Shown here one piece after another: positions 1 to 64,000 of a DNA stretch of 64,000 nucleotides. This stretch comes from Bacteroidales bacterium (lineage in GTDB: Bacteria; Bacteroidota; Bacteroidia; Bacteroidales; DTU049): positions 9,013 to 73,012 of the forward strand of contig JAAYOU010000039.1 in NCBI GenBank assembly GCA_012520175.1. Direction: 5' to 3'. How positions within the stretch are numbered: position 1 is the stretch's first letter; every line of letters begins with the position of its first letter. The notes under the pieces were generated by a model that searched no databases, had not been told where the DNA came from, and saw only the letters and a list, made by a program, of their open reading frames with translations. The position numbers were made by a program, and so were the translations under genes.

Positions 1-1362
1 CAACGTTATTGGTTTACAGTTGAAGAAGCAAAAATAAAATTTGACACCCTTAAGACTCGAAAGAAATGGAGTGCGGACGGAATTAACTTTTCACAATTTC
101 CACAACTTAAATACCTACCTAAACAATATGTTCCTCCTGTTGAAGGAAATCGTATAAACCATATCCTTAAAAATAATTTTCACAATGGTTCTTATATAAT
201 AGAATTCTTTGATGAAATTAAATTAAATCATAGCTTTATTTTAAAAATAGATTCATTATCAAAGTATAACAAACTATGCGAAAAAATAAAGGAACATGTC
301 CCAATAGACCTATCTGTTGTTCGTGACAGAATAGGAAATTTTATTTTTCAATTTCCTGTAACCATAATTGAAGCACATTCAAAAGCACTTTCTACTTGGG
401 ATGGTGTTGATATGAGTTTTTCATGGCATAATTCTTTTTCTCATACAAGTATTCCAGACTGCTTAATACAAGTAGGATCTACACTTGACAAGAATTATAT
501 GGGTTCTACAATTACAGAATACAATAAAACTAACAAGCAAAAAATAATTATAGGAAATCTTGACCAAATAAATCACATAAAAATTTGGAGAAAAGAGCCA
601 AGTTTAATTTTATCTACTTTTAGTGGAACATACTTTCGAGATTTTCATTTGGATAAGAGAATAGTAAATCCAGAACCAAGAATATTTGAAATAGACGGGA
701 ACAAGGTTAATGTTCAAATTTCCTCTAGGGAGAATCACGGTAATAAAAAGAAAACACCAGCATACACAGACTATATATCAAACAATCTTTACGATGTCGA
801 GAAACAACAATTAGCAAAGAGATTAACCTTCAAACAATACAACAATTCTCTTTCAGAGGTTGCGTTAAACGACATAAGAAAATTGATTAGAGAAAAAGAT
901 AAAAATGGTGTGTGTTTGTGGGATCCATTTTTGACTTCAATAGATATTTTAAAAACGCTTTATCATTCACCAACGGCAAATGTAGAAATAAGAGCGATTG
1001 GCTCTATCAATAAAACTACAAAAAGGGTTTATGAACAAAAAAAACAATTGGAGACAGATATTATTGCAACATATAAATCTGTTTTAGATAACCCCAATCA
1101 TAACAATTACGGCTTAAATCTTGAATTCCGCATTCAACATTCAAATTATGGCTGGGCATTTCACGATAGGTTCCTTATTTTCCCAGGTAGCGAATTGAAA
1201 AGACCGCAAGTTTATTCTCTTGGCACTTCAATAAATTCATACGGAAATACTCATCACATTTTACAAGAGGTTTCACACCCACAACCTGTTGTTGATGCAT
1301 TTAATGAATTGTGGGATAAATTAAATCACCCTGATTGCTTGGTATGGAAGTTCCCGAAATGA
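1..1362 (+). CDS. Hypothetical protein, 5' end outside the window; C-terminal region has a degenerate PLD/HKD-like nuclease signature
   Basis: Frame 1 is open from nt 1, with no in-frame stop before the track ATG at 412. The 316-aa track ORF is therefore only the tail of a protein of at least 453 aa. The C-terminal ~150 aa read VCLWDPFL...VEIRAIGS...WAFHDRFLIFPG...YSLGTSINSYG (His codon 1162-1164). This resembles single-copy HKD/PLD-fold nucleases, but Arg sits at the Lys position and the spacing is atypical. No other motif recognised. Confidence 0.6.
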   Translation, partial: QRYWFTVEEAKIKFDTLKTRKKWSADGINFSQFPQLKYLPKQYVPPVEGNRINHILKNNFHNGSYIIEFFDEIKLNHSFILKIDSLSKYNKLCEKIKEHVPIDLSVVRDRIGNFIFQFPVTIIEAHSKALSTWDGVDMSFSWHNSFSHTSIPDCLIQVGSTLDKNYMGSTITEYNKTNKQKIIIGNLDQINHIKIWRKEPSLILSTFSGTYFRDFHLDKRIVNPEPRIFEIDGNKVNVQISSRENHGNKKKTPAYTDYISNNLYDVEKQQLAKRLTFKQYNNSLSEVALNDIRKLIREKDKNGVCLWDPFLTSIDILKTLYHSPTANVEIRAIGSINKTTKRVYEQKKQLETDIIATYKSVLDNPNHNNYGLNLEFRIQHSNYGWAFHDRFLIFPGSELKRPQVYSLGTSINSYGNTHHILQEVSHPQPVVDAFNELWDKLNHPDCLVWKFPK

Positions 1363-2834
1363 TATTAACACAAGCGTTGTCTAAAAGCAATTCCTATTCT
1401 TTTAATGTAGAATTGAATAATCTTTTAAAGAAACTTGAGAGCAAAACACTTGAAAAAATTCTTAGTGCCGAAGAAGATGAAGAAATATGCTCAATAGATA
1501 ATAAGATTCGAGATATTGTAACTCAAACAATACATTTTAGTCAGAATTCAGAAGACAACAAGATTGAAAATATCGCACAAATTATTTTTTCCACAAAAGA
1601 ATATCTTCGCAAAGGCATTTCAAATGGAGACGTAAAAGCTATACTAATCTTTCTTAGCGTAAATTGTTACTTGCACGTAGAACTTGAAAAGTTACTTTCT
1701 CTAAGCGAGTTGGAAAACAGTCACACAAAAATTATTTCCGAAAAAATTATAGAGGTTTTAAAAAGTATTAAATTATCAGCCCAAGCACTACCAAATGCGC
1801 CATACTGGGAAAAAGAAATCATGAGTGAATCTCAAAATGGATTTTCAGAAAATGACATTTCTAAAACATATGGATTTATTGAATCTTTCGAATGCGATGG
1901 CAGAGGATTTCATTTCAATTTTCTATTAGAAAGTTTAATCTCATTTCTATTTCATTTAAATTATACTTATTTCCTCAACGCTCTATCGCATTTACAAAGT
2001 CCGTTTGAATTTGTCTTTTATTTTCAGAGTCTCAAAAAAGAAAACCTTTTGAAAGTAGCGAACGAATCTTCACTTTCAAATAAATGGCTAAATTTTGAGC
2101 TTATTCGTCAAATTATTGAAAAGGAAAGTAAAGAAACTATTGATAAATCAGAGATAGAATGTATAAAAAATGTTCTTGATAGAATTAAACTTAGCGATTT
2201 TAATTTTTTAAAACAGACAGTAACTTATTTTCATAGAAGTAGATTATTTAATGCTTCATTGGGAGTATTTTTGGTATCAGTCAATAATGTGGAAATGGAA
2301 GAAATAATATTAGATTTTTCCATTGATAAATACGCTTTTCATATTGAAGCAAGAGATGTTTTATTAGATTATTATAAAAAACACGCTTCAGATGAGCAAC
2401 TTGACTTATTTCTTGAAGTAATTTTCAATAAATGGAAACATTACTTTTACAACATTCTCACAACGGAAGATTTTTATCACAACGGTATTTTGTTGACAGA
2501 TTTTGCAAACTACGTAGTTCACTACCATATACGCAAAACGGCTGATAATGATTTAATTTCTTCAATGGAAAACTTGATACAAAAAATTAAGTTCATTGAC
2601 TCTGAATGGTCAACTTCCAGTTCTCAACAGCTAACAAAATTTCACTTGTATCATTCAGAACTGTATTTACTAACGTACGCTTACAAATACAAAAAGCTAA
2701 ACACCCCTCAAATGTTAACGAATTACGAAAGCATTATAAATGATCAAGTTCAACGTTCACGTTATTTATCAAATGAAACGCAACAACTTTTGGAGATAGG
2801 AAAAAATAATATTGACTGGACAAAAGACGAATAA
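1359..2834 (+). CDS. Hypothetical protein, predicted all-alpha, no recognisable catalytic motif
   Basis: Long ORF (track 1335..2834). The ATG at 1359 overlaps the upstream stop as ATGA (atg 1359-1361, tga 1360-1362), which suggests translational coupling. An alternative ATG lies at 1344. The sequence is rich in Leu/Glu/Lys/Phe helical segments with no signal peptide or TM. Confidence 0.6.
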   Translation: MILTQALSKSNSYSFNVELNNLLKKLESKTLEKILSAEEDEEICSIDNKIRDIVTQTIHFSQNSEDNKIENIAQIIFSTKEYLRKGISNGDVKAILIFLSVNCYLHVELEKLLSLSELENSHTKIISEKIIEVLKSIKLSAQALPNAPYWEKEIMSESQNGFSENDISKTYGFIESFECDGRGFHFNFLLESLISFLFHLNYTYFLNALSHLQSPFEFVFYFQSLKKENLLKVANESSLSNKWLNFELIRQIIEKESKETIDKSEIECIKNVLDRIKLSDFNFLKQTVTYFHRSRLFNASLGVFLVSVNNVEMEEIILDFSIDKYAFHIEARDVLLDYYKKHASDEQLDLFLEVIFNKWKHYFYNILTTEDFYHNGILLTDFANYVVHYHIRKTADNDLISSMENLIQKIKFIDSEWSTSSSQQLTKFHLYHSELYLLTYAYKYKKLNTPQMLTNYESIINDQVQRSRYLSNETQQLLEIGKNNIDWTKDE

Positions 2835-2944
2835 AATAACGACAAATGAAATACGAAAGACAGAAAAGCCACAAACCACTAACATAGGCTAAAATCAAGC
2901 GAGAGAAAGTGCTAATTTGAAAGGCAGTGCTACTAAAAAACTTC

Positions 2945-3273
2945 ATCGCAGTTTGAAAGCGACTGTCGCCACGTAACTATCTATGTATCAACAACTTAGG
3001 AGGAACCGCCACACAAAACTATTGCCGCTGTAAACACCTGAGTATCAAGGACTTAGGCGGGCGGACACAAAAAGCTACTTCTGCCACGTAACTACCTGAT
3101 TATCAATGAGTTACGCCACCATTTCGACGCGACTCAATGAGCGGCAACCATGCAACCACCTGATTATCAGCAACTTACACAAACAAAGCGAGCGAACAGC
3201 GAGCCACAACTAAAAACTCAACACTAAGCACTAAAAACCACCTCGCAACTCCCTGACTATCAATAGCTTATAT
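2945..3273 (+). repeat. Modular extragenic repeat array, locus A (5 units of the 29-nt TGATTATCA palindromic element plus a terminal module)
   Basis: Units at 2972-3000, 3029-3057, 3087-3115, 3151-3179 and 3244-3272, all in the same orientation. Consensus is YRYAACYN-NN-TGATTATCA-R-NNNN-TTASR. The best copy is 3087-3115, CGTAACTACCTGATTATCAATGAGTTACG, with 7-bp outer arms CGTAACT/AGTTACG. Spacers are GC-rich (GCCGCC, GGCGG). The module CCACAACT...CACTAAAAACCA at 3204-3240 is shared with loci C and D. The last unit ends 2 nt before the stop codon of minus-strand gene 3274-6084. Related sequence (CAAGCGAG, ACTAAAAAAC, TTTGAAAG) may extend the element left to about 2850. Confidence 0.85.
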
Positions 3274-6084
3274 CTAATCCTCTACCTCACCATCATTACT
3301 AAAACAAATTACGCCATTATATGGGCAATAAAGGCAATTTTGTTTGTTTGTAGTTGCTTTAAATTGCTGCTCTTTGGAAAAAATTTCTTCTAAAATGCTA
3401 ATGCAATAGTTTGAAAATTCTGCTATTTCTTCTTTTGAAAAAACTTTAACATCATTTTCATTATCATAGATTACATCAGGCTTATAGCCATTTTTATTCA
3501 GCACAGAATAAATTCCGCCAGAAATTTTGTTCACATTATTAGAAGCCGAATACAGCCAGATATAAAATAAAACTTGAATTAAATATTGATTGTTTTTATT
3601 GAATAAATCAGCTATTTCAGAAGATTTCTTTTCTAAATTAAGGTCAAAGCGTTTATAAGTCGTTTTGAAATCCATTATATAATGAATGCCGTTCCTCACC
3701 TCAATTCTGTCTGCAATACCTTTTACTTTTACGATAGTTCCATCTTTCAAAGCAACATCAATGTCCAAACCATATTCCAAAGCCTCTAAATAAAAGTCAT
3801 TTGGAATATTTTCCGCCGATTTCTTCAAAAAAACATTCAGCGCGTCAAAAAGCAAATCCTTTACTAAAAAATTATATCCACTCTCAAAATGCGCCACTTC
3901 ATGTGTTATAAAAGCATCATTTAAGTTTTTTTCAACCGATGAAATCATTGAGTCAAAATCTTGTTTCAGCAAAACTCGCTTCAAATAAGGTTTTGAAATA
4001 TTTTCAATCGCTTCATGAAAAATATCGCCCATCGTATTGAACTGAATATCAGCATTTTTGTTTTCCCATTCCTTTATTTTATACACATTTTCCAAAAGGA
4101 ATTTATACGGGCATAAAACAAAATTAAAGAAAGCAGAAAAAGAAATCCCTTTTTGAGCCAATTCCTTCAATTTATTCTCTTTATCTTTTAAGGTAGAAAT
4201 ATTTTCAAGAGAATTTTCGCCATTGTATCCAATATCCAAGCTAATGCGATTGAAAGCGATATTTGAACTAGCCGGCAACAATTCATGCTCGATTTGAGCT
4301 ATATATCTCGAAGGTTCTTTCCCGAAAAGTGCGTCTGGCTCTGTATTGTAGATTATAACAATGTTTTCCGCACGTTGAATTAATCGCCAAAAATGATAAG
4401 CGTAAACCGAATCTCTGTCGCTTTGCAATGGCAGCTTCAATGCTCTGCGCAAATCTACAGGCAAAAACGAATCTTTATTCGCCGCAGCGGGCAAATTACC
4501 TTCATTAGCTCCGACTATAATTACATTTTTAAAATCTAAAGAACGAGTTTCGAGCATTCCTAAAATCTGAAGCCCTTTTATAGGCTCACCTTTCAAAGGA
4601 ATTTTCAACGATTGAATTTGGCGTTTTACGAAATACGAAAAAGCTAAAATATTTATATCCTTGTCTATATCATGCTTTTGAAATGTATTTATTAAAACAT
4701 TTAGCATTGTACGCATTTGCCAAGCAGCTTCATGCTCAATTTCTATTTCCACAGACCTTTCAAAAATCATGTCCATTTTAGAAATCAGCATCTCTGCAAT
4801 TGATTCCCAAGAATTATATGGAGAAAACAATCCGTTTGTAAGCTCATTAACTCGCTGTAACAAAGCGGAATCTTCTCTATTTTCGGCATTCCAATAAAAA
4901 AATCTAAATTTTCCCGAAGATATTACTTCGACACACTCTCTAAACTCGTGTATTTTGTCATCCTGAACAAGTAAATTCACTAATGGATTGGCTAACAGAG
5001 CTGAAAACGCATCGAAATGAAACACTATATCGCCTTTGCTGTGGCTTATAGCGTTAATCATTGCAAAATAATTTTTTATAAACTGCCCTGCAAAAGTATT
5101 CACCAAAGGAAAACCGCCTGAAATATTAACCTTATTGCTCCATTCGTTAGGCAAACTACTCAGCAATGGCATTAACAAAGACTCATCAGCAAGGACTAAA
5201 ACTGTATCGCTGAATTTATCAGAATAATCAGATTCTAATTTATTTAAAGCAACTTGTATCTGAGAGTAGCCCAAAGGAGCGCCAATAACCTCAATGTTTT
5301 TTTCATTATTTTTTATATGCTCCGCTGGTTCTTTAAACGTATCGGACCAAGAATAGCGATTTTGCCTCAAAAAATGTCCCGCTTCATGACTGAGATTATT
5401 CAAATACCACTTATCTGCATCCCAGACCATATCAGCTTTTCCATTTTCCAACAACAAGTCTATATGTTTTTTAAGCGAAGGAGTAATGGCGTTCAGTCCC
5501 GCAAAAATAACTTTAGAATATTCGTCAAAAGATTCTTTTTGAGACAACAACCTAGATGCAAGTCCTTGATAACCTATTTTATTTTCAATACAATTAGACG
5601 TAAACACCTCGTAAATAGGATGCAATAATTTATAAAAGCTCAAATATTTTTTCTGCAAATCAGTATTAGCCTCGCCGGGATACCAATTTTCTATTTCTCT
5701 AATTTTAAATAAATGCGTAAAAACCTCATCGGGATTGAGCAAATAATCGTCAACATCGTTAAAATCAGCTAAAATAGTCCTTCCCGTTGGTATGAACTCA
5801 TCGATTGGGAAGGCGTTGTCTTTGGAATAATTTTTATAGACATTGTAAAGCAAGGCTAGCAAAGCTGTTTCATCAATTTTGCGAATTCCGCTTTGCGAAA
5901 AAATATATTCTTCAATCGTAATAATATTTGGCAGCAAAACGGTTTTCTTAAAATAAGCAGGAAGAGTTTTTTTTAAATACAAACCGCTTCTTCTGCCCGG
6001 CAGCACGATTGCAGTGTTTTTTAAATCGTCGCCAGATGTTTCATAAATTATTTTTGCAAGTTCATCAATAAAACTCATAAGCAA
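3274..6084 (-). CDS. PD-(D/E)XK nuclease family protein, AddB/RexB-like
   Basis: 936 aa. The C-terminal nuclease block has LCPYKFLLENV, GIADRIE, YIMDFKTTY (D-x-K) and QNCLYCPYNGVIC (C-x2-C-x6-C). This is the AddB/Cas4-type arrangement of one upstream Cys plus a C-terminal Cys triad. Confidence 0.75.
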   Translation of the reverse strand: MLMSFIDELAKIIYETSGDDLKNTAIVLPGRRSGLYLKKTLPAYFKKTVLLPNIITIEEYIFSQSGIRKIDETALLALLYNVYKNYSKDNAFPIDEFIPTGRTILADFNDVDDYLLNPDEVFTHLFKIREIENWYPGEANTDLQKKYLSFYKLLHPIYEVFTSNCIENKIGYQGLASRLLSQKESFDEYSKVIFAGLNAITPSLKKHIDLLLENGKADMVWDADKWYLNNLSHEAGHFLRQNRYSWSDTFKEPAEHIKNNEKNIEVIGAPLGYSQIQVALNKLESDYSDKFSDTVLVLADESLLMPLLSSLPNEWSNKVNISGGFPLVNTFAGQFIKNYFAMINAISHSKGDIVFHFDAFSALLANPLVNLLVQDDKIHEFRECVEVISSGKFRFFYWNAENREDSALLQRVNELTNGLFSPYNSWESIAEMLISKMDMIFERSVEIEIEHEAAWQMRTMLNVLINTFQKHDIDKDINILAFSYFVKRQIQSLKIPLKGEPIKGLQILGMLETRSLDFKNVIIVGANEGNLPAAANKDSFLPVDLRRALKLPLQSDRDSVYAYHFWRLIQRAENIVIIYNTEPDALFGKEPSRYIAQIEHELLPASSNIAFNRISLDIGYNGENSLENISTLKDKENKLKELAQKGISFSAFFNFVLCPYKFLLENVYKIKEWENKNADIQFNTMGDIFHEAIENISKPYLKRVLLKQDFDSMISSVEKNLNDAFITHEVAHFESGYNFLVKDLLFDALNVFLKKSAENIPNDFYLEALEYGLDIDVALKDGTIVKVKGIADRIEVRNGIHYIMDFKTTYKRFDLNLEKKSSEIADLFNKNNQYLIQVLFYIWLYSASNNVNKISGGIYSVLNKNGYKPDVIYDNENDVKVFSKEEIAEFSNYCISILEEIFSKEQQFKATTNKQNCLYCPYNGVICFSNDGEVED

Positions 6085-6815
6085 AATTCCTTATAATATT
6101 TATTTACAAAATCATCTGCTAATTTCAATGTTTCTGGCTTCCCAACATCAATGTAGTTACAAAAAACCTTATATGATTTTATTGTTTTTTTTGCAGCTAA
6201 GTCAAGAAATGCAGGAATTAAGCCAAACGCGCCATTTCTATCTATATCGCATGGCAATTTGGGGTTTACTACACAAATGCCGCAATATCCTAATTTTTCT
6301 TTGTAATCAGATTTACCTTCCACAGAAATAAATTCGCCAGAAGTCTCATTAATCCAGCCCGACAATAAGCCTGAATTGTCAAAAAACAATTTCCGAGATG
6401 ATTTGCGGTCTTTTACAACTAATAATGCATCGGGATTTGTTCGCAAAAACTCAGATTTCAAGTCAAAGAAGTCCAAATTGCTCAATATATCTACATTATG
6501 CACTAAAATAGGTTCATTTCCATCTAGCAATTTTGCAGCTTTTTTCAATCCCCCGCCGGTATCGAGCAAAAAATCCGTTTCATCTGAAATTTTAATATTT
6601 AAGCCTTCTATTTTTAAATTATTGATAAAATCTACGATTTGCTCAGCATGATGATGCACATTTATAACTATATCGCAAATAGAATAATATTTTAATTTAA
6701 TTAAAAGCCATCCCAATAAAGGTTTTCCTGCAACTGAAACCAATGCTTTTGGCTTATTGTGAGTAAGATGACCCAACCTTGTTCCTAAACCAGCAGCAAA
6801 AACAATAGCTTTCAT
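6075..6815 (-). CDS. Nucleotidyltransferase family protein (sugar-1-phosphate nucleotidylyltransferase, MurU-like)
   Basis: N-terminus MKAIVFAAGLGTRLGHLTHNKPKALV carries the GxGTRL...K nucleotide-binding signature. It overlaps the downstream AddB-like gene by 10 nt. Confidence 0.8.
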   Translation of the reverse strand: MKAIVFAAGLGTRLGHLTHNKPKALVSVAGKPLLGWLLIKLKYYSICDIVINVHHHAEQIVDFINNLKIEGLNIKISDETDFLLDTGGGLKKAAKLLDGNEPILVHNVDILSNLDFFDLKSEFLRTNPDALLVVKDRKSSRKLFFDNSGLLSGWINETSGEFISVEGKSDYKEKLGYCGICVVNPKLPCDIDRNGAFGLIPAFLDLAAKKTIKSYKVFCNYIDVGKPETLKLADDFVNKYYKEFCL

Positions 6816-6931
6816 GAGTTTTTTGTATGTTTTTTTATAAAAAAATCTAATCTATACAAATTAAAATAAAAAATACGTTTTAAAAAAATTATCTTTGCTA
6901 AAAATAAATTTTTGTTTTTCGATAATTATGG

Positions 6932-6961
6932 TTTGTAATTCAAAAAATATTTATATCTTTG
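6932..6961 (+). promoter_or_regulatory. Bacteroidota-type sigma-A promoter for rplU-rpmA (-33 TTTG, -7 TATCTTTG)
   Basis: TTTG at 6932-6935 and TATCTTTG (TAnnTTTG) at 6954-6961, 18 nt apart and about 44 nt upstream of the rplU ATG. A second TATCTTTG lies at 6890-6897. Confidence 0.5.
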
Positions 6962-7004
6962 CACTCCGTTTTAAAAAAGAATTTAGAATTAACACATAGA
7001 AACA

Positions 7005-7682
7005 ATGTACGCAATTGTAGATATAGCTGGACAACAATTTAAAGTTAACAAAGCTGGAAAAGTTTATGTTCATCGTTTGCAAGCCGAAGAAGGCAGCCAA
7101 ATAGAACTAAAAAACGTTTTATTAATAGATAATGACAAAAATGTTGAAGTTGGGAAACCAACAATAGCTGGTGCACATGTATTGGCTGAAGTTGTAGAAC
7201 ATTTAAAAGGCGACAAAGTATTAGTTTTCCACAAAAAACGTCGTAAAGGTTATCAAAAGATGAACGGACATCGTCAATATCTTACACGATTGAATATTTT
7301 ATCAATTGTTAAAGACGGTGTAAGCCTTACTGGAGACAATGCTCCTTCTGTAAAAAAACAAGTAAAAGAAGCAGCTCTAGCAAAAACAAAGAAAGAAAAA
7401 ATTGTTGCTAATAAAGAAGTTGAAAAAGAAGTTACTGCTGAAAAGAAAGCTGCTCCTAAAAAAACTACTACAACAAAAACAGCAGAAAAAAAAGCTGATA
7501 CCACTACAAAAAAAGCAACTACTACTACAGCTAAAAAAACAACCTCTACAACTAAAAAAGCAACCACTACAACTAAAAAAGCAACTACTACTACAAAGAA
7601 AGATGCTACTACAACAACTAAGAAAACAACAGCTACAGCAAAAAAAGAAGATGGAGATAAAAAATCAACATCAAAGGAATAA
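7005..7682 (+). CDS. rplU: 50S ribosomal protein L21 with a long Lys/Thr/Ala-rich C-terminal extension
   Basis: MYAIVDIAGQQFKV...HRQYLTRLNI is a canonical L21 domain (~103 aa). It is followed by ~120 aa of low-complexity KKATTTT-type repeats. Confidence 0.95.
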   Translation: MYAIVDIAGQQFKVNKAGKVYVHRLQAEEGSQIELKNVLLIDNDKNVEVGKPTIAGAHVLAEVVEHLKGDKVLVFHKKRRKGYQKMNGHRQYLTRLNILSIVKDGVSLTGDNAPSVKKQVKEAALAKTKKEKIVANKEVEKEVTAEKKAAPKKTTTTKTAEKKADTTTKKATTTTAKKTTSTTKKATTTTKKATTTTKKDATTTTKKTTATAKKEDGDKKSTSKE

Positions 7683-7715
7683 TAAATTAAGTAAAACAAC
7701 TAAAAAAAATAAGAT

Positions 7716-7970
7716 ATGGCTCATAAAAAAGGTGTCGGAAGTTCAGATAACGGTCGTGAATCCCAAAGTAAACGCCTTGGCGTAAAAATTTATGGTGGTC
7801 AAGTTGCAAAAGCAGGCAACATAATCGTAAGGCAACGAGGAACCAAACATCATCCAGGTGAAAATATAGGAATGGGCAAAGACCATACTTTATTTGCACT
7901 CGTTGATGGAATTGTTGAATTTAATAAAACAAGAAACAATAAATCAGTAGTAAATATTAAGCAAATTTAA
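7716..7970 (+). CDS. rpmA: 50S ribosomal protein L27
   Basis: [24 protein letters not shown]...[26 protein letters not shown] is a textbook L27 sequence. Confidence 0.97.
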
Positions 7971-8001
7971 TTTTTACCTGCTTAAAAAAAAGGTTACTGT
8001 A

Positions 8002-8035
8002 AAAACACTTTTCTAATTGAAAAGTGTTTTTTTTG
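8002..8035 (+). terminator. Rho-independent terminator after rpmA
   Basis: 12-bp stem AAAACACTTTTC (8002-8013) / GAAAAGTGTTTT (8019-8030), loop TAATT, followed by a T-run to 8034. Confidence 0.8.
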
Positions 8036-8071
8036 TTGATGTTTTTTTAGATGTTTAATGCTCTGTCGCTG

Positions 8072-8268
8072 CATAACTATTTGATTATCAATATTTTAGA
8101 CAGACGCACCCATACAAAACAGCCCGCCACCACGTAATTACTTGAGTATCAGTGGTTTAGACATGACGGGTGCCGCCTCGTAACTATCTGATTATCAACA
8201 ACTTACGCGGAGCCGTCGCCAACACGAAGCCCGCCACCACGTAACTAATTGATTATCAGTATATTACT
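8072..8268 (+). repeat. Modular extragenic repeat array, locus B (4 units)
   Basis: Units at 8072-8100, 8133-8161, 8179-8207 and 8240-8268 in the same orientation, with GC-rich spacers. B2-B4 with their spacers (8133-8268) align by eye with C2-C4 (10296-10430). The array ends 21 nt beyond the stop of minus-strand gene 8289-9005. Confidence 0.85.
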
Positions 8269-8288
8269 ATTAAAAAACATACGTAAAG

Positions 8289-9005
8289 TTAGTGAGTTAT
8301 TTTATAGTTTAATTTTTTCCTCATTTTACGAATCTCTTTTTTAGACAAAAAACTTCTTTTTACAAAATCTTGATACAGGTATGGTTGTTCAAAATAGTCG
8401 TAATCAGCTCCTTTTGCATAAATTGGATTATTTATTCTATATGTTACAAAATAATTTGATATATCAAAACACATGAAGATATTTTCATATAACTTCGCTT
8501 TATTTTTATCTTGAATTTGAAATTGAATAGTTTTTAAGCCTAAAGTATCTTTAAAATTTATTGGCAAATTTGTTGCGAAAATAATTTCCCAGTCTTGAAA
8601 ATTGTAAATGAAGTATTTCTTAAAATTAGAATAGCCATAAATATTTTTACTAGATTTTTTAACAATTTCAAATAAAAATGAATACCATTCTTCAAAATCT
8701 AAATTTTCAAACCTTGAAAAATCGTATTTTTCATATACACTATCTTCTATAAGATTAGTAGGAACAGCTATTATAACAAACACGACATAATTATTTTTTT
8801 CATTTTTATTAAAATCTCTATTTAAATATTTTAAATAATATTGGAAAGCTATTTTTATTTTAAAATCAATGTCCTTTAGTTCAATAGCATTTATAGTTAC
8901 TGAATCTGTTGTTTCATCTACCTTGTTGACAAAAAATTGCCCATATATCGGTGTGCATAAAACACTTAATATAATTAAAAATAAAATTTTGCTTGCATTA
9001 ATCAC
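8289..9005 (-). CDS. Hypothetical secreted protein (paralogue of the N-terminal part of 8998-10110)
   Basis: N-terminal signal-like segment ILFLIILSVLCTPIYGQ. The block YSFLFEIVKKSSKNIYGYSNFKKYFIYNFQDWEIIFATNLPINF parallels FSLFYDVIIETLHKSKRSFFSDYKYYYNHNDIDVLISSKAPINF in the upstream gene. Very AT-rich by eye. Confidence 0.6.
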   Translation of the reverse strand: MINASKILFLIILSVLCTPIYGQFFVNKVDETTDSVTINAIELKDIDFKIKIAFQYYLKYLNRDFNKNEKNNYVVFVIIAVPTNLIEDSVYEKYDFSRFENLDFEEWYSFLFEIVKKSSKNIYGYSNFKKYFIYNFQDWEIIFATNLPINFKDTLGLKTIQFQIQDKNKAKLYENIFMCFDISNYFVTYRINNPIYAKGADYDYFEQPYLYQDFVKRSFLSKKEIRKMRKKLNYKITH

Positions 9006-10110
9006 GATTTCCCTCTCCTTCTATTTTATAATCTGTGTCCGGATAAATTATCTCAATTTCTGTTAAATAAACCTCTATAATTGCTGTTGTATTTTTTTTA
9101 ACTTTAATACCTTGACATGTATATGCGCTATATCCTATACTTTTAATTGTAACATTATAAACACTAGGATTCAACTCTAAAGAAAATTCACCATCATGAT
9201 TTGACATAGCATGATTTATTAATGTTCGATCACTATATTTTTTTACTTTTACTAAAGCAAAACGAACAGGTTCTTTAGTTTCCAAATCATATAATTTACC
9301 AATTATAGCAGAAGTGTCTGAATCAATATATTTAACTTTAAAGAAACTTCCTTCTTTTTCAATAACCTTATATCCATAATAATCTAATTCTGTTGATTTC
9401 GTAATTTCAACAGTCTTATAAAAATTATCACAATAAGATGTATCTGCAGGATTGTAAAAATGCAAAGCTTGATAAGATTCATCTTGATTAAACTGGTAAT
9501 ATGTAGCATTAGGAAAATAAGATGTAATAGTATCATTGTATTTTTCCATATCCCCTAGTTTCAACTTAGCCAAGTTTTTTTTTAAATAAAAATTAATTGG
9601 TGCTTTAGAACTAATTAACACGTCAATATCATTATGATTATAATAATATTTATAATCTGAAAAAAAAGATCGCTTTGATTTGTGAAGTGTTTCAATAATT
9701 ACATCATAAAAAAGAGAAAAATCTTGTTCTCTTGAAAAAATTGTATCCTTGTATAAAGAATCTATATAAGATTCTAAGAAATCAGACTCATGGCTTAATG
9801 AGCTTATAGCCCAATTAGGATGTATTTCAATAGAAATAAACATATCACTATTCATATGCAAGCTTCTTTTATTGCATACATTTATATGATTTATTAGCAT
9901 TTCTGATAAAATAGGGGTTAGAGTATCAATTTCACTAACATTGTATAAAACGTAATTTTTATATACATCTACATTGTAATTTTCATAATCGTAATTTTCA
10001 TAATCAATGTATCTCTTTTGTTTTTGGCTAAATAGTGTAGTTGGAATTACAAGTATAGCAATCAAAAAATATAATATTGCCTTATTTTTATCTTTTAACT
10101 TTATAATCAT
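8998..10110 (-). CDS. Hypothetical secreted protein with a C-terminal carboxypeptidase-regulatory-like (CarboxypepD_reg) beta-sandwich
   Basis: Signal/TM segment AILYFLIAILVIPTTLFSQ. The C-terminus IGKLYDLETKEPVRFALVKVK...SNHDGEFSLELNPSVYNVTIKSIGYSAYT fits the CarboxypepD_reg pattern. It overlaps the downstream gene by 8 nt. Confidence 0.6.
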   Translation of the reverse strand: MIIKLKDKNKAILYFLIAILVIPTTLFSQKQKRYIDYENYDYENYNVDVYKNYVLYNVSEIDTLTPILSEMLINHINVCNKRSLHMNSDMFISIEIHPNWAISSLSHESDFLESYIDSLYKDTIFSREQDFSLFYDVIIETLHKSKRSFFSDYKYYYNHNDIDVLISSKAPINFYLKKNLAKLKLGDMEKYNDTITSYFPNATYYQFNQDESYQALHFYNPADTSYCDNFYKTVEITKSTELDYYGYKVIEKEGSFFKVKYIDSDTSAIIGKLYDLETKEPVRFALVKVKKYSDRTLINHAMSNHDGEFSLELNPSVYNVTIKSIGYSAYTCQGIKVKKNTTAIIEVYLTEIEIIYPDTDYKIEGEGNRD

Positions 10111-10251
10111 GTATAGGTGTTTTTATCAATCATCTTTATACTCAATTATTTTATTTAAGGTTTCTTTACTATAATTTTTACTCCATAATTCTATCTTAAT
10201 AAACTGTTAACAGCCAAAAACAGACTTTTTATTTCCAGCAATGATTTTCAA

Positions 10252-10551
10252 CACAACTCTTGATTATAAACGTTTTACGCGAAGCAGCCGTGTCGCACAA
10301 CTAGTTGATTATCAGCGGTTTAGACAGGGCGGGCGCCGCCTCATAACTACTTGATTATCAGCAAGTTACACAGAGTCGCCGCCAATGCGAAGCCGCCACT
10401 TCACAACCCATTGATTATCAGCACTTTACGCAAGCAAGCGAGCTAATAGCGAGCCCCAACTATGTCTTATCCTGAAATAGGTTGACACTAAAAAACTAAA
10501 AACTAAACACTAAAAACTATTTCCCAACCACCTGATTATCAACAAGTTACA
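10252..10551 (+). repeat. Modular extragenic repeat array, locus C (5 units, terminal module and ACTAAAA heptamer tract)
   Basis: Units at 10252-10279, 10296-10324, 10342-10370, 10402-10430 and 10523-10551. The module GAGCCCCAACT...CACTAAAAACT lies at 10454-10518. It includes tandem ACTAAAAA/ACTAAAA/ACTAAAC/ACTAAAA at 10487-10519. The array lies 39 nt beyond the trxB stop and upstream of gene 8998-10110. Confidence 0.85.
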
Positions 10552-10589
10552 CAGCAATCAAAACAACAAAAAAATCGTTGTTTACGACT

Positions 10590-11540
10590 TTAAATATCTC
10601 TTGTTGCGATAAAACGCTCTGCATCAATAGCAGCCATGCAACCTGAGCCAGCAGCAGTAATAGCTTGTTTGTAATTAATATCTCTAACATCGCCAGCAGC
10701 AAAAACGCCTTTAACGCTAGTGCATGTGGAGTCTGGCAAAGTTTTTATATAGCCATTTTCGAACATTTCTAATTGTCCTTTAAAAATTTCAGTATTAGGA
10801 GTATGACCAATAGCTACAAAAACGCCATCAAGCTCAATTTTAAGTTCTTCGTTAGTTTTTACGTTTTTCACAACAATAGCTGTAACATTTTTAGCAAAAC
10901 CTTTTTTTTCGCCTAGAATTTCAACAGGAATTGAGTTCCAAACAGGCTCAATATTAGGAGTATTAAAAACTTTTTGCTGCATCGCTTTTGAAGCTCTAAG
11001 CTCATCGCGTCTATGAATTAGATAAACTTTTTTTGCTAAATTTGATAAATACACAGCTTCTTCAGCAGCGGTATCGCCACCACCAATTACACAAACAACT
11101 TTTCCTTTATAGAAAAATCCATCACAAGTAGCACAAGCCGAAACACCAAATCCGTTGTATTCTTTTTCGCTAGGCAAGCCCAACCATCTAGCTGAAGCGC
11201 CAGTAGCAATAATTACAGTTTCAGCCAATATATTTTGACCTCTATCGTCAGTAAGGCTAAAAGGGTATTTTGAAAAATCAACTTTTTCTATAAGTCCTGA
11301 TCTTATTTCTGTCCCAAACCTCAGTGCTTGTTTTTTTAAATCTTCCATCATTTCTACGCCTGTAACGCCATCTGGATATCCCGGAAAATTTTCAACATCA
11401 GTAGTAATAGTCAATTGCCCTCCAGGCTGCAAGCCTTCGTATAAAACAGGTTTTAATTCAGCTCTTGAAGAATAAATTGCTGCTGTGTATCCTGCGGGTC
11501 CAGAGCCAATAATCACACATTTTCTTTTTTCAATTTCCAT
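10590..11540 (-). CDS. trxB: Thioredoxin-disulfide reductase
   Basis: GSGPAGYTAA FAD motif, redox-active CATCDG, GGGDTAAEEA NADPH motif, 316 aa. Confidence 0.95.
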   Translation of the reverse strand: MEIEKRKCVIIGSGPAGYTAAIYSSRAELKPVLYEGLQPGGQLTITTDVENFPGYPDGVTGVEMMEDLKKQALRFGTEIRSGLIEKVDFSKYPFSLTDDRGQNILAETVIIATGASARWLGLPSEKEYNGFGVSACATCDGFFYKGKVVCVIGGGDTAAEEAVYLSNLAKKVYLIHRRDELRASKAMQQKVFNTPNIEPVWNSIPVEILGEKKGFAKNVTAIVVKNVKTNEELKIELDGVFVAIGHTPNTEIFKGQLEMFENGYIKTLPDSTCTSVKGVFAAGDVRDINYKQAITAAGSGCMAAIDAERFIATRDI

Positions 11541-11547
11541 TATTTTC

Positions 11548-12441
11548 TTATTTAATTACTACAGTATCATATTGGCTACCATATCCGCCAAAAACTCCAA
11601 TAGCACCACTAACATTATGTTTTAACGGCATAGGATTTGTAAATGGATTTCCACCTCCTACAGAATTTTCTTCAAATGTACGCCAAAATAAGTAATGATC
11701 CATTGTTATTGATGAAATTTTTACCACAACAGTATCTCCTCTTTTAAAATAGCCTACTTCTGGGTCTTCGTATAATTCTTCATCTCTATAATTCATTTCT
11801 CCCCTAATAATATTAAAAGTAAATGATGGTTTTCCGTCTATATACACATCATCAATAAGGCTTCCCGTAACAGATATAAAGTTATAATCTTTGCCCAATC
11901 TTTTTGCAAAAATACGATAATAATTTTTCTCATTAGGTGGATCCGATAATACAGCATAAATAAGTCCTAAAGTATCGCCTTCCACTGCTGGATCTGGCAT
12001 CCAATATAAGCTATCAAACCCAACTTTTTTCGGTATAAAAGCATTTCCATTAATAACTTTGTTGTCAGCCTCAATATGTAATGTGTATGAACCATTTTCA
12101 GCTCCTAATATTTTAGAGCCTTTATAATAAATCATGGGCCAAGAATTATTCAAATAAGCATTAAAGTCTAAAGTAAATTTTAAAGTGTCATAAACAACTC
12201 CATCAGACACCACAACCAAAGCGTCTTTCACGAATAAAGAATCTATAAAGTAGGTTGAATCTAGATGAGAAAAAAAGCTACTGCTTCTTGTTAAAAGCAC
12301 AATAGGATATTGTCCGTTTTCTATCCAACCTTCAACAACTAATTTGGGCGTATATTCTGGTATATCAAGTTCTATTTCTTTTTGGCAAGAACTAAAAACA
12401 AATCCCAAAGCAAATATTAATATTAATAACTTTTTCATCAT
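11548..12441 (-). CDS. DUF4249-like lipoprotein (partner of the adjacent TonB-dependent receptor)
   Basis: Lipobox FSSC at the N-terminus, ~297 aa. It lies directly downstream of a CarboxypepD_reg-type TonB receptor, which is the usual DUF4249 context. Assignment is from context and size, not from a diagnostic motif. Confidence 0.5.
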   Translation of the reverse strand: MMKKLLILIFALGFVFSSCQKEIELDIPEYTPKLVVEGWIENGQYPIVLLTRSSSFFSHLDSTYFIDSLFVKDALVVVSDGVVYDTLKFTLDFNAYLNNSWPMIYYKGSKILGAENGSYTLHIEADNKVINGNAFIPKKVGFDSLYWMPDPAVEGDTLGLIYAVLSDPPNEKNYYRIFAKRLGKDYNFISVTGSLIDDVYIDGKPSFTFNIIRGEMNYRDEELYEDPEVGYFKRGDTVVVKISSITMDHYLFWRTFEENSVGGGNPFTNPMPLKHNVSGAIGVFGGYGSQYDTVVIK

Positions 12442-12444
12442 AAA

Positions 12445-14814
12445 TTAAAATTTAAAATTCCATGTTATAGACGGTAAAATAGAAAACAACGACGCTTGTC
12501 TAGGTGTCATTTTAATATCTCCCTTCATTATATCTCCTTGAATATCATAATATATAAAAAACGGATTGCGTCTTCCATACACATTATAAATAGAAAAGTT
12601 CCAACTTTCATCAATTTTTCTAGTTTTCTTCTTGCTTTTCGGATACCATGTCAAACTCACATCAGCACGATGATAAGCAGGCATTCTAAAGCCATTTCTA
12701 GAGCCATATTCATACACAATACTTCCATCAATAAAATATATTCCTATCGGCATTGTAGAGCAATTTCCAGTAGAATAAACAAATACGCCTGAAATTGTTA
12801 GTTTTTCATTCAAATAATGCGTTAATACAAAAGAAATATCATGTCTTCTATCATATTTAGCAGGAAATTCCTTTCCATCATTCAAATCGCCAAACAATCT
12901 ATTTGTTTTTGCCCAAGTATATCCAAACCAACCAGTGGTGCTACCCATTTTTTTGTTTATAAAAAATTCAATTCCATAAGAATAGCCGCTTCCAAAAACA
13001 AAGTTATTATCAACATTATTATTCAAATTATCTTCAATCAGAGCTCCACCTGAATATTCTATTTGATTTCTTAGAGTTTTATAATATACTTCTACACTTG
13101 TTTCTATAATATTATCCATAAAATTCCTATAATATCCCAAAGAATATTGGGTTCCAAACTGTGGCTTTACAAGGTCAGTACTTGGTATCCAAACATCTGT
13201 AGGCAAGCTAATCATAGTTGGAGAAGCTAAATGAACATATTGATAATTTTGCGTAAAAGATGCTTTGAGAGAGCTTTTTTCATTAATTTTAAATCTAGCA
13301 CTAGCTCTTGGCTCTACTCCCCAGTAAGGCTTTACCATTTCATTTCTATTATAATGTATTGTATCAATAGTTAATTTAGTTCTAGGATCTTTTATATATC
13401 TATCAAATGGACCTACATGCGCAAAAAAACTTCCACGCAAACCTAGATTAAACTTTAGTCTATTTCCAACGCTAAATTCATCATTTACATACGCAGCAAC
13501 CTCATGCGAATAAAGTTTTACCTCACTTCCAAGGTTTAAATCAATAACTTCAGTTTTTGCAGTAGCATTGTTTGGCATAAAAACATGAAAATTATAGTTT
13601 GTGCCAAATTTTAACAAATGACTTGAAGCTGGAATATAGGTAAAGTCTATTTTTGCATTATAATCGTTTATGCCAGAATAAAGTTTCATATCATACATAT
13701 TCATTTTAGAGCCAAATTCAAAGCGATAATCACTAAAAATAAAAGATACATTTGAAAAAAGTTTTTGGCTAAACAAATGGTTCCATCTTGCAGTAACAGT
13801 GGCATTACCCCAAAACATATCCATATTAAAATCTTGCTTTTTATCATCCATAGAGAATAAATCTCTACCAAAATATGCACTAGCAAAAATTCTATCTTTA
13901 TCGCTTAATCTGTAATTTACCTTAGCATTTATATCAAAGAAATAGTAGCCAGAACCTTTGCCTTTAAACGGGCTAGTTTTTCTTATAAATGGTTTCATTA
14001 CAAGATCTGCATAGGTTCTTCTTGCACTAACAATAAAAGAAGCATCATCTTTTTTAATAGGACCTTGCACAGTAAGTCTAGATGCTATCAAACCTAGTCC
14101 ACCTTCAACTTGATATTTCTTTTTATTTCCATCTTTCATGTTTATATCCAACACCGAAGCCAAGCGTCCACCATAGTTTGCAGCCATTCCAGACTTTGTC
14201 ATTTCTATATTTTGTATTGCATCAGCATTAAACACGCTGAAAAAGCCAAAAAGATGGCTAGCATTATAAACAACAGCTTCATCAAGCAATACTAAGTTTT
14301 GGTCAGGACCGCCGCCACGCACATAGAAAGCACTATTCCCTTCTCCACTCGACTGCACGCCTGGCGTTAGAGTAATTGTTTTCAAAACATCAACTTCACC
14401 AAAGATAACAGGAATTGCTTTTATTTTTTCAACTGACATTTGCACTTTTCCCATATCGGTATTTTCCAAATTCTCATCAGCTTTTTCTCCTCTAATTACA
14501 ACCTCTTTAGTTGTAATTACTTTTGGATTCATTTCAATATTTAAAATTATATTTTTATTCAAATTGATTGTATAATTATAATCCTCATATCCAATAAATG
14601 AACCCATCAAAGTATAAGAACCGGCTTCTACAGTAATTGAATAATATCCGTAAGTATTTGTGGTACCACCTTTCATTAATTCCTTCAAATACACATTGGC
14701 TCCAATAAGCGATTCACCACTTGAAGCATCTTTAACATAACCACTAACAGTATATTTCTGAGCGTTTACAACTACCGCTAATTGAAATATGAACAAGAAA
14801 ACAAAAAATCTCAT
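12445..14814 (-). CDS. TonB-dependent receptor with an N-terminal carboxypeptidase-regulatory-like domain
   Basis: Signal peptide, then YTVSGYVKDASSGESLIGANVY (CarboxypepD_reg). A plug region follows (DVLKTITLTPGVQS...SAFYVRGGGPDQNLVLLDEAVVYN). The beta-barrel ends in aromatic ...SITWNFKF. Confidence 0.9.
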   Translation of the reverse strand: MRFFVFLFIFQLAVVVNAQKYTVSGYVKDASSGESLIGANVYLKELMKGGTTNTYGYYSITVEAGSYTLMGSFIGYEDYNYTINLNKNIILNIEMNPKVITTKEVVIRGEKADENLENTDMGKVQMSVEKIKAIPVIFGEVDVLKTITLTPGVQSSGEGNSAFYVRGGGPDQNLVLLDEAVVYNASHLFGFFSVFNADAIQNIEMTKSGMAANYGGRLASVLDINMKDGNKKKYQVEGGLGLIASRLTVQGPIKKDDASFIVSARRTYADLVMKPFIRKTSPFKGKGSGYYFFDINAKVNYRLSDKDRIFASAYFGRDLFSMDDKKQDFNMDMFWGNATVTARWNHLFSQKLFSNVSFIFSDYRFEFGSKMNMYDMKLYSGINDYNAKIDFTYIPASSHLLKFGTNYNFHVFMPNNATAKTEVIDLNLGSEVKLYSHEVAAYVNDEFSVGNRLKFNLGLRGSFFAHVGPFDRYIKDPRTKLTIDTIHYNRNEMVKPYWGVEPRASARFKINEKSSLKASFTQNYQYVHLASPTMISLPTDVWIPSTDLVKPQFGTQYSLGYYRNFMDNIIETSVEVYYKTLRNQIEYSGGALIEDNLNNNVDNNFVFGSGYSYGIEFFINKKMGSTTGWFGYTWAKTNRLFGDLNDGKEFPAKYDRRHDISFVLTHYLNEKLTISGVFVYSTGNCSTMPIGIYFIDGSIVYEYGSRNGFRMPAYHRADVSLTWYPKSKKKTRKIDESWNFSIYNVYGRRNPFFIYYDIQGDIMKGDIKMTPRQASLFSILPSITWNFKF

Positions 14815-14904
14815 AAAATATTATTTTTGTTTATTTAAAACTTTATGCAAAAACTACAATTAAGACAATTTATTGCACAAAAAGTTACAACTAAACAATT
14901 TATT

Positions 14905-14939
14905 AACAAAAAAATAAGGCTAATTTTAATTATTAGCCT
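14905..14939 (-). terminator. Rho-independent terminator downstream of tRNA-Pro
   Basis: 8-bp stem AGGCTAAT/ATTAGCCT (14917-14924 / 14932-14939) with a 7-nt loop. On the minus strand it is followed by TATTTTTTTG. Confidence 0.65.
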
Positions 14940-14946
14940 ATTATTG

Positions 14947-15020
14947 TCGGAGCGGTCCGACTCGAACGGACGACCACTTGCACCCCATGCAAGTACGCTA
15001 GCCAACTGCGCCACGCCCCG
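14947..15020 (-). tRNA. tRNA-Pro (anticodon GGG)
   Basis: The reverse complement reads CGGGGCGTGGCGCAGTTGGCTAGCGTACTTGCATGGGGTGCAAGTGGTCGTCCGTTCGAGTCGGACCGCTCCGA. It has a 7-bp acceptor stem (one G-U), anticodon stem CTTGC/GCAAG with loop AUGGGGU, and T-arm GTTCGAGTC. The C1-G72 start is typical of tRNA-Pro. CCA is not encoded. Confidence 0.9.
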
Positions 15021-15126
15021 AAAATGATTATGCAAAGATAAATAATATTTATTAGTTTCTAAATAAAAAATCGCTATTTGTAATTTGTTAATTTTTTTTA
15101 TAACTTTGAATTACATTAAAATTGTT

Positions 15127-16803
15127 ATGATGAATTTAAATGCAAGACCAATTGAAAAATTAGATTGTTTTAATGCTTATATTCAAAATACAATTCAAAA
15201 GTATTTTAATAACACAGCCTTATCAGACTACAATAGAGAATCTTATACTTTTGGTGAAATTGGCTACGATATCTACAAGCTACATGCTGGATTTAAAGCT
15301 ATTGGTATAAAAGCTGGAGATAAAATTGCTCTACTTGGAAAAAGTTCAGCAAATTGGTGTAAAATATATTTAGCAACAATTACTTATGGAGCAGTTATAA
15401 TTCCAATTTTACCAGATTTTAAGCCCTCTGATGTTCACACTATTATAAACCACAGTGAATCTATTTTGCTTTTTTCAGAAGAGTCAATCTATAAAACTCT
15501 TAATTTGAATGAAATGCAAGCTATTTCAATGGCTATAAGGATGAAAGATTATACATTACTAGAAAGTAAAGATGAAGGAATTTCCAATAAATTTATAAAC
15601 GCATTAGATAATTTTACAAAAGCAAATCCTAATGGTATAAAACCCAAAGAAATTGTTTTTCCAAAACAAAATCCTGATGACTTACTAGTTATCAGCTACA
15701 CTTCTGGCACAACAGGATTTTCAAAAGGTGTAATGCTTCCAGAGCGTAGCCTACGCGGAAACATTGATTTTGCAAGAAAAAACATGACAATGTACCAAGG
15801 AGAGCAAATTCTATCTATTTTGCCACTAGCTCATGCTTTTGGCTGCACAGTTGAATTTTTATTTCCATTCACACTTGGCTGCCATATTACTTTTTTAGCA
15901 CGCATTCCTTCTCCAACTATAATGATTGAAGCTTTTGAAAAAGTTAAACCCAACTTGATTCTTGCAGTACCTCTAATTATTGAAAAAATTTATACGGGCA
16001 AAATAAAGCCAATCTTGTCCAAACCATTTGTTAAATTTATTCTAAAAATTCCTATTCTTCGAAAACTATTTTTTAACAAAATAAAATCAAAACTTACAAA
16101 AACATTAGGAGGCAAATTTAGAGAATTAGTTATTGGTGGTGCACCTTTAAATCCAGAAACTGAAAAATTTTTAAAGAAAATACATTTCCCTTTCACTGTT
16201 GGATATGGCATGACCGAATGCGGACCATTAATTTCATACGCTAGTTGGAATACAACCGTATTACATGGTTCTGGAAAAGCTGTTGACGAGCAAACTGTAA
16301 GAATTGACTCCCCTGATCCATTAAATATAGCGGGAGAAATATTATTAAAAGGCAGCCATGTTATGCTTGGATACTACAAAAATGAAGAAATTACAAAATC
16401 TGTAATTGATGAAGATGGCTGGCTTCATACAGGAGATATCGGAGTTTTAGATAAAAAAGGGAATATTATTATTCATGGACGATTAAAAAATATGATTTTA
16501 AGCTCATCTGGACAAAACATATATCCTGAAGAAATAGAATCTCTGCTAGCAAATTATCCATTAATTTCAGAATCTTTGGTTGTTGACCGCAAAAATAAAC
16601 CTGTTGCAATATTATATCCCAATCAAGAATACATGCAAAAGCACAATATCAAAAAAATTGATTTGCACGATAAACTAGAAAAAATAATTAAAAATGTAAA
16701 TGAAAATCTTCCGACATATTCGCAAATTTCTAATTTTGAAATAAAGGAAGACGAATTTGAAAAAACTCCAAAACGAAGTATAAAAAGATTCAAGTATCAA
16801 TAA
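15127..16803 (+). CDS. AMP-dependent synthetase/ligase (long-chain acyl-CoA synthetase-like)
   Basis: AMP-binding motif ISYTSGTTGFSKGVML, plus GYGMTECG and later TGDIG...GRLKNMI. The track ORF starts at TTG 15085; the first in-frame ATGs at 15127/15130 are more plausible starts. Confidence 0.85.
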   Translation: MMNLNARPIEKLDCFNAYIQNTIQKYFNNTALSDYNRESYTFGEIGYDIYKLHAGFKAIGIKAGDKIALLGKSSANWCKIYLATITYGAVIIPILPDFKPSDVHTIINHSESILLFSEESIYKTLNLNEMQAISMAIRMKDYTLLESKDEGISNKFINALDNFTKANPNGIKPKEIVFPKQNPDDLLVISYTSGTTGFSKGVMLPERSLRGNIDFARKNMTMYQGEQILSILPLAHAFGCTVEFLFPFTLGCHITFLARIPSPTIMIEAFEKVKPNLILAVPLIIEKIYTGKIKPILSKPFVKFILKIPILRKLFFNKIKSKLTKTLGGKFRELVIGGAPLNPETEKFLKKIHFPFTVGYGMTECGPLISYASWNTTVLHGSGKAVDEQTVRIDSPDPLNIAGEILLKGSHVMLGYYKNEEITKSVIDEDGWLHTGDIGVLDKKGNIIIHGRLKNMILSSSGQNIYPEEIESLLANYPLISESLVVDRKNKPVAILYPNQEYMQKHNIKKIDLHDKLEKIIKNVNENLPTYSQISNFEIKEDEFEKTPKRSIKRFKYQ

Positions 16804-16846
16804 AATTTGTAATTTTGTAAACCAAGTTTGTAATTTTTTTGACAAT

Positions 16847-17305
16847 ATGATTTCGAATAAACTAATTTTAAAAGTGTTATTGGTATTAACAATAGTTGTT
16901 TTTTCTTGTTCAGGCAATTCTAGCAACAAAAAATTAAGCACTGATGTTGTTAACAATCCTTCATCGGCAGATAACATAAACAGCGATAGTGGTCCTGTAA
17001 TTACTTTTGAAAAGACAGAACACGACTTTGGAGATATTATGCAAGGAGAAAAAGTGGAGTTTGCGTTTAAATTTACAAATACGGGCAATAAAGACTTAGT
17101 GATTACATCGCATTCTAGCTCTTGTGGTTGTACTGTGCCTGAATATCCTAAAGGAGTTATTTCTCCAAACAAAAGCGACTTAATAAGAGTTGCATTTGAC
17201 AGTAAAGGACGTGAAGGTCGTATAAACAAATCTGTTACAATTAGCACAAATGCTTCACAACGGTCAACAGTTCTTACAATCAAAGCAAATATTATTAAAC
17301 CTTAA
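16847..17305 (+). CDS. DUF1573 domain-containing lipoprotein
   Basis: Lipobox VFSC. HDFGDIMQGEKVEFAFKFTNTGNKDLVI...CGCTVPEYP is the characteristic DUF1573 core. It has the conserved position upstream of yajC. Confidence 0.75.
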   Translation: MISNKLILKVLLVLTIVVFSCSGNSSNKKLSTDVVNNPSSADNINSDSGPVITFEKTEHDFGDIMQGEKVEFAFKFTNTGNKDLVITSHSSSCGCTVPEYPKGVISPNKSDLIRVAFDSKGREGRINKSVTISTNASQRSTVLTIKANIIKP

Positions 17306-17316
17306 AAAAATAAAAT

Positions 17317-17649
17317 ATGAAATTAACTTACATCTTGCTTTTGCTTTTTGCAGATACAAATCCAAAATCTAGCAGCGGTTGGTCTTCAATGATAATGTTA
17401 TTATTATTAGTTGTTGTTTTTTGGTTATTTTTCATCCGTCCTCAATCAAAAAAGAATAGGGAAATACAAAGATTCCGTCAAGGCTTAAAAAAAGGTGATA
17501 GAATTATTACAATTGGCGGCATACACGGAAAAATAATTGAAATAAGTGATACTACTGCTATTATTGAAGTTGAAGGTCAAGGCAAATTGAAAATTGAAAA
17601 AAATGCTATTGCCCAAGAGTTCAGATCAGAAGAAGTTGCTCAGAAATAA
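17317..17649 (+). CDS. yajC: Preprotein translocase subunit YajC
   Basis: Single TM followed by FFIRPQSKKNREIQRFRQGLKKGDRIITIGGIHGKI, which is the YajC signature. Confidence 0.9.
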   Translation: MKLTYILLLLFADTNPKSSSGWSSMIMLLLLVVVFWLFFIRPQSKKNREIQRFRQGLKKGDRIITIGGIHGKIIEISDTTAIIEVEGQGKLKIEKNAIAQEFRSEEVAQK

Positions 17650-17661
17650 AATATTATCCTG

Positions 17662-18537
17662 ATGAACAGCAAGCTCAGGATTTTTATTATTTGTATAGGA
17701 GTAGCAGCTCTATTATGGTTCTTTAATCACATGAACCGTAATTATACTGTACGCGTATATTTCAACATTAATTATCAAGGATTAAATTTTAAACTGGACG
17801 ATAATGTTATGTCTGAAGTAGAAGCTGATATTTCCGGCACTGGATTTTCATTACTACGCTATAAACGCAAATCTCCGCAAACAATTATTCTTCAATCAAA
17901 AGATTTCAGCTACACAAAGCATAGAGACTCTATATACATAAAAATTATTCCTGAAAAAATACGTAATAAAATTATTGAAATACTACCTTCAAGCGTACAC
18001 TTAGAATCAGTTCAGCACGATATGTTTGTATTATCTTATGCTGAGATAATTTCTAAAGATGTGCCTGTGTTTGCAAGATTTACATTATCAAATACAGAGA
18101 AATGCACTCAATGTGAATCTTATAAAATTCGACCTGAAAAAATAAATATTACTGGTCCACCAAGCATATTGAACAAAATAGATTCTGCTTACACATATCC
18201 AATAAAAATAACAAATTGCGATACTTTTAGGCAAAATGTAAAATTGCAAATTCCAAAGCAAATAAAAAGTAGCACTAATTTTGTAAATGTTTTTGCCGTT
18301 TTTTGCAAAGAAAATCGTGTTGAAAAATTATTGCCCTACAGCATTGAACATCATGGGAAAAATTATAGCGGTAATGTAAAGGTCGTTTTATTAGCACCAG
18401 AAAATGATCCAGATAAAAAAATTAATATTGGATTAAAATCTGAAATACTTGACAATCAAATAGTTTTCAATATAATCAATCAAGAAGGTTGGAAAATATT
18501 AAAATTTAGTCCAAAGTCTATTCCTATAGAAATATGA
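17662..18537 (+). CDS. YbbR/CdaR-like domain protein
   Basis: N-terminal TM, ~290 aa, located between yajC and coaE as in other Bacteroidota. The call is mainly contextual. Confidence 0.45.
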   Translation: MNSKLRIFIICIGVAALLWFFNHMNRNYTVRVYFNINYQGLNFKLDDNVMSEVEADISGTGFSLLRYKRKSPQTIILQSKDFSYTKHRDSIYIKIIPEKIRNKIIEILPSSVHLESVQHDMFVLSYAEIISKDVPVFARFTLSNTEKCTQCESYKIRPEKINITGPPSILNKIDSAYTYPIKITNCDTFRQNVKLQIPKQIKSSTNFVNVFAVFCKENRVEKLLPYSIEHHGKNYSGNVKVVLLAPENDPDKKINIGLKSEILDNQIVFNIINQEGWKILKFSPKSIPIEI

Positions 18538-19118
18538 TTGCTATTGGTCTTACAGGAAATATAGGTAGCGGAAAATCCACTATTGCTAAAATTTTTCAAT
18601 CATTTGGATTTGACTTTTTAGACGCTGATGTAATGGCAAAAGAGTTGTATTATATTGATGAAATAAGGGTGAGAATTGAAAAATTGCTAGGGAAATCCAT
18701 TTTAAATAAAGATGGAAAAGTTGATTACAAAATAATTTCAGAACAATATTTTAATAACGCCGAAATTTATAAATCATTAAATAATATTCTATACCCTGCT
18801 CTGCAACAGAAAATTAAAAAGGAAATTTCAAATTCAAAAAAGAATCTTATTATTGAAGCCGCAATGCTATTTGAAATTGGCTTCTGTTCTTTATACGATT
18901 ATATCATAACTGTTTCTGCTCCTATCGAAGAACGTATAGAGCGTATAAAAAAACGCAACGGATTTTCGACAGAACTTTTCATGGAACGCGAAAAAAATCA
19001 ATCATCTGCAAGTTGGAAAGAGCAAAATTCCGATTTTGTTATCTACAACAATAATGGCACAGAACTAATTCCACAAGTTAGCAATATCCTTAAAAAAATA
19101 GGTATTGAATTAGCCTAA
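18534..19118 (+). CDS. coaE: Dephospho-CoA kinase
   Basis: IGLTGNIGSGKST P-loop at the N-terminus, ~194 aa. The start overlaps the upstream stop (ATGA). Confidence 0.9.
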   Translation: MIAIGLTGNIGSGKSTIAKIFQSFGFDFLDADVMAKELYYIDEIRVRIEKLLGKSILNKDGKVDYKIISEQYFNNAEIYKSLNNILYPALQQKIKKEISNSKKNLIIEAAMLFEIGFCSLYDYIITVSAPIEERIERIKKRNGFSTELFMEREKNQSSASWKEQNSDFVIYNNNGTELIPQVSNILKKIGIELA

Positions 19119-19817
19119 GTTTAGATAAAAATCAGAGGTAAAATTTTTATATTCATTTGTGAAATGCATAGTTTCATCTTGAATAATCAATCTTTCTGAC
19201 TTAAAAGTTAATGTCTGGTTTCTTGAAAATGACAATATTTTTCTAAATGGCTTTTTTATTGTTGAAAATATCACCAATTCATAATTTAAGAACAGTTTTT
19301 TATTGTACATAACACTTTCAAAATTTATTGAAAGTTCAATTGGCAAAATAATATCAAATATTCCGTCATGTGATAATAAGATTTCTACACTATCAGCAAT
19401 ATCTTCAAAAGATAAAAAACTATTATGCTTTGAATTGACTTTTTTACTATCACTTGGTTTCAAAGAATTAAAGAAGAACGGCGGATTTGTAACAATTTTA
19501 TCAAAAATATTTTTGTGTTTTTTTGCAAGTTCCTGCAATGAAATGCAATTAGCATATAATCTATCATTCCATGGCGAGTTAGAAAAATTTTCCTTTGCTT
19601 GAAAAACGGAAGGCTCATCAATATCAATTGCCAAAATTCTTCCTGTAGATTTTTGAGCAAGCATTAAAGCTATTAATCCGCAGCCTGTGCCTATATCAAG
19701 GGCATAATTAAAATCTTTTTTTCCGCTATAAACGCCAAGCAAAACGCCATCAGTGCCAACTTTCATTGTAGAATTTTGGTCGAAAATTTGGAATTTTTTA
19801 AAAATAAATGGTTTCAT
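19110..19817 (-). CDS. tRNA1(Val) (adenine37-N6)-methyltransferase (TrmN6/YfiC-like)
   Basis: FKKFQIFDQNSTMKVGTDGVLLG N-terminus, SAM motif LDIGTGCGLIALMLAQ, catalytic NPPFF. Confidence 0.8.
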   Translation of the reverse strand: MKPFIFKKFQIFDQNSTMKVGTDGVLLGVYSGKKDFNYALDIGTGCGLIALMLAQKSTGRILAIDIDEPSVFQAKENFSNSPWNDRLYANCISLQELAKKHKNIFDKIVTNPPFFFNSLKPSDSKKVNSKHNSFLSFEDIADSVEILLSHDGIFDIILPIELSINFESVMYNKKLFLNYELVIFSTIKKPFRKILSFSRNQTLTFKSERLIIQDETMHFTNEYKNFTSDFYLNLG

Positions 19818-19857
19818 CTATTCTAAAAATGACAAAATAATGCCTCAATTAAAAAAA

Positions 19858-20367
19858 TTAATCATTCAAATTTATTAGTCCTTCGGGCGTATTTACGGTA
19901 ATTTGCTTTTTATCGTAATCAATTTCTGAAATAAATTCATCAACAAAAGGAATTAATATTTCCTTTCCATCATTTTCCACAATCATAATTTCCTGCAATC
20001 CTTTATGGAAATAAGCTACAGAACCCACAAAGCCAAACTCAACATCATAAACATTAAAACCTGTCAATAAATCTACTGGGAAATTATCTTTTTCAATATA
20101 TAAATTATCGCCAGAAACAAATACGTTGCAAAAAACTAATTTTTCAGCTTGTGTTTTATCAAAATAATCTTCAAATATTATGTACCACTCGTTAGGTAGA
20201 GGATCTCTTAAAGACGATATAAAAAAAGGAACCTTTATCTCCTCAAAATCAAGAAATAAAGGTTCTTTATTACTTTTAGGGCATTTGCCATTTTCAAATT
20301 TCACCAAGACCTCGCCATTAACACCATGAGTCTTAACAACTCTGCCTATTTTCACAAGGTCTTCCAT
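19858..20367 (-). CDS. rimM: Ribosome maturation factor RimM
   Basis: KIGRVVKTHGVNGEVLVKF N-terminal barrel motif. It lies directly downstream of rpsP. Confidence 0.85.
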   Translation of the reverse strand: MEDLVKIGRVVKTHGVNGEVLVKFENGKCPKSNKEPLFLDFEEIKVPFFISSLRDPLPNEWYIIFEDYFDKTQAEKLVFCNVFVSGDNLYIEKDNFPVDLLTGFNVYDVEFGFVGSVAYFHKGLQEIMIVENDGKEILIPFVDEFISEIDYDKKQITVNTPEGLINLND

Positions 20368-20378
20368 AAGCTAAAAAT

Positions 20379-21146
20379 TTATTCAGCTTTAGGTTCTTCT
20401 TCGGTTGGATTTGAAGTATTTTCTTCAGTTGGCTGATTTTCAGTTTCGGCGGCAGGAGCAGTTTCAGTAGCTGTTTCAGCGGCAGGAGCAGTTTCAGCAG
20501 TAGGAGCTGTTTCTACGGTTTTAGCTTCAGGAGTAGTTTCAGCGGCTGTTTCGGCTACAAGAGCTGTTTCTGGAGCAACTTCTGCAGCAGGAGTTGCTTC
20601 GGCTTTAGGAGCAGTTTCAGTAGTTTCAGCAACAGGAGCGGCTTCAGCTTCAGCAGCAGCTTGTTCTGCTTTTTGAGCAGCAATCTCAGCTTGACGTTTC
20701 TCAGCTAAAACTTTTTCTCTGTTTTCTTTTACTTTTTTCTCAGCTTCGATACGTTTTTTGTTTTTATCTCTTGCAGCATCTACTGCGTTTTTAGCTTTTT
20801 GCTCAATTTTGCTTGCTTTTTCTTGCAACCATTTTTCAAACTTAGCATCAGCTTGTTCTTGTGTCATCGCACCTTTTGCTACACCAAGATTCAAATGATG
20901 ACGCATCATTACTCCTTTATAAGAGAGTATAGCACGAGCAGTGTCTGTAGGTACTGCACCTGTTTTTACCCAATACAAGGCTCTTTCAAAATTAATTTCA
21001 ATTGTTGCAGGCACAGTTATAGGATTGTAAATGCCAATATTTTCAATAAATTTACCATCCCGTGGTGCACGATTGTCTGCTACAACAATATGGTAGAAAG
21101 GCGATGCTTTCTTTCCAAATCTTTGTAATCTGATTTTTGTTGGCAT
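20379..21146 (-). CDS. rpsP: 30S ribosomal protein S16 with a long acidic Ala/Glu/Thr/Pro-rich C-terminal extension
   Basis: MPTKIRLQRFGKKASPFYHIVVADNRAPRDGKFIENIGIYNP is a canonical S16 N-terminus. The C-terminal ~140 aa form a charged helix followed by ETAPAAETA-type repeats. Confidence 0.95.
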   Translation of the reverse strand: MPTKIRLQRFGKKASPFYHIVVADNRAPRDGKFIENIGIYNPITVPATIEINFERALYWVKTGAVPTDTARAILSYKGVMMRHHLNLGVAKGAMTQEQADAKFEKWLQEKASKIEQKAKNAVDAARDKNKKRIEAEKKVKENREKVLAEKRQAEIAAQKAEQAAAEAEAAPVAETTETAPKAEATPAAEVAPETALVAETAAETTPEAKTVETAPTAETAPAAETATETAPAAETENQPTEENTSNPTEEEPKAE

Positions 21147-21217
21147 ATTTCTTTTATTTAATTAGGGGTGCAAATTTCCGACTATTTTTTTAATTAACCA
21201 AATTTTTATGAAAATAT

Positions 21218-23026
21218 TTACAGCAATCCTCCATTTTGATAAATTTCGAGTTGAACAGGATAGAACGGATTAATTTTTGCTGATTTGGATTTCGTTTTAT
21301 TAGTAATTTCTCCTGTTTCAAAATTCACTTGCAAAATGTCGCCATCTTCAAGGTTTAAATCTTCAATTTGCTCTTGCTTATAAGTTAAAATCGGCATGGC
21401 AGCATTAATAGCATTACGTTCATATATCGCACCGAAGGATTCAGCTATAATACATGATACTCCTAACGATGTAAAGCAATCAACTGCTTGCTGACGAGAA
21501 GAACCTGCTCCAAAGTTTTTTGTAGTAACAATTATATCGCCACTTCTAGCTCTTTTAGCAAAATCTTCATATCCTTTTAGGTTATCAAAAGCATATTGTC
21601 CCATTTCTTTAATGTCGGTAATAGTTAGATACCTATTGTGGAAAATCATGTCTGTATCTATATCGTCTTTTTTTATAACCCAAACGCGACCTTCAACAAT
21701 ATTAGGTTTTTTGCTTGTTTCCTTCTTTTTAGCTGTTTCAGCGAAGGTACTTTCTTTTACTTCAAATTTAGCAGGAGTGTCTGGAATGCTATCAGGAGTT
21801 GTAATATAACCCGCTACAGCACTAGCCGCAACAACTGCTGGCGAAGCCAAATAAACATATCCTTTTCCTTGCTTTCCTGCGAAATTGCGGTTTCCTGTTG
21901 ATATTGTAACTTCTTCAGGTCCATTTTGACCAACTTGACCGGCAGCACAACCAGCACAACCAGCATTAGAAAACAAAGCTCCAGCATCTTTAAAGATTTT
22001 AACCAAGCCTTCTTCTAAACATTGCTTCCAAATATCATTAGTTGCTGGAACAATCTTTAAAACCACACCCGGAGCTACTTTTCTACCTTTAAGTATAGCA
22101 GCTGCAATGCGCATATCTTCCATACGTCCGTTTGTGCAACTTCCAATAAAAGCAGAATCTATTTTAGTTCCTTTTTTTGCAGATACAGCTTCATTATCAT
22201 GAGGATGTCCGGGCAATGCAAGCATCGGAATAAATTTTTCTATATCAATTTCATGCACTTGAGCATATTCGGCATCAGCATCAGCACTAATAATATCGAA
22301 TTTCTTTCCGCTTAATTTTTCAATTTCATCAATAATGCCTTTTGTTGGAGTAAACAATAAAATAATTGCTCCCATTTCGGTTCCCATAGAAGCTATTGTA
22401 ATTCTTTCATCGAGCGACAATTTGTCAATTGCATCGCCATAAAATTCCACAGAATATCCCAACAAGCTATTTGCACCGAATTTAGCAAGAAGGTTTAAAA
22501 TAATGTCTTTAGCTGAAACATTATCAGGTTTTTTACCTTTAAAAACCAATTTCACAGATTCAGGAACTTTAAACCACACTGAGCCTTTAGCCCAAGTGGC
22601 AGCAATGTCTTGGTCGCCCATTCCTTGTCCAAAAGCGCCTATAGCTCCCATTATGTTAGCATGAGAATCTGTTGAAACAAAAGTAGAGCCAGGCCACACC
22701 ATACCTTTTTCAATAGCTATATGGGTGCCAATTCCAGCATCAATGTCGTAAACTTTAATATTGTTTTTACGAGCAAACAACCTGCAATAATGCTGATTAG
22801 CAGCATATTTCTGGTCTGAGCCTGTTGGATTACAGTCGAATGTAAAAACAGTTCTTGACGGATCGTCTATAGACAAGCCATTGTCAACAATATTTTTCAC
22901 AACATTAGCGCCACCAAAGTCGCGTGCAGCCCTTGTATCAATAAAAACATCAACAATATCACCATGTTTCACGTCTTTTTGATTACAATGATTTGCAATA
23001 ATCTTTTCAATTAATGTTTGTTTCAT
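21218..23026 (-). CDS. Aconitase-family hydro-lyase, fused large and small subunits (LeuC/HacA-like plus LeuD/HacB-like)
   Basis: The N-terminal ~420 aa carry STDSHAN, GSCTNGR and GCAGCAAG cluster-ligand regions of archaeal-type isopropylmalate/homoaconitate dehydratase large subunits. The C-terminal ~165 aa (VWVIKKDDIDTDMI...NFGAGSSRQQAV) are LeuD-like. Confidence 0.8.
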   Translation of the reverse strand: MKQTLIEKIIANHCNQKDVKHGDIVDVFIDTRAARDFGGANVVKNIVDNGLSIDDPSRTVFTFDCNPTGSDQKYAANQHYCRLFARKNNIKVYDIDAGIGTHIAIEKGMVWPGSTFVSTDSHANIMGAIGAFGQGMGDQDIAATWAKGSVWFKVPESVKLVFKGKKPDNVSAKDIILNLLAKFGANSLLGYSVEFYGDAIDKLSLDERITIASMGTEMGAIILLFTPTKGIIDEIEKLSGKKFDIISADADAEYAQVHEIDIEKFIPMLALPGHPHDNEAVSAKKGTKIDSAFIGSCTNGRMEDMRIAAAILKGRKVAPGVVLKIVPATNDIWKQCLEEGLVKIFKDAGALFSNAGCAGCAAGQVGQNGPEEVTISTGNRNFAGKQGKGYVYLASPAVVAASAVAGYITTPDSIPDTPAKFEVKESTFAETAKKKETSKKPNIVEGRVWVIKKDDIDTDMIFHNRYLTITDIKEMGQYAFDNLKGYEDFAKRARSGDIIVTTKNFGAGSSRQQAVDCFTSLGVSCIIAESFGAIYERNAINAAMPILTYKQEQIEDLNLEDGDILQVNFETGEITNKTKSKSAKINPFYPVQLEIYQNGGLL

Positions 23027-23050
23027 TTTTATCTTTTTTAAGTTATAAAA

Positions 23051-25147
23051 CTAAATATTTTTCACGTATTTATCTAACCAAGCTTTAAACTCTCGCTGCC
23101 ATAGAATTGCATTTTGAGGTTTTAAAACCCAATGATTTTCTTCTGGAAATAATACCAATCTAGCTGGTACTCCTAAGATTTTAGCAGCAGTAAAAGCTTG
23201 AATTGCTTGCGTATAAGAAATTCTATAATCTTTTTCGCCATGGAAAATTAATATAGGTGTATCCCATTTATCCACAAACAGATGTGGACTGCTTTTATAT
23301 GATTTTTGAGCAATTAAATTATTTTTATCCCAATAAGGTCCACCTAAATCCCAATTTACAAACCATAGCTCTTCTGTTTCAAGATATTGACTTTCGAGAT
23401 TGAACATCCCATCATGAGCTATAAATGCCTTAAAGCGCTTATCGTGATTCCCCGCGAGCCAAAATACCGAAAAGCCACCATAACTAGCTCCCACAGCAGC
23501 CATTCTATCTTCATCAGCCCAACTTTCCTTAGCCACAGCATCTATTGCTGAAAGATAATCTTTCATATTTTGACCACCATAATCTCCGCTAATTTGCTCA
23601 ACCCATTCTTGTCCAAATCCTGTAGTTCCTCGCCTATTTGGAGCAACAATCACATAACCATTGGCTGCCATCATTTGAAAGTTCCATCTATAGCTCCAAA
23701 ACTGACCTACCATGCCTTGAGGTCCGCCAGAACAATATAAAATAAGCGGATATTTTTTCGTTGAATCAAAATCGGGAGGATATATAACCCAAGTGAGCAT
23801 TTGCTTATTATCCGTTGTTAAAATTCTTCTTTCTTCTACCCTACCCATCTTCAATTGAGAAAGCAAATCTTTATTTACAAATGAAATTTCTTCGCCTTCA
23901 CCGCCATTTATGCTAATTTTATAAATTTCATCTGGTTTAGAAATGCTATGTTGCTGAGCAATAATGGTGTTATCACAAATTTTATAATCTACATAATCGC
24001 AAATTCCCTTAGAAATTTGAGAAATTTTATTGTCTTTCAACTCTATGCTGTAAATATGCCTTGTTCCCTGCCAATCGCTCAGAAAATATATTTTTGAATC
24101 ATCTTTGCTCCAAGTTAAATGCTCTATACTTTGGTCAAAATCCTTAGCATGTTCAGTTTTTTCGCCTGTATTCAAATCCATTGTAAAAAGCCTCAATTTG
24201 TCTGACTCATAGCCATCTCTCTGCATACTTTCCCAAGCAATTTTTTTGCCGTCATTACTAAAAACTGGATTCCAATCATATCCATTCATTCCATCAGTAA
24301 TATTTTCGGTCTTTCCTGTTTTTAAATCATATAAATAAATATCAGTATTAGTTGAAAGCGAATATTCCAATCCTTTTTTCTTCCTGCATGTATATGCAAT
24401 TGTATTTCCGTCTGGCGACCAAGTAATTTGCTCCATTCCACCAAATGGTTTTTGTGGCACTTCAAAAGGCTCGTCATTCAATAAATCCTTGCCATTTTCC
24501 ATTTTCCAATTATTTACAGGAGCCACAAACAAATGACTTTGGCTTGTAGTCCACTCGTCCCAATGCCTAAACATTAAATCATCAATAATACGAGCGTCTG
24601 ATTTATCCAAATCGCTGTAAATATCTGTGCATTTTTTCAAAGGAATATCCTTGATATAAGCAATATTTTTTTCATCTGGCGATAATAAAAAGCCATTTAT
24701 TCCTCCTTCTATACTTGAAATTTGAGTTTTATTTGCGCCATCTGAATTTACTTTAAAAATTTGCATCTCTTTTTTCTCATCAGGAGCAAGGAATAGAATT
24801 TCATTATTATTCGTCCAAACAGCATTATACTCATTGGAGCTAGAATTTGTAATATTCTTTTTATTTGCTCCATCAATGCTCATCGTGTACAAATCTCTGT
24901 TTCCTTTGTTTTGTTTCCAATCATACCACGTTACTCCAAAAAGAATATTCTTTTGGTCAGGACTTACGTTTATCTCAGAAACTCTACCAAAAGCCCACAT
25001 TAATTCTGGAGTTAAAATATTGCTTTCAAGTTTGAAATTCTGCTGTCCGATAACATCAGACTCAATTTTATCATTATCTTTATTTTGTTTACATGAAAAA
25101 ACAGTACACAAAACAAAAACGGCTAATACAAAAGTTTTTATTTTCAT
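23051..25147 (-). CDS. S9 family serine peptidase (prolyl oligopeptidase/DPP family) with an N-terminal beta-propeller
   Basis: Lipoprotein-like signal (VFSC), TolB-like propeller repeats, nucleophile motif GASYGG, C-terminal ...HGEKDYRI...ENHW. Confidence 0.9.
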   Translation of the reverse strand: MKIKTFVLAVFVLCTVFSCKQNKDNDKIESDVIGQQNFKLESNILTPELMWAFGRVSEINVSPDQKNILFGVTWYDWKQNKGNRDLYTMSIDGANKKNITNSSSNEYNAVWTNNNEILFLAPDEKKEMQIFKVNSDGANKTQISSIEGGINGFLLSPDEKNIAYIKDIPLKKCTDIYSDLDKSDARIIDDLMFRHWDEWTTSQSHLFVAPVNNWKMENGKDLLNDEPFEVPQKPFGGMEQITWSPDGNTIAYTCRKKKGLEYSLSTNTDIYLYDLKTGKTENITDGMNGYDWNPVFSNDGKKIAWESMQRDGYESDKLRLFTMDLNTGEKTEHAKDFDQSIEHLTWSKDDSKIYFLSDWQGTRHIYSIELKDNKISQISKGICDYVDYKICDNTIIAQQHSISKPDEIYKISINGGEGEEISFVNKDLLSQLKMGRVEERRILTTDNKQMLTWVIYPPDFDSTKKYPLILYCSGGPQGMVGQFWSYRWNFQMMAANGYVIVAPNRRGTTGFGQEWVEQISGDYGGQNMKDYLSAIDAVAKESWADEDRMAAVGASYGGFSVFWLAGNHDKRFKAFIAHDGMFNLESQYLETEELWFVNWDLGGPYWDKNNLIAQKSYKSSPHLFVDKWDTPILIFHGEKDYRISYTQAIQAFTAAKILGVPARLVLFPEENHWVLKPQNAILWQREFKAWLDKYVKNI

Positions 25148-25150
25148 AAA

Positions 25151-26164
25151 TTATTTATTTTCAATTCTTTCAAGTGCTTTTAACGCATTTTCGTAATTAT
25201 GTTTTAGGCTAAGAGCTTTATTATAATCACTTCTTGCATTATCAAATTGATTAAGTTGCTCATAAGACAAGCCTCTGTTAAAATAAGCTTCGGCATACGT
25301 AGGATCAGACTCAATAGCTCTAGTGAAATACTCTATCGCTTTATTATAATTTTCAAAATAAACAAGGTTTATGTAACCGATATTATACCACGCAGCTTTA
25401 TTGTGAGGATCAATAGTTAATAAAGCATTATATTGCGAAAAAGCCTCATCAAACAATCCGTGCTCTTGGAGCCACAATCCATAATTATAATGCGCTTCAA
25501 CTGATTCTGGTCTAATTCTCACAGCCGTTTTAAGATAATTTCCTGCAATCGGATCTTTTTTATTATCAAAAATTTTGCCTAGCATGATAAATGCATCATA
25601 GTATTCTGCATCATTTTGCGTAGCTTTTTGCATGGCGGTAATAGCTTTAGCTGTATCATCCTGCTCTAAATGAGCAAATCCTTTTATAAAATACGCCGGA
25701 GCATTATAATTATCAATTTCTATAGCTTTATTTGCATACAAATAAACCTTTTCATAGTCTTGCAAAAACAAATTTAATTCAGCTAATTTCAAGCTTGGTT
25801 CTGGATTTCGCGGGTCCATATCAAAAGCATTTATTAGCGATTTCTTTGACAACTCAATATTTCCCATTGCCAAATAAATGTCTCCAAGCAAAATATGATA
25901 TTCAGTTTTCTCCGAATTTATTTGCAAAGCCATACGCACATCAGCCAATGCTTTTTCAGTTTTACCAATTGCTAAATACAATTCAGCTCGTTGTTTGTAA
26001 AGACTATCAATATTAGGATTTTTATTGATTTGCTGCGTAATAAGTTCTATTGGCGACACTATTGAATCTTTTTTTGCTGCATCATCTTTAGATGAGCTTC
26101 CGCTGCAAGATACCAAATAAAACGATACTACAACAATTAGTAAATAAGTGATTTTTATTTTCAT
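25151..26164 (-). CDS. TPR-repeat lipoprotein
   Basis: Lipobox LVSC followed by at least 7 TPR-like A-x-Y-N-x-G repeats ([19 protein letters not shown] etc.). Confidence 0.8.
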
Positions 26165-27174
26165 TCAGCAAGAAGTTTTTCTTTAATTTTATTTTCAATT
26201 TCTTCAGCAAGTTCTGGATTATCAGCTAGTAAATTTTTCACAGCTTCGCGACCTTGACCTAATTTGGTATCTCCATAGCTAAACCAAGAGCCACTTTTTT
26301 TAACAATATCAAGCTCAACACCCATATCGACAAGCTCACCCATCTTAGAAAATCCCTGTCCATAAATTATATCCAATTCAGCTTGTTGAAACGGAGGAGC
26401 TACCTTGTTTTTAACAATTTTCACTCTTACTCTATTACCTATAACATTTTCACCTTCTTTTATTTGCGACACTCTACGAATATCCACACGAATAGAAGAA
26501 TAGAATTTAAGAGCATTTCCACCAGTTGTAGTTTCTGGATTTCCAAACAGAATACCAATTTTTTCTCTTAACTGGTTAATAAAAATACAAACACAACGGG
26601 TTTTAGAAATAGTTGCTGTTAATTTACGCAATGCTTGCGACATCAAACGAGCATGCAATCCCATTTTTGAATCGCCCATTTCACCTTCTATTTCGCTTTT
26701 TGGAGTTAAAGCAGCCACAGAGTCAATAACAATAATATCTATAGCACCGCTTCGGATAAGATTTTCAGTTATCTCAAGAGCTTGCTCGCCGTTGTCAGGC
26801 TGCGAAATAAGTAAGTTTTCAACATCTACGCCAAGTTTTTTCGCATAATTTATGTCGAAAGCATGTTCAGCATCAATAAAAGCAGCAATACCACCTTTTT
26901 TCTGGGCTTCTGCAATAGCATGAATAGCTAAAGTTGTTTTACCAGAACTTTCTGGTCCGAAGATTTCAACCACTCTACCACGTGGAAAGCCACCTACACC
27001 AATTGCCACATCAATACCAATGCTTCCTGTAGAAATTACATCAAGTTCTTCAATAGGATTATCGCCTAATTTCATTACCGTACCTTTACCATAAGTTTTT
27101 TCAATACGGTCTATTGTCATTTGTAATGCTTTTAGTTTTTCAGAGTTTGCCGAGTTTTCTTTTTCTTTGCTCAT
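26161..27174 (-). CDS. recA: Recombinase RecA
   Basis: [23 protein letters not shown], Walker [12 protein letters not shown], and IDSVAAL...[12 protein letters not shown]. Confidence 0.98.
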
Positions 27175-27181
27175 ATCTTTA

Positions 27182-27634
27182 TTATTTAATTATTTTCAAA
27201 ATTTGTTCGCTGTGTTTTTTTGTTTCAACCTTAGAAATAACTTCTTCTATTATCCCATTTTCATCAATAATAAAAGTTGTTCTCAATATTCCATCATATG
27301 TTTTTCCCATAAATTTTTTCGGACCCCAAACGCCATAAGATTTAATAATAGATTTATCAGTGTCGGGAATCAAAGGAAAAGGCAATGAATTTTTTTCAGC
27401 GAATTTCTTATGCGATGCTTCGCTATCTGCACTTACTCCTATGACTTCATATCCTTTTTTGAGCCACATTTCGTAGTTGTCTCTTAAATTGCACGCTTGA
27501 CTTGTGCAGCCGGGAGTTGAATCTTTTGGATAAAAATATAAAATTACTTTTTCACCTCTTAACTCACTGAGTTTCACATCCTTACCCTCGTTGTTTTTAT
27601 AAATAAAATCCGGAGCTAAATCGCCTTTTTCCAT
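27182..27634 (-). CDS. bcp: Thioredoxin-dependent thiol peroxidase (BCP/PrxQ)
   Basis: 150 aa with [16 protein letters not shown] (peroxidatic and resolving Cys spacing of BCP). Confidence 0.9.
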
Positions 27635-27693
27635 ATCAAAATTTTGTTTAAAATTAACATTAATAATAATTATACAATAAAAATTTTTTCAAC

Positions 27694-27701
27694 AATCGAA
27701 G
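27694..27701 (-). promoter_or_regulatory. Candidate -7 promoter element (TATCTTTG) for bcp-recA
   Basis: CAAAGATA on the + strand is TATCTTTG on the minus strand, about 60 nt upstream of the bcp ATG. Confidence 0.4.
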
Positions 27702-27820
27702 GCAAAGATAATATGTAAAAATGATTTTAGTCGTTTTTAAGTAATTATATCCATTTATAAACGAATATAATTATTTGTTGTCGGCTAAGCATCAATTAAA
27801 TCAAAGAATTAAAAAAAACA

Positions 27821-28336
27821 TCAATTATTTGTTTTCTTTAACATTTTTTCAAAATCGGATATTTTAGATATGATTTTATTTTTCAGCACCATAACATCGC
27901 CCGTCATATTTCCAAAAGTATGACCTCCACAAAAATGAATTAACCCATCAAAAATAATTTTTTCCGATTTATTCATAGTTTTTAGCAAACATGTATAACC
28001 GCCCATGCAACCTGTATTTTTAACATTTGGCACGCTACTAAACCCGATTGAATCGTAAGTTTCTAAAATATCAAGATAATCTTTCTTTTCAATTTTAATG
28101 GTTGTATCTGTAATTGTTTCGCCAAAACTAGTTACCAAAACTCCAATATTTTGTTCATCAATCGTAAACTTAATATTTCTCGTTGTTTTAGGCGAAACAG
28201 GTGCTTCGATATATTCTAAAACAAGCTTATTAACTTTTTTACTGTTTTTACAACATTCTAAACTTTTGCAAGAAATAGCAAAAAAAGGAATTAATATTAT
28301 AAGTAAATATTTCATATTTTTTAATATTTCAACCAT
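27821..28336 (-). CDS. Hypothetical lipoprotein
   Basis: MKYLLIILIPFFAISC lipobox (likely true start at the internal Met). No recognised domain. Its upstream end overlaps the preceding ABC permease gene by 16 nt in the track model. Confidence 0.55.
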   Translation of the reverse strand: MVEILKNMKYLLIILIPFFAISCKSLECCKNSKKVNKLVLEYIEAPVSPKTTRNIKFTIDEQNIGVLVTSFGETITDTTIKIEKKDYLDILETYDSIGFSSVPNVKNTGCMGGYTCLLKTMNKSEKIIFDGLIHFCGGHTFGNMTGDVMVLKNKIISKISDFEKMLKKTNN

Positions 28337-29655
28337 TTAAAAAGCTCTCTAACACTAGTTTTTTTGCCGTACATCAAAATACCTGTTCTGTAAATTTTAG
28401 CTGCTAACCATGTAGTTATCAAAAAAGTAACAATAAGGAAAAACAATGATAGACCTACTTCCCACAAAGCAACAGGAGGATTGAACGGCACACGAGCCAC
28501 CATCATAATTGGAGAAGTAAAAGGAATCATTGAAAGCCAGAATGCAACAGGTCCGTCAGGATTATTAAGAACAAAATTTAGGCTAATTAATGCTATTATA
28601 AGCGGCACAGTTATAGGCAGTAGAAATTGCTGCGTATCAGCCTCATTATCAACAATAGAGCCAATAGCCGCAAACATTGATGCATAAAGCAAATAGCCAA
28701 AAAGGAAAAATAGAACAAACACAACTAAAATATTAACAATTTGAATATTCGATATATCCTTTAATATTTGATTTGTCTGACTATTTTCAAGATTTATATT
28801 TTCAGCATGGCTTTCCATCTCATTTTGCGTAAGTCCTTTGTTTTCAACTATTGTTTTATCAGCCTTTTTATACTTAAATAGCTCAGGATTTATTTGTTGA
28901 AAGCCAATTACCAAAAATGCAGTAAGAGCAATCCATAGAATAAATTGAGTTATGCTAACAAGTGCTACTCCAATAATCTTTCCCATCATCAGTTGAAACG
29001 GTTTTACGCTACTAACAATAACTTCAACAATACGGCTCGTTTTTTCTTCAATAACACCTCTCATCACTTGGTTTCCATAAAGATATATAAACATATATAT
29101 CAAAATTCCTCCGATAAATCCTAACACGTAGCTTATGGTAGAATTGCTTCTTTCTTCCGCACCTTCTCTAAGAGTAAATGTATTTAGCTTAACATCAACT
29201 TTAATTTCCTTCAAAATATTTTTGTCAATACCAGAAATTGCAAGTCTATGAGCTTCTAATTCTTGCTCAATAACAGATTCAATCTTGTCCACTATAAGCA
29301 TTCCCATCTCTTTCCTAGAAGTCATTTTTACAATATTAGGATTATTGATAACTTGCTCAGGAATGTATAAAACAGCATCATATCCCAATTCATCAAGCTT
29401 TTGACAAGCAGCCTCATAAGACATATAAATATCCTCAAAAACTACCTTATTATCACTTGGAAACTTATGGTTAAATATGCCCGTTTCGTCAATTACAGCA
29501 ATTTTACGCTCTTGGTCAGAAATATTTGCCAAATATATGGGAACTATGAATAATGCAGCCATGAGCAAAGGCCCAAGCACTGTCATAATGATGAAAGACT
29601 TTTTCTTCACCCTCGACAAATATTCCCTTTTTATTATTATTAATATTTTTTTCAT
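28321..29655 (-). CDS. ABC-2 family transporter permease
   Basis: N-terminal TM, a large extracytoplasmic loop, then about 5 C-terminal TM helices. It is adjacent to a cognate ABC ATPase. Confidence 0.75.
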   Translation of the reverse strand: MKKILIIIKREYLSRVKKKSFIIMTVLGPLLMAALFIVPIYLANISDQERKIAVIDETGIFNHKFPSDNKVVFEDIYMSYEAACQKLDELGYDAVLYIPEQVINNPNIVKMTSRKEMGMLIVDKIESVIEQELEAHRLAISGIDKNILKEIKVDVKLNTFTLREGAEERSNSTISYVLGFIGGILIYMFIYLYGNQVMRGVIEEKTSRIVEVIVSSVKPFQLMMGKIIGVALVSITQFILWIALTAFLVIGFQQINPELFKYKKADKTIVENKGLTQNEMESHAENINLENSQTNQILKDISNIQIVNILVVFVLFFLFGYLLYASMFAAIGSIVDNEADTQQFLLPITVPLIIALISLNFVLNNPDGPVAFWLSMIPFTSPIMMVARVPFNPPVALWEVGLSLFFLIVTFLITTWLAAKIYRTGILMYGKKTSVRELFKWLKY

Positions 29656-29663
29656 CGGATGTC

Positions 29664-30590
29664 TTAATTATTTGATAATGAGCTTGTTACCTCTGATATA
29701 AAAATATCATTCATTGAGGGTAAAATTTCTTCAAATCCAGTTACATTCCCAATATCCATAAGTTTTTTCAATAAATCATTAGAAGAAAACTCTTCTTTTA
29801 TTTTTATTCGGCAAATTATAGAATCATCAATGCTTTCAATATCACTAACAAAGCCTATTTCGCTCAACATCTTATCATTAAAATCACTGAAAGGCTGAAG
29901 CTTTAGTTGAAACAAATTATTATTGTATCTTTTTTTAATATCCCTAACAGCTCCTTCAAGAATCACTTTAGAGCGATTAATCAGAGCAATATCGTCGCAT
30001 AACTCTTCAACAGAAGCCATATTATGAGTAGAAATAATTACAGTTGCACCGCTATTCTTCATGTTTAGGATTTCTTCTTTAAGCATTTCTGCATTAATTG
30101 GGTCAAACCCACTAAAAGGCTCATCAAATATTAGCAAAGAAGGCTCATGAATAACAGTTACAATAAACTGTACCTTTTGTTGCATACCTTTAGAAAGCTC
30201 TTCCACTCTTTTATTCCACCAATTTTGGATTTCAAATTTTTCAAACCAATGTTTAAGTTTTTTATAAGCAAGATGTTTATCCATTCCTTTAAGCTGAGCC
30301 AAATATAAAGCTTGCTCTCCAACTTTCATTTTTTTATACAAACCTCTTTCTTCTGGCAAATAACCTATGTTTTCAACATGATTTTTTTCCAACTTAGCAC
30401 CATTTAAAAAAATCTCTCCACTATCAGGACCAATAATTTGATTAATAATTCTAATCAACGTGGTTTTTCCAGCACCATTAGGACCCAACAAACCAAATAT
30501 ACTCTTTTCTTTAACCTTTAAAGAGACTTCGTTTAAAGCACAATGATTTGCAAATTTTTTGGAAACATTTCTTACTTCTAAATTTATCAT
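29664..30590 (-). CDS. ABC transporter ATP-binding protein
   Basis: Walker A GPNGAGKTT, signature LSKGMQQK, Walker B LLIFDEP. Confidence 0.92.
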   Translation of the reverse strand: MINLEVRNVSKKFANHCALNEVSLKVKEKSIFGLLGPNGAGKTTLIRIINQIIGPDSGEIFLNGAKLEKNHVENIGYLPEERGLYKKMKVGEQALYLAQLKGMDKHLAYKKLKHWFEKFEIQNWWNKRVEELSKGMQQKVQFIVTVIHEPSLLIFDEPFSGFDPINAEMLKEEILNMKNSGATVIISTHNMASVEELCDDIALINRSKVILEGAVRDIKKRYNNNLFQLKLQPFSDFNDKMLSEIGFVSDIESIDDSIICRIKIKEEFSSNDLLKKLMDIGNVTGFEEILPSMNDIFISEVTSSLSNN

Positions 30591-30605
30591 AAAACAATAA
30601 TGTTT

Positions 30606-31766
30606 TTAATCAAAATATTCTCTCATTCTATCAAAAAATGATTTCTTTTTGTCACTATTATTTGCTTGAAAATTCTTTTCTGAGTTAAGCTTTTCAAGTA
30701 AAGATTTTTCTTCTTTAGTAACAGATTGAGGCACCCAAATATTTACACTAACAATCAAATCTCCGCGTCCATAGCTATTAACAGCAGGTAATCCTTTACC
30801 TTTAAGTCTAAACATTTTCCCGGGCATAGTTCCTGAAGGAATCTTTATTCGAGCTTTGCCATCAATTGTAGGTACTTCAACATGTGCGCCCAAAACAGCA
30901 TCGGCATAAGATATATTATGCTCATATAGCAAATTGACACCATCTCTTTTAAATAAATCGTGTTCTATTTCTTCAATTAAAACAATTAAATCTCCGGGTA
31001 TTCCACCACGAGGAGCTGAATTTCCTTTTCCAGACATGCTAAGTTGCATACCTTCCTCAACTCCTGCAGGAATTTTTATAGAAATAACTTCTTCGCCTTT
31101 TTTCAAGCCAGATCCTGAACATGAAGGACATCTATCTGTAATAATGGTTCCCTCTCCATTACAATGAGGGCAAGTTGATGCGGTTTGCATTTGCCCTAAA
31201 AATGTATTAGTAACCCTCATAACGCGTCCTGAACCATTACAAGTTGTACACGTAATTGGTTTACTACCAGCTCTAGCACCAGAACCAGAGCATGCAGTAC
31301 AAGTTACATTTTTATTAACTTTAATCTTCTTTTCAACACCAGTATTTATTTCTTCAAGAGTTAACTTTACGCGAATACGCAAATTAGCTCCTTGGGGTAC
31401 TCGTCTTGATGAACGGCTGGAACGGCTGGAGCCTCCAAATCCACCAAATCCTCCTCCGAAAAAATCGCCAAAAATATCACCGAAATTGCTAAAAATATCT
31501 TCCATAGACATTCCGCCACCACTAAAACCTGCTGCACCGCCCATTCCTGCATGACCAAACTGATCATATCTTTGGCGTTTTTCAGGATTGCTCAAAACTT
31601 CATAAGCTTCAGCTGCTTCTTTAAATTTCTCTTCAGCAGCTTTATCTCCTGGATTTTTATCGGGATGGTATTTTATAGCCATCTGGCGATATGCTTTTTT
31701 AAGCTCATCTGCTGTTGCATTTTTTGCAACTCCCAATACTTCGTAATAATCTCTTTTGCTACTCAC
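30606..31766 (-). CDS. dnaJ: Molecular chaperone DnaJ
   Basis: J-domain DYYEVLGV...HPDKN, G/F-rich region, four CxxCxGxG zinc-finger repeats. Confidence 0.98.
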
Positions 31767-31776
31767 TTACCTATTA

Positions 31777-32364
31777 TTAATTTCCAACAACTACTTTTGC
31801 ATATCTTAAAACCTTGTCTTTTAGCTTATAACCTTTTTGGACAACTTCAACAACTTTTCCTTTTTTATCTTCTGAAGCCACCATAGAAACAGCCTCATGA
31901 AGATCAGTGTCAAAATCATTGCCTAATGAATCAAGTGGTTCTAAGCCTCTTCGCTTCAAAGTATTTATAAGCTTATTATAAATAAGATTGTAACCTTCTT
32001 TAACAGAGTCTATATCGTCAGAAACTTCTAAACTTGACAATGCTCTTTCAAAATCATCAACAACAAGCAACAAATCTGATATTATGTCAGCTCCTGCAGA
32101 ATTTATTAAATCAAAACGTTCTTGTCTTGTTCTTTTTTTATAGTTATCAAATTCTGCAAAAAGCCTAGTATATTTATCCTTCCATTCTTCAATTTGATTT
32201 TTATAATCATCTATCTCTTTTTGAAGGTCATCATGCTCATTCTCGCTAGAATTATTTTTATCAGATTGGTCTTTTTGTTCAGTATTGCATGTTTTTGCCT
32301 CTTCATCTATACGATTATCGTTAATTTCGTCCATTTTATTCTTCTTTTTCACAAATTTTATCAT
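31777..32364 (-). CDS. grpE: Nucleotide exchange factor GrpE
   Basis: Coiled N-terminal region, FDNYKKRTRQE, and C-terminal GYKLKDKVLRYAKVVV. It lies directly upstream of dnaJ. Confidence 0.93.
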   Translation of the reverse strand: MIKFVKKKNKMDEINDNRIDEEAKTCNTEQKDQSDKNNSSENEHDDLQKEIDDYKNQIEEWKDKYTRLFAEFDNYKKRTRQERFDLINSAGADIISDLLLVVDDFERALSSLEVSDDIDSVKEGYNLIYNKLINTLKRRGLEPLDSLGNDFDTDLHEAVSMVASEDKKGKVVEVVQKGYKLKDKVLRYAKVVVGN

Positions 32365-32428
32365 ATTTAAATATTACACACGCACACTTGTCAAAAAGTT
32401 TGCCACTACATTATTATATGTCTTTTTG

Positions 32429-33508
32429 TCAGTCAGAAAATTTACTTATGTCTATGCCAAGAGTATTTGTAATTTCTAATAATTCATCCCAAACTTGAGG
32501 CTTAATATTAATTCCGTCTTTTTTATTTTTAATAGTATTGGCTATTTCAATTTCTCCCGGAATAATTACCCTATCATGACCTTTTACAGTTTTAGAATTT
32601 CTAAAAGTTCTTATCCATAAATCTAAATATTCTTTAACTTCATTTGCAGGTCTGAAACCGTCTAGACGAATTGCGCCAAAGAAATGTCCCAATCCTTTAC
32701 CTGGAGCACCTGGTTTTGGCTCTAAATAAGCAACCTGAGGTGGAACAAAAGGTCCGAAATTAGCTCCTGACAATACTGCTGACAAAATATCAACCATTGC
32801 TCCCAAGCAAAAACCTTTACTACTTGATTGACCACCCAAAGGTATAATAGTTCCACCTCTTCTTAAAACAGATGGATCATCAGTTTCATTTCCTTCTGCG
32901 TCTTGGATAAGTCCAAGAGGAGCTTTTTTACCTTCTTTTTCCAACAATTCAATCTTACCACGAGGAACTGAAGTTGTAGCTAAATCCGCTGTAAAAGTTG
33001 GTTCATCTTTACCAGGAATAGAGAATGCAATTGGATTTGTGCCTAACATTCGTTCTACACCAAAAGTAGGAGCTACTAAAGCATTTGCATTGGTAAATGC
33101 TAAACCAATCATATCTTGCTTACTAGCCATCAAAGTATAAAGACCAGCAATTCCAAAATGATTTGAATTTCGCACAGCAACAAAACCTGAACCAAATGAG
33201 TTTGCTTTTTCTATAGCCAAATTCATTGCATAATTTCCTACAACCACACCCAAACCATTATCACCATCAACAGTTGCAGTAGAAGGCATTTCATGTACAA
33301 TTTTTATATTCGGACTTAAATTCATCCTGCCTTTTTGCCATAAACCAAGATAATCCTTTATCCGCACAACACCATGACTTGAAATACCTCTTAATTCAGC
33401 AGCAACCAACATTTCGGCTACAGTTTTTGCATCTTCTGCCGAGCAACCTGCTTTTGAAAAAATATTTTCAACTAACGAAAATAATTGTGTTTCTGTAAAT
33501 AATTTCAT
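32429..33508 (-). CDS. Ldh_2 family oxidoreductase (malate/L-lactate/sulfolactate dehydrogenase family 2)
   Basis: GISSHGVVR, SNHFGIAG and GTNPIAFSIP motifs typical of the Ldh_2 family, 359 aa. Confidence 0.8.
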   Translation of the reverse strand: MKLFTETQLFSLVENIFSKAGCSAEDAKTVAEMLVAAELRGISSHGVVRIKDYLGLWQKGRMNLSPNIKIVHEMPSTATVDGDNGLGVVVGNYAMNLAIEKANSFGSGFVAVRNSNHFGIAGLYTLMASKQDMIGLAFTNANALVAPTFGVERMLGTNPIAFSIPGKDEPTFTADLATTSVPRGKIELLEKEGKKAPLGLIQDAEGNETDDPSVLRRGGTIIPLGGQSSSKGFCLGAMVDILSAVLSGANFGPFVPPQVAYLEPKPGAPGKGLGHFFGAIRLDGFRPANEVKEYLDLWIRTFRNSKTVKGHDRVIIPGEIEIANTIKNKKDGINIKPQVWDELLEITNTLGIDISKFSD

Positions 33509-33524
33509 TTTTATTTTTTTATTG

Positions 33525-33532
33525 CAAAGATA
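33525..33532 (-). promoter_or_regulatory. Candidate -7 promoter element (TATCTTTG) for the Ldh_2 gene
   Basis: CAAAGATA on the + strand, 17 nt upstream of the ATG at 33508 (short leader). Confidence 0.4.
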
Positions 33533-33560
33533 ATTCTTATTACATAATAAAAAAAAATAT

Positions 33561-33568
33561 TACTTTTG
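33561..33568 (+). promoter_or_regulatory. Candidate -7 promoter element (TACTTTTG) for the adhesin gene
   Basis: Matches TAnnTTTG, about 80 nt upstream of the ATG at 33649. Confidence 0.35.
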
Positions 33569-33648
33569 TCTATTAAGATTTCGTAATAAAAAACAATAAA
33601 ATGCAACATTTATTGTTTTTATTTGTCTATTTCTAAAATTTATACTTT

Positions 33649-36600
33649 ATGAAGAAATTAATTTTAGTATTGATAGTTTTAGCATTGCAAACAAGCATAA
33701 TTGCTCAAGATTTCAAATACAGCAAACAAAAAGCTATTTTGCTTGAAAACAAAGGGCAGCTAAGCAATACAGATGGCTCTTCTGCTGACAATGTGCTTTA
33801 TTACATGATAACTCCAAACATGAATTTTTACATAACAAATTCTGGAGTTACCTACGTTTTTAAAGGACATTTCTTTAAAGAGGATTCATCATCTGTAAAT
33901 TCAATTAATTTATTAAAAGATAAAGAGCAGATTACAAAATGGCATCGTGTTGATGTTGATTTAGTAGATGCAAAAATTGAAAAATCTTCTATAAATCAAA
34001 AAAATCTAAATACTGAACATGTTGTTAATTACTACAACCATTTAATGCCCGATGGAGTTGGAGATTTAATACCTTTGGAAAATGTTACATTAAAAGATGT
34101 TTATCCGGGAATAGACTGGGAATTTGTGGTTAATGATGAACATTTAGAATATAATTTTATTTTGAATAAAAAAGCTGATATATCTAAAATAAAGCTGCAT
34201 TACAAAGGACAAGACAAAATTAGTTTGGAAAATAATAGTGTAAAAATTGAAACAAAATATGGTTCTTTAATTGAAAAAGAAATTGTTTCTTTTACTTCAA
34301 AAGGAAGAAACGCTACAATAAACGCAGTGTTAAAAGACAATGAATTAAGCTATAATCCTGTTTCTGTACCAAAAATACTTGATGATGAAACATTAATTAT
34401 TGACCCACCCTTAATTTGGTCAACTTTTTATGGAGGTTCTGGAAGCGAAAATAATGTAAAAATGACTATGATTAAAAATTCTGGTGATATTTTCGTTGCA
34501 TTAACAACAAGTTCTAGCAATTTTCCTTTACTTTACCCAGGAGGCTCATCATATTATGACAATACTTATCATGGTAACAATGATATAGCTCTTTTTAATT
34601 TTAATAAAAATGGCGCTTTAAAATGGAGTACTTATTATGGAGGTTCTAGTGGAGATTCTGCTTTTAACCTATGTAATAATGGTCTTATTGTTTTTGTAGT
34701 AGGTAGAACTCGTTCAGCTGACTTCCCTACTATGGCACCTCCATCAGGTGGATATCTTGACCCTACATTAGGTGGATACAAAGATGGATTTATTATTGCT
34801 TTTAATGCTCTTACACGTCAAAGATATTGGGCTACATATTTTGGTGGATCTTTTCCTGATATAGTAGAAGGTTATACTGAAGAAAATACCACAGCTTGCG
34901 CGTGCAAAGGAATTAATCTATATATTACAGGAACTGCTTCTTCAAATGATTTTCCTATTGTAACTTTTCCTGGTGCAGACACTAAAACAACTATGAACGA
35001 TGGTGCATATCCAAACCCAGCTTCTGGTAGATATTTTACAGATGCTTATCTAAGCCTATTTACTATTGCAGGTGCTATGGGAACCGAAATACAACTAGTA
35101 TGGAGTACCTTTGTTGGTGGTAAAAACAGAGATATTGATCCTGAAATTTTATTAGATAACGCAAACAATATAACATTGGCATATACTACCACTGATGGCG
35201 GAGATATAACTCAAATAAATACATTAAGCCCTCCAGGTTTTGTTGGAACATATAATAATGGTATTGATATTGCTTTTACTAGATTTGACTCTAACAAAAA
35301 ACTTGTATGGCAAACATATATAGGCAGCACAGGTGCTCAAACTTATGCTCAAGCCATGGTAAATAATAGCAGTAATGAATTCTTTGTTGCTGGATCAGCT
35401 AGAGGAACTATAACAACAAGAAATGATATTGGAGCAAGCTATTATTACAATACCAAAAAAGGTAGTGTCAGTGATGCTTTTTTATTAAAATTTAATTCTA
35501 ATTGCCAACTAGTATATGGTTCTTATTGGGGAGGAAAAACTAACCAAAACTATTCTAGAGGATTATGTTTAGATAAAAATAACAATTTATTACTTGTAGG
35601 TCAAACTCTAGGTGCTACAGGCAATGATGGCTTAATTTACAAACCATATCCTGGCTCTTATGTTGATAGCACTTATAACGGCAGCAATGATGGAGTAATT
35701 TTAAAGCTATCTCCTACATTAAGCCCAATATGGGGTACTTATTTTGGAGGAAGTGGAGGTGAGGTTATTTATGATATAGAAGCAAATAATGACGATGAAA
35801 TATTCATTTTAGGAAGAAAAGAGGATGCTAATGCCACAGGCTTTCCAATTGTAAACTTACCAGGTGCGTATAACGACTCTCCCCCCTCAAGCAGTGATGC
35901 TTTTTTGGCAAAATTTATCCCCTGCCCTACAAATTTCGGCTCTATATCATCAGGAACAGACTCTGTTTGCTATGGACAAAAAGGTACAATTAGTGCAGAT
36001 GGAGGTAATGCATATTTATGGAGTACTGGAGAAACAACAAGTTCTATAACACCTACTATTGTATCTGATTCAACATTTATTGTTACATCAATAAACACAT
36101 TAGGTTGTGAAGATAAAGACACTTTTAATATTAAAGTAAAACCTCTCCCTGTTTTGAGTTTTACAGGCACAACCACTGTATGCTTAGAAGATACAGTTAA
36201 ATTGACTGTTAGCGGTGGAACATCTTACCTATGGGAAACAGGACAAACTACACCAAATATTTCTTTTGTGCCAACAATAAGCGATTATATTTCTGTTACC
36301 GCAACAAATAATTTTGGATGTTCAAAAAAAGATAGTGTTGCCTATACTGTTCATCCGCTCCCAACACCAAGCATTTCAGGTGCAAGTGAAATCTGCTCAA
36401 AAGACACATTAACACTAACAGCATCAGGTGGAGATACATATTTGTGGTCTAATGGAGTAATCACAGCTATAAATAACATTGTTTTAGATACATCTGGCAA
36501 TATTAATTATTATGTAATTGCAACAAACACACATAATTGCAAAGATACAGCCTTTCATACCTTTACAGTTAATCCATTACCTGTAATAGATTTAGGTAAC

Positions 36601-38373
36601 GACACTTCTATTTGCGATGGCACTAGCATTATTCTTGATGCTGAAAACCCTGGCTCTACATATGCATGGAATACAACCGAAACAACACAAACAATTTCAA
36701 TTAATACTACTGGAGAATATTCTGTAACAGTAACTGACGTTAACTCCTGCAAAAGCAAAGACACAATGAATCTTGTTGTGCTACCTAATGCCGATGCAAC
36801 AATTACAGATGTGCCTGCAATTTGTATAGACGGAACTCCATTCACATATATTGTAGCTGAAGCAGGCGGAACTTGGACAGGAACAGGAATTTCTCCTACT
36901 GGAAACTTCGACCCAAGTATTGGTACCGGTAATTATGAATTTATTTACACTATTGCAGGACAATGCGGCGATGCTGACACAACGAATATTACTGTTAATC
37001 CTCTGCCTATTGTAGATTTAGGCAACGATACTACTATTTGTGATGGCACTAGCATTATTCTCGATGCTGAAAACCCTGGCTCTACATATGCATGGAATAC
37101 AACCGAAACAACACAAACAATTTCAATTAATACTGCTGGAGAATATTCTGTAACAGTAACTGACGTCAACTCTTGTACGAACAAAGACACAATGAATCTT
37201 GCTGTGCTACCTAATGCCGATGCAACAATTACAGATGTACCTTTTATCTGTATAGACGGAACTCCATTCTCATATATTGTAGCTGAAGCAGGCGGAACTT
37301 GGTCAGGAACAGGAATTTCCCTTACAGGTGATTTCGACCCAAGTATTGGTGTTGGCGATTATGAATTTATTTATACTATTGCTGGAAAATGTGGCGATGT
37401 TGATACAACGAATATTACAGTCAATCCTTTGCCTGTAATAAATTTAGGCAATGACACATCTATTTGTGATGGCACTAGCATTATTCTCGATGCTGAAAAC
37501 CCTGGTTCTACATATGCATGGAATACAACCGAAACAACACAAACAATTTCAATTAATACTGCTGGAGAATATTCTGTAACAGTAACTGACGTCAACTCTT
37601 GTACGAACAAAGACACAATTACTATTGCTGTGTTGCCTAGCGCTGATGCTACTATTACAACAGATGTACCTTTTATATGTATGGACGGTGCTCCTTTTAC
37701 CTATATCGTAGCTGAAACTGGTGGAACTTGGGCAGGAACCGGTATTTCTACAACCGGAGATTTTGATCCAAGCATTGGTGCTGGAACTTATAATTTCACT
37801 TACACTATTGCTGGAAAATGTGGCGACACCGATGCTACAAGCATTACTGTTGGAGAGTTACCTATCATAAACTTTATCGCTACTAATGAAACTTGTGAAG
37901 ATAAAAGTGATGGATCATTATTGCTAAATATTACAGGTGGAACTTTACCCTACCAGTATTTTCTTGATTCTATACCTATTTCTGAATCAACAAATAATTT
38001 GATGCCGGGTAATTATCTACTTACTGTTATAGACAATAATAATTGTTCCCAAAGCGATAGTGTATTTATTTTAGCAGGGGATTTTCCTTGCGATGAAAAT
38101 GTTAGATTCTTTATCCCCAATATTTTTAGCCCCAACAACGATAATAACAATGATGTGTTATATGTGAAAAGCGAATTTATTAAAAATTTAGAATTTATGA
38201 TTTATGATAGATTTGGGAATGTCGTTTTTGAATCTAAAGATATTAATATAGGCTGGGACGGAAAATATAAAGGAGAACCTGCTGAAGAAGGTGTATATTT
38301 CTGGGAAATTAAAGCCATTATGATAGACAATACAGAATTAAATAAAATCGGCAATACAACCCTAGTCCGTTAA
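33649..38373 (+). CDS. Large T9SS-secreted adhesin-like protein (SBBP beta-propeller repeats, Ig-like repeat modules, type-B gliding-motility C-terminal sorting domain)
   Basis: Signal peptide, then repeated W(S/A)TY(Y/F)GG... propeller motifs. Cys-containing ~70-aa and ~142-aa tandem modules follow. The C-terminus FIPNIFSPNNDNNNDVLYV...GWDGKYKGEPAEEGVYFWEIKA fits the TIGR04131-type CTD. Confidence 0.9.
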   Translation: MKKLILVLIVLALQTSIIAQDFKYSKQKAILLENKGQLSNTDGSSADNVLYYMITPNMNFYITNSGVTYVFKGHFFKEDSSSVNSINLLKDKEQITKWHRVDVDLVDAKIEKSSINQKNLNTEHVVNYYNHLMPDGVGDLIPLENVTLKDVYPGIDWEFVVNDEHLEYNFILNKKADISKIKLHYKGQDKISLENNSVKIETKYGSLIEKEIVSFTSKGRNATINAVLKDNELSYNPVSVPKILDDETLIIDPPLIWSTFYGGSGSENNVKMTMIKNSGDIFVALTTSSSNFPLLYPGGSSYYDNTYHGNNDIALFNFNKNGALKWSTYYGGSSGDSAFNLCNNGLIVFVVGRTRSADFPTMAPPSGGYLDPTLGGYKDGFIIAFNALTRQRYWATYFGGSFPDIVEGYTEENTTACACKGINLYITGTASSNDFPIVTFPGADTKTTMNDGAYPNPASGRYFTDAYLSLFTIAGAMGTEIQLVWSTFVGGKNRDIDPEILLDNANNITLAYTTTDGGDITQINTLSPPGFVGTYNNGIDIAFTRFDSNKKLVWQTYIGSTGAQTYAQAMVNNSSNEFFVAGSARGTITTRNDIGASYYYNTKKGSVSDAFLLKFNSNCQLVYGSYWGGKTNQNYSRGLCLDKNNNLLLVGQTLGATGNDGLIYKPYPGSYVDSTYNGSNDGVILKLSPTLSPIWGTYFGGSGGEVIYDIEANNDDEIFILGRKEDANATGFPIVNLPGAYNDSPPSSSDAFLAKFIPCPTNFGSISSGTDSVCYGQKGTISADGGNAYLWSTGETTSSITPTIVSDSTFIVTSINTLGCEDKDTFNIKVKPLPVLSFTGTTTVCLEDTVKLTVSGGTSYLWETGQTTPNISFVPTISDYISVTATNNFGCSKKDSVAYTVHPLPTPSISGASEICSKDTLTLTASGGDTYLWSNGVITAINNIVLDTSGNINYYVIATNTHNCKDTAFHTFTVNPLPVIDLGNDTSICDGTSIILDAENPGSTYAWNTTETTQTISINTTGEYSVTVTDVNSCKSKDTMNLVVLPNADATITDVPAICIDGTPFTYIVAEAGGTWTGTGISPTGNFDPSIGTGNYEFIYTIAGQCGDADTTNITVNPLPIVDLGNDTTICDGTSIILDAENPGSTYAWNTTETTQTISINTAGEYSVTVTDVNSCTNKDTMNLAVLPNADATITDVPFICIDGTPFSYIVAEAGGTWSGTGISLTGDFDPSIGVGDYEFIYTIAGKCGDVDTTNITVNPLPVINLGNDTSICDGTSIILDAENPGSTYAWNTTETTQTISINTAGEYSVTVTDVNSCTNKDTITIAVLPSADATITTDVPFICMDGAPFTYIVAETGGTWAGTGISTTGDFDPSIGAGTYNFTYTIAGKCGDTDATSITVGELPIINFIATNETCEDKSDGSLLLNITGGTLPYQYFLDSIPISESTNNLMPGNYLLTVIDNNNCSQSDSVFILAGDFPCDENVRFFIPNIFSPNNDNNNDVLYVKSEFIKNLEFMIYDRFGNVVFESKDINIGWDGKYKGEPAEEGVYFWEIKAIMIDNTELNKIGNTTLVR
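36571..37851 (+). repeat. Three in-frame tandem repeats (426, 426, 429 nt) inside the adhesin gene
   Basis: Repeat starts at 36571, 36997 and 37423. Each encodes NPLP(V/I)(I/V)(D/N)LGNDT.ICDGTSIILDAENPGSTYAWNTTETTQTISINT.GEYSVTVTDVNSC...ITV. The 159-nt cores 37035-37193 and 37461-37619 differ at one position by eye. Confidence 0.95.
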
Positions 38374-38390
38374 AATACTATATTTTTTCT

Positions 38391-38440
38391 AAAAAAGTCT
38401 TCTTTATAACTTATTTAATATTTAAAGAAGACTTTTTTTT
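38391..38440 (+). terminator. Rho-independent terminator after the adhesin gene
   Basis: 11-bp stem AGTCTTCTTTA (38396-38406) / TAAAGAAGACT (38423-38433), extendable by A/T pairs, followed by T-run 38434-38440. Confidence 0.75.
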
Positions 38441-38462
38441 GTTATATCAATCACAAAAAATG

Positions 38463-38470
38463 TAACTTTG
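38463..38470 (+). promoter_or_regulatory. Candidate -7 promoter element (TAACTTTG) for queE
   Basis: Matches TAnnTTTG but ends only 5 nt before the track ATG at 38476. This argues for a leaderless mRNA or use of the ATG at 38506. Confidence 0.35.
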
Positions 38471-38475
38471 CTTTA

Positions 38476-39099
38476 ATGAATAATAAAAATACATCGTCAG
38501 GCAAAATGTTACCTGTTATGGAACAGTTTGCAAGTCTTCAGGGAGAAGGCATTAATACAGGCAAAGCAGCTTGGTTTGTAAGACTTGGAGGCTGTGATGT
38601 TGGGTGTAGCTTTTGCGATGTAAAAGAATCTTGGAATCCTAATTTGCACCAACTTACTCCTTGCGATGAAATTATAAACAATGCTGTCAATTCAAAATTA
38701 GGTGCAGTAGTTTTAACAGGAGGCGAACCTTTGCAAAGCAATCTAGATTATCTTTGCAACAAACTACACGAAAAAAATATAAAAATCTTCCTCGAAACAT
38801 CTGGCAGTGAACCTTTTAGCGGCTGCTTTGATTGGATTTGTCTTAGTCCTAAAAAGAACACAAAAATCTTTAATTGCTGGTTTGAAGAGGCAAACGAACT
38901 AAAAGTTATTATAGAATCAAAAAATGACATGGTTTTTGCAGAGGAAATGGCTAAACATGTAAATGAAAATTGTATAATTCAATTACAGCCAGAATGGAGC
39001 AAAAAAGATGAGATTACTCCTTTTTTAGTTGATTATATAATTTCAAATCCATGTTGGAGATTATCAGTACAAACTCACAAGTATATTAAAATACCATAA
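38476..39099 (+). CDS. queE: 7-carboxy-7-deazaguanine synthase QueE (radical SAM)
   Basis: LPVMEQFASLQGEGINTGKAAWFVRLGGCDVGCSFCD carries the QueE N-terminal pattern and the Cx3CxxC-type cluster motif. An alternative start is at 38506 (MLPVMEQF). Confidence 0.88.
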   Translation: MNNKNTSSGKMLPVMEQFASLQGEGINTGKAAWFVRLGGCDVGCSFCDVKESWNPNLHQLTPCDEIINNAVNSKLGAVVLTGGEPLQSNLDYLCNKLHEKNIKIFLETSGSEPFSGCFDWICLSPKKNTKIFNCWFEEANELKVIIESKNDMVFAEEMAKHVNENCIIQLQPEWSKKDEITPFLVDYIISNPCWRLSVQTHKYIKIP

Positions 39100-39102
39100 G
39101 CT

Positions 39103-41013
39103 ATGAAATATCTTTTTATTTTTTCAATGATGTTTTTTATTCCTTTTTTGGCTTTTTCACAAGAAAATCTTTCTAGTAAAAACAAAAAAGCCCTAAGAGA
39201 ATATGCAGAAGGAATGACTTTTTTAGACGGATACAAATATCAAGAAGCTGAAAAAGCATTCATTAAATCTATTGAATTAGATAAAAAATTTATTGAAGCA
39301 TACATAATGCTTGCAACACTCTACGAAGAACAAAAAAAATATTCTGAATCTTTGGAATATTATGATAAAAGTTTTCAACTTGATGAGAAATTTTATCCAA
39401 AAAACTTTTTTTATGCTGGAAATTTAGCTTTAAAAATTGGAGAGTATGAAAAAGCACTTTCATATTTTAATTCATTTTTAAACAGCAAAGCCGTAATGCC
39501 TGCAAGCAAAATACAAGCTGATAGAGCTATAAAAGTTTGTAAATTCGCTATAGACCAAATAAAAAATCCAAAAGATTTTAATCCAAAATCTATAGGGAGT
39601 GGCATAAACACAGAAAAATCAGAATACATGCCTGTGTTAACAGCAGATGAATCAACAATTATCTTTACCAAAGAGTTAGAACATCCAGAAACCACAAATC
39701 CATCTGGCTTGCAAGAAGATTTTTACATCAGCAAATATGTGGATGGCGAATGGACTGTTGCTGTTCCTCTAAGTAACAATTTAAACACTCCTGGAAATGA
39801 AGGAGCTCATACCATTTCTCCCGATGGAAAAACAATTTACTTTACAGCATGCGACCGCAAAGACGGCAAAGGAAGTTGCGATATTTACATGTCGAAATGG
39901 AAAAATGGCGACTGGGACACTCCTGTAAATGTATCAGAAATAAATTCACGTTTTTGGGACTCACAACCAAGTATTTCCCCTGACGGAAAAACATTATATT
40001 TTACCTCATCTCGATCTGGCAATATAGATATTTATGTAACCTATTTAAACGATAATGGAAAATGGAGCACCCCTACTCCTTTACCAAAAAATATAAATAC
40101 ACCAGACGAAGATATGTCTCCATTCATTCATCCCGATGGAAAAACATTATACTTTGCTTCATCGGGGCATATTGGAATGGGAGGACTGGATATTTTCTAC
40201 ACGAAATTAAATGATGATTCCACATGGACAGACCCTGTAAACATTGGATATCCAATAAATACGTACAAAGATGAAGCATTCCTTTTTGTTTCTGCATCTG
40301 GGGAAAAAGCCTATTTTGCTTCTGGTGAATTGAACGAAAACAATATGGATATTTTCTATTTCGATTTATACAAAGAAGCTAGACCTGATGCAGTTACATA
40401 TTTAAAAGGTGTTGTAACTGACATGAAAACACAAAATCCAATCGTCGCATCTTTTGAGCTTACAGACTTGAAAAGTGGAAAAATAATTGCAAACTCAAAT
40501 TCTGATTCCCAAGGAGCTTTTCTGCTATGTATCCCTACGGGAAGAGATTATATGCTGAATGTTTCAAAAGAAAAATATCTATTTTATTCTGAAAATTTCA
40601 ATTTAGACGGCATTCATTCTAAAACAGAGCCTTTTTTGAAAAACATTGCTTTACAACCTGTAAGCACTGGAGAAATAGTTGTTTTAAATAATATTTTCTT
40701 CGATACCGATAAATATGATTTAAAGGAAGAATCTTTTATTGAGCTAGAAAAGCTTAAAACTTTACTTCTAAACAACCCGCAAATGAAAATTGAAATAAGA
40801 GGACACACTGACAACACTGGCTCTAAGCAACACAATCAAATACTTTCAGAAAACCGCGCCAAAACTGTTGTTAATTACCTTATTTCAAAAGGAATTAAAC
40901 CAGAAAGAATTCAATCCAAAGGTTATGGCGACACAATACCTCGCGCTACCAACGACACTCCAGAAGGACGTGCTCTTAACAGAAGAACTGAATTTAAAGT
41001 AATTGGCTTGTAA
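39103..41013 (+). CDS. OmpA family protein with TPR, TolB-like beta-propeller and CarboxypepD_reg-like domains
   Basis: Signal peptide, TPR repeats, then repeated SPDGKT(I/L)YF(T/A) propeller blades. The C-terminus IEIRGHTDNTGSKQHNQILSENRAKTV...NRRTEFKV is an OmpA_C peptidoglycan-binding motif. Confidence 0.9.
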   Translation: MKYLFIFSMMFFIPFLAFSQENLSSKNKKALREYAEGMTFLDGYKYQEAEKAFIKSIELDKKFIEAYIMLATLYEEQKKYSESLEYYDKSFQLDEKFYPKNFFYAGNLALKIGEYEKALSYFNSFLNSKAVMPASKIQADRAIKVCKFAIDQIKNPKDFNPKSIGSGINTEKSEYMPVLTADESTIIFTKELEHPETTNPSGLQEDFYISKYVDGEWTVAVPLSNNLNTPGNEGAHTISPDGKTIYFTACDRKDGKGSCDIYMSKWKNGDWDTPVNVSEINSRFWDSQPSISPDGKTLYFTSSRSGNIDIYVTYLNDNGKWSTPTPLPKNINTPDEDMSPFIHPDGKTLYFASSGHIGMGGLDIFYTKLNDDSTWTDPVNIGYPINTYKDEAFLFVSASGEKAYFASGELNENNMDIFYFDLYKEARPDAVTYLKGVVTDMKTQNPIVASFELTDLKSGKIIANSNSDSQGAFLLCIPTGRDYMLNVSKEKYLFYSENFNLDGIHSKTEPFLKNIALQPVSTGEIVVLNNIFFDTDKYDLKEESFIELEKLKTLLLNNPQMKIEIRGHTDNTGSKQHNQILSENRAKTVVNYLISKGIKPERIQSKGYGDTIPRATNDTPEGRALNRRTEFKVIGL

Positions 41014-41052
41014 TATTTTAAAATCAACAACTTCATTTAGAAAAGAAACACT

Positions 41053-42519
41053 ATGGATTATAAAGTAATATTAATAATATTTTTAGCATATACTTTATTA
41101 CTTTTTTTCATCACGTGGCTAACAAGCAGAAGAGCAAATAATGAAAGTTATTTTATCGGAAACCGCAAATCTCCATGGTTTGTTGTTGCTTATGGCATGA
41201 TAGGCGCCTCCTTGTCTGGCGTAACCTACATGTCAGTGCCAGGGATGGTGGAACAACACAGCTTTTCATATTTTATGGTTGTGCTTGGATTTTTTGTAGG
41301 ATATCAAATTATCGCATTTGTGCTACTTCCTCTTTATTACAGGCTAAATCTGACCTCAATATACACTTATCTAGACAAACGATTTGGCAACACATCTTAC
41401 AAAACGGGCTCATTGCTGTTTATTATTTCCCGCCTTTTAGGAGCATCTATGAGAATGTTTTTGGTTGTTTTAATTTTACAAAACTTTCTTTTTAATGATA
41501 TTGGAATTCCTTTTGCTGTAACAGCCACAATTTTTATTTTATTAGTTTTAATCTATACTTTCCAAGGTGGCATTAAAACAATTATTTGGACAGACACCTT
41601 ACAAACAACTTTCATGCTTGGAGCTTTAGTATATACACTATTTGCCATAGCATCACAACTTGATTTAAGCATAGGCGGTCTTTTTTCAACTATTGCAGAT
41701 AGCGAATACAGCACCATTATAAATTGCGATTATAATTCCAAAGACCATTGGCTAAAGCAATTTTTAAGCGGAATTTTCATAACTGTTACAATGACTGGAC
41801 TTGACCAAGAAATGATGCAAAAAAACTTGAGCTGCAAAAACATTCGAGACGCACAAAAAAACATGGTATCTTTTAGCTTTATAGTAGTTGGAGTTACACT
41901 TTTATTCTTAGCCTTAGGTGCAGCCCTTTATATCTATACAGACACCATGAATATTCAGCGTCCTGCCCTTGCAGATGACTTGTTTGCAACTGTTAGCTTC
42001 AAGTATTTGCCACCTTTAGCTGGATTTGTTTTCTTTATAGGACTCATCTCTGCGGCGTATCCTAGCGCTGACGGAGCCGTTACCTCACTAACCACAGCGT
42101 TTTCAATTGATATTCTTAAAATTGAAAAATATAAAAGCGAAAAGTTAAAAAAGCGAATTAGACTAATTGTGCATTTTTCATTTGCAGCAGTATTACTTGG
42201 ATTAATCATCTTTTTTAATTTTATAAACGACAGGAGTATTATTGATAAATTATTCACAATTGCAGGATACACCTACGGTCCATTACTTGGACTATATGCT
42301 TTCGGGCTTTATACCAAAAGAAAGATAAAAGATAGTTTAGTTTTTATCCCTGTGATAATAGCTCCAATATTTTGCTACATACTTGCAAACAACAGCAAAA
42401 GCTGGTTTAATGGCTATCAGATTGGCTTTGAGTTGATAATAATTAATGGATTAATTACTATTATAGGTCTATTGCTACTCTCAACAAAAGAAAAATTGGA
42501 TTTTAAGGAAGTGAAATAA
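41053..42519 (+). CDS. Sodium:solute symporter family transporter
   Basis: About 13 predicted TM helices. The N-terminal region ESYFIGNRKSPWFVVAYGMIGASLSGVTYMSVPG is typical of the SSF family. Confidence 0.8.
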   Translation: MDYKVILIIFLAYTLLLFFITWLTSRRANNESYFIGNRKSPWFVVAYGMIGASLSGVTYMSVPGMVEQHSFSYFMVVLGFFVGYQIIAFVLLPLYYRLNLTSIYTYLDKRFGNTSYKTGSLLFIISRLLGASMRMFLVVLILQNFLFNDIGIPFAVTATIFILLVLIYTFQGGIKTIIWTDTLQTTFMLGALVYTLFAIASQLDLSIGGLFSTIADSEYSTIINCDYNSKDHWLKQFLSGIFITVTMTGLDQEMMQKNLSCKNIRDAQKNMVSFSFIVVGVTLLFLALGAALYIYTDTMNIQRPALADDLFATVSFKYLPPLAGFVFFIGLISAAYPSADGAVTSLTTAFSIDILKIEKYKSEKLKKRIRLIVHFSFAAVLLGLIIFFNFINDRSIIDKLFTIAGYTYGPLLGLYAFGLYTKRKIKDSLVFIPVIIAPIFCYILANNSKSWFNGYQIGFELIIINGLITIIGLLLLSTKEKLDFKEVK

Positions 42520-43200
42520 GGCTATGTCCTGAAAAGCATGTTATATTTTATTTCGCTTGTTGTGTTTTCGGTCGTTTCATATGGTTATGGTAACGTAAAG
42601 TGCTGATAATCAAGCAGTTACGTGGCTATGACTGCGGCGGCGTAAAGTGCTGATAATCACATAGTTACGTTTGCCCGCCTGCTTGGTGTCCGCACCAGCC
42701 TAAGTCGTTGATAATCAGAGAGTTGCAAGCCGCCGCCGCTTTGCCTGTCTTGCTTTGCTTGCCCGCGACCACCTAAATTGCTGATAATCAACAAGTTGTG
42801 TGTACTAGCTGATTTAAATTGGCTTTTCTGCAAAATTTTTTGTAAATTTTAAACTACAAAAAATTTTGCAGAAAAAATTAGCGGATAAGTTTTTTTGTGT
42901 ACCCTGTTTCGCTCGAGCCTGCGTAAACCACTGGTAATCAAGCAGTTACAAGTCGCCGACCCGTCCACCCACCTAAATCATTGACAATCAGGTAGTTACA
43001 CAACGCCGCCACAACTCAACACTAAAAACCATTTTGATTTCGGACTTTCCGCCATTGCAAGTCATTGATTATCATACAGTTACAGAGCAGCTGCGACTTT
43101 CAAACTTTACAAACCCTTCAACAAGTTCAGGGCATCGCTTTACAAACTAAGACCCAGCAAGTCCTTAATAAAAAAGCACTTACAAATCAATCCGTATTTT
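42520..43200. repeat. Modular extragenic repeat array, locus D (7 units in mixed orientation, terminal module, inserted hairpin and decayed half-units)
   Basis: Six units read TGATAATCA on the + strand at 42594-42622, 42641-42669, 42699-42727, 42772-42800, 42922-42950 and 42972-43000. One unit is in the opposite orientation at 43056-43084, preceded by the module CCACAACTCAACACTAAAAACC (43009-43030). The left edge CTATGTCCTGAAAAGC (42522-42537) resembles locus C 10460-10480. Positions 43085-43200 hold degenerate half-units. The array starts right after the stop of the symporter gene. Confidence 0.85.
42824..42875. repeat. Perfect 21-bp inverted repeat (52-bp hairpin/miniature element) inside array D
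   Basis: TTTTCTGCAAAATTTTTTGTA (42824-42844) and TACAAAAAATTTTGCAGAAAA (42855-42875) are exact reverse complements around the 10-nt loop AATTTTAAAC. Abutting flanks are AATTGGC (42817-42823) and AATTAGC (42876-42882). Confidence 0.9.
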
Positions 43201-43286
43201 CACCTATTTTTTGGTACGTAATTTGTGAAATTTATTTTTTTTAGAAAATATATAAACGTATCTTTACACGATAAAACATCAAGAAA

Positions 43287-45239
43287 ATGAGACTACTGAA
43301 AACAAGAACTATAATATTTTTCCTGCTATATTTCTTTTCTGCTACATGTGTTTTTTCTCAGCAAATTGATAGCCTTTTTTCAGAATACAGCAAGTACTCA
43401 AATAAAAAGGATAATATTCCATTATGCAATACTTTATTGGAATTATTATATAAAGAAGATTGTTTAGAAAAACAATACTATTTTTCCGAATACACTCCAG
43501 AAGATAGCATTAAAATCACCATACATTATGGTATTGCAGAATATTATTTTGCAAAATCAAATTACACAGAATCCATAAGTAATGCAGAGCTTTCTTTAAA
43601 AAAGAGTATTGAAAACAACGACACATTATATACAATAAACAATAATAATGTACTATCATGTTGTTATCAACGCATTGGCAACTTCGATAAAGCCTTAGAA
43701 TCAGCTCAGAAATCATTGTTTTTATCACGACTTTCTAAGGATATCGAAAATGAAAGCTCCACGCTAAATAATATTGGCACCATATACATATATTTAAAGC
43801 AACCCCAAAAAAGTGTAATTTATTTAAACGATGCTTTAAAAATAGAACGCCTATTAAAACGAGAAGACAAGCTAGCAACAAGGCTAAGCAATTTAGCAGA
43901 AGCTTATCTAATGCTAAATGAACCCAAAAAAGCTCTATCTTTAATAACAGAGGCTATTAGCATTGACAAAAAAGCAGGAAGACTAAATAAAGTTGGCATA
44001 AGGCTTAGCGTTTTAGGTAATATATACAACGAATTAAGCGACTACAAAAATGCAGAAAAAGCATATAAAGAATCCATACAAATTTTTGAAGAAACAAAAA
44101 ATATGGCTTCCATGGCTATTTCATTATATCAGTTAGGAATGTTAAAGCTAAATAATAATGAAAACAACGATGCCATTAATTATTTGGATAGATGTAAAGC
44201 TGTAAGCGATTCTTTTAATTTAACTTATATGCAAGCTAAGGCTCTTTACGGAAAATACAAAACATATAAAAATATTGGCAATAACAACCTAGCTCTGAGC
44301 AACTTAGAAGAATATTTGATTGTAAACGATTCTATTTTCAAAATGGAAATGCAAAAACAAGTTGCCAACTTTCAGGTACAATACGAACTACAAGAAAAAG
44401 TTGCACAAATAGCAATTAATGAAAAAATGCTAAAGCGCTCACAATATATAAGTCAAATTCTTTTAATTACATCAATATCTATTGTTATTATTTGCATTTT
44501 GCTTTATCTTTTTGCAAGAAACAAACAAAAATATTCAAAGAAACTTGAAGAAATCAATAATTCTAAAGACAAGCTTTTTTCGATTCTATCGCATGATTTA
44601 AAAAGTCCTGCAATTGCTCAGAAAATGATTATTGAAAGCACTATAAATAATATTGACAACCTTAAAGATACAGAACTTAAGAAAATTTTCACATCTCTAC
44701 GAGACGCATCTGAAGCTCAATTATCACTAATTCAAAATTTAAAAGAATGGGCAAACTTACAAACTAGAGAAACAAAATCAACTCCTGTCGTATTTGATTT
44801 AAACACAATTATAAAAGATATTATTTCTCTTTACGAAATATCTGCAAAGCAAAAAAACATTGATATAAAACTTGAAATTCCTGGCAATTGCATCGTATAT
44901 ACCGACAAACAGCAAACAAGCACAGTTCTTAGAAATCTAATAAATAATGCAATAAAATTTTCACATGAAGGAATGCCTGTTTTTATAACTGTAAAAGAAA
45001 AAAACAGCACTGTATTCGTGTCTATAAAAGACAATGGCATTGGCTTAAATGAAGAGCAAATAAAAAGTATTTTCAATTTAGGAAAACCTATACAGCGTGA
45101 TGGAGCCAAAGGTGAGAAAGGAAGCGGACTTGGTCTTTTAATTTGCATTGATATATTAAAAAAGAATAAATCAAATCTTAAAATTGAAAGTCAGGAAAAC
45201 AAAGGAACAGAAATGAGTTTTGAACTTCAAAAGCCATAA
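43287..45239 (+). CDS. Sensor histidine kinase with periplasmic/extracytoplasmic TPR repeats
   Basis: Signal/TM, about 7 TPR-like repeats, a coiled region and one TM (ILLITSISIVIICILLYLF). H-box FSILSHDLKSP, N-box LRNLINNAIKFS, and G-boxes DNGIGL and GSGLGL. Confidence 0.9.
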   Translation: MRLLKTRTIIFFLLYFFSATCVFSQQIDSLFSEYSKYSNKKDNIPLCNTLLELLYKEDCLEKQYYFSEYTPEDSIKITIHYGIAEYYFAKSNYTESISNAELSLKKSIENNDTLYTINNNNVLSCCYQRIGNFDKALESAQKSLFLSRLSKDIENESSTLNNIGTIYIYLKQPQKSVIYLNDALKIERLLKREDKLATRLSNLAEAYLMLNEPKKALSLITEAISIDKKAGRLNKVGIRLSVLGNIYNELSDYKNAEKAYKESIQIFEETKNMASMAISLYQLGMLKLNNNENNDAINYLDRCKAVSDSFNLTYMQAKALYGKYKTYKNIGNNNLALSNLEEYLIVNDSIFKMEMQKQVANFQVQYELQEKVAQIAINEKMLKRSQYISQILLITSISIVIICILLYLFARNKQKYSKKLEEINNSKDKLFSILSHDLKSPAIAQKMIIESTINNIDNLKDTELKKIFTSLRDASEAQLSLIQNLKEWANLQTRETKSTPVVFDLNTIIKDIISLYEISAKQKNIDIKLEIPGNCIVYTDKQQTSTVLRNLINNAIKFSHEGMPVFITVKEKNSTVFVSIKDNGIGLNEEQIKSIFNLGKPIQRDGAKGEKGSGLGLLICIDILKKNKSNLKIESQENKGTEMSFELQKP

Positions 45240-45268
45240 AATGTTTTAATTTGTAAATAAGAAAACGT

Positions 45269-47994
<2,726 letters not shown>

Positions 47995-48044
47995 TTTATT
48001 ATTAACTATTATAAAAAATGGCTTTTTTTCTTACAATTATTTTA

Positions 48045-48052
48045 TATCTTTG
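48045..48052 (+). promoter_or_regulatory. Candidate -7 promoter element (TATCTTTG) for lpdA
   Basis: TAnnTTTG match 19 nt upstream of the ATG at 48071. Confidence 0.45.
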
Positions 48053-48070
48053 ATAAAAATTTGAGTAACT

Positions 48071-49462
48071 ATGAATTTTGATGTTATAATTATCGGAAGT
48101 GGACCTGGCGGATATGTTGCAGCAATTAGAGCCTCGCAACTTGGCATGAAAACAGCAGTTATAGAGAAAAGTGCTATTGGAGGCATTTGTTTAAATTGGG
48201 GCTGTATCCCTACAAAAGCTCTTTTAAAAAGTGCACAAGCATATAAATATATAAAACACGCCTCAGAATACGGCATAAAAGTAGAAGGAAATTTTTCTCC
48301 AGATTTTCAATCAATTGTTAGCCGCAGCAGAAATGTAGCAGACATGATGAATAAAGGAGTGCAGTTTCTTCTTAAAAAGAATAATGTTGAAGTGATTTCC
48401 GGTTTTGGCAAACTAACTTCAGATAAAAAAGTTGAAGTAAGTTCAGAAGACGGAAGCAAAAATATTTACGAAGCAAAACACATTATAATTGCAACAGGTG
48501 CTCGTTCCAGAGAATTACCAGCTTTAAAACAAGATGGGAAGAGAATTATAGGCTATCGCGAAGCAATGACATTAGAAAAACAGCCAGAAAGCATGGTAGT
48601 AGTTGGTAGTGGAGCTATTGGCAGCGAGTTCGCATATCTTTACAACACTTTAGGCACAAATGTTACCTTAATAGAGTTTTTACCAAACGTTGTTCCTGTC
48701 GAAGACGAAGAAGTGAGCAAGCAATTAGAACGCTCATTTAAGAAGTCTAAAATGCAGATTTACACTTCTTCCGAAGTAACAAAAGTAGATACCACAAGCG
48801 ACAAATGCAAAGTTTTTGTAAACACAAAAAAAGGAGAAGTAATAATCGAAACTGACATTGTTTTGTCTGCGGTTGGCGTTACTACAAATATTGAGGGAAT
48901 TGGACTTGAAGAAGTTGGTGTAAATGTTGAAAAAAGCAAAATACTCGTAGATGAATATTACAAAACAAATGTTGACGGAATTTATGCAATTGGCGATGTA
49001 GTAAAAGGACCAGCTTTGGCACACGTAGCTTCAAGCGAAGCAATAATATGCGTAGAAAAAATTGCAGGACTAAATCCAGAAGCATTAGATTATTCAAATA
49101 TTCCGGGCTGCACATATACTTTCCCAGAAGTAGCCTCAGTTGGCTTAACAGAAAAAAAAGCTACCGAAGCTGGCTACGAAATTAAAGTAGGCAAATTTCC
49201 TTTCATGGCAAGTGGTAAAGCCAAATCTGCAGGAAATACAGATGGATTTGTAAAGTTAATTTTCGATGCAAATACTAATATAATTTTAGGTGCTCATTTA
49301 ATTGGAGACAACGTTACAGAAATGATTGCAGAACTTGTGCTTGCAAGAAAAATGAAAGTTACTGGTCATGATATTATAAACACAGTTCACCCACATCCAA
49401 CAATGAGCGAAGCTGTTATGGAAGCTGCCGCAGCTGCTTATGGTGAAGCCATACATCTTTAG
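48071..49462 (+). CDS. lpdA: Dihydrolipoyl dehydrogenase
   Basis: GSGPGGYVAAIRA, redox disulfide GGICLNWGCIPTKALL, C-terminal HPHPTMSEA interface motif. Confidence 0.93.
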   Translation: MNFDVIIIGSGPGGYVAAIRASQLGMKTAVIEKSAIGGICLNWGCIPTKALLKSAQAYKYIKHASEYGIKVEGNFSPDFQSIVSRSRNVADMMNKGVQFLLKKNNVEVISGFGKLTSDKKVEVSSEDGSKNIYEAKHIIIATGARSRELPALKQDGKRIIGYREAMTLEKQPESMVVVGSGAIGSEFAYLYNTLGTNVTLIEFLPNVVPVEDEEVSKQLERSFKKSKMQIYTSSEVTKVDTTSDKCKVFVNTKKGEVIIETDIVLSAVGVTTNIEGIGLEEVGVNVEKSKILVDEYYKTNVDGIYAIGDVVKGPALAHVASSEAIICVEKIAGLNPEALDYSNIPGCTYTFPEVASVGLTEKKATEAGYEIKVGKFPFMASGKAKSAGNTDGFVKLIFDANTNIILGAHLIGDNVTEMIAELVLARKMKVTGHDIINTVHPHPTMSEAVMEAAAAAYGEAIHL

Positions 49463-49501
49463 TAAGTATTTAAGCCAAAATATAAATTCACTCCCTATAC
49501 G

Positions 49502-50701
49502 ATGAGAAAAATTAGAGTATTAAGCATATTAAACAGATTCAATTTGGGAGGACCGGTTTATATAGCATCTCAATTAGCTAAATATTTAGAACCGGAGTTT
49601 GAAACTATGCTAATTGGAGGACCTAATGAATTGCAAGAGCATGATTCTCTGCATATACCGTATTCATTAGGAATTAAACCAATCATTATTGATTCTATGA
49701 GAAGGTCAATGGATCCAATCTCGGATAAAACAGCATACTCTGAAGTAAAGAAAATCATCAAAGATTTTAAGCCTGAGATTGTACACACACACGCATCAAA
49801 AGCTGGAGCAATTGGCAGATTAGCTGCTTACAACCTTAAAATTCCAGTAATAGTTCATACTTATCACGGGCATGTTTTTAACGCTTATTTTAACGGATTC
49901 GTAAGCTCAGTTTACAAAATTGTTGAACGAAACCTTGCTAAAAAAACTGATGCAATTATAGCACTAAGCCAACGTCAAAAATATGATTTAGTAAAAAAAT
50001 ATAAGGTTTGCAAAGAAGCTCAAACACATATTATTACAAATGGATTTAACCTTTCTAATTTTCAAAATGGAGTTGAAGAAAAAAGAAAGAAATTCAGGGA
50101 GCATTACCAGCTTGATGAAAATGAGTTTGCGATTGGCATCATAGGCAGAATGGTTCCTGTAAAAAACCATGAAATGTTTGTTAATGTGATTGAAAGAGTT
50201 TCTCAAATATTTGATGGTAAAATTAGGTATTTTATTGTAGGAGATGGCGAAACACTTAAAAAGACTCAAAACCAACTAATTGAAAAAAATATATCTTTTA
50301 CTGAAAATAACGATAAAGCAACCGTTCATTTCACTTCTTGGCAAAAAGACATTACAGAAACAATGTTTGGACTTGACATTGTAGCTCTAACATCATTAAA
50401 CGAAGGTACTCCTGTTTGCTTAATTGAAGCACAAGCTGCTAATTGCCCAATTGTCAGCACAGATGTTGGCGGAATTAGAGATATTGTTATTGACGGCGAA
50501 ACTGCTCTACTATCGCCATCAAATGATGTAGAAGCTATGAGCAACAATATTGTAAATTTAATTACTAATAAAGAGTTATACAAAAAACTCAAAAGCAAAG
50601 GAGCAATTTTTGCAAACGCTCATTTCCAGCATACAGAAATGGTTTCAAAAACCAAAGAACTCTACAGAAAATTATTAACTAAAAAAAACATATCATTTTA
50701 A
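49502..50701 (+). CDS. Glycosyltransferase family 4 (GT-B)
   Basis: N-terminal GG(P/I) glycine-rich start, and C-terminal SLNEGTPVCLIEAQAANCPIVSTDVGGIRD (E-x7-E-like region). Confidence 0.85.
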   Translation: MRKIRVLSILNRFNLGGPVYIASQLAKYLEPEFETMLIGGPNELQEHDSLHIPYSLGIKPIIIDSMRRSMDPISDKTAYSEVKKIIKDFKPEIVHTHASKAGAIGRLAAYNLKIPVIVHTYHGHVFNAYFNGFVSSVYKIVERNLAKKTDAIIALSQRQKYDLVKKYKVCKEAQTHIITNGFNLSNFQNGVEEKRKKFREHYQLDENEFAIGIIGRMVPVKNHEMFVNVIERVSQIFDGKIRYFIVGDGETLKKTQNQLIEKNISFTENNDKATVHFTSWQKDITETMFGLDIVALTSLNEGTPVCLIEAQAANCPIVSTDVGGIRDIVIDGETALLSPSNDVEAMSNNIVNLITNKELYKKLKSKGAIFANAHFQHTEMVSKTKELYRKLLTKKNISF

Positions 50702-50759
50702 CTTACATATCCTATATTTTTGTATAAAATAAATTTACATTAATTAAGTTAATTTTGCA

Positions 50760-50767
50760 TATCTTTG
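50760..50767 (+). promoter_or_regulatory. Candidate -7 promoter element (TATCTTTG) for the export locus
   Basis: TAnnTTTG match 20 nt upstream of the ATG at 50787. Confidence 0.45.
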
Positions 50768-50786
50768 GGAAATTTTTTAGAATATT

Positions 50787-51551
50787 ATGCGACGAAATTT
50801 TTTAATAGTTGTTATTATTTTACTTTCTGCTACTTATATTTCATGTAATAGAACCATGTATCCTTCAGACATGTACAAAGTAAATAATAAAACAAAATTT
50901 TCTCCAAATGAAGAATTATTAAATTCATCACAACCAGTAATTCATAAAGGCGACATACTGTCAATAAGCGTATATTCTAACAAAGGAGAAAACATACTTC
51001 ACCCACTAGGTACAGCCTCCGACCAAATAATTAACCAAAACGAATCATCCGAATTCACTGTAGATGATTCCGGCTACGTTAATTTACCAAAAATTGGAAA
51101 AGTATTTCTTTTAGGAAAAACAATAAAAGAATGTGAACTAATAATCTCTGAATTATATTCAGAAAATGTTGTTGACCCTTACGTTACAGTTTTTGTGAAA
51201 AATAAAAGGGTGTTTTTTCTTACAGGCGGAACAAGTCAATCTGGCGTTACTATAAAATATGAAAATGACAACACCACTCTTGTAGATATAATAACAACTG
51301 CTGGAGGCATTAAAGAAGGGAAAGCATATGCTATAAGATTGCTACGCCAAACTCCTGATGAATTAAAATTTTATAATATAGACCTGTCTGATTTTTCACA
51401 AGCAAAATATTCATATATTCGAATCTTACCAAATGATATTGTATATGTAGAGCCTGTTCACCGCCCATTTAGAAAATTTATTCAAAATGTAGCACCTTAT
51501 TTAACATTAGTATCTACGGGTTTAATAATTTATAATTTAGTAAAAAACTAA
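50787..51551 (+). CDS. Polysaccharide export outer-membrane protein (Wza-like, Poly_export plus SLBB)
   Basis: Lipobox YISC, IHKGDILSISVY (Poly_export), later an SLBB-like segment. It is adjacent to a Wzc-like kinase. Confidence 0.8.
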   Translation: MRRNFLIVVIILLSATYISCNRTMYPSDMYKVNNKTKFSPNEELLNSSQPVIHKGDILSISVYSNKGENILHPLGTASDQIINQNESSEFTVDDSGYVNLPKIGKVFLLGKTIKECELIISELYSENVVDPYVTVFVKNKRVFFLTGGTSQSGVTIKYENDNTTLVDIITTAGGIKEGKAYAIRLLRQTPDELKFYNIDLSDFSQAKYSYIRILPNDIVYVEPVHRPFRKFIQNVAPYLTLVSTGLIIYNLVKN

Positions 51552-51561
51552 GTAAAAAACT

Positions 51562-53961
51562 ATGTCTAAAAATAAAAAAGATAGTTTTATTGAAGAATTT
51601 GATTTTAAATTGTTTTTAAACATTGTTAAAAAAAATATTAAATATATCTTAATATTTTTTGTTTTAGTATTTATTTCCACCTTTATCTATTTAAGATACA
51701 CTCAACCAGTATATGAAGCTAAATGTTTAGTTCAAATAAACAATGATAATAAAGCTGATAAACTTTTTGAAAAAAAATCTTTTTATGACGATGACCTTTA
51801 CAGAAAAATTGAAGTTATGCAATCTCCTGTGTTTATTCATCGCGTATTATCAAAATTACCTGTAGATGTAAGTGTATTTATAAAAGGGAAAGTTTTAAAT
51901 TATGAAATGTATAAAACATATCCTTTTGAAATTCAATACGAACTTTTAGATTCATCAATAAACACCATTTCTATTGAACTTAAGGTAAAAAATGACCACT
52001 TTGTTATAAATAAAGTTCAAGGTGAAGAAGTTAATATTTTATTTAAGTTCCATGAGCCTGTTTCGCTACCTTTAGTAAGATTTATTTTTTCTCCAAAATC
52101 AGAAAGTATTTCAAGTTTTTTTAATTCACACGAAAATGAGGAATATATATTACAATTCAATAACATAGACCAACTTTCATTAGTATATTCAAAAAAAATA
52201 AACATAACTGTTGTAAATGATATTGCAAAAACTATAAGTATAAGTCTAAAAGATAATAATCCTCAAAAAGCTACAGATATAGTAAATCAAGTTTCAAAAG
52301 AATTTTCAGATTTTGAAATAGAATATCAAAAAAACAGCTCTATAAACATTTTGGAATTTATAGAACGTCAATTAAGTGAGGTTGAAAAAAATCTTAATGA
52401 AGCTAGAGATTCTATGAATCTAAACAAAGCTTCGCAAATTGATACATCTATAAATAAAGGCGTTTTGCATACACGAATTTATGAAATTGACAATTTAATT
52501 TCCAAAAATGAAATAGAAATAGAATCTCTTGAACAATTTGACAATTCATTTACATCAAATAAAAACGATATAATAAGCCTTTTGGCCATAATAAATGGGA
52601 CAGAGTCACAAACTTTTTTATCACCATATCTTCAATCTTTAAAAGATTTAGAAATTCGCAAACAAGATTTATTGATGCGAGTTACAGAAAACTCTACTGC
52701 AATTGAAAGCATAAAATCGCAAATAGATTTTCAAAGAAAAATTATTAAAGAAAGCACTCTAGGACTAATAAACAAATACAAAAAAAGTAATTCTCGCCTT
52801 CTTGCTGAAAAAAATAGTATTATACAAAAACTTTCAATACCTACTCCTCTTGAATCTAGCCAACAATCTAACAGAGAAAGATTTTATTCTGTAAATGAAA
52901 AATTTTATAATCAATTAATAGAAAAAAGAATTGAATATAGCATTGCTCAAGCTGGTTTTGTAAGCCAACTCATTGTATTACAACCTGCACAAGTAAATAA
53001 CAAACCTGTTGCACCAAATAAAACAATCATTTGGCTTGGTGTTTTAATATTTTTCTTGTTAACAAGCATTGCTTTTCTAATTATTAGATACATTCTTTAC
53101 GATGAAATAGTTTCATTAAGAGATGTAAAAAAATTAACAAAAATTCCTATTCTTGGAGTTGTGCCAAAATATAAAAGTCATATCCCTGCAAGCCAACTTA
53201 TTGTAGATACTCGCCCACGCTCTCTTTTAGCAGAATCGCTAAGAGCGATAAGAACAAATCTGCAATTTATAAAAAATGTCCCCCATTCAAAAGTTGTATC
53301 TATATCAAGTACTGTATCCGGTGAAGGAAAAACTTTTGTTGCCATAAATCTTGCAGGAGTTTTAGCATTCAATAATAAAAAAGTCATAGTTTTAGATTTT
53401 GACCTTAGAAAACCAAAAATTCATATTGGCTTCAACACTGATAATGACAAAGGTATATCCACAATTCTTTTATCCATTGACGACCCTGACTCATGCATCC
53501 GCCAAAGCAATATTCCAAACTTACATTTTATCACAGCAGGTCCTGTTCCAATAAATCCTTCAGAACTTATTCTTTCTGAAAATACTGACAAATTACTTGA
53601 CTATTTAAAAACAAAATACGACTATATAATTTTAGACACACCACCTATAGGACTTGTTAGCGATGCCATGAAACCTCTACAAAATGCGGATTTCCCTATT
53701 TATGTTGTAAGAGCAAACTATTCAAAACGTTCTTACATCTACAATGTAGATAAATTGTATAATGAAAACAATTTGCGTTATTTAAGTATTATTTTAAATA
53801 ATGTTGACCCAAGCATTACTGGAGCAGGAAAATCTAAAGGTTATACTTATGGATATGGATACGGATATGATAACTCAAAACATGGCTATTACGATTCAGA
53901 AGATGTTGTAAAAACATCCAAAATCAAAAAATTTTTTAATGAAATTTTTAAAAAATCATAA
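51562..53961 (+). CDS. Polysaccharide co-polymerase / tyrosine autokinase (Wzc/GumC-like)
   Basis: Two TM helices flank a long coiled periplasmic domain. The C-terminal kinase has Walker A SGEGKTFVAINLA, Walker A' VLDFDLRKP and Walker B IILDTPP, plus the Tyr-rich tail GYTYGYGYGYDNSKHGYYD. Confidence 0.9.
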   Translation: MSKNKKDSFIEEFDFKLFLNIVKKNIKYILIFFVLVFISTFIYLRYTQPVYEAKCLVQINNDNKADKLFEKKSFYDDDLYRKIEVMQSPVFIHRVLSKLPVDVSVFIKGKVLNYEMYKTYPFEIQYELLDSSINTISIELKVKNDHFVINKVQGEEVNILFKFHEPVSLPLVRFIFSPKSESISSFFNSHENEEYILQFNNIDQLSLVYSKKINITVVNDIAKTISISLKDNNPQKATDIVNQVSKEFSDFEIEYQKNSSINILEFIERQLSEVEKNLNEARDSMNLNKASQIDTSINKGVLHTRIYEIDNLISKNEIEIESLEQFDNSFTSNKNDIISLLAIINGTESQTFLSPYLQSLKDLEIRKQDLLMRVTENSTAIESIKSQIDFQRKIIKESTLGLINKYKKSNSRLLAEKNSIIQKLSIPTPLESSQQSNRERFYSVNEKFYNQLIEKRIEYSIAQAGFVSQLIVLQPAQVNNKPVAPNKTIIWLGVLIFFLLTSIAFLIIRYILYDEIVSLRDVKKLTKIPILGVVPKYKSHIPASQLIVDTRPRSLLAESLRAIRTNLQFIKNVPHSKVVSISSTVSGEGKTFVAINLAGVLAFNNKKVIVLDFDLRKPKIHIGFNTDNDKGISTILLSIDDPDSCIRQSNIPNLHFITAGPVPINPSELILSENTDKLLDYLKTKYDYIILDTPPIGLVSDAMKPLQNADFPIYVVRANYSKRSYIYNVDKLYNENNLRYLSIILNNVDPSITGAGKSKGYTYGYGYGYDNSKHGYYDSEDVVKTSKIKKFFNEIFKKS

Positions 53962-54506
53962 TGGAAATACAAAAATTTAATTGCGAAGGACTTTTATTAA
54001 TCACTCCCGATGTTTTTTCCGACAACAGAGGATATTTTTTAGAAACATTTAATGAAAAAAAATACAAAGAAATTGGCATTCTAAAAGATTTTGTTCAAGA
54101 CAATGAAAGCTTATCTGCTTGTAATGTTGTTAGAGGACTACATTTTCAATGCCCACCTTATTCCCAAGGAAAATTAGTAAGAGTTGTAAATGGAAGCATA
54201 TTAGATATCGCTGTAGATTTAAGAAAAAAATCCGCTACTTACGGAAAATGGGTTGCCGTAAACTTATCTGGAAAAAACAAAAAACAATTTTGGATACCTG
54301 AAGGTTTTGCTCATGGCTTTATAAGCCTTGAAGATAACACAATAGTAAACTACAAATGCACATCTCATTATAATCCTGATTCTGAAAAAACTATATTATG
54401 GAACGACCCAACATTAAACATTGACTGGAAAAATGAGTCTAATAAAATTGTAAGTGAAAAAGATAATAATGGTGTCTTTTTTGCTGATTTTATTTCCCCA
54501 TTTTAA
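53961..54506 (+). CDS. rfbC: dTDP-4-dehydrorhamnose 3,5-epimerase
   Basis: F.DNRGYFLETF...VQDNESLS...VVRGLHFQ...QGKLVRV..G.ILDIAVDLR...GFAHGF is the RmlC cupin signature. Confidence 0.93.
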   Translation: MEIQKFNCEGLLLITPDVFSDNRGYFLETFNEKKYKEIGILKDFVQDNESLSACNVVRGLHFQCPPYSQGKLVRVVNGSILDIAVDLRKKSATYGKWVAVNLSGKNKKQFWIPEGFAHGFISLEDNTIVNYKCTSHYNPDSEKTILWNDPTLNIDWKNESNKIVSEKDNNGVFFADFISPF

Positions 54507-54518
54507 AAACATAGATCA

Positions 54519-55580
54519 ATGTATTGGCTTAAAATTGTTATATTATTTATATCATCTTTCTGTTTTTCTTTAATTATTAATGCTCTTTTCATTAAGTTTT
54601 CTCAAAATCTTGGTATTAGAGAAAAAGGAAATAATGAAATAAGATGGTCTTCATCTCAAAAACCTGCTTTTGGAGGAATAACTTTTTACATATTATTCCT
54701 TATTTCTGTTGCAGTTTTTTCAATTATGGAAGCTTCAGATTTCATTACTTGTAACTTAGAATTATTAGGATTTTTATTAGCCGCCTCTATAGGCTTCGTA
54801 GCAGGACTTTTTGATGATGCATTTAACACTAAACCTTTTATAAAATTTGCATTACAACTACTTTGCGCCACCATTCTAATAATATCAAACTCTTATATAA
54901 AAATCTCAGATAGCAACATTATAAACATCCTGCTTACTTATATTTGGGTTGTAGGCATAATGAATGCTGTTAATCTAATCGACAACATGGATGCCATCGC
55001 ATCTATTGTGGTAATTTTTATCCTATTATGTTTTATTGCAATAATGCTTCTAAATGGCAACGACGATGGCGTTTATGTTTTCATTACAGTAGGTTTAATT
55101 GCAGCTATTTTAGGTTTTTTAGTATTCAATTGGCATCCATCAAAATTATTTATGGGCGATACAGGAAGCATGTTTTTAGGCGCTACTATTGCTTTTCTAG
55201 GCATAAAATATGGCTGGAATATGGACATTGCCGGGCAATCACCTGATGCTTGGATTAGAATTTTGTCTATTGCTATCATTTTCATTACTCCTTTAACAGA
55301 CACTACTACTGTTTTTTTCAAACGTATTTCTTCAGGTAGATCACCATTCATCGGAAGGAAAGACCACACGACACATCATCTTTATTATTTGAACATTAAA
55401 GAACGGCATATTGCCTTAATATTTGCTTTTATTGGTTTAATCTCTGTTATTTCTACATTCAAATTAGTACAATTATATAATAATTGGAATGTGTTTATTA
55501 CATTAGGCTGCCTTTCTTTTGTTATAATTGTTTTTTGTTCACTATTTTATATCGCTAATATAAATAAAGACAAGGAATAA
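54519..55580 (+). CDS. Glycosyltransferase family 4 polyprenyl-phosphate sugar-1-phosphate transferase (WecA/MraY-like)
   Basis: About 10 TM helices with LFDDAFN, NAVNLIDNMDAIA and FMGDTGSMFLG motifs. The central motif deviates from the usual DGxDGL. Confidence 0.75.
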   Translation: MYWLKIVILFISSFCFSLIINALFIKFSQNLGIREKGNNEIRWSSSQKPAFGGITFYILFLISVAVFSIMEASDFITCNLELLGFLLAASIGFVAGLFDDAFNTKPFIKFALQLLCATILIISNSYIKISDSNIINILLTYIWVVGIMNAVNLIDNMDAIASIVVIFILLCFIAIMLLNGNDDGVYVFITVGLIAAILGFLVFNWHPSKLFMGDTGSMFLGATIAFLGIKYGWNMDIAGQSPDAWIRILSIAIIFITPLTDTTTVFFKRISSGRSPFIGRKDHTTHHLYYLNIKERHIALIFAFIGLISVISTFKLVQLYNNWNVFITLGCLSFVIIVFCSLFYIANINKDKE

Positions 55581-55669
55581 TGCATTATAAGCTATAAATA
55601 AAATAATAAATTTATTTTTCAATATTTTAAAAAATCTGACTTTTTTTAGGCTTAAACATTTTATATCAC

Positions 55670-55677
55670 TATTTTTG
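55670..55677 (+). promoter_or_regulatory. Candidate -7 promoter element (TATTTTTG) for the SLT-uvrA operon
   Basis: TAnnTTTG match 30 nt upstream of the ATG at 55707. Confidence 0.4.
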
Positions 55678-55706
55678 TATCCTAAAAATAAAATATTTTT
55701 CTAAAA

Positions 55707-56708
55707 ATGTTTATAAGAAAATGGCTATTAGTATTAATATTTGCGTTACTAGCTTTTGCTATAGCATCTCAATTTTTTATTTTTTCAAAAATCAACACCA
55801 AAACAAGTAACACAGATGAAAAATACTTTAAATTAAGCAAACAAACAATAAAAATTTTTCAGCCATACATCCCTGATACACTTTCTTTTTGCGGCGAGCC
55901 AGTTCCCATTAACAATATATTAATCAGAGAAAGATTAGAACGCGAATTAATTTCAAACATGTACAGACATTCAAGTTCTATTCTAATACTAAAGCGCTCT
56001 GGAAGATATTTTCCAATAATAGAACCTATATTAAAAGAAAATAATGTTCATAACGACATAAAATTTCTTGCTATGTGCGAAAGTGAACTTGCAAATGTTA
56101 CCTCACCAGCAGGAGCTGACGGATTTTGGCAATTTTTGAAAGGCACAGCCATTGAACATAATCTTGAAGTCTCAAGACAAGTAAATGAACGCCGAAATCT
56201 TGAGAAATCAACTGTTGCAGCTTGCAACTACATAAAACATTCATTGAAAAAATTTGGCTCATACACTCTTGCAGCAGCAGCATATAACACTGGAAACTTA
56301 AATTTGCAAAATAAAATTGACGAACAACACACTAACGATTATTATTCTTTGTCATTAAATGAAGAAACCTCTCGATATGTTTTTAGAATTTTAGCGCTGA
56401 AACTTATATACAATTCCCCTCTAACTTATGGTTTTTTTCTACGCAACAAAGATATTTATCAACCCATACCTACAAAAGAATTTATAATAGATAGCTCTAT
56501 TGATGACTTGGCTAAATGGGCAAAAGAAAAAAATTCTTCGTTATTTGAACTCAGATATTTTAACCCTTGGCTAACAACAAACAGCCTCACGGTAATTTAT
56601 CCAAAAACTTATAAAATTTTATTACCTTTAAACACAAATTGGAAAGCTAGCATTGATAAGCTGGAAAATCCTTCTACAATTTTCAATGATTCGATAAAGG
56701 TAGAATGA
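55707..56708 (+). CDS. Lytic transglycosylase (SLT domain) protein
   Basis: N-terminal TM. AMCESELANVTSPAGADGFWQF holds the catalytic Glu-Ser, and AAAYNTG is also present. Confidence 0.85.
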   Translation: MFIRKWLLVLIFALLAFAIASQFFIFSKINTKTSNTDEKYFKLSKQTIKIFQPYIPDTLSFCGEPVPINNILIRERLERELISNMYRHSSSILILKRSGRYFPIIEPILKENNVHNDIKFLAMCESELANVTSPAGADGFWQFLKGTAIEHNLEVSRQVNERRNLEKSTVAACNYIKHSLKKFGSYTLAAAAYNTGNLNLQNKIDEQHTNDYYSLSLNEETSRYVFRILALKLIYNSPLTYGFFLRNKDIYQPIPTKEFIIDSSIDDLAKWAKEKNSSLFELRYFNPWLTTNSLTVIYPKTYKILLPLNTNWKASIDKLENPSTIFNDSIKVE

Positions 56709-59572
56709 AAAAAATGATGGAAAAAGAATTGAAAATTATTGGACAAAAGCAAATGGAGATTATTGGAGCCAGAGAACACAATCTGAAAAATATTTCTATT
56801 GACATACCTCGCAACCAAGTTGTTGTAATTACTGGCTTAAGCGGTAGTGGAAAATCTTCACTTGCTTTCGACACCATTTTTGCAGAAGGACAAAGGCGCT
56901 ACATGGACACATTCTCAGCTTATGCTAGGCAATTTATTGGAGATTTTAAAAGACCTGATGTTGACAAAATCACAGGACTTTCTCCAGTTATTTCCATAGA
57001 CCAAAAAACATCTGGTAATAACCCCCGCTCTACTGTTGGCACCATTACTGAAATATATGATTATTTGCGTTTGCTTTTTGCAAGAGCATCAACTGCATAT
57101 TCTTTAAGCACAGGCAAACCAATGGTAAGCTACACTGATAATAAAATTTTAGATGTAATTCTCAAACGCTTCAACAACCGCAAAATAGAAATACTCGCTC
57201 CTATTGTAAAAGCAAGAAAAGGACATTACAAAGAGCTATTTGAGCAATACAGGAAAAGCGGCTTTTTATTTTTTAGAATTGACGGGAAGAAAACAGAATT
57301 AACTCAAGGATTGCAATTAGACAGATATAAAATTCACGATATTGAAATAATAATTGACAATATTGAAGTAACAGAAAATAATTCCAACCGACTATATAAA
57401 TCAATGCTTTTAGCTCTTAAATACGGCAAAGGCACTATTATGGTAAATGATGTAGAAACAAACAATACTGTTTTTTATAGTCGTAATTTAATGTGTGAAG
57501 ACACTGGCATTTCCTACGAATTACCTGAACCAAACACATTCTCATTCAATAGCCCTTACGGAGCATGTCCTCACTGCAAAGGACTGGGATTTGTTTCTGA
57601 AATTGACATAGATAAAATCATTCCCGATAAAAGAGTTGTTATTCGAAAAGGAGGAATTGCACCGCTTGGCGAATATAAAAACAACTGGATTTTCAAGCAA
57701 GTTGAGCTTATTTGCAAAAAACACGGCAATTCTTTAGATGATGAAGTCGGTGATTTAAGCGATGAAGCCTTAAACGATATTTTGTATGGCTATAATGGCA
57801 TTTTGACTTTTAAAAATGACTATATTGGCGTAACAAGTGAACACAACTTATCTTTTGAAGGAATTATTAATATTATAAAAAACTACCACGAAGACGACAC
57901 TGGACCATACATAAAAAAATGGGCTGATTCATTCATGAATACAATAACTTGCCCAGAATGTAATGGAACGCGTCTTAAAAAAGAATCTCTCCATTTTCGC
58001 ATTGACAATAAAAATATTGCTGAAGTAGCTGAAATGGAAATTGACGCCCTAAACGACTGGGTTAAATCTTTAAATGATAAATTAGGAGCAAAAGAAAAAA
58101 TAATAGCTAGCGATATAATTAAAGAAATTTCGTCTAGAATTAATTTTTTATCAGAAGTAGGGTTAAACTACCTAAGCCTTAGCCGCCCTGCATCATCGTT
58201 GTCTGGTGGCGAGTCGCAACGAATCCGCTTAGCATCACAAATAGGCTCTAAACTTAGAGGCGTTTTATATATTTTAGATGAGCCAAGCATAGGACTTCAC
58301 CAAAGCGATAATTTAAAATTGATAAACAGCATTAAAAAACTACGCGACACAGGAAATTCGCTTATAGTTGTAGAACATGACGAAGACATGATGCGTGCTG
58401 CTGATTATATAATAGATATTGGACCAGGAGCTGGAAGAAAAGGTGGTTTTATCTCTTTTAAAGGTAAACCAAGCGATGTAATCAACTCTGAATCAATCAC
58501 TTGCGAATATCTAAATGGTATTAAAAAAATTCCTATCCCAAAAGAAAGGCGAAAACCAAGAGATAAATACATTGAGCTAATTTCAGCATCAGGAAATAAT
58601 CTTAAAAATGTTAATGTGAAATTTCCGCTTGGATTATTAATATGCGTAACAGGAGTTTCTGGAAGCGGCAAAAGCACTTTAATTAATCAAACTCTATTTC
58701 CTATAATCAGCCAAAAACTTTATAGAAGCAAAACCAATCCCCTGCCCTTTAAGGATATTATTGGCATTGAGCATATTGACAAAATTATAAATATTGACCA
58801 AAGCCCAATTGGGAGAACGCCGAGAAGCAATCCAGCCACATATACAGGATTATTTGACGAAATTCGCAAATTGTTTTCTATTTTACCTGAATCAAAAGCC
58901 AGAGGCTACAAGCCCGGGCGATTTTCTTTCAACGTAGCAGGAGGGCGATGCCCAACATGTAAAGGAGCCGGAATGAAAGTTATAGAAATGAATTTCCTTC
59001 CTCAAGTTTACATAAATTGCGATAGCTGCAACGGAAAAAGATATAACCAAGAAACCCTTGAGGTTAGATTTAAAGGGAAAAATATTGGCGATATTTTAGA
59101 TATGACAATTAATCAAGGAGTTGAGTTTTTTGAAAATCAACCTAAAATTTTATCATATTTAACTGTGTTGCAAAAAGTTGGTTTGGGCTATATAAAACTA
59201 GGGCAACAATCTACAACGCTCTCTGGAGGCGAAGCACAAAGAATAAAATTAGCAACACAACTTATCCGAAGAGATACTGGCAAAACTCTGTATATCCTTG
59301 ATGAGCCAACAACAGGACTTCATTTTGAAGATATAAGACTTTTGCTAGAATTATTAAATATTTTAGTTGCGCGTGGAAACACGATAATTATAATAGAACA
59401 CCAAATGAATGTAATTGCTTATGCTGATTACATTATAGACATGGGACCCGGTGGAGGAAAAAATGGTGGTGAAATTATTGCAACAGGAAGCCCAGAAGAA
59501 ATTTGCAAAATAAAAAACAGTATCACTGGCAAATATTTAAAAAAACACTTAGAAAAAAATAATTTATTATGA
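56705..59572 (+). CDS. uvrA: Excinuclease ABC subunit UvrA
   Basis: IIGAREHNLKNISIDIPRNQVVVITGLSGSGKSSLAFDTIFAEGQRRY, zinc-finger CxxC pairs, second ATPase GVSGSGKSTL, and two LSGGE signatures. The ATG at 56705 overlaps the upstream stop (ATGA). In-frame alternative starts exist up to 56753. Confidence 0.97.
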   Translation: MKKMMEKELKIIGQKQMEIIGAREHNLKNISIDIPRNQVVVITGLSGSGKSSLAFDTIFAEGQRRYMDTFSAYARQFIGDFKRPDVDKITGLSPVISIDQKTSGNNPRSTVGTITEIYDYLRLLFARASTAYSLSTGKPMVSYTDNKILDVILKRFNNRKIEILAPIVKARKGHYKELFEQYRKSGFLFFRIDGKKTELTQGLQLDRYKIHDIEIIIDNIEVTENNSNRLYKSMLLALKYGKGTIMVNDVETNNTVFYSRNLMCEDTGISYELPEPNTFSFNSPYGACPHCKGLGFVSEIDIDKIIPDKRVVIRKGGIAPLGEYKNNWIFKQVELICKKHGNSLDDEVGDLSDEALNDILYGYNGILTFKNDYIGVTSEHNLSFEGIINIIKNYHEDDTGPYIKKWADSFMNTITCPECNGTRLKKESLHFRIDNKNIAEVAEMEIDALNDWVKSLNDKLGAKEKIIASDIIKEISSRINFLSEVGLNYLSLSRPASSLSGGESQRIRLASQIGSKLRGVLYILDEPSIGLHQSDNLKLINSIKKLRDTGNSLIVVEHDEDMMRAADYIIDIGPGAGRKGGFISFKGKPSDVINSESITCEYLNGIKKIPIPKERRKPRDKYIELISASGNNLKNVNVKFPLGLLICVTGVSGSGKSTLINQTLFPIISQKLYRSKTNPLPFKDIIGIEHIDKIINIDQSPIGRTPRSNPATYTGLFDEIRKLFSILPESKARGYKPGRFSFNVAGGRCPTCKGAGMKVIEMNFLPQVYINCDSCNGKRYNQETLEVRFKGKNIGDILDMTINQGVEFFENQPKILSYLTVLQKVGLGYIKLGQQSTTLSGGEAQRIKLATQLIRRDTGKTLYILDEPTTGLHFEDIRLLLELLNILVARGNTIIIIEHQMNVIAYADYIIDMGPGGGKNGGEIIATGSPEEICKIKNSITGKYLKKHLEKNNLL

Positions 59573-60303
59573 TGAACGACGAAAACATTACCAAAAACCT
59601 TAGCGAAGATGAGAAAATTCGTAGAGCACTAGAACCAAAAACTTGGCATGAAATTAAAACGCACGACTCTTGGCAGATTTTTAAAATACTGTCTGAATTT
59701 GTGGAAGGCTTTGAAACAATGGGAGCAATTGGACCTTGCGTTTCTATTTTCGGTTCAGCAAGGACTAAACCTGACGATCCATACTACAAAATGGCTGTAG
59801 ATATAGCTTATTATCTTTGCAAAGCTGGATATGGAGTTATAACCGGTGGTGGACCAGGCATTATGGAAGCTGGAAACCTTGGAGCAAAAAAAGCAGGTGG
59901 TAAATCTGTAGGACTTAAAATAGAACTGCCTTTTGAGCAAGAAGCTAATGAATACATTGATCCTGACAAACTAATTAATTTTAAATATTTCTTTGTTAGA
60001 AAAGTAATGTTCACTAAATATAGTCAAGGATTTATAGTATTGCCCGGTGGCTTTGGAACTCTAGATGAACTTTTTGAAGCTGTAACACTTATTCAAACTA
60101 AAAAAATTGCGCATTTCCCTATTATTTTGGTTGGAAAAGAATATTGGGAAGGTCTAGGAAATTGGATTGTTAATACACTGGTTAAAGCTGGAAATATTTC
60201 AGAAAAAGACCTTGATTTATTTTGGTATGCAGAAACTCCTAAAGAAGCTGTTGCTTTAATTGAAGAATATTATAAACAATATAATCTTACACCTAACTTC
60301 TAA
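59569..60303 (+). CDS. LOG family / TIGR00730 Rossmann-fold nucleotide-binding protein
   Basis: GGGPGIMEA and PGGFGTLDEL motifs. The start overlaps the uvrA stop (ATGA). Confidence 0.88.
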   Translation: MMNDENITKNLSEDEKIRRALEPKTWHEIKTHDSWQIFKILSEFVEGFETMGAIGPCVSIFGSARTKPDDPYYKMAVDIAYYLCKAGYGVITGGGPGIMEAGNLGAKKAGGKSVGLKIELPFEQEANEYIDPDKLINFKYFFVRKVMFTKYSQGFIVLPGGFGTLDELFEAVTLIQTKKIAHFPIILVGKEYWEGLGNWIVNTLVKAGNISEKDLDLFWYAETPKEAVALIEEYYKQYNLTPNF

Positions 60304-60788
60304 TGAAAACAAAACTAAAATTATTATTTTTATCTGGATTTAACGAACAAAAATCTCATATAGCTGTAAACGGTTTAATTAATGGAGAAAAAGCAACATT
60401 AATCATCGACACTGGGGCTTCAAATTGTGTGCTAGATACTGCTGCTGAAGAAAAATTCAATCTGGATATAGACCATTCTTTTAAATCTGAAAAAGCTGTT
60501 GGACTTGGCTCAGATAATATTGAAAGCAATTTAGCTAGAGCTAAAAGTTTTTCCTTAAACGAATTCCATTTAAAAAACTTTCCATTTGTGTTATTAGACC
60601 TTTCTATTATAAATAAGTCTTTAACTGACAATGGCTACGACCCAATTGATGGAGTTATAGGAACAGACTTACTTTTAGCAGGAAACAGCAAAATAAACTA
60701 TAAAAAGAAAACAATACGATTTAAGGGTAGTAAAAAGAAATTAAATAAAAAATTTAAACACTTATATTCTGCTCTAGCTGACAAATAA
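60303..60788 (+). CDS. Retropepsin-like (clan AA) aspartic protease domain protein
   Basis: 161 aa with one LIIDTGAS (D-T-G-A) motif and a later GVIGTDLL flap/dimer-like segment. The TAATG overlaps the upstream stop. Confidence 0.6.
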   Translation: MKTKLKLLFLSGFNEQKSHIAVNGLINGEKATLIIDTGASNCVLDTAAEEKFNLDIDHSFKSEKAVGLGSDNIESNLARAKSFSLNEFHLKNFPFVLLDLSIINKSLTDNGYDPIDGVIGTDLLLAGNSKINYKKKTIRFKGSKKKLNKKFKHLYSALADK

Positions 60789-60853
60789 TTAATTTTTTCA
60801 AAAAAATGTTGAAATTTTTTATAATAAAATGGTGTAAAATTCAATCAATTTAC

Positions 60854-60861
60854 TACCTTTG
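60854..60861 (+). promoter_or_regulatory. Candidate -7 promoter element (TACCTTTG) for secDF
   Basis: TAnnTTTG match about 42 nt upstream of the ATG at 60903. Confidence 0.45.
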
Positions 60862-60902
60862 CAAACTCGAAATTCTAATAAAAATTTTTTAAATAAATAG
60901 AT

Positions 60903-63900
60903 ATGCAAATAAAAGGAACGATTTGGTTTTTTGTAATAACGTTTTTGATAGCAAGTTTGTTTTCACTATCATTTACTTACTGCACTCGTAATGTAGAAAA
61001 CAAAGCGAAAAAATTTGCAGAAACCGAAGCAACACAATTAGCTAAAGAATTAGCTAAAGGAGATGAAATTCTCGAACAAGTAATTTATGATTCTATCTAC
61101 AATGAAAAAGAATCATATTACCTTGATTCAATGTCTCATGTAACAATTTACAACATTCTTATTAAAAAATACACTTATAAGGATTGTAAAGAAAGAGAAT
61201 TAAACTTAGGCTTAGACCTTAAAGGAGGTATGAATGTTACTCTTGAAGTTTCTGAAGCCGATATTATAACTGCTCTTTCAGGAGATAATAAAGACCCTAA
61301 ATTTGTTCAAGCTATTAAAGAAGCTAAAGAGCTACAAAAAAAATCGCAAAGCAATTATGTAAATCTTTTTGTTGAAAGAATCAAAAGTCTAGAGCCAAAC
61401 AAACCTCTTGCTGCATATTTTTTAACAAGAGAACTTAGCGAAAGAATAAAAACTAATAGCACAGACAGAGAAGTTATTAAAGTTCTACAAGATGAAATAA
61501 ATAGTGCTGTTGACAGAACATATCAAGTTCTACATAAACGTATTGACAAATTTGGCGTTACACAACCAAACATCCAAAAACTTGGTCGTAGTGGAAGAAT
61601 TTTAATAGAACTCCCAGGTGTTAAAGATCCTACTAGAGTTCGTAAAATACTACAAGGTACTGCAAAGCTAGAATTTTGGGAAGCTTATGATTTTGCAGAA
61701 ATTGTTAAGCGACTTGAAAACGCTGATAAAAAAGTTAAAGCAATTCTTGATAAATTTGAACAAGAAAGTAAAGACTCAACTGATATTGTTGAAGTAACTA
61801 CTGATACAGATACTGATAACGAAGTTGTTGACACTACACAAATTTCCACTTTAGAGCAACAACTAAGTGCAAAAGCAAGTACAGACACAACTACCATTGG
61901 CAAAGAAGATAAAAATGAAAATCCATTATTGTCATTGTTTGCAGGATTAAATATTGTACAAAGCGAAGGCAAACAGTTTGCAGGCGATGGACCATTAATT
62001 GGCTATGTTCATGCTAAAGATACTGCTGAAGTTAATGAATATTTAGCGCTGTCTATAAGCGAGTTTCCAAATACAAAATTTGCATGGGGTGCTAAACCTG
62101 TCAGATTGCAAATACCTGGTCAATTTTACGAACTCTATGCTCTTCGCGTTCCAGCAGACGGAAGACCTAAACTAGAAGGTGATAAAGTTGCTGACGCTTG
62201 GCAAGATTACGACCAAAATGGACGTATTGAAGTATCAATGATGATGACCAGCGATGGTGCTAAAATTTGGAAAAAAATGACAGCCGACAACAAAGACAAA
62301 AGCATTGCCATTGTTTTAGATAATGTTGTTTACTCGGCACCAAACGTTCTTGGAGAAATACCAAACGGACGCTCCTCTATTACTGGCTCATTTGACGTAA
62401 CTGAAGCTCAAGACTTAGCAAATGTGCTAAAATCTGGAAAACTACCTGCTCCTGCTCGAATTGTTGAAGAAGCCGTTGTAGGACCATCACTTGGAATTGA
62501 AGCAATTAATGCGGGTATGCTCTCTTTCGTTATTGCTTTTGCTCTAGTACTTGCGTACATGATTTTCTTCTACAATAAAGCTGGGCTCGCTGCAAATATT
62601 GCACTATTTGCAAACGTTATATTATTGTTTGGAGCTTTAGCCTCAATGAATGCTGTTCTTACTTTACCTGGTATTGCAGGTATTGTTTTAACTATAGGTA
62701 TGGCGGTAGATGCCAACGTAATTATATATGAGCGTGTTAAAGAAGAACTTAGAGCCGGAAAAGGAGTGCGGCTTGCTATCGACGATGGCTTCAAGCATGC
62801 ATTGAGCGCTATTATTGACGGAAACGTTACCACATTATTATCTGGTATTATTTTATTCTTCTTTGGTTCTGGTCCTATTCTAGGATTTGCAACCACTTTA
62901 ATTATAGGTATTCTTACTTCTCTATTTACCTCTCTATTTATTACACGATTAGTTTTCTACTGGTGGTTAAAAAGAAATAGAAAGATTACTTTCTTTACAA
63001 AAATTACTGAAAAATTATTTACCGCTACAAAATTTAATTTTATACGCATGAGAAAATGGGCTTACCTTTTCTCTGGATTAATATTTGTTTTAGGAATTGC
63101 ATCATTATTAACTAGAGGAATGAGTTATGGTGTTGACTTTACTGGTGGACGCACATATGTAGTTCGTTTCGATGATGATGTAAAAGTTGATGATATTAGA
63201 GGTGCTTTATTTGATGCTATGGACGAAACACCGGATGTTAAAACATTTGGCTCTAACAACCAAGTAAAAATCACCACAAAGTATATGATTGAAGACGATG
63301 ATCCAGATGCAGATTCCATAGTAGAAGCAAAAATATTTGAATCTATAAAAGGATTTTACAAAACCGACATGTCTTTTAAAGATTTCACATCAGACGATCC
63401 GAATAAAGTTCTCGGAAGACTTAGTAGTGAAAAAGTCGGACCAACTATTGCTGATGACCTTAAGCAATCGTCTATCTATGCTATCATTCTTGCTTTAATT
63501 GTAATATTTGTTTATATTGCTATAAGATTTAAAAATTGGCAATTTGGCATTGGAGGTGTTGCAGCATTATTCCATGATGCTATGTTTACAATCTTTATGT
63601 TTTCTTGGTTCCATGGAATATTACCGTTTACACTTGACGTTGACCAAACATTTATAGCCTCAATTCTAACCATTATTGGGTATTCAATTAACGACACTGT
63701 GGTTATCTTTGATAGAATTAGAGAGTACAGAACATTGTATCCAAACAGAGACAATTATACTAATATTAATTCTGCTGTAAACTCAACATTAGGACGTACT
63801 ATAAATACTGCTGGTTCTGTTATAGTTGTGTTGTTAGCAATATTTATTCTTGGTGGTGAAGTTATTAGAGGCTTTAGCTTTGCAATGCTTGTAGGATGTA

Positions 63901-63995
63901 TTTCTGGTACTTATTCTACAATTTTTATTGCTACTCCTCTCGCTTATGATATTATGAATATAAGAAAAAATAAGGGAAAAGTAAAAAAAGCATAA
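60903..63995 (+). CDS. secDF: Protein translocase subunit SecDF (fused)
   Basis: 1030 aa. SecD part: LGLDLKGGMNVTLEV, a large periplasmic domain, and TLPGIAGIVLTIGMAVDANVIIYERVKEE. SecF part: GVDFTGGR... and INDTVVIFDRIRE. Confidence 0.95.
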   Translation: MQIKGTIWFFVITFLIASLFSLSFTYCTRNVENKAKKFAETEATQLAKELAKGDEILEQVIYDSIYNEKESYYLDSMSHVTIYNILIKKYTYKDCKERELNLGLDLKGGMNVTLEVSEADIITALSGDNKDPKFVQAIKEAKELQKKSQSNYVNLFVERIKSLEPNKPLAAYFLTRELSERIKTNSTDREVIKVLQDEINSAVDRTYQVLHKRIDKFGVTQPNIQKLGRSGRILIELPGVKDPTRVRKILQGTAKLEFWEAYDFAEIVKRLENADKKVKAILDKFEQESKDSTDIVEVTTDTDTDNEVVDTTQISTLEQQLSAKASTDTTTIGKEDKNENPLLSLFAGLNIVQSEGKQFAGDGPLIGYVHAKDTAEVNEYLALSISEFPNTKFAWGAKPVRLQIPGQFYELYALRVPADGRPKLEGDKVADAWQDYDQNGRIEVSMMMTSDGAKIWKKMTADNKDKSIAIVLDNVVYSAPNVLGEIPNGRSSITGSFDVTEAQDLANVLKSGKLPAPARIVEEAVVGPSLGIEAINAGMLSFVIAFALVLAYMIFFYNKAGLAANIALFANVILLFGALASMNAVLTLPGIAGIVLTIGMAVDANVIIYERVKEELRAGKGVRLAIDDGFKHALSAIIDGNVTTLLSGIILFFFGSGPILGFATTLIIGILTSLFTSLFITRLVFYWWLKRNRKITFFTKITEKLFTATKFNFIRMRKWAYLFSGLIFVLGIASLLTRGMSYGVDFTGGRTYVVRFDDDVKVDDIRGALFDAMDETPDVKTFGSNNQVKITTKYMIEDDDPDADSIVEAKIFESIKGFYKTDMSFKDFTSDDPNKVLGRLSSEKVGPTIADDLKQSSIYAIILALIVIFVYIAIRFKNWQFGIGGVAALFHDAMFTIFMFSWFHGILPFTLDVDQTFIASILTIIGYSINDTVVIFDRIREYRTLYPNRDNYTNINSAVNSTLGRTINTAGSVIVVLLAIFILGGEVIRGFSFAMLVGCISGTYSTIFIATPLAYDIMNIRKNKGKVKKA

Positions 63996-64000
63996 AGTAC

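Follow-up and report, generated by a model that had tools for sequence, protein, structure and literature searches.

ORF1 and ORF2, the first two genes of the window (the whole 64,000-nt stretch of DNA that was analysed), can be read with moderate confidence as a self-contained, mobile two-gene conflict module, most likely directed against phages or plasmids and of the abortive or effector-activation kind. The arguments for this reading come from the architecture of ORF1, from the tight association of the two gene families, and from the genomic settings in which the pair is found across bacteria and archaea. The features of the pair are listed in Table 1.

Table 1 Features of the two-gene module in the window.
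Feature	Position (nt)	Strand	Description
ORF1, 3' part	1..1362	+	residues 70-522 of a 522-aa protein; NF040700 family; putative effector
ORF1 N-terminal alpha/beta domain, partial	1..318	+	residues about 1-175; the window begins at residue 70
ORF1 RDRIGNxIFQFP strand and beta-sandwich middle domain	322..730	+	sandwich at P0001 residues about 180-310
ORF1 C-terminal PLD-fold domain, MIT_C-like (HDR) type	826..1359	+	P0001 residues about 345-522
ORF1 W-D-P motif	919-927	+	within VCLWDPFL, given at nt 916-933
ORF1 H-D-R motif	1162-1170	+	WAFHDRFLIFPG spans about 1156-1190
ORF1 G-T-S-I-N motif	1222-1236	+	within LGTSINSYG at 1219-1245
ATGA start/stop overlap of ORF1 and ORF2	1359..1362	+	points to translational coupling
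ORF2	1359..2834	+	491 aa, all-alpha, solenoid-like; putative regulator, sensor or inhibitor of ORF1

Architecture of the two proteins

Reading frame 1 is already open at nt 1 and stays so for 453 codons, up to a TGA at 1360-1362. An earlier note on this DNA had taken ORF1 to be truncated at nt 1 with its start outside the window, and this is so: the complete protein is 522 aa long and 100% identical to the part within the window, and only 69 residues lie beyond the edge. When compared with the NCBIfam profiles, the 453-aa fragment matched NF040700 with 234.5 bits (E=2.1e-69, profile positions 31-478 of 478), passing the curated whole-protein cut-off of 80 bits. The family bears the name "VPA1262 family N-terminal domain-containing protein" and, though catalogued in NCBIfam, is uncharacterised, and a literature search returned no published function for either protein of the pair. 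The earlier description of ORF1 as poorly conserved does not hold, as the protein belongs to a recognised family and evolves more slowly than ORF2. Since homologues number in the hundreds for both ORF1 and ORF2, each is more than a chance reading frame.

The AlphaFold2 (AF2) model of ORF1 (pLDDT 79 overall) begins with an alpha/beta domain (pLDDT 80-93) that holds a polar cluster, N122, K126, N128, E137 and K143, invariant both in 62 diverse relatives and in 90 representatives; its LKNNF motif lies at nt 166-180. Foldseek gave no attributable structure for this domain among the 50 PDB matches listed, and hhalign found no similarity between it and the C-terminal domain. A conserved RDRIGNxIFQFP strand (nt 322-357) follows, and then a beta-sandwich, with residues 182-307 all-beta by DSSP on the model and local matches to FN3/Ig-type folds (Foldseek probability 1.0, TM 0.6-0.7 on the target). 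D178, R179, G181, N182, Q186 and R296 are conserved in at least 94% of the 62 relatives.

ORF2 encodes an acidic protein (pI 5.3) from the ATG at 1359, which would be extended to 499 aa if an upstream TTG were used. Its AF2 model is composed of 28 helices (pLDDT 91.3, pTM 0.89). The model returned no Foldseek match at E<1e-3 in the PDB or BFVD, and the sequence matched nothing in Pfam, PADLOC, NCBIfam, PHROG or PDB sequences, in agreement with the initial impression of a helical protein with no recognisable motif. As modelled, ORF2 is an alpha-solenoid that resembles nothing beyond its own family in structure or sequence.

The two genes are inherited as a mobile unit

Pairing of the two families is near-obligatory, the genes are coupled and co-inherited, and ORF2 diverges the faster. 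A check of co-occurrence, as had been proposed, found an ORF2-family gene next to ORF1 in 80 of the 84 loci that include the downstream region. After profile iteration, the immediately downstream ORF was a member of the ORF2 family in 79/82, and at one more locus an IS630 element has inserted between the ORF1- and ORF2-family genes. The ATGA overlap reported for the window is evident from the sequence, and an overlap of 4 nt recurs in 28 of 62 intact pairs elsewhere, most of the others overlapping by 1-22 nt. Across pairs, the pairwise identities of ORF1 and ORF2 correlate at r=0.94, and in 99.9% of comparisons ORF2 has diverged further (mean identity 18% versus 35% for ORF1). In a set of 1.84 billion proteins the ORF1 family forms 683 clusters at 50% identity; the best 150 relatives are all 242-585 aa in length, with no fused forms. 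There is no conserved third gene, as any other gene family was present in 5 of about 80 loci at most.

The pair is rare, patchy and horizontally mobile, and its two genes move together among bacteria and archaea. It was found in at least 135 of 185,579 species (about 0.07%), with carriers in Bacteroidota, all Proteobacteria classes, Clostridia, Treponema, Fibrobacter, Acidobacteria, Melainabacteria, CPR and Methanobrevibacter. Seven plasmids bear the pair, and a pair-bearing island that extends over at least 13.7 kb is shared, at 95% identity, by a contig of a Rhizobium genome and an Agrobacterium plasmid. The possibility that the two genes form a core-genome operon across the order was thereby set aside: they are rare and patchy, and occur on plasmids and islands beside defence and mobility genes. 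Phage collections hardly contain the pair; this is neutral with respect to defence, though a potential argument for it is lost.

Neighbouring genes placed the pair in defence islands or on mobile elements, although this evidence is qualitative and comes from sampled loci, in which many of the neighbours are ordinary genes. Among the 112 nearest ORFs, no Pfam family was as frequent as the phage integrases. Neighbours included two restriction endonucleases; a restriction-modification S subunit, DUF4297, a reverse transcriptase and an integrase; a CBASS cyclase with an S-4TM effector; a Phd antitoxin and a 1698-aa helicase; and DSR1 (E=3e-137), a TIR plus NACHT-C protein, an MkoA-like helicase, a DUF3584/JetC-like protein and a TrwC relaxase.

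Several of these features would also suit a selfish addiction module, with ORF1 as a toxic PLD-type phosphodiesterase and ORF2 as its acidic inhibitor, which would stabilise carrier plasmids and islands and have no anti-phage role. We consider this reading rather unlikely. It would accommodate the plasmid- and island-borne location, strict pairing and translational coupling of the genes, as well as the charge of the two proteins, ORF2 being acidic in 90% of pairs and ORF1 having the higher pI in 87%. In Gluconobacter, a Phd-type toxin-antitoxin system adjoins the pair, and the duplication of an entire pair-bearing island, common to different replicons, is likewise as expected of such an element. 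Type II toxin-antitoxin systems consist of two small proteins, of which the antitoxin usually has a DNA-binding domain that autoregulates the operon. Here, by contrast, both proteins are about 500 aa, which from general knowledge is far above the typical size, the putative toxin gene lies upstream, and no HTH, RHH or AbrB domain was detected in ORF1 (522 aa) or ORF2 (491 aa). The conserved part of ORF1 also extends over about 340 further residues, which have an invariant polar cluster of their own, and this suggests sensing or regulation beyond that of a simple toxin. Because the boundary between toxin-antitoxin systems and abortive infection is blurred, the addiction reading overlaps that of a conflict module with a defensive role, which we prefer; were the pair only an addiction module, it would be of modest interest.

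The C-terminal domain of ORF1 resembles the MIT_C-like PLD clade

Foldseek searches with the AF2 model (pLDDT about 75-90 in this region) matched the C-terminal domain of ORF1 to NucT (6ehi_D: probability 1.0, TMt 0.51), Zucchini (4gem_A: 0.99, TMt 0.42; 4gel_A: 1.00, TMt 0.42) and PPK (2o8r_B: probability 1.00), in line with the PLD fold that had been proposed for it. The motif region reads H457-D-R459-F-L-I-F-P464 ... G477-T-S479-I-N481, and does not conform to the classical HxK(x)4D(x)6G(S/T)xN motif, having R for K, an invariant P for D and a longer spacing. In classical HKD enzymes H and G are separated by about 12-13 residues. The spacing in ORF1 is 20 residues, so that both departures pointed out previously, H-x-R in place of H-x-K and the longer distance to GxSxN, were accurately read.

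All ten residues at these motifs (W376, D377, P378, H457, D458, R459, F460, G477, S479 and N481) are 100% conserved in the 62 diverse relatives, and D377, H457, D458 and R459 are invariant in the 90 representatives too. Variability of the H, R and N residues, raised earlier as a possible objection to a nuclease-like fold, was thus not seen among ORF1 relatives. The ORF1 of the window had no match to the Pfam PLD family PLDc_2 (PF13091) even at E up to 10, nor to MIT_C (PF16565). These were the only Pfam families matched by more than one of 90 relatives, and both matches were weak: PLDc_2 in three (best E 0.021, below the gathering threshold) and MIT_C in two (E 0.019-0.027, also sub-threshold).

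The MIT_C-like PLD clade has as its signature a conserved D/E after an early beta-strand and an HDR motif before a later strand, which is present in the C-termini of BrxL and in the predicted effector domains of Menshen NsnC (PB-PLD1); enzymatic activity of MIT_C-type PLD domains is hypothesised, and none is reported as shown (PMC12065111). W376-D377-P378 and H457-D458-R459 of ORF1 meet this signature throughout the 62 relatives. Of the two possibilities offered by the earlier note, a divergent or an inactivated nuclease, divergence is upheld and inactivation is not: since the motifs are fully conserved and the acidic-plus-HDR signature fits the MIT_C-like clade, the domain is, judging from its sequence, a divergent PLD and not a decayed one.

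Human MITD1 carries WIEDPYI and IHDREIRF (sequence checked against 2ymb_A), and when the profile of the ORF1 C-terminal domain was aligned with MITD1 using hhalign, WDP/EDP and HDR/HDR fell in register over 78 columns. P values were 0.0053 and 0.011, against 0.22-0.29 for reversed and other-domain controls, the MITD1 alignment being vertebrate-only. The MITD1 structure 2YMB was absent among the 50 Foldseek matches listed for ORF1. MITD1, BrxL and Menshen PB-PLD1 share with ORF1 a PLD fold, an xDPY-type acidic residue and H-D-R replacing H-x-K. ORF1 retains an invariant G-x-S-x-N, which was not seen in MITD1, the alignment stopping short of that region. ORF1 also differs from MITD1 in having no MIT domain, and from BrxL in having no AAA+/Lon module and no PADLOC BREX match; unlike Menshen, the pair has no NsnA or NsnB and no PADLOC Menshen match.

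The likeness to MITD1 raises the alternative that ORF1 is non-catalytic, its MIT_C-like domain binding membranes or phospholipids, and that the pair serves a membrane-associated accessory function (remodelling or effector disruption) in place of the cleavage of nucleic acid. The closest motif match is indeed the MIT_C domain of MITD1, reportedly a PLD fold that binds membranes, to go by the title of Hadders et al. 2012, and ORF1 is without a canonical HxK(x)4D. A membrane role nevertheless seems distinctly unlikely to us, as the 100% conservation of H, D, R, S and N across phyla suits a site for catalysis or for a specific ligand better than a surface that binds membranes in general, both proteins are free of transmembrane or strongly hydrophobic stretches (maximum KD19 0.86 for ORF1 and 1.36 for ORF2), and the structural neighbours NucT and Zucchini are nucleases.

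Relation to other known systems

The family after which NF040700 is named is represented in NCBIfam by NF040699, the VPA1262 family protein profile (1026 positions, curated cut-off 325 bits). A genuine member of it, L092 (760 bits to NF040699), has a W-x-D-P-Y, H-D-R, S-x-S-x-(Q/N) layout like that of ORF1, and VPA1262 is, like ORF1, the cargo of an island (Vibrio parahaemolyticus VPaI-6). VPA1262 proper, however, is a single chain of about 1026 aa in which the PLD-like domain is followed by a C-terminal extension of some 470 aa; in ORF1 this extension is missing, and the protein ends after that domain (at residue 522) and is followed by the separate ORF2. ORF1 reached only 25.9 bits against NF040699, short of the cut-off and confined to the PLD-like segment (profile positions 400-522). 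No NF040699 match was found for ORF2 and seven ORF2-family partners, and a comparison of ORF2 with 252 aa of the VPA1262 C-terminal extension gave P=0.2 in hhalign and no hmmsearch match.

The link to VPA1262 bears on the idea that the two proteins are a polymorphic toxin, secreted to compete with other bacteria, and the matching immunity protein. VPA1262 is carried by a GMT island, VPaI-6 of V. parahaemolyticus, which also carries the T6SS effector VPA1263 next to VPA1262, and VPA1262 is named in a 2026 preprint about hotspots of T6SS effectors in Pantoea. Against this very improbable alternative, no secretion-associated or trafficking domain was detected in ORF1 or ORF2, no conserved secretion gene lies nearby, and the pair is present in Gram-positive Clostridia, CPR bacteria and Methanobrevibacter archaea, three groups in which T6SS is not known.

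Among nucleases, Nuc/NucT, Zucchini and the BfiI catalytic domain have one PLD domain per chain, as does ORF1, which from general knowledge implies a dimeric active site. NucT and Zucchini were the best local structural matches to its C-terminal domain. HKD nucleases also share with ORF1 a Ser/Asn motif downstream of the His, and differ from its H-D-R-F-L-I-F-P sequence and its extra N-terminal region of 340 aa. Mokosh, DISARM DrmC and pAgo-associated PLD proteins represent defence systems with PLD-family effectors, and ORF1, as a putative PLD-fold effector in a mobile context of defence-island type, resembles them. In contrast to these, the pair has no helicase, methylase or Argonaute, its sole partner being a novel alpha-solenoid. 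The PADLOC search that had been suggested for the pair (PADLOC v2, PADLOC-DB v2.0.0, 5027 models, E up to 1) gave no match for either ORF1 or ORF2, and this includes the models of Mokosh, DISARM and pAgo-PLD.

Proposed mode of action

We infer a defence function for the pair, which would be accompanied by a protective phenotype in the host. ORF1 would be the effector, in three parts: an alpha/beta domain of novel type at the N-terminus, which has an invariant polar pocket of its own, then a beta-sandwich, and at the C-terminus a single HDR PLD domain. In PLD enzymes with only one such domain, two identical chains together form one active site, and for this reason ORF1 may act as a dimer, which would cleave or bind a phosphodiester substrate, most plausibly nucleic acid. 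ORF2, co-translated from the overlapping start, would be a non-enzymatic alpha-solenoid that binds ORF1 in a physical complex. It could hold ORF1 inactive until a putative invader-derived trigger appears; alternatively, it could supply a rapidly evolving recognition surface.

A more specific form of this proposal, which we put forward tentatively as a possibility, is that the pair is an undescribed bacterial and archaeal immune system whose effector is a catalytically active MIT_C-type (HDR) PLD domain. If it is a defence system, it is a compact and self-contained one of two genes, spanning Bacteroidota to methanogenic archaea, in which a confidently modelled alpha-solenoid without known relatives would act as sensor or regulator. 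The MIT_C-like HDR branch of the PLD superfamily has no demonstrated enzymatic activity, yet occurs in BrxL (BREX), some Menshen effectors and human MITD1. With two genes, invariant candidate catalytic residues and cultivated hosts, the pair would offer a simple experimental handle on this domain, and an activity and substrate of ORF1, once demonstrated, would be the first biochemical function for the clade. MITD1 is described as an interferon-inducible antiviral factor in a recent report (PMC11962514), and the immune-system reading, if true, could link a prokaryotic defence effector to an antiviral human protein.

Surroundings of the pair in the window

Upstream of the pair, in the genome from which the window comes, lie an IS110 transposase and PHROG-matching hypothetical genes. 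Housekeeping genes lie downstream (L21, L27, NTP transferase), along with a PD-(D/E)XK protein, and these neighbours, together with a G+C of 0.30 for the pair, close to 0.32 for the window, would fit an ordinary lineage-specific housekeeping operon of metabolic function, which is a most improbable reading and largely refuted by a distribution over only about 0.07% of species, scattered across many phyla and archaea, with no neighbours common to different loci and with residence on plasmids and transferred islands.

As previously described, the pair ends at a repeat array, which consists of five copies at 2969-3264, and beyond it runs a convergent nuclease-like gene (3274-6084, 936 aa, PF12705 PDDEXK_1). 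The suggestion that the adjoining repeats give the locus the look of a defence island was not borne out. The array is an element dispersed throughout the host genome; it does not belong to the module and carries no information on defence. Its adjacency to the pair is coincidental, because its palindrome is absent from the pair-carrying loci of other organisms and recurs across the window at 8180, 10343, 10524 and 42973.

ORF1 and ORF2 form a conserved two-gene unit

Frame 1 is unbroken from nt 1 of the window to the TGA stop of ORF1 (453 codons), as the earlier note had read it, and upstream sequence completed the gene: its product is identical to P0001 (whose residue numbers are used below), a 522-aa hypothetical protein from a Bacteroidales MAG in a protein collection. 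Just 69 residues lie outside the window. The upstream DNA was supplied by biogas-fermenter metagenome contigs (L001–L004), L001 being the window genome's own locus. The ATG within the gene overlap was confirmed as the start of ORF2, the helical partner gene. Positions of all features are collected in the table.

The match lists of ORF1 and ORF2 overlapped, with common contigs and neighbouring locus tags. Co-occurrence, which the earlier note had proposed as a check, was assessed in 88 loci from the window's own genome, 4 plasmids and 80 species genomes. Of 82 ORFs lying directly after an ORF1 homologue, 79 were recognised by an iterated ORF2 profile, and an ORF2-family gene accompanied ORF1 in 80 of the 84 loci having a downstream region. 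That count includes a Bradyrhizobium barranii plasmid (pBb323S2a) in which the IS630-family element ISRj1 has landed precisely between the two genes, uncoupling them while both remain intact. The exceptions were an ORF1 pseudogene (L057), a partial downstream ORF lying close to the end of its contig (L049), and two loci (L031, L035) with a downstream ORF of ~490–500 aa that the profile did not match, which may reflect partner replacement or extreme divergence. A second ORF1-like ORF, weakly matching (E=8e-6), lies upstream in L035.

The overlap between the genes was 4 nt in 28 of 62 intact pairs and mostly 1–22 nt in the rest. Pairwise identities of ORF1 and ORF2 were correlated (r=0.94), with ORF2 the more diverged in 99.9% of comparisons (mean identity 18% versus 35% for ORF1). 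The window pair has a basic ORF1 (pI 9.0) and an acidic ORF2 (pI 5.3), but a basic-enzyme/acidic-inhibitor contrast was rejected as a general rule, the median ORF1 pI across pairs being 6.7. No neighbour family occurred in more than 5 of ~80 loci; a third conserved component was thus rejected, and the module consists of ORF1 and ORF2 alone.

Positions of features at the window locus and at related loci, with neighbours of the pair
Feature	Position	Remarks
ORF1	window 1–1362 (+)	PLD-like protein; TGA at 1360–1362
ATGA overlap	window 1359–1362	contains ORF2 start
ORF2	window 1359–2834 (+)	491 aa
ORF1 N-terminal alpha/beta domain	residues ~1–175	AlphaFold2 model
ORF1 middle all-beta domain	residues ~180–310	AlphaFold2 model
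ORF1 linker, poorly modelled	between middle and C-terminal domains	AlphaFold2 model
ORF1 C-terminal alpha/beta domain	residues ~345–522	AlphaFold2 model
Palindrome array	window 2969–3264	five copies, spaced 57–93 nt
Single palindrome copies	window 8180–8206, 10343–10369, 10524–10550, 42973–42999(-)	
Ribosomal protein L21 gene	window 7005–7682	225 aa
DnaJ-domain protein	L001 6746–7135	129 aa; PHROG family of unknown function, E=2e-16
Hypothetical protein	L001 7669–8466	265 aa; PHROG family of unknown function, E=8e-19
ISRj1	L007 9651–10715	B. barranii plasmid pBb323S2a
Pairing exception (Chitinophaga arvensicola)	L031 12173–13636	iterated ORF2 profile negative
Pairing exception and second, weak ORF1-like ORF (Methanobrevibacter MAG)	L035 7576–8790 and 11601–13109	iterated ORF2 profile negative
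VPA1262-family gene	L092 2689–5036	Ga0070724_10008413
Agrobacterium neighbours		two restriction endonucleases, reverse-transcriptase-domain gene
Aliarcobacter neighbours		R-M S subunit, DUF4297, reverse transcriptase, integrase
Bradyrhizobium neighbours		"mobile mystery proteins", ImmA/IrrE
R. etli neighbours		CBASS cyclase, S-4TM effector
Gluconobacter neighbours		Phd antitoxin, giant helicase
Other neighbours		DSR1 (E=3e-137), TIR-NACHT protein, MkoA-like helicase, DUF3584/JetC-like protein, TrwC relaxase

ORF1 carries a C-terminal domain resembling MIT_C

ORF1 had no accepted Pfam match and no PADLOC match. It falls firmly within NF040700, the NCBIfam model of the VPA1262 N-terminal domain (234.5 bits, cut-off 80), and below the threshold of NF040699, the full-length VPA1262 family (25.9 bits, cut-off 325), to which it does not belong. 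The window copy therefore belongs to an already catalogued protein family and does not represent a new one.

The AlphaFold2 model of ORF1 (pLDDT 79) has four parts. Foldseek searches of the PDB matched the C-terminal domain to two PLD-family nucleases, NucT (6ehi; probability 1.0, TM 0.51 on the target) and Zucchini (4gem/4gel), as well as to polyphosphate kinase (2o8r), and the middle domain resembled FN3/Ig-type sandwiches. Whole-length matches suggesting a GH2 enzyme were meaningless (TM ~0.14). PDB sequence-profile searches with ORF1 and with its C-terminal domain returned nothing meaningful, and comparison of the N-terminal or middle domain with the C-terminal domain did not support a second, degenerate PLD lobe or internal duplication (hhalign P ~0.2).

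The motif positions quoted in the earlier note were confirmed. In 62 non-redundant relatives drawn from many phyla, W376-D377-P378, H457-D458-R459-F460, L476-G477, S479 and N481 were 100% conserved in the C-terminal domain, as was an N-terminal polar cluster (N122, K126, N128, K143, G181, R296); clustering at 50% identity gave 90 representatives, in which the picture was unchanged. The earlier note had described the domain, with its H-x-R in place of H-x-K, as possibly divergent or inactivated. Divergent it is; because the H-x-R is invariant among diverse relatives, it is a fixed, strongly constrained feature and not a sign of decay.

In one archaeal relative there was a sub-threshold match to PF16565 ("PLD-like domain at C-terminus of MIT"), the Pfam model of MIT_C, the PLD-type domain of human MITD1. 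Human MITD1, checked residue for residue against PDB 2ymb_A, has WIEDPYI and IHDREIRF in its C-terminal domain, and hhalign aligned the WDP of ORF1 with EDP and matched the two HDR motifs to each other, all in register across 78 columns (P 0.005–0.011, versus 0.2–0.3 for reversed or other-domain controls). PLDc_2 (3) and MIT_C (2) were the only Pfam families matching more than one of the 90 relatives. The other weak matches were singletons, among them AHH, an HNH-type nuclease family (E=0.077–0.1), which fell in the low-confidence linker in 1 of the 90 and was dismissed as noise. A 2025 study of Menshen (PMC12065111) describes a D/E conserved behind beta-2, together with an HDR ahead of beta-5, in the PB-PLD1 effector domain, in MIT_C of MITD1 and in many BrxL C-termini; it presents enzymatic activity as a hypothesis. 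The ORF1 C-terminal domain has this D/E and HDR signature and no classical HKD motif. On account of its fold and motif signature, we file it as a PLD fold of putative MIT_C-like type.

ORF2 is a predicted helical solenoid showing no similarity to the available VPA1262 extension

ORF2 was modelled with 28 helices (pLDDT 91.3, pTM 0.89). The earlier note had recognised no motif in it, and Pfam, NCBIfam, PADLOC, PHROG and PDB-sequence searches were likewise empty, a PDB sequence-profile search also giving nothing meaningful. No PDB or viral structure matched at E<1e-3 in Foldseek; the best matches were generic ARM/HEAT-like solenoids (TM ≤0.3). Very few residues are conserved in the wider family, in keeping with a non-enzymatic role.

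In the literature covered, VPA1262 itself figures solely as an untested cargo gene of VPaI-6, which is a GMT island. The VPA1262F primer from the 2006 island paper, used as a DNA pattern against metagenomes, led to a contig (L092) with a single-chain VPA1262-family gene (NF040699, 760 bits; NF040700, 399 bits). Like ORF1, its product has WxDPY and HDR motifs (WIDPYM, HDRMILI, then LSNSVQ); unlike ORF1, it runs on past the PLD-like motifs as one chain with a long C-terminal extension. The 252 available residues of this extension showed no similarity to the ORF2 family, and ORF2-family proteins did not match NF040699. The sole suggestive point for a split gene is summed length (522 + 491 for ORF1 and ORF2 versus 1026 for VPA1262). 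The Rosetta-stone proposal that ORF2 would be the split-off C-terminal half of VPA1262 finds no support here, although the very fast divergence of ORF2 limits what missing similarity can show. An IS110-like transposase ORF adjoins the L092 gene.

The pair is rare and scattered, with mobility and defence genes among its neighbours

Relatives were detected by a strict pattern scan in at least 135 of 185,579 species genomes. The carriers span Bacteroidota, alpha-, beta-, gamma-, delta- and epsilon-proteobacteria, Clostridia, Halanaerobium, Treponema, Fibrobacter, Acidobacteria, Melainabacteria, one CPR bacterium and Methanobrevibacter. When 1.84 billion representatives were searched exhaustively by HMM, 683 clusters emerged at E≤1e-3, and all of the best 150 had lengths of 242–585 aa. 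The pair was found on seven plasmids.

Of the Pfam families in the 112 ORFs closest to the pair, phage integrase was the commonest. A contig of the Rhizobium sp. R634 genome (NZ_LOKW01000023.1) and Agrobacterium salinitolerans plasmid pDG3-1b have in common an island, 95% identical over at least 13.7 kb, in which the pair is accompanied by two restriction endonuclease genes and one with a reverse-transcriptase domain. The Rhizobium contig has two copies, 100% identical over more than 21.5 kb and ~280 kb apart. The arrangement points to a composite island that was transferred recently. A phage-borne module was rejected: 50,697 phage records and 2.9 million IMG/VR contigs each yielded a single match.

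The pair as a candidate conflict module

We read the pair as a two-gene conflict or defence module with ORF1 as effector and ORF2 as regulator or specificity factor, and hold this with about even confidence. ORF1 would be an MIT_C-like PLD phosphodiesterase, probably acting as a dimer and bearing further conserved domains towards its N-terminus, and ORF2 a co-translated, fast-evolving alpha-solenoid that would regulate it or lend it specificity. Activity and substrate, a complex of the two proteins, the trigger and the phenotype are all inferred; the reading places the pair among PLD-effector conflict modules. No account was found in the literature searched or in PADLOC v2 of the two-gene unit, of the placing of its effector within the HDR/MIT_C branch of PLD proteins, of the novel fold of the ORF2 partner, or of the bacterial–archaeal spread and defence-island context. 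More tentatively, the pair might be a new immune system that would reveal what the MIT_C clade, common to BrxL and human MITD1, does biochemically; this we think doubtful.

That the pair is a plasmid or island addiction module is unlikely; in concept this overlaps with the conflict-module reading. We consider a MITD1-like, non-catalytic membrane-binding role improbable and a secreted toxin–immunity pair very improbable. Least credible is a housekeeping operon. The pair is clearly not the conserved core operon that the earlier note had raised as the contrary case.

The window locus and its palindromic repeats

In the window genome, the 8.6 kb upstream contain an IS110 transposase (~7 kb from the pair), an OmpA-family gene and, besides these, hypothetical genes. 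Two ORFs close ahead of the pair match PHROG families, and this DNA looks accessory or mobile. Housekeeping genes occupy the pair's downstream side, and no neighbour was common to this and the other pair loci.

As the earlier note had described, ORF2 is followed by repeats and then by a convergent gene, for a 936-aa PD-(D/E)XK protein. The repeats between the two are an imperfect palindrome of ~27 nt (GTAACyACCTGATTATCAAyrAGTTAC). The earlier note's association of the array with the pair did not hold: single copies occur elsewhere in the window, where none is expected by chance, and upstream in L001, and none was found in loci of other organisms carrying the pair. This host-wide dispersal and absence elsewhere led us to reject the array as part of the module. 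The palindrome matched no Rfam family and looks like a host-specific REP-like element or putative protein-binding site.

The ribosomal protein L21 gene in the window encodes a product roughly twice the usual L21 length, in which the L21 domain is followed by a ~120-aa Lys/Thr/Ala-rich low-complexity tail with KKATTTT-like repeats.

Follow-up and report, generated by a model that had tools for sequence, protein, structure and literature searches.

The window analysed here, a 64-kb stretch of DNA from an uncultured Bacteroidales bacterium, carries four arrays (A to D) that are divergent versions of a single composite element, modular in build and varying in unit number; its plan is a head module, N × (AT-rich 25–29-bp palindromic unit + GC-rich spacer) and a tail module. 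The arrays are a lineage-specific intergenic repeat; the unit (YAA-N4-YTGAT-W-ATCAR-N4-TTR, 25–29 bp) is found in genomes across the Bacteroidota and in phages, and reads in each half as the E. coli IHF consensus.

The window has fourteen exact copies of the 9-nt unit core, TGATTATCA, all of them inside loci A–D; shuffles predict 1.28, and none of 100 reaches 14. Scanning both strands of the window with AAC-N4-TGATTATCA-N5-TTA at up to three mismatches gives 55 matches (8.5 expected), and the flanked-pattern search finds 21 of 21 units: five in A, four in B, five in C and seven in D. An earlier description made from this DNA alone (hereafter the sequence-only reading) had proposed 21 units in four GC-rich intergenic arrays, with the core exact in 14; every unit was recovered where it had been placed, the 14 exact cores were counted again, and 4 of 4 loci are intergenic. 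The spacing it gave also holds, with unit centers 45–73 nt apart and wider gaps of 84, 93, 121, and 150 nt. GC content is 42–50% in the arrays vs 32% in the window; most spacers lie at 56–81%, four longer spacers at 32–46% and the units at 12–40%. The GC-rich spacers contain GGCGG-N-CCGCC palindromes. Features are given below by position in the window and strand.

2945..3273, +: array A, a head, five units with GC-rich spacers, and a tail module ahead of the last unit; between convergent genes 1335–2834 (+) and 3274–6084 (−)
2945..2973, +: head module of A, CAGTTTGAAAGCGACTGTCGCCAC, homologous to the heads of D and of the two arrays on contig L172
2974..2998, +: unit A1, degenerate core TATGTATCA (3 mismatches), center 2986
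3031..3055, +: unit A2, core TGAGTATCA, center 3043
3089..3113, +: unit A3, exact core, near-perfect palindrome cgTAACTACCTGATTATCAATGAGTTAcg, center 3101
3153..3177, +: unit A4, exact core, center 3165
3204..3239, +: tail module of A, CCACAACT...CACTAAAAACC
3246..3270, +: unit A5, core TGACTATCA, center 3258
8072..8268, +: array B, four units, between the 3′ ends of rpmA (L27) and a 238-aa ORF
8074..8098, +: unit B1, exact core, center 8086
8135..8159, +: unit B2, core TGAGTATCA, center 8147
8181..8205, +: unit B3, exact core, center 8193
8242..8266, +: unit B4, exact core, center 8254
10252..10551, +: array C, five units and tail module; downstream of trxB (10590–11540, −), upstream of a 370-aa gene
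10253..10277, +: unit C1, core TGATTATAA, center 10265
10298..10322, +: unit C2, exact core, center 10310
10344..10368, +: unit C3, exact core, center 10356
10404..10428, +: unit C4, exact core, center 10416
10454..10518, +: tail module of C, CCCCAACT...CACTAAAAACT, expanded internally
10525..10549, +: unit C5, exact core, center 10537
42590..43120, −: array D, seven units, head at the right end; neighbors an SSF transporter gene and a TPR histidine-kinase gene; divided by an AT-rich inverted repeat into subarray D1 (four units) and subarray D2 (three units)
42596..42620, −: unit D1, exact core, center 42608
42643..42667, −: unit D2, exact core, center 42655
42701..42725, −: unit D3, exact core, center 42713
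42726..42773: GC-rich spacer, swapped for a shorter, different module in L002
42774..42798, −: unit D4, exact core, center 42786
42824..42875: AT-rich inverted repeat, perfect over 21 bp, 10-nt loop
42924..42948, −: unit D5, core TGATTACCA, center 42936
42974..42998, −: unit D6, core TGATTGTCA, center 42986
43009..43030, +: tail-type module of D, CCACAACTCAACACTAAAAACC
43058..43082, +: unit D7, exact core on the + strand, center 43070
43083..43116, −: head module of D, reverse complement GTAAAGTTTGAAAGTCGCAGCTGCTCTG

Alignment of the four arrays makes visible the spacer homologies that had been noted earlier (8208–8239 with 10371–10401; 3058–3086 with the reverse complement of 42670–42698), as well as the module CCACAACT...CACTAAAAACC common to arrays A, C, and D; relative to array A, the tail-type module of D points the opposite way with respect to the head. 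The inverted repeat at 42824..42875 represents an inserted element or else a terminator that works in both directions. Comparison between strains shows that arrays change by recombination between units: the strain variant L002 lacks exactly one unit and spacer (47 nt spanning units D1/D2), a deletion accounted for by 19 nt of identity between neighboring units. The alignment and this loss both agree with the proposal of diverged copies of a composite element with variable unit number, and a related metagenome contig (L172) has two additional arrays that share the head and the spacers, extending the family beyond the four sites as the sequence-only reading had supposed. Array C is a break point for contigs of the same organism. 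The closest syntenic relatives have no units in 18–21 kb, which indicates that the arrays were gained in this lineage and that the perfect consensus is not a general chromosomal requirement. Neither a transposase, RAYT, integrase, nor HU/IHF gene is present among the 48 main ORFs of the window (4 of them without a Pfam match), in keeping with the earlier statement that RAYT, transposase, and recombinase genes are missing from it; loci around the matches discussed below likewise hold no HU/IHF gene, and no TIRs were found at the ends of the window arrays. The earlier failure to recognize a named family was upheld, in that Rfam and full-text literature searches by sequence return no name.

What did not survive is the idea of a repeat family private to this genome, since the unit occurs in genomes throughout the Bacteroidota, in phages and in unrelated MITEs. 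At least 120 genome matches were obtained, and 119 of the 120 listed are from Bacteroidota (Cytophagales, Chitinophagales, Sphingobacteriales, Flavobacteriales, and Bacteroidales); the metagenome and viral scans each gave at least 120 matches, with the palindrome on many viral contigs. The unit is almost always intergenic: among the matches listed, cores lie outside ORFs in 603 of 684 cases at genome loci and 122 of 124 at viral loci. Core density among genomes is patchy (0 to 1.2 per kb). Many copies lie directly 3′ of stop codons, and in subsets of phage contigs the unit sits just upstream of promoter-like TTTG elements or immediately 3′ of conserved genes; overall, no fixed distance from unit to promoter elements was found. 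Two mutually unrelated MITE families, found in two Cytophagales genomes, also carry it. One (TIR CAATACTTCGGACAGT, TSD 5–7 bp) has a unit ~5–6 nt inside the left TIR and another some tens of nt inward from the right TIR, and the other (TIR GTAACTGTTTAGGT, TSD 8 bp) has three internal unit-like palindromes. Several orders further contain unit–hairpin–unit modules, in which the TTR ends face a stable hairpin whose stem covaries.

The position weights of the unit are T, A, A at −12 to −10, Y at −5, the core TGATTATCA, R at +5, and T, T, A at +10 to +12. Each half equals the E. coli IHF consensus WATCAR-N4-TTR at all nine specified positions, and the central W belongs to both halves; 9 bp separate the TT and AA steps. 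This identity of the half-site was absent from the sequence-only reading. When half-sites were counted without bias over 438 kb, 1372 were found vs 77 in shuffles; TGAT precedes 67% of them, and both arms are present at 80% of cores. The search patterns themselves presuppose some of the palindromy, and in the one test free of that constraint the outer arm came out weaker (T/T/A at 0.50/0.45/0.44). E. coli IHF is a heterodimer, and its site is asymmetric and includes an A-tract. The lambda attP H′ site (NC_001416), cat-TGCTTATCA-A-tttg-TTG, is identical to the unit core at 8 of 9 positions and shares both WATCAR-N4-TTR and the 9-bp separation of TT and AA steps (TGCTTATCA between the kinks in H′, TGATTATCA in the unit), but H′ is asymmetric, with its A-tract in the other half, and heterodimer-bound, whereas the unit carries the consensus on both strands about one central base. 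In IHF sites, WATCAA runs from near the site center with TTR four bp on, and the AA steps, 9 bp apart, lie at the sites of proline intercalation (PMC1874591); as read from sequence, the 9-bp TT/AA step of the unit matches the distance between the two kinks that HU/IHF-family (DNABII) proteins make by proline intercalation. The literature searched documents no symmetric IHF-type site. Bacteroidetes genomes hold 1–3 classical HU/IHF genes, including that of the CTnDOT host factor BHFa (PMC5499826; PMC6606824), and IHF sites are known from both BIMEs and Correia elements (PMC3184786). Our preferred but tentative reading is that the units are sites bound with high affinity by a homodimeric protein of the HU/IHF family, and that repeats resembling BIMEs or Correia elements carry them; this leaves the GC-rich spacers, head module, and tail module unexplained.

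It is quite unlikely that the units act rather as RNA or single-strand hairpins (terminators, stabilizers, or processing sites, like REP or BOX at gene 3′ ends), even though many copies stand immediately after stop codons, two units flank a stable hairpin with a covarying stem in several lineages, some units fold better than shuffles (z down to −3.5), array C folds at z = −2.0, and mirrored positions show a small but consistent pairing excess (63.4% of cells vs 61.4% in shuffles, 0 of 500 reaching it). Pairing at mirrored variable positions is nonetheless no commoner than for independent columns, and inner variable pairs pair only ~40% of the time; unit fold energies are 0 to −7.1 kcal/mol, with predicted structures differing among units, whole arrays fold at z-scores of −0.7 to −2.0, and the apical loop would be 1–3 nt. 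Conservation is of sequence, not structure, units are equally frequent between divergent and convergent genes (genome loci among the matches listed), and Rfam has no matching family. Given the lack of covariation and the weak hairpins, the unit behaves as a double-stranded protein-binding site rather than a REP-like hairpin, and comparison of its copies shows it to be constrained as double-stranded sequence. The likeness to BOX and BIME elements drawn by the sequence-only reading stands as one of architecture.

Another dimeric protein conserved in Bacteroidota but outside the HU/IHF family, nucleoid-associated or a global regulator, might bind the unit, the IHF match being coincidental. A palindrome at the sequence level without covariation, intergenic and confined to the phylum among the matches listed, would suit such a protein, as would the phage subsets upstream of TTTG elements or after conserved genes; we regard it as doubtful, since a 25–29-bp footprint with information at ±10 to 12 and a 9-bp inner palindrome is ill-suited to a helix–turn–helix dimer, all nine consensus positions and the step spacing match IHF, distance to promoter elements is not fixed overall, and the 1.2 cores per kb of one genome greatly exceed the density of a regulon. 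Fur or another metal regulator is a very improbable candidate: the 9-nt core equals the center of GATAATGATAATCATTATC, and literature containing the core includes Fur-box studies, but the classical Fur box, with center TGATAATCA, has A at −5 and T at +5 where the unit has Y (A 1%) and R (T 1%), which contradicts the assignment. The unit departs from it at ±6 to 9 as well, forms arrays of 4–7 sites between convergent genes, reaches that same density in one genome, and has neighbor genes that are not iron-related. RAYTs spread REPs and REPINs, and a mobile-element enzyme (transposase, RAYT-like Y1 nuclease, or site-specific recombinase) that recognizes or recombines at the unit and spreads units and arrays would fit the patchy distribution, the dispersed composite copies, the strain differences in unit number and spacers, the module inverted between arrays A and D, and the existence of a Bacteroidetes-specific RAYT subclass, 2.6, with “atypical” REPs (PMC6006769). 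This too is unlikely. The TIRs of the two MITE families are unrelated and particular to each, their TSDs differ in length, and the units are cargo rather than transposase ends; the REPs listed for subclass 2.6 are GC-rich, species-specific hairpins, none containing the core; Y1 enzymes recognize folded single strands, yet hairpin covariation is absent; the 19-nt identity accounts for the strain deletion; the window has no transposase or recombinase gene and its array ends no TIRs; and one sequence is kept over five orders and phages, unlike REPs co-evolving with RAYT.

Among known systems, E. coli BIME-1/RIP-RIB elements (REP clusters with an IHF site) share with the window arrays an intergenic mosaic of two short motif kinds, one of them IHF-consensus, a variable module number, frequent placement at gene 3′ ends, and no adjoining transposase gene. 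In the window arrays, however, the conserved repeated part is the IHF-like site itself, and symmetric; the GC-rich parts are not REP hairpins (no GTAG/CGTC head, weak folding, no alternating orientation); the phylum is another; and no RAYT link was found. The Cytophagales MITEs resemble Correia elements (Neisseria MITEs with an IHF-binding site) as short, many-copy intergenic elements with TIR, TSD, and internal IHF-consensus sites, but the sequences are dissimilar, two or three sites occur per element, one a few nt inside a TIR and the rest deeper, and the window arrays lack TIRs altogether. Pneumococcal BOX (boxA-boxB(n)-boxC) has a comparable polar head, variable ~45–60-nt internal units, and tail, dispersed between genes; it differs in folding stably and is thought to act via RNA structure, unlike the window units and arrays, and no sequence likeness is apparent. 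REPs and REPINs of RAYT subclass 2.6 are likewise short intergenic Bacteroidetes repeats in which palindrome doublets are common, whereas the unit is AT-rich, phylum-wide, and free of covariation.

If the units are HU/IHF-family sites, each would be a symmetric sequence where a homodimer of a classical HU/IHF protein such as BHFa (Bacteroides host factor A) binds and bends the DNA. Different selfish repeats would have picked it up, much as Correia elements and BIME-1 of Proteobacteria did IHF sites; the putative recruits are the two unrelated Cytophagales MITE families, the unit–hairpin–unit modules of several orders, and the window arrays. Within mobile elements, the site would aid assembly of the transposition complex, and in the arrays, consecutive sharp bends would form a local architectural or insulating structure between genes.

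The window is, by its gene content, ordinary chromosomal DNA of a Bacteroidota bacterium, coding for a type IX secretion CHU_C/SprB protein and TonB-dependent receptors with CarboxypepD_reg domains, and also for RecA, DnaJ, GrpE, LigA, UvrA, SecDF and ribosomal proteins. Its thioredoxin reductase is identical to one assigned to a Bacteroidales bacterium MAG, the next relatives being just 77-78% identical, and the same DNA is also found in biogas-fermenter metagenomes. We found no transposase, RAYT (REP-associated Y1 nuclease/transposase), integrase or HU/IHF gene in the 64 kb, consistent with the absence of mobility genes noted in the sequence-only reading; four ORFs are without a Pfam match. 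At ~33500 the genes switch from the minus strand (~3 to 33.5 kb) to the plus strand (33.6 kb to the end), with a shift in GC skew from about -0.2 to about 0 or positive, which is either an origin-like signature or simply a pair of divergent operons.

The repeat unit is an AT-rich palindrome of 25-29 bp whose 9-nt core, TGATTATCA, has 14 exact copies in the 64-kb window, where 1.28 are expected and 0 shuffles reach 14; all of them lie inside the four loci (arrays A to D) already picked out by eye. A flanked pattern (AAC-N4-core-N5-TTA, up to three mismatches, both strands) has 55 matches in the window against 8.5 expected, and recovers every one of the 21 units that had been counted from the sequence, seven of which carry core mismatches. 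The features concerned are as follows.

2945-3273: array A, intergenic, five units (tail module at 3204-3239)
8072-8268: array B, intergenic, four units
8289-10110: two genes between arrays B and C, coding for 370 aa (CarboxypepD_reg domain) and 238 aa (no Pfam match)
10252-10551: array C, intergenic, five units (tail module at 10454-10518)
10328-10340: small GC-rich spacer palindrome
29665-29688: near-consensus single unit with one mismatch (AACAAGCTCATTATCAAATAATTA), where two ABC-transporter genes meet, outside the arrays
32429-33508, minus strand: gene beside the strand switch
33649-38373, plus strand: gene beside the strand switch
42590-43120: array D, intergenic, seven units (tail module at 43009-43030)
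42824-42875: perfect 21-bp AT-rich inverted repeat with a 10-nt loop, dividing array D in two

The intergenic placement of all four arrays is confirmed, and the spacing of units (45-73 nt, plus gaps of 84, 93, 121 and 150 nt) and the description of the arrays as GC-rich islands (42-50% GC versus 32% for the window) likewise stand. Spacers are mostly 56-81% GC, with four longer ones at 32-46%, and units are 12-40% GC. The spacer palindromes have the form GGCGG-N2/3-CCGCC (GGCGGGCGCCGCC, GGCGGAACCGCC), occur also in L172 (L numbers denote stretches of genomes, metagenomes and viral contigs retrieved for comparison), and may be a second protein-binding motif. The inverted repeat midway through array D may be an inserted element, or else a terminator acting in both directions.

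Alignment of the four arrays brings out each of the spacer homologies and the shared module proposed earlier, and spans units and spacers alike, so that the arrays are indeed diverged copies of one composite element with the BOX/BIME-like modular architecture that had been suggested: a head module, then unit and GC-rich spacer in alternation, then a tail module. A homologous head (AGTTTGAAAG..CG.C.G...C.GTAAC) opens arrays A and D, and the tail (CCACAACT...CACTAAAAACC) is common to arrays A, C and D. In comparison with array A, the tail of array D is inverted relative to the head, an arrangement suggesting that inversion or shuffling of the stretches bounded by palindromic units can occur. At their ends the window arrays lack terminal inverted repeats (TIRs) of the kind that would place them among MITEs. 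No name was found for the element, in keeping with the first reading: it has no Rfam match, and full-text literature searches returned no paper describing it.

The arrays change between strains. An otherwise nearly identical variant from another fermenter sample (L002) lacks exactly 47 nt, amounting to one unit plus spacer, and has a shorter, different spacer between two other units. Slippage or homologous recombination suffices for the deletion, because the flanking units have 19 identical nt in common, and site-specific recombination is not needed to account for it. Syntenic contigs of the closest relatives available (TrxB 77% identical, 18-21 kb) contain no units, implying that the arrays were gained in this lineage. 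In relatives (L378 and L379) trxB is directly convergent with rpmA, without the two additional genes that the window has between arrays B and C; that segment may have been gained along with the arrays. L172 (34% GC, the sole such contig besides the window among ~360 loci) bears two more arrays with the same head, spacers 72-80% similar to those of the window and unrelated adjoining genes. Metagenome contigs of the same organism (L370, L371, L373-L375) stop ~100-170 nt past trxB, within array C, an assembly break typical of dispersed repeats; together with the L172 arrays, these breaks indicate a dispersed repeat family.

We compared the arrays with the known classes they most resemble. REP/BIME elements likewise form mosaic intergenic clusters, a likeness borne out by four arrays of units and spacer modules, but they are built on a GC-rich, stable and covarying hairpin, whereas the unit is AT-rich, folds weakly and does not covary. 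REP heads are GTAG or CGTC (PMC3733652), and neither is present in the unit consensus. MITEs have TIRs and target-site duplications, which are absent from the window arrays and present in two unit-bearing Cytophagales elements. A CRISPR-like array is rejected given the degenerate units, spacers common to several arrays and lack of cas genes in the window, where the sole Rfam CRISPR match falls far under threshold (15 bits versus 39). No Rfam family reaches its gathering score in the window, and searching by E-value yields chance-level matches only. The unit is not known to resemble the dif consensus (dif/Xer site). A fixed upstream promoter element was also discarded, there being no set distance from units to TTTG or TTTG-N17-23-TAnnTTTG across all sets. 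The Fur box, GATAATGATAATCATTATC, has A at -5 and T at +5 (counted from the central base) and is excluded by these positions, at each of which the unit has the Fur base in 1% of cases.

Conservation of the palindrome lies in its sequence rather than in a hairpin. The consensus of 632 distinct units is T A A c T n n Y TGATTATCA R n n A n T T A (a consensus unit being cgTAACTACCTGATTATCAATGAGTTAcg), in which variable positions facing each other across the centre (at distances of 6-9) pair as expected of independent columns, with mutual information of at most 0.06. Among 150 units of all sources, pairing is 63.4% against 61.4% in column shuffles, a small excess, and the inner variable pairs are paired in only ~40% of sequences. 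Folding energies of single units run from 0 to -7.1 kcal/mol, with structures that differ between units, and whole arrays hardly beat shuffles (z-scores -0.7 to -2.0). A REP-like hairpin is rejected on the missing covariation and weak folds, and structured RNA or riboswitch-like arrays on these z-scores and the lack of an Rfam match; taken together, these results place the constraint on the double-stranded sequence. As palindromy was partly built in by the search patterns, two checks were run. In a metagenome set retrieved with the left arm alone, the right side still has R at +5 (93%) and T/T/A at +10 to +12 with frequencies of 0.50/0.45/0.44. An unbiased count over 438 kb of Microscillaceae DNA gives 1372 occurrences of the half-site WATCAR-N4-TTR versus 77 in shuffles; TGAT precedes 67% of them, and both arms are present in 80% of cores.

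The palindromic unit recurs widely in Bacteroidota, their phages included. A scan for pairs of units separated by 20-50 nt, with each GTDB species represented by one genome, returned at least 120 stretches, and 119 of the 120 among the matches listed are from Bacteroidota. These include Cytophagales (Microscillaceae, Bernardetiaceae, Flammeovirgaceae, Runella and others), Chitinophagales (Saprospiraceae, Aureispira and others), Pedobacter, Mucilaginibacter, Pelobium and Capnocytophaga, and Bacteroidales (Alistipes, Rikenellaceae, Alloprevotella and rumen Bacteroidales of up to 65% GC). At least 120 matches each came from metagenomes, with the left flank alone fixed, and from viral contigs, with the full palindrome as pattern. 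Cores are overwhelmingly intergenic (603 of 684 in the listed genome loci, which are themselves ~76% ORF, and 122 of 124 in the listed viral loci), and in the listed genome loci show no preference among convergent, divergent and tandem gene pairs. Density ranges from 0 in ~20 kb of the window's syntenic relatives, through 0.22 exact cores per kb in the window, to 1.2 per kb over the 438 kb sampled of one Microscillaceae MAG.

Unrelated elements carry the unit. In the Microscillaceae MAG Prado074 (L010-L122, e.g. L017 ~1480-1620) it resides in a MITE of ~125-168 nt, present in at least 51 copies in 438 kb, with 16-bp TIRs (CAATACTTCGGACAGT) and AT-rich target-site duplications of 5-7 bp; its two units are 46 nt apart, the first beginning ~5-6 nt inward of the left TIR, the second lying some tens of nt inward of the right one. 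No parent IS emerged for this MITE, as longer TIR pairs hold host genes or expanded arrays and no transposase. In L023, two TIR-like matches 895 nt apart enclose six units in tandem, which may be an expansion inside one element. A second, unrelated MITE, from the Cytophagales MAG Co_metawrap_2097 (L041, L058, L086, L093, L095, L109), is ~200 nt long, with the TIR GTAACTGTTTAGGT, 8-bp target duplications and three unit-like palindromes. That two unrelated MITE families hold the unit as internal cargo speaks for a site that serves a host factor, not a single transposase. IHF sites are carried in this manner by Correia elements and BIME-1 (PMC3184786).

In Saprospiraceae, rumen Bacteroidales and others, two units lie 63 or 65 nt apart around a stable hairpin whose stem varies in sequence by lineage with compensatory changes. 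Only the inner unit arms are kept in this arrangement, from which each half reads as one WATCAR-N4-TTR site with its TTR end toward the hairpin. Such a module separates each of five tandem paralogous lipoprotein genes in L102 (1500-6400; also L015, L033 and L085), coding for proteins of ~365 aa with a weak DUF5128 beta-propeller match, the proximal unit being centred 5-17 nt upstream of the next ORF start. A further dispersed family encloses the unit in a GC stem, GA(C/T)CCC-CATAACTnnnTGATTATCAnnn-GGG(G/A)TC (L226, L160, L166 and seven further metagenome loci), and in Capnocytophaga gingivalis ATCC 33624 (L055, 1-2000) tandem repeats of 65-nt period, with one unit each, occupy both sides of a Schlafen/AlbA_2-HATPase_c_4 gene. 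Several phage contigs have units 15-25 nt from a TTTGG box resembling the Bacteroidetes -33 promoter element. In IMG/VR loci a unit follows a conserved Mom-like gene at ~5 nt from its stop codon (L256, L260, L272, L275, L286 and six further loci). For the phages a link to attP and integrases was dismissed, since no integrase is among the recurrent neighbours, which comprise a Mom-like protein, an AAA_5 ATPase and unknowns.

The unit was compared with IHF sites. IHF recognizes WATCAA, beginning near the centre of its site, and TTR four bp further, and its two prolines intercalate at two AA steps nine bp apart (PMC1874591). Outward from the central base, each half of the unit reads W-ATCA-R-N4-TT-R, as does the E. 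coli IHF consensus (WATCAANNNNTTR). WATCAR is present at the centre as T(0) A T C A R(+5), R at +5 occurring in 98% (the core being fixed by the search pattern in this comparison; the set selected on the left side alone gives 93%). The TTR element follows 4 bp 3' of it, with T.88, T.91 and A/G.90 at +10 to +12, or.50/.45/.56 where unconstrained. Two flexible AA/TT steps are found 9 bp apart (YT at -5/-4, AR at +4/+5), and the A-tract that some IHF sites have in the 5' half is replaced by a mirror of the consensus. The H' site of lambda attP (cat-TGCTTATCA-A-tttg-TTG in the phage record) has the same arrangement of steps, its nine bp between kinks differing from the unit core at one position. 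With both halves matching the IHF consensus, the unit reads as a symmetrised IHF site, namely two consensus sites on opposite strands with a common central W, which is the form that would be expected for a homodimeric HU/IHF-family protein.

Binding and bending of the unit by such a homodimer would be the likeliest mechanism, a candidate that we consider plausible while holding it somewhat short of probable. Bacteroidetes genomes have 1-3 classical HU/IHF genes, among them the CTnDOT integration host factor BHFa (Bacteroides host factor A), and the HU-HIG clade is greatly expanded in them (PMC5499826; PMC6606824); the P. gingivalis HU PG0121 to some extent favours one particular inverted repeat over non-specific DNA (PMC3969353). 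No HU/IHF gene was found near the arrays by tblastn with E. coli HupA, IhfA and IhfB (window and L001-L126). A double-stranded constraint is what a protein dimer would be expected to give, and we judge it rather unlikely that the unit is instead the site of some other dimeric protein. The patchy distribution and dynamic arrays would suit a site for a mobile-element enzyme; against this, the units are cargo in the MITEs and show no covariation, and the REPs listed for Bacteroidetes RAYT subclass 2.6 differ from the unit, leaving such an enzyme distinctly improbable. An RNA-level role of the units has the least structural support of these rivals, and is the one to which we give least credence. 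IHF sites are known to adjoin the ends of IS1, IS10 and gamma-delta. We would also entertain, as an unlikely though wider extension of the homodimer proposal, an undescribed phylum-wide system in which a sequence-specific homodimeric HU/IHF-family (or other) architectural protein has the unit as its optimal 25-bp symmetric site, clusters of sites act as chromosome-structuring or insulating elements, and MITEs and phages exploit the host factor.

Repeats bearing candidate sites for an architectural protein would be of a known kind, and this family is, as far as we could find, unnamed; the main addition to the sequence-only reading is that the unit is phylum-wide and equals a symmetrised IHF site. 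Because assemblies of metagenomes break at the arrays, and because the arrays differ from strain to strain, they could be of use in strain typing. Should the proposed IHF-type reading fail, a well-delimited new repeat family and a phylum-conserved palindrome in need of a binding partner would still be at hand. Little is known of chromosome-shaping proteins in Bacteroidota, a phylum prominent in gut, rumen, soil and water, and the searchable literature defines no sequence-specific IHF-type site for the phylum. If the reading holds, the motif would be a ready consensus for mapping architectural sites genome-wide, and it would open the question of why one and the same site is shared by intergenic arrays, phages and unrelated MITEs.

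Follow-up and report, generated by a model that had tools for sequence, protein, structure and literature searches.

An intergenic palindromic repeat of Bacteroidota with the look of a mirrored IHF site

Four intergenic arrays of a short palindromic unit, set among housekeeping genes of a Bacteroidales chromosome, raise the question of what kind of element they are and which protein, if any, reads them. The window, i.e. the whole 64,000-nucleotide stretch of DNA that we analysed, is AT-rich chromosomal DNA (~32% G+C) of an uncultured Bacteroidales bacterium known from biogas-fermenter metagenomes and holds 21 copies of the unit (~25-30 bp each), all of them within the four arrays. The flanking genes include rplU-rpmA, trxB and those for a PD-(D/E)XK nuclease, a sodium:solute symporter and a TPR histidine kinase. 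An initial annotation had recognised the core of the E. coli IHF site in most units and proposed that the arrays could be loading or bending platforms for nucleoid proteins of the HU/IHF family. Taken as a whole, this interpretation is partly supported by the sequence, and below we set out which of its parts stand, what else the motif could be and how it is distributed.

A symmetric unit and its four arrays

Aligned on its centre, the unit reads TAAcTnnyTGAT-T-ATCArnnnnTTA, a 25-bp dyad in which the central T/A is common to both halves (extended consensus of 25-27 bp: rTAACTnnyTGAT(T)ATCArnnnnTTAy). The right half matches the IHF core WATCARNNNNTTR exactly in 18 of the 21 units, so that the match previously described is real but the count given for it, 17, was one too low: C1, D5 and D6 do fail, whereas D7, also named as an exception, carries the core as AATCAATGACTTG. 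The two examples offered for the match were placed one base too high and in fact lie at 8193-8205 and 3101-3113. The likeness goes further than had been claimed, since the left half, read on the opposite strand, carries the exact core too (14/21), and the two cores stand in register for one symmetric dimer; twelve units have WATCARNNNNTTR on both halves and 20/21 on at least one. Moreover, the positions that vary between units are those the IHF consensus leaves free (NNNN) and the conserved ones are those it specifies (WATCAR-NNNN-TTR), with two additional conserved bases, C-T, in the left arm (AACT). Judged by its sequence, the unit is two back-to-back IHF-like sites, in other words the E. 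coli IHF site mirrored about W. That the palindrome speaks for a dimeric binder had been entered as a caveat against IHF; it is a correct observation, albeit one that is compatible with the IHF reading rather than its competitor.

The shuffle control for which the initial annotation had called puts the likeness far above chance. The window holds 45 matches to WATCARNNNNTTR as opposed to 16.96 +/- 4.22 (largest value 29) in 100 dinucleotide-preserving shuffles; 32 of these 45 lie inside the arrays, which total 1379 bp, and the remaining 13, spread over ~62.6 kb, are at chance level (~16.6 expected). A position weight matrix built from the window units recovers exactly the 21 array units when run back over the window, and no solitary unit was found outside the arrays in the 64 kb. 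The suggestion that the sites are phased did not hold up, as centre-to-centre distances of 45-64 bp with outliers of 73-150 bp show no helical phasing; this was judged on the window only, the fetched loci being unusable because the search pattern itself set their range of spacings.

Array A (2974-3270, forward strand) lies between convergent genes and has five units (A1 2974-2998, A2 3031-3055, A3 3089-3113, A4 3153-3177, A5 3246-3270). Array B (8074-8266, forward strand) follows an ordinary rpmA terminator hairpin (7983-8049) and consists of four forward-strand units separated by GC-rich spacers, three of which - B1 (8074-8098; TAACTATTTGAT-T-ATCAATATTTTA), B3 (8181-8205; TAACTATCTGAT-T-ATCAACAACTTA) and B4 (8242-8266; TAACTAATTGAT-T-ATCAGTATATTA) - have the core on both halves, while B2 (8135-8159; TAATTACTTGAG-T-ATCAGTGGTTTA) has it on the right half only. 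Array C (10253-10549, forward strand) again has five units (the degenerate C1 at 10253-10277, C2 10298-10322, C3 10344-10368, C4 10404-10428, C5 10525-10549). Array D (42596-43082) is on the reverse strand, and its seven units (D1 42596-42620, D2 42643-42667, D3 42701-42725, D4 42774-42798, D5 42924-42948, D6 42974-42998, D7 43058-43082) are split by a 21-bp perfect hairpin at 42824-42875; the central base of D7 is A, so that this unit looks inverted. D7 is preceded by a conserved 'head' module (43083-43143, reverse strand; AAGCGATGCCCTGAACTTGTTGAAGGGTTTGTAAAGTTTGAAAGTCGCAGCTGCTCT), which also precedes arrays in two metagenome contigs from a related organism (L273, L330) and has partial counterparts before A1 (~2948-2972) and B1 (~8050-8071).

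Aligned to each other, the four arrays show one order of units, and the alignment takes in parts of the GC-rich spacers: array C has spacers homologous to those of array B over units 2-4 and, in the tail between units 4 and 5 that A and C share, to array A. Hence they are copies of one composite element rather than independent clusters. Identity between arrays is 71-81% in the units vs 50-61% in the spacers. Between the direct, homologous arrays B and C lie two reverse-strand genes (8289-10110) for a 238-aa protein of unknown function and a 370-aa protein with a CarboxypepD_reg domain. A search for terminal inverted repeats around arrays A-C found none.

In the nearest relatives available for comparison, TrxB is only 77-78% identical. 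Among these, L337 keeps the gene order of the window (Plug-DUF4249-trxB-rpmA-rplU-...-NTP_transferase-PDDEXK) but has a gap of 168 bp between trxB and rpmA, where the window has array C, the two bracketed genes and array B; synteny between the two stops at array A. The matrix scan found no unit within ~20 kb around trxB of each nearest relative, and L335 has a single weak partial match under the cut-off used elsewhere. A motif that is missing from these relatives, and that is met in the window only inside arrays, is not a general regulatory code of every Bacteroidota genome; instead, it behaves as a selfish, lineage-expanded repeat would, and its absence from the relatives fits such a repeat better than a general nucleoid-organising code. 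At the other end of the scale, ten contigs with an identical rpmA, recovered from several digester samples, differ from the window so little (99.98-100% identity) that they are uninformative on strain-level variation.

Distribution in genomes, phages and ICE-like contigs

A genome scan with a two-unit pattern, run on one genome per GTDB species, returned at least 120 loci, in which matches with a matrix score of 14 or more were taken as true units. Among the matches listed, true units are confined to Bacteroidota except for two in a contig labelled Eubacteriales (L109), and the other non-Bacteroidota matches listed are without a true unit and attributable to chance. Within the phylum the same core, set in unrelated flanks, occurs in at least four orders, namely Cytophagales (a Microscillaceae MAG with 5-14 units per 7-8 kb locus, Bernardetiaceae, Arcicella), Chitinophagales (Sediminibacterium, Saprospiraceae, Lewinellaceae), Bacteroidales (Alistipes, Rikenellaceae, Paludibacteraceae, Lepagella) and Flavobacteriales (Capnocytophaga, the cultivable C. 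gingivalis ATCC 33624 among them). A search of the accessible literature with the core string found no description of the motif in Bacteroidota.

Placement is nearly always intergenic, and it is strand-neutral. In the Microscillaceae MAG, 148 of 174 units lie outside called ORFs, they occupy all types of gap (5'-5', 5'-3' and 3'-3') and their orientation relative to the flanking genes is unbiased (94 same vs 96 opposite; 45/51 and 49/45). Several Chitinophagaceae genera conserve a palindromic element of ~105 bp at a distance of 130-180 bp upstream from rplM; its two units are 52 bp apart and show the consensus only in the outer half of each unit, the inner halves being A/T tracts, and unit pairs in Alistipes have the same asymmetric build. 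In the metagenome contig L334, 26 conserved units follow one another with a period of 40-50 bp and mostly unique spacers of 13-25 bp; some neighbouring spacers are similar, as expected from tandem duplication followed by drift.

Mobile DNA carries the unit as well. Scanning IMG/VR for single units gave at least 120 viral contigs, with 219 of 237 units intergenic and often 100-300 bp before the next start codon. Genes in their vicinity encode SSB, primase, clamp loader, a DnaD-like loader, homing and HNH endonucleases and methylases, i.e. replication and nuclease functions, and no association with an integrase or attP was seen in the viral contigs. In L139 and L170 two abutting units stand beside two DnaA boxes, and the L139 pair lies upstream of a gene for a replication initiator, within a divergent early region. 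Such abutting phage units are 25-29 bp apart, which is tight for proteins that wrap ~35 bp. In L194, L202 and L301/L324, small co-directional ORFs are separated almost throughout by a composite palindrome of ~110 bp that is built as [outer inverted repeat][unit][GC-rich palindrome][unit][outer inverted repeat]; DUF932 proteins are encoded in L194 and L301 and phage-type lysozymes in L194 and L202. Composites with this inner arrangement may be boundaries of exchangeable gene modules. The units of these contigs differ in their three central bases, and in ICE-like and phage variants the centre drifts to TTGA-NNN-TCAA (e.g. TTGATACTCAA), which breaks WATCAR in one half.

The E. coli IHF site and candidate binders

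Our comparison with IHF draws on the lambda H' 35-mer, which we take to be GGCCAAAAAAGCATTGCTTATCAATTTGTTGCACC, with a nicked strand presumably of 15+20 nt (1IHF). According to published work, the IHF-H' complex has two kinks 9 bp apart, the crystal has a nick 1 bp 3' of the left kink, and the altered T of H'44A, which is in the TTR element, lies 6 bp from the nearest kink. Read onto the 35-mer, these facts assign the kinks to T|T and A|A and centre the pseudo-dyad on W within WATCAA; with the dyad there, a homodimer reading both halves would prefer YAA-N4-Y-TGAT-W-ATCA-R-N4-TTR, which is the unit. The geometry depends in part on the sequences and numbering assumed for the 1IHF oligonucleotides.

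The unit has its dyad on the central T, which serves as W for either half-site. Run against the unit matrix, lambda H' reaches its highest score in just this dyad-on-W register, where it ranks in the top 0.05% of random 35-mers, and over 25 bp it agrees with 15 of 19 specified unit positions (hand count), its A-tract supplying the mirrored 'AA'. Unit and E. coli site are thus alike in having the same specified and free positions per half, the dyad on W and the same register, and they are also alike in their contexts: as with Proteobacterial IHF sites, units are found in phage early regions that look like origins, in phage replication modules, in interspersed intergenic repeats and, as asymmetric sites with one consensus half and an A/T tract, upstream of an r-protein operon. 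They differ in symmetry. The E. coli IHF site, with its one consensus half and its A/T tract, is asymmetric because IHF is a heterodimer, whereas window units are symmetric, and consensus in both halves implies a homodimer. Furthermore, TTA is almost invariant in the unit where the E. coli site has TTR, and AACT is extra.

As for candidate proteins, Bacteroidota have a small classical HU/IHF clade, whose member BHFa is a host factor for CTnDOT integration (PMC5499826, PMC6606824), and E. coli IHF replaces BHFa in vitro (PMC2034462). A second candidate is a highly conserved IHF-like protein of 96 aa (P0007; 91-97% identity to the query among the best 120 matches, of which those bearing names are from Flavobacteriaceae or Flavobacteriales). 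Its best solved match is a single-chain IHF, IHF models score slightly above HU models with all scores under the curated cut-offs, and by-eye alignment puts Ile at the position of the intercalating Pro of HU/IHF. There is no HU/IHF gene in the window and none adjoining units among the matches listed (120 genome loci). In phage contig L162 an IHF-like protein is encoded at a distance of 2.7 kb from a perfect unit. The promoter region of the flavobacterial IHF-like gene (mutY <-> ihf -> rng locus) contains no unit, a result that is uninformative for the motif-rich lineages.

On this basis the explanation we prefer, with a probability of roughly 0.4, is that of a Bacteroidota-restricted, lineage-expanded interspersed repeat whose selected module would be a symmetric double-stranded DNA site for a putative HU/IHF-fold homodimer, which to judge from the motif is the most likely binder of the unit. 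Such a homodimer would lay its two beta-arms into the minor groove over TGATWATCA, introduce two kinks, one at y|T and one at A|r, with a spacing of 9 bp, and clamp the flanks at TTA / TAA, 10-12 bp from the dyad. Arrays would have grown by tandem duplication, the units staying conserved and the spacers drifting, and whole composites of 4-7 units would then have been dispersed into new intergenic sites, where, if they work like BIME/RIP elements, they would serve as platforms for DNA bending or for nucleoid proteins. Phages and ICE-like contigs carry the site singly, abutting, or paired around a GC-rich palindrome, as expected for a host factor that mobile DNA exploits. An option we regard as doubtful is that one conserved host protein of the Bacteroidota, a homodimeric, sequence-specific bender of the IHF type and possibly a member of the 96-aa Ile-for-Pro family, recognises the palindrome and that phages, conjugative elements and selfish repeats throughout the phylum converged on its predicted site.

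Other readings of the repeat and its significance

Dyad symmetry would suit any dimer, so the unit might instead be an operator for another two-fold protein, for instance a winged-helix protein of the MarR-like sort, or else a global regulator or a partition-type protein encoded on mobile elements, with the IHF likeness a convergence on an A/T-rich palindrome. Two papers on streptococcal FabT contain the core TTGATTATCAA, and FabT - presumably a MarR-family protein that binds this core - illustrates that unrelated folds can read the same one. Besides, the abutting 25-29 bp sites in divergent regions of phages resemble tandem operators or iterons, and the near-regular intergenic placement of units in ICE-like and phage contigs recalls KorB-type regulators, which act from multiple sites. 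However, the motif is common to very different phages, to ICE-like contigs and to chromosomes of several orders, and a binder met across such diverse replicons should be a conserved host protein. Units also sit in convergent 3'-3' gaps and keep no fixed distance to the Bacteroidota -7 box, no regulator gene recurs among their neighbours, and the outer TAA/TTA at +/-10-12 with four free positions is a specific IHF pattern. To our minds, an operator of this kind is therefore unlikely.

A site for recombination or transposition seems improbable to us, although the layout invites the idea. The unit can be parsed as 9-bp inverted arms (TAACTnnyT) around a 7-bp overlap (GATTATC), arms around such an overlap being the usual build of tyrosine-recombinase core sites, and its outer ATAACT arm is similar to the core arms of lox and lambda; on this view the arrays and composites would mark where mobile DNA ends, has left a scar or is divided into cassettes. 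In agreement with it, two genes missing from the syntenic relative are enclosed by arrays B and C, which are direct homologous repeats, array A marks a synteny break, and the distribution is patchy and lineage-expanded. In addition, the ~110-bp composites between small co-directional ORFs look superficially like integron attC or pdif modules, and by eye the unit ends (RYRTAAC ... GTTAYRY) differ from integron cores (RYYYAAC ... GTTRRRY) by one mismatch per core. The [unit][GC-rich palindrome][unit] structure of these composites is cassette-like; near units no integrase was seen, and the units show no structural covariation. Against a recombination site, neither integrase nor transposase recurs beside units. 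The putative overlap is itself palindromic and the best-conserved part of the motif phylum-wide, which is unusual for crossover regions; arrays A-C, as noted, are not flanked by terminal inverted repeats. That several genera have solitary sites at the same locus, upstream of rplM, speaks for a functional site that is stable, and the relatives at hand (77% TrxB identity) are too distant to reveal an insertion event.

That the units act single-stranded is very improbable, whether as RNA hairpins (terminators or RNase processing sites) or as hairpins in ssDNA, where they would be single-strand promoters or would prime synthesis on DNA that is transferred or packaged. Three observations would suit such a role: the upstream stop codon is within 20 bp for 44 of 147 phage units between co-directional genes (orientation mildly biased, 88:59), units of L194, L202 and L301 are near-perfect palindromes with 13-bp arms, within longer palindromes and beside DUF932 genes, and array RNA folds reach z -1.1 to -3.0. 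Against it, in 318 distinct chromosomal units Watson-Crick complementarity at variable symmetric positions is what composition predicts (0.25-0.46 observed vs 0.21-0.50 expected; 0.30 vs 0.28, 0.25 vs 0.21 and 0.31 vs 0.28 at three such positions), the excess in 229 viral units is slight, unit folds are weak (mean z -0.6, with 6 of the 21 window units at 0 kcal/mol), the central TGAT-T-ATCA cannot close a hairpin loop, chromosomal units have no orientation bias relative to genes, array B already follows a terminator, and Rfam has no match. The lack of covariation, the weak folds and the loop that cannot be closed together mean that the unit behaves as a double-stranded two-fold site and not as a REP-type hairpin.

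Further classes were considered and set aside. A structured RNA was rejected on account of these weak unit folds and of Rfam, which gave nothing at gathering score in the window (relaxed thresholds returned only chance-level matches) and nothing on units in related loci. With REP/BIME elements the units share an intergenic position, high copy number and clustering (4 arrays in 64 kb); a REP-like hairpin is nonetheless rejected, given the absence of covariation in the 318 units, the weak folds and a unit start of rTAAC instead of GTAG or CGTC, and among the clustered flanking ORFs no transposase-like neighbour recurs and no RAYT was seen. The arrays are not CRISPRs, since units within an array differ at many positions, spacers, at ~20-70 bp as calculated from centre distances of 45-93 bp, are homologous between arrays and no flanking gene matched a cas family. 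L334 is CRISPR-like in look, yet its spacers are 13-25 bp long and some neighbours similar. A MITE or Correia-type element would not leave arrays A-C without flanking inverted repeats. By eye, spacing or flanks do not fit Fur, FNR, the DnaA box, parS, dif or hix; around 641 units there is no positional peak of TAnnTTTG (-7) that would suggest a sigma-A promoter element; and the published LexA-like SOS boxes of Bacteroidota, GGA-N5-TCC and CTAA-N5-TTAG, differ from the unit (PMC8565304).

How, then, does a repeat built on a putative HU/IHF-type site compare with known systems? The analogy to enterobacterial BIME/RIP repeats that bear IHF sites, drawn at the outset, is reasonable: BIME-1/RIP-RIB elements and the window repeats are both interspersed, intergenic, non-coding clusters of short palindromes in multiple copies with an IHF-type site. 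The palindrome repeated in a BIME, the REP, forms a hairpin that carries a GTAG-type tag, whereas the IHF site belongs to the linker. Successive BIME units point in alternating directions, and REPs go together with RAYT transposases (PMC3733652). The window repeat differs in that the unit itself is the IHF-like site, symmetric, mostly in direct orientation and free of hairpin covariation. Similarly, the Correia elements of Neisseria are small, MITE-like, non-coding intergenic repeats with a central site for a host factor (IHF), and the L301/L194 composites, with outer inverted repeats around an inner module, resemble them; a Correia element ends in defined terminal inverted repeats of 26 bp and duplicates a TA target, and it is the lack of terminal inverted repeats that separates arrays A-C from them. 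F plasmid sopC and the lambda ori iterons are alike in being tandem arrays of 25-60 bp units, each of which is one dyad-symmetric site, and phage unit copies beside DnaA boxes add to this iteron likeness. Such arrays, however, occur once per replicon and bind an element-encoded protein, as opposed to four arrays in 64 kb of chromosome and a motif that is phylum-wide.

Our findings point to an apparently undescribed family of interspersed repeats at which, in some Bacteroidota genomes, assemblies break and synteny is interrupted. To our knowledge, little has been learned about sequence-specific nucleoid or host-factor proteins in this phylum, and the mirrored-IHF palindrome offers a concrete probe for identifying the Bacteroidota binder and its specificity, along with a testable guess at the host protein that mobile DNA seems to exploit. 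The motif could also flag control or origin regions of phages and ICEs in metagenomes. Should the binder turn out not to be HU/IHF-like, the motif would still define a DNA-protein interaction that is widely exploited. If, on the other hand, the option of one conserved bender is true, the unit would give the Bacteroidota their first defined DNA code for a nucleoid or host factor, and it would provide a genome-wide marker for origins, for control regions of mobile elements and for repeat expansion.

Unit arrays and other repeats of the window

Two genes at window 8289-10110 are flanked by direct, homologous arrays of the 25-bp two-fold symmetric unit (array B, 8074-8266; array C, 10253-10549), and the trxB-rpmA gap of the nearest relative, which is syntenic and measures 168 bp (L337, 10954-11122), is without both of them. 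The end of synteny with this relative coincides with array A (2974-3270). Arrays A and C have in common a non-unit tail, placed in each case between the last two units (3178-3245 and 10429-10524), that reads AAGCGAGC.AA.AGCGAGCC.CAACT and then passes into 7-bp AACTAAA-type repeats, located by TRF at 3208-3238 (array A) and 10491-10519 (array C). The shared tail shows that copying involved whole composites rather than single units.

Array D (42596-43082, reverse strand) is cut in two, between its units D5 and D4, by a perfect 21-bp inverted repeat (42824-42875) whose arms, TTTTCTGCAAAATTTTTTGTA and TACAAAAAATTTTGCAGAAAA, are separated by 10 nt. In Rfam this repeat gave only spurious matches of miRNA type.

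Repeats of other kinds occur within genes. The gene for ribosomal protein L21 (7005-7682) encodes 225 aa, as against 186 aa in the relative; the L21 domain takes up residues 1-101 only, and the remainder is a repetitive extension from A-rich tandem repeats of 18-66 bp (7423-7648). An ORF of 1574 aa (33649-38373) contains a 426-bp repeat in three tandem copies (87% matches; 36563-37826).

Units in other genomes and in phage-type contigs

Several Chitinophagaceae genera have kept, 130-180 bp upstream of rplM, a palindromic element about 105 bp long (L008, 2829-3150; L024, 560-870; L120, 750-1065). It is made of two inverted units, 52 bp apart, which retain the consensus only in the outer half of each, the inner halves being A/T tracts.

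On two phage contigs (L139, 6370-6640; L170, 230-490), two abutting units directly adjoin two DnaA boxes (TTATCCACA). Those of L139 belong to a divergent early region and lie upstream of a gene for a replication initiator, which makes the site look like an origin. A metagenome contig carries 26 units in one array with a period of 40-50 bp (L334, 1589-2955), adjoining small phage-like ORFs; its conserved units and mostly unique spacers of 13-25 bp give it a superficial similarity to CRISPR.

On the ICE-like or phage contigs L194, L202 and L301/L324, nearly all gaps between small co-directional ORFs hold a composite palindrome, in which two units enclose a GC-rich palindrome and are themselves enclosed by an outer inverted repeat. 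DUF932 proteins are encoded on L194 and L301, phage-type lysozymes on L194 and L202. L194 also has a tmRNA-fragment match (5996-6061), of the kind found at mobile-element integration sites.

IHF-like proteins

A viral contig (L162) combines a perfect palindromic unit (GCTCTAACTTGTTGATTATCAATGAGTTAGAGC, 8308-8335) with a gene 2.7 kb away (11008-11529) whose 173-aa product contains an IHF-beta-like domain. P0007 is an IHF-like protein of Bacteroidota (96-97 aa; L251-L256, 2501-2794), whose best 120 matches are 91-97% identical to the query, the named ones coming from Flavobacteriaceae/Flavobacteriales; at one flavobacterial locus, its gene is flanked by a divergent mutY on one side and RNase G on the other. 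Aligned by eye, P0007 has GRNISKN where HU/IHF have GRNPxTG, so that the intercalating Pro of HU/IHF is replaced by Ile.

Follow-up and report, generated by a model that had tools for sequence, protein, structure and literature searches.

A BIME-like mosaic repeat with candidate protein-binding units on either side of a lineage-specific pair of AT-rich genes in an uncultured Bacteroidales

Several kinds of described system are comparable with the locus considered here. Among the mosaic repeats, BIME-1 (RIP/RIB) represents the IHF-binding class of BIMEs, and in T4-type phages the promoter-early stem-loop (PeSL) elements of Arbiol et al. (2010) are reportedly mobile regulatory cassettes. In E. 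coli more broadly, REP/BIME sequences are high-copy extragenic palindromic units located at gene ends (PMC2817692, PMC3333891), with linkers that are conserved in mosaic order and units that vary in number, and they are prone to recombination and break assemblies. Integron cassettes are genes with no known relatives and deviant composition that are bounded by repeated attC sites in the same orientation. Finally, the rAID-1 clusters combine an XerD-like tyrosine recombinase, located 5′, with low-GC orphan immunity genes and repetitive intergenic sequences (10.1101/471110).

The present locus lies within a 64-kb stretch of DNA from an uncultured member of the Bacteroidales, which is referred to here as the window and from whose first letter all positions are counted. 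Two arrays of a short repeat, B and C, run in the same direction on either side of two minus-strand genes, ORF238 and ORF370, which overlap by 8 bp and are the only open reading frames between them, while beyond the arrays lie the core genes rplU-rpmA on one side and trxB on the other. This layout, which a preliminary description had drawn from the letters of the stretch, is confirmed in all of its parts, and its features are the following.

7716 to 7970, plus strand: rpmA, encoding ribosomal protein L27; core gene next to array B
8001 to 8031, plus strand: intrinsic terminator hairpin of rpmA, with a T run after a 13-pair stem; chromosomal edge on this side
8067 to 8272, plus strand: array B, a short head and then 4 units, with C-rich linkers S1, S2 and S3 and without a tail module
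8074-8098, 8135-8159, 8181-8205 and 8242-8266, plus strand: the units of array B
8136 to 8267 in B (units 2-4 and linkers) against 10299 to 10429 in C, plus strand: the homologous block, from pairwise alignment
8289 to 9005, minus strand: ORF238, a signal-peptide protein of 238 codons with no Pfam family, GC 22.5%
8998 to 10110, minus strand: ORF370, 370 codons, with a signal peptide and an N-terminal domain paralogous to ORF238, GC 25.1%
10254 to 10554, plus strand: array C, a degenerate unit, 3 units, a linker with tail and a last unit
10254-10277 (degenerate), 10298-10322, 10344-10368, 10404-10428 and 10525-10549 (last), plus strand: the units of array C
10590 to 11540, minus strand: trxB, the core gene beyond array C (Pyr_redox_2, E 8e-52)

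The homology that had been proposed for B and C is borne out by alignment. Their common block, spacers included, is 78.8% identical over 132 bp with 1 gap (pairwise E 1.6e-28), an ungapped stretch of 96 nt reaches 81%, the two 17-nt spacers that had been singled out agree at 14/17 positions, and the longest exact identity is 14 bp. A repeat finder returns a 29-nt unit in 8 copies, 4 in B and 4 in C and all on the plus strand, whose start-to-start spacings are 61, 46 and 61 in B, 2056 from B to C, and 46, 60 and 121 in C. Array B ends 22 bp from the stop codon of ORF238; in array C a linker with an AAAAACT-rich tail occupies 10434-10524, and the last unit touches the trxB terminator. The unit itself is dyad-symmetric, 25-29 bp long and AT-rich in its core, and can be written C-R-Y-AAC-Y-nn-Y-TGATTATCA-R-nnnn-TTA; its starts read CGTAAC or CACAAC, and the central T is on the plus strand in every unit of arrays A, B and C. 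Its consensus is YAAnnnnYTGATWATCARnnnnTTR, and the pattern YAANNNNYTGATWATCARNNNNTTR, with at most 1 mismatch, has 20 matches in the window where 0.02 would be expected, a number reached in 0/100 shuffles. All but one of these matches (19/20) fall inside four arrays, the other two of which are as follows.

2960 to 3270, plus strand: array A, a head (AGTTTGAAAG...), 5 units and a tail module as in array C, between convergent genes
42596 to 43082, minus strand: array D, 6-7 units in the opposite orientation, between SSF transporter and TPR histidine-kinase genes

Array D is split by a perfect 21-bp inverted repeat (42824-42875), and both A and D adjoin core genes. Of the 15 intergenic gaps that measure at least 60 bp, the four arrays fill the four that are longest and richest in GC, taking 2/2 convergent, 2/10 tandem and 0/3 divergent gaps. 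Each array is a polar string of 4-7 units in which the C-rich linkers are kept in sequence and order, the head and the AAAAACT-rich tail being optional, and alignment recovers the same linker order in A, B and C, in the strain variant L142 and in the related organism L222. Judged by sequence, the repeated entity is the whole array of about 200-300 bp, as in the E. coli BIME. Arrays B and C are copies of this dispersed mosaic repeat, that is, neither is a cassette-specific element. A fixed orientation of arrays relative to neighbouring genes holds for 4/4 in the window but fails in L222 and was dropped; C and D run antisense to the genes in tandem with them, and the L222 arrays are sense. No helical phasing of the units is evident.

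Does the placing of two arrays around one gene pair call for any special explanation? A small, mobile but non-autonomous repeat of the MITE/REP type could have landed independently in adjacent gaps, with the relatives having lost old, fast-evolving genes. With four arrays in 64 kb the family is a dispersed one, and for 4 arrays in 15 gaps combinatorics gives at least one neighbouring pair 64% of the time; B and C are only 79% identical, and many assemblies end inside arrays, as multi-copy repeats would cause. Such independent arrival is harder to reconcile with the pairwise scores, in which B and C clearly pair best with each other (109 bits, the other pairs among the four arrays reaching at most 62), as do the two arrays of L222, and with the finding that neither terminal inverted repeats nor target-site duplications are evident by eye at arrays A-D.

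The way in which the unit varies bears on whether it is recognised as RNA, as a DNA hairpin or by a protein. Complementarity at symmetric variable positions within units equals the random expectation, both in 359 environmental units and in the window's own, as does complementarity between neighbours in 170 unit pairs, while neighbouring units are identical on the same side clearly more often than expected (0.55 vs 0.28, for example). Rfam gives no match in the whole window at gathering score, and at E up to 10 over 7950-10600 its sole match is the rpmA terminator hairpin; folding z-scores for array RNA are weak, from -0.6 to -2.5. These results weigh on the suggestion that the arrays are transcribed and serve as structured elements of the 3′ UTR, as terminators or as a small RNA whose repeated hairpins sponge up proteins, a suggestion prompted by quasi-palindromic units throughout, by the position of the arrays at gene 3′ ends as GC-rich stretches of an AT-rich genome, and by the want of a canonical terminator after ORF238. 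With no Rfam match, weak folding, covariation absent both within and between units, and array orientation inconsistent relative to transcription, an RNA-level role is highly improbable. Among the specific candidates, structured RNA was rejected by the Rfam blanks, the weak folding z-scores and the absent covariation; a CRISPR-like array by units only 66-90% alike and spacers of 13-37 nt that are conserved between arrays; and an attC-like folded site by the missing consensus and the absent complementarity signal. Resemblances to the Fur box, the FNR site, the DnaA box, dif, loxP and hix are each partial or wrongly spaced.

Each half of the unit, by comparison, agrees with the IHF consensus WATCARnnnnTTR at all nine positions that it specifies, and it is this fit that makes a protein of the IHF/HU family the best candidate binder. 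In every strict unit TATCA[AG]-N4-TTA makes up the right half and its reverse complement the left. Against this candidate, the consensus is a proteobacterial one, and the central TGATWATCA is common to both half-matches, an overlap that departs from the geometry of a single IHF dimer per site. The strings WATCAANNNNTTR and WATCARNNNNTTR occur in passages of papers on IHF (10.1101/382655, PMC11724364). The window contains no IHF/HU gene.

The bracketed genes are distinctive in composition and in ancestry. As had been remarked, they are AT-rich, and their GC contents are the two lowest of 48 genes, the others lying at 27-41% around a window mean of 32.3%; that the arrays should enclose exactly these two also counts against an independent landing of the repeats. 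Both N-termini are Sec-like by eye, in keeping with the signal peptides first ascribed to them, and the paralogous domain that they had been said to share is recovered by BLASTP between ORF238 and ORF370 (E 3e-6, 34% identity over 64 aa), while the tail of the larger protein matches CarboxypepD_reg as predicted (PF13620, E 6.4e-9, residues 269-349 of ORF370). In searches of 5.8 billion clustered and 1.84 billion representative proteins, ORF238 has near-identical strain copies as its only relatives and the N-terminal domain of ORF370 has almost none. The sole remote homologue of ORF370, P0003 (E 4e-4), has its gene just downstream of a Toxin-JAB1 domain, where immunity genes are usually placed. 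The two apparently secreted proteins may be of an immunity-like kind; neither matches an immunity family. An AlphaFold2 model of ORF370 made without an alignment has a pLDDT of 33, too low to use. No canonical terminator follows ORF238. The earlier alternative, in which two genes each acquired their own 3′ array, is a misfit as stated: ORF238 and ORF370 form one operon, so that array B marks its single 3′ end, and array C belongs to the 3′ end of trxB.

In the nearest genomes that retain synteny (L008, L010 and L012, with TrxB 76-77% identical), trxB and rpmA are convergent, 175-410 bp apart, and lack both genes and any unit between them; a hairpin homologous to the rpmA terminator is read in L010 and L012. 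The comparison supports the view that the ORF238-ORF370 segment is, relative to these genomes, a probable insertion at the ancestral rpmA|trxB junction. Of the two outcomes that had been sought from rpmA-trxB synteny, absence of the segment was thus observed in all three genomes, and an empty site with a single array was not found. The segment-free genomes are distant, so loss in those lineages could also account for the difference, as independent landing of the repeats would have it; given a short junction in three species, the loss would have to be placed in a common ancestor or repeated. All points considered, independent landing is a somewhat unlikely account of the locus. Four other near relatives carry a different gene downstream of trxB.

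Among closer strains the segment is stable. All 22 contigs with an identical L27 and all 12 with an identical ORF238 have the same layout where they are long enough, and those that span the 2,619-bp segment are each 99.96-100% identical to the window there. Exact-protein look-ups of TrxB, L27, ORF238 and variants found no empty site, excision junction or presence/absence polymorphism. Recombination at units does occur in the arrays, which have been remodelled from strain to strain where the genes beside them are about 97-98% identical. Between strains, the divergence of ORF370 is close to that of trxB, which makes the segment older than the strain split. Within the population sampled, the segment is fixed and gives no sign of movement. 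A like arrangement is present in L222, where two arrays with 87% identity over 118 bp bracket two small ORFs.

The unit is not confined to chromosomes but is widespread in uncultured phage-like contigs. Neighbouring units of environmental arrays share their orientation in 272 pairs and do not in 62, and the contigs L191 and L105 carry direct arrays of 4 to about 35 copies. Two phage-like contigs that are ~90% identical, L121 and L159, differ in that only L159 has a module of ~570 bp between two unit pairs, at whose site L121 has a single hybrid unit pair; the unit pairs of these contigs sit between a terminator and the next promoter. In collections of cultured phages and plasmids, BLAST with the unit and the arrays yielded nothing or marginal partial matches only, and one partial match, in Azobacteroides phage ProJPt-Bp1, is a single site. 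A literature search with the raw unit sequence gave unrelated matches only, such as the FabT operator.

Might the arrays then belong to an active cassette system, as sites of a site-specific recombinase encoded elsewhere in the genome, between which modules are captured and excised, on the model of integron attC sites, Bacteroidales rAID-1 clusters or the pdif modules of Acinetobacter plasmids? The segment is absent from relatives and bounded by homologous arrays in direct orientation, B having a head without a tail and C a tail without a head, as in attL-/attR-like hybrids; the same architecture recurs in L222, and the L159 module faces a single hybrid pair in L121. RecA recombination is inefficient at 14-bp identity, which falls below its length threshold. 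Exact identity between B and C is too short for RecA to act efficiently, so exchange there would need a site-specific factor. The adjacency of the ORF370 homologue P0003 to Toxin-JAB1 is also reminiscent of rAID-1, whose genes are low-GC orphan immunity genes (10.1101/471110). Yet no gene for a recombinase, a Phage_integrase-type protein or a Y1 transposase lies within the 64-kb window, arrays A and D adjoin core genes, and the 22 contigs, from several projects, contain no polymorphism, empty site or circular junction; moreover, the units lack the attC R''/R' consensus and any selection for a folded site, and the segment goes back as far as the strain split. An active system of this kind is unlikely. 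The cassette idea of the preliminary description accordingly divides in two: a gain is supported, by absence from L008, L010 and L012, low GC, the near-lack of relatives and the best match between B and C, but an amplifiable or excisable cassette is at most a possibility, there being no empty site or junction among the contigs, no recombinase in 64 kb and a maximum exact identity of 14 bp. Broader still is the notion that the unit is the site of a new recombination or architectural system, distinct from attC, in which modules would be exchanged at unit pairs or arrays without an adjacent integrase. It would extend over uncultured Bacteroidales chromosomes and many phage- or plasmid-like elements, with the rpmA-trxB segment as a fixed product, and it is quite improbable.

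The best explanation, which has about an even chance of being right, would combine a BIME-like mosaic repeat made of protein-binding units with a lineage-specific insertion of two genes between sister copies. Arrays B and C would be two copies of a high-copy, lineage-specific intergenic repeat of an uncultured Bacteroidales bacterium from biogas fermenters. Its unit is predicted to be the recognition site of a dimeric DNA-binding protein rather than an RNA or DNA hairpin, and a row of such sites where a transcription unit ends might make up a bent nucleoprotein block, keeping adjoining transcription units apart. Between B and C would lie an acquired operon, its two genes AT-rich and nearly devoid of known relatives, B and C being putative sister copies made locally. 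How they arose is more tentative: that incoming DNA recombined at a pre-existing junction array and left one copy on each side, in an attL/attR-like manner, falls somewhat short of an even chance. Recombination at the arrays is plausible, and the repeats may have been a landing pad for ORF238 and ORF370. The comparison covers 64 kb of the genome, so the closest relative of array B may lie elsewhere.

Should the unit prove to be bound by a protein, the Bacteroidales would have their first described family of BIME-like mosaic repeats, and its sequence would give a handle on a DNA-binding factor apparently common to hosts and phages. To our knowledge no such family has been described in that order, and a keyword search of the literature found no intergenic palindromic repeat family in Bacteroidetes. 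If recombination at arrays imports genes, it would offer a route of gene gain without a linked integrase and could explain orphan, perhaps immunity-like, genes between core genes. On the practical side, the arrays break metagenome assemblies and could pass for CRISPR arrays or non-coding RNAs.

How, then, does the locus stand beside the systems with which it is best compared? With E. coli REP/BIME it shares the traits set out at the beginning, namely high-copy palindromic units at gene ends, linkers in mosaic order, variable unit number and a tendency to recombine and to break assemblies. Unlike REP/BIME, the units in the window run direct instead of alternating, have an AT-rich core without a selected stem-loop, and carry no GTAG/CGTC tag, and no RAYT (Y1 transposase) is encoded within 64 kb. 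With respect to BIME-1, the IHF link is here a match to the consensus only, and it lies inside the unit and not in the linker. The integron parallel extends to genes of deviant composition and no known relatives between same-orientation sites; however, there is no adjacent intI or integrase, the unit by eye lacks RYYYAAC...GTTRRRY, the sites in the window show no selected folding, and the same repeats also flank core genes.

The rAID-1 clusters (Ross et al., 10.1101/471110; PMC12247911) come from the same order and resemble the locus in their co-oriented, short, low-GC genes, in repetitive intergenic sequences, a likeness of description only, and in a possible immunity-like family, as suggested by P0003 beside Toxin-JAB1. 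They differ in their XerD-like recombinase, which the window lacks, in that the locus here has no more than two genes, overlapping and with no repeat between them, and in that the repeat family of the window is dispersed along the chromosome. PeSL elements offer a parallel for the unit in L121 and L159, as repeated motifs between modules that are gained and lost, but their sequence is different and they carry a promoter and a stem-loop. Lastly, the iterons and centromeres of plasmids and phages are also direct arrays of partly dyad-symmetric sites of ~25 bp, as seen in L191 and L105; those, though, are replicon-specific and occupy one locus per replicon, whereas the unit described here is common to many unrelated contigs and occupies many chromosomal loci in the genome of the window.

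The window is a stretch of core chromosome from an uncultured Bacteroidales bacterium of biogas fermenters. Exact TrxB, L27 and ORF238 are encoded on contigs out of several fermenter projects and, among species genomes, the best TrxB matches (annotated as Acetofilamentum sp. and as uncultured Bacteroidaceae and Bacteroidales MAGs) are just 74-78% identical. Other genes include recA, dnaJ, grpE, ligA, uvrA, secDF and ribosomal protein genes, and no integrase or transposase genes are found in the 64-kb window. Coding repeats are present at 36563-37826, where a 426-bp sequence occurs in three tandem copies (87% matches) within a gene whose 1574-aa product has SprB, Ig-like and CHU_C (type IX secretion signal) domains, and in rplU at 7472-7648, where the repeats are imperfect, measure 21-24 bp and 45-66 bp, and encode a long K/T/A-rich C-terminal extension.

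Between rpmA and trxB lie two genes, ORF238 (8289-9005, minus strand) and ORF370 (8998-10110, minus strand), for which the preliminary description had suggested comparing this interval in related genomes. The pair is absent from the nearest genomes with synteny, L008, L010 and L012, where a TonB-dependent receptor gene, a DUF4249 gene and trxB are followed on the opposite strand by rpmA and rplU, the L012 contig stopping at the rpmA terminator. The trxB-rpmA spacers of these three are 175-410 bp long and hold neither gene nor any repeat unit, and the conserved rpmA terminator hairpin fixes that edge of the insertion. Relative to these genomes the two genes are an apparent gain at the rpmA|trxB junction, specific to this lineage. 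A short repeat differing from that of the window arrays, GTGAACTCTGAACACTGAACAAGGAAGTGTGAAGTTTGAAGTAA, is located just downstream of trxB in relatives (L008 3195-3400, in two copies; L009 5315-5370; L012 9295-9340), and within it GAAGTTTGAAGT is similar to the head of the window arrays.

The pair are the sole genes between the flanking arrays, and their 8-bp overlap indicates one operon. The AT-richness noticed earlier corresponds to GC contents of 22.5% and 25.1%, the lowest two of 48 genes (the others 27-41%), and the suggested paralogous domain to a weak similarity between the two proteins (BLASTP E 3e-6); the CarboxypepD_reg tail of the larger protein is indeed C-terminal in ORF370. Among 5.8 billion clustered proteins ORF370 has nothing beyond one strain copy (96% identical), and a strain copy is likewise the only relative found for ORF238. 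When 1.84 billion representative proteins are searched exhaustively by HMMER with the N-terminal domain of ORF370, one remote match is added, P0003 (E 4e-4), a signal-peptide protein whose gene is directly 3' of a Toxin-JAB1 polymorphic-toxin C-terminal domain (L281 3-1362). Since immunity genes usually lie immediately downstream of a polymorphic-toxin domain, the ORF370/P0003 family may have an immunity-like role, which is a lead and not a result.

The 25-bp dyad-symmetric unit, YAAnnnnYTGATWATCARnnnnTTR, has 20 matches in the window where 0.02 would be expected, and 19 of these fall within four arrays:

2960-3270: array A
8067-8272: array B, flanking the gene pair
10254-10554: array C, flanking the gene pair
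42596-43082, opposite strand: array D

Of the 15 intergenic gaps of at least 60 bp, the arrays fill the four with the greatest length and the highest GC content, occupying both convergent gaps, two of ten tandem gaps and none of three divergent ones. C-rich linkers are conserved like the units, with their order kept, across A, B, C, the divergent strain L142 and the related organism L222, so that what is repeated is the full mosaic of 200-300 bp, in which a head (AAAGTTTGAAAGT...) and a tail (...AACACTAAAAAC...) are each optional. The tail module common to C and A contains AAAAACT / AACTAAA heptamer runs (10491-10519 and 3208-3238). Array D is halved by a perfect, very AT-rich 21-bp inverted repeat with a 10-nt loop (42824-42875), which may be a bidirectional terminator. 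Many assemblies break inside arrays, as expected of a multi-copy repeat.

That two homologous arrays in direct orientation flank the gene pair is real: a repeat search gives a 29-nt unit eight times in a single orientation, four in B (spacings 61, 46, 61) and four in C (46, 60, 121), and the blocks 8136-8267 and 10299-10429 are 78.8% identical over 132 bp. Did the arrays then mediate the insertion? Acquisition by recombination at a pre-existing array is plausible but unproven, and is judged somewhat less likely than not. B and C are mutual best matches among the window arrays (109 bits, other pairs at most 62), the strain version of C aligns with B over 196 bp, and B has a head without a tail whereas C has a tail without a head. 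In L222 the layout recurs, with two arrays (87% over 118 bp) around two small ORFs. Unit-level exchanges remodel the arrays between strains with ~97-98% identity in the flanking genes; L142 is such a strain, and its array C (495-908, compared with window 10111-10589) has an extra unit and S1 linker, the tail gone and the last unit a hybrid, which points to crossovers at units. An empty-site signature, as sought in the preliminary description, is found in another lineage, in the phage-like contigs L121 (8551-8793) and L159 (2900-4600), which are ~90% identical and differ by a ~570-bp module of two small ORFs that in L159 is bounded by two directly repeated unit pairs. L121 has there one hybrid pair, with a left flank like that of the first L159 pair and a right part like the second. 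However, A and D adjoin core genes, four arrays in 15 gaps would give a neighbouring pair in 64% of cases by combinatorics, and a nearby recombinase is absent. The longest run of identical bases between B and C is 14, shorter than RecA-dependent exchange would need to be efficient today. Divergence between strains is similar for ORF370 and for trxB, and thus the segment predates the strain split. In the window species all 22 contigs with identical L27 and all 12 with identical ORF238 keep the layout as far as they reach, and those spanning the 2,619-bp segment are all 99.96-100% identical to the window. Of the cassette proposed earlier, gain stands; ongoing excision or amplification is unsupported.

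The unit also occurs elsewhere. A pattern requiring two units, scanned against viral and metagenome sequences, gives 55 viral and at least 120 metagenome loci; among the metagenome matches listed, 62 of 120 have at least three units (maximum 30, strict pattern) and GC ranges from 24 to 63%. Long arrays form one layout, as in the phage- or plasmid-like contig L191 (1630-2990), where a non-coding stretch of 1.3 kb is filled by ~35 units in an arrangement similar to iterons or centromeres; downstream of it is the gene for a small Rho_N (SAP-like) domain protein. The other layout is of pairs, with centres 40-51 bp apart, lying after one module's terminator and before the next module's promoter in the phage-like contigs L090, L121, L122, L188 and L159. 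L090, L122 and L188 carry GP88, DUF932 and RuvB-like genes, and there the pair precedes a sigma-70-like promoter. The unit is absent from the 1.2 Mb around trxB of 80 other Bacteroidota species, and in collections of cultured phages and plasmids BLAST finds marginal partial matches only.

A known RNA was rejected, Rfam having no match to the arrays, whose folding z-scores are -0.6 to -2.5. A hairpin with compensatory change was also rejected: in 359 environmental units and the window's own, Watson-Crick complementarity at variable symmetric positions equals the product of base frequencies. Between neighbouring units complementarity likewise shows no excess, while their same-side base sharing is far above expectation; such a pattern is that of iterated binding sites for a protein rather than of hairpins. 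Both unit halves match 9 of 9 specified positions of the IHF consensus, making IHF a candidate factor as a lead only, since that consensus is proteobacterial and the overlapping half-matches are unusable by one IHF dimer. WATCAANNNNTTR and WATCARNNNNTTR are present in two IHF papers (10.1101/382655; PMC11724364). The best description of the arrays is that of a mosaic repeat resembling BIMEs in build, with units that by their sequence pattern would be of the protein-binding type.
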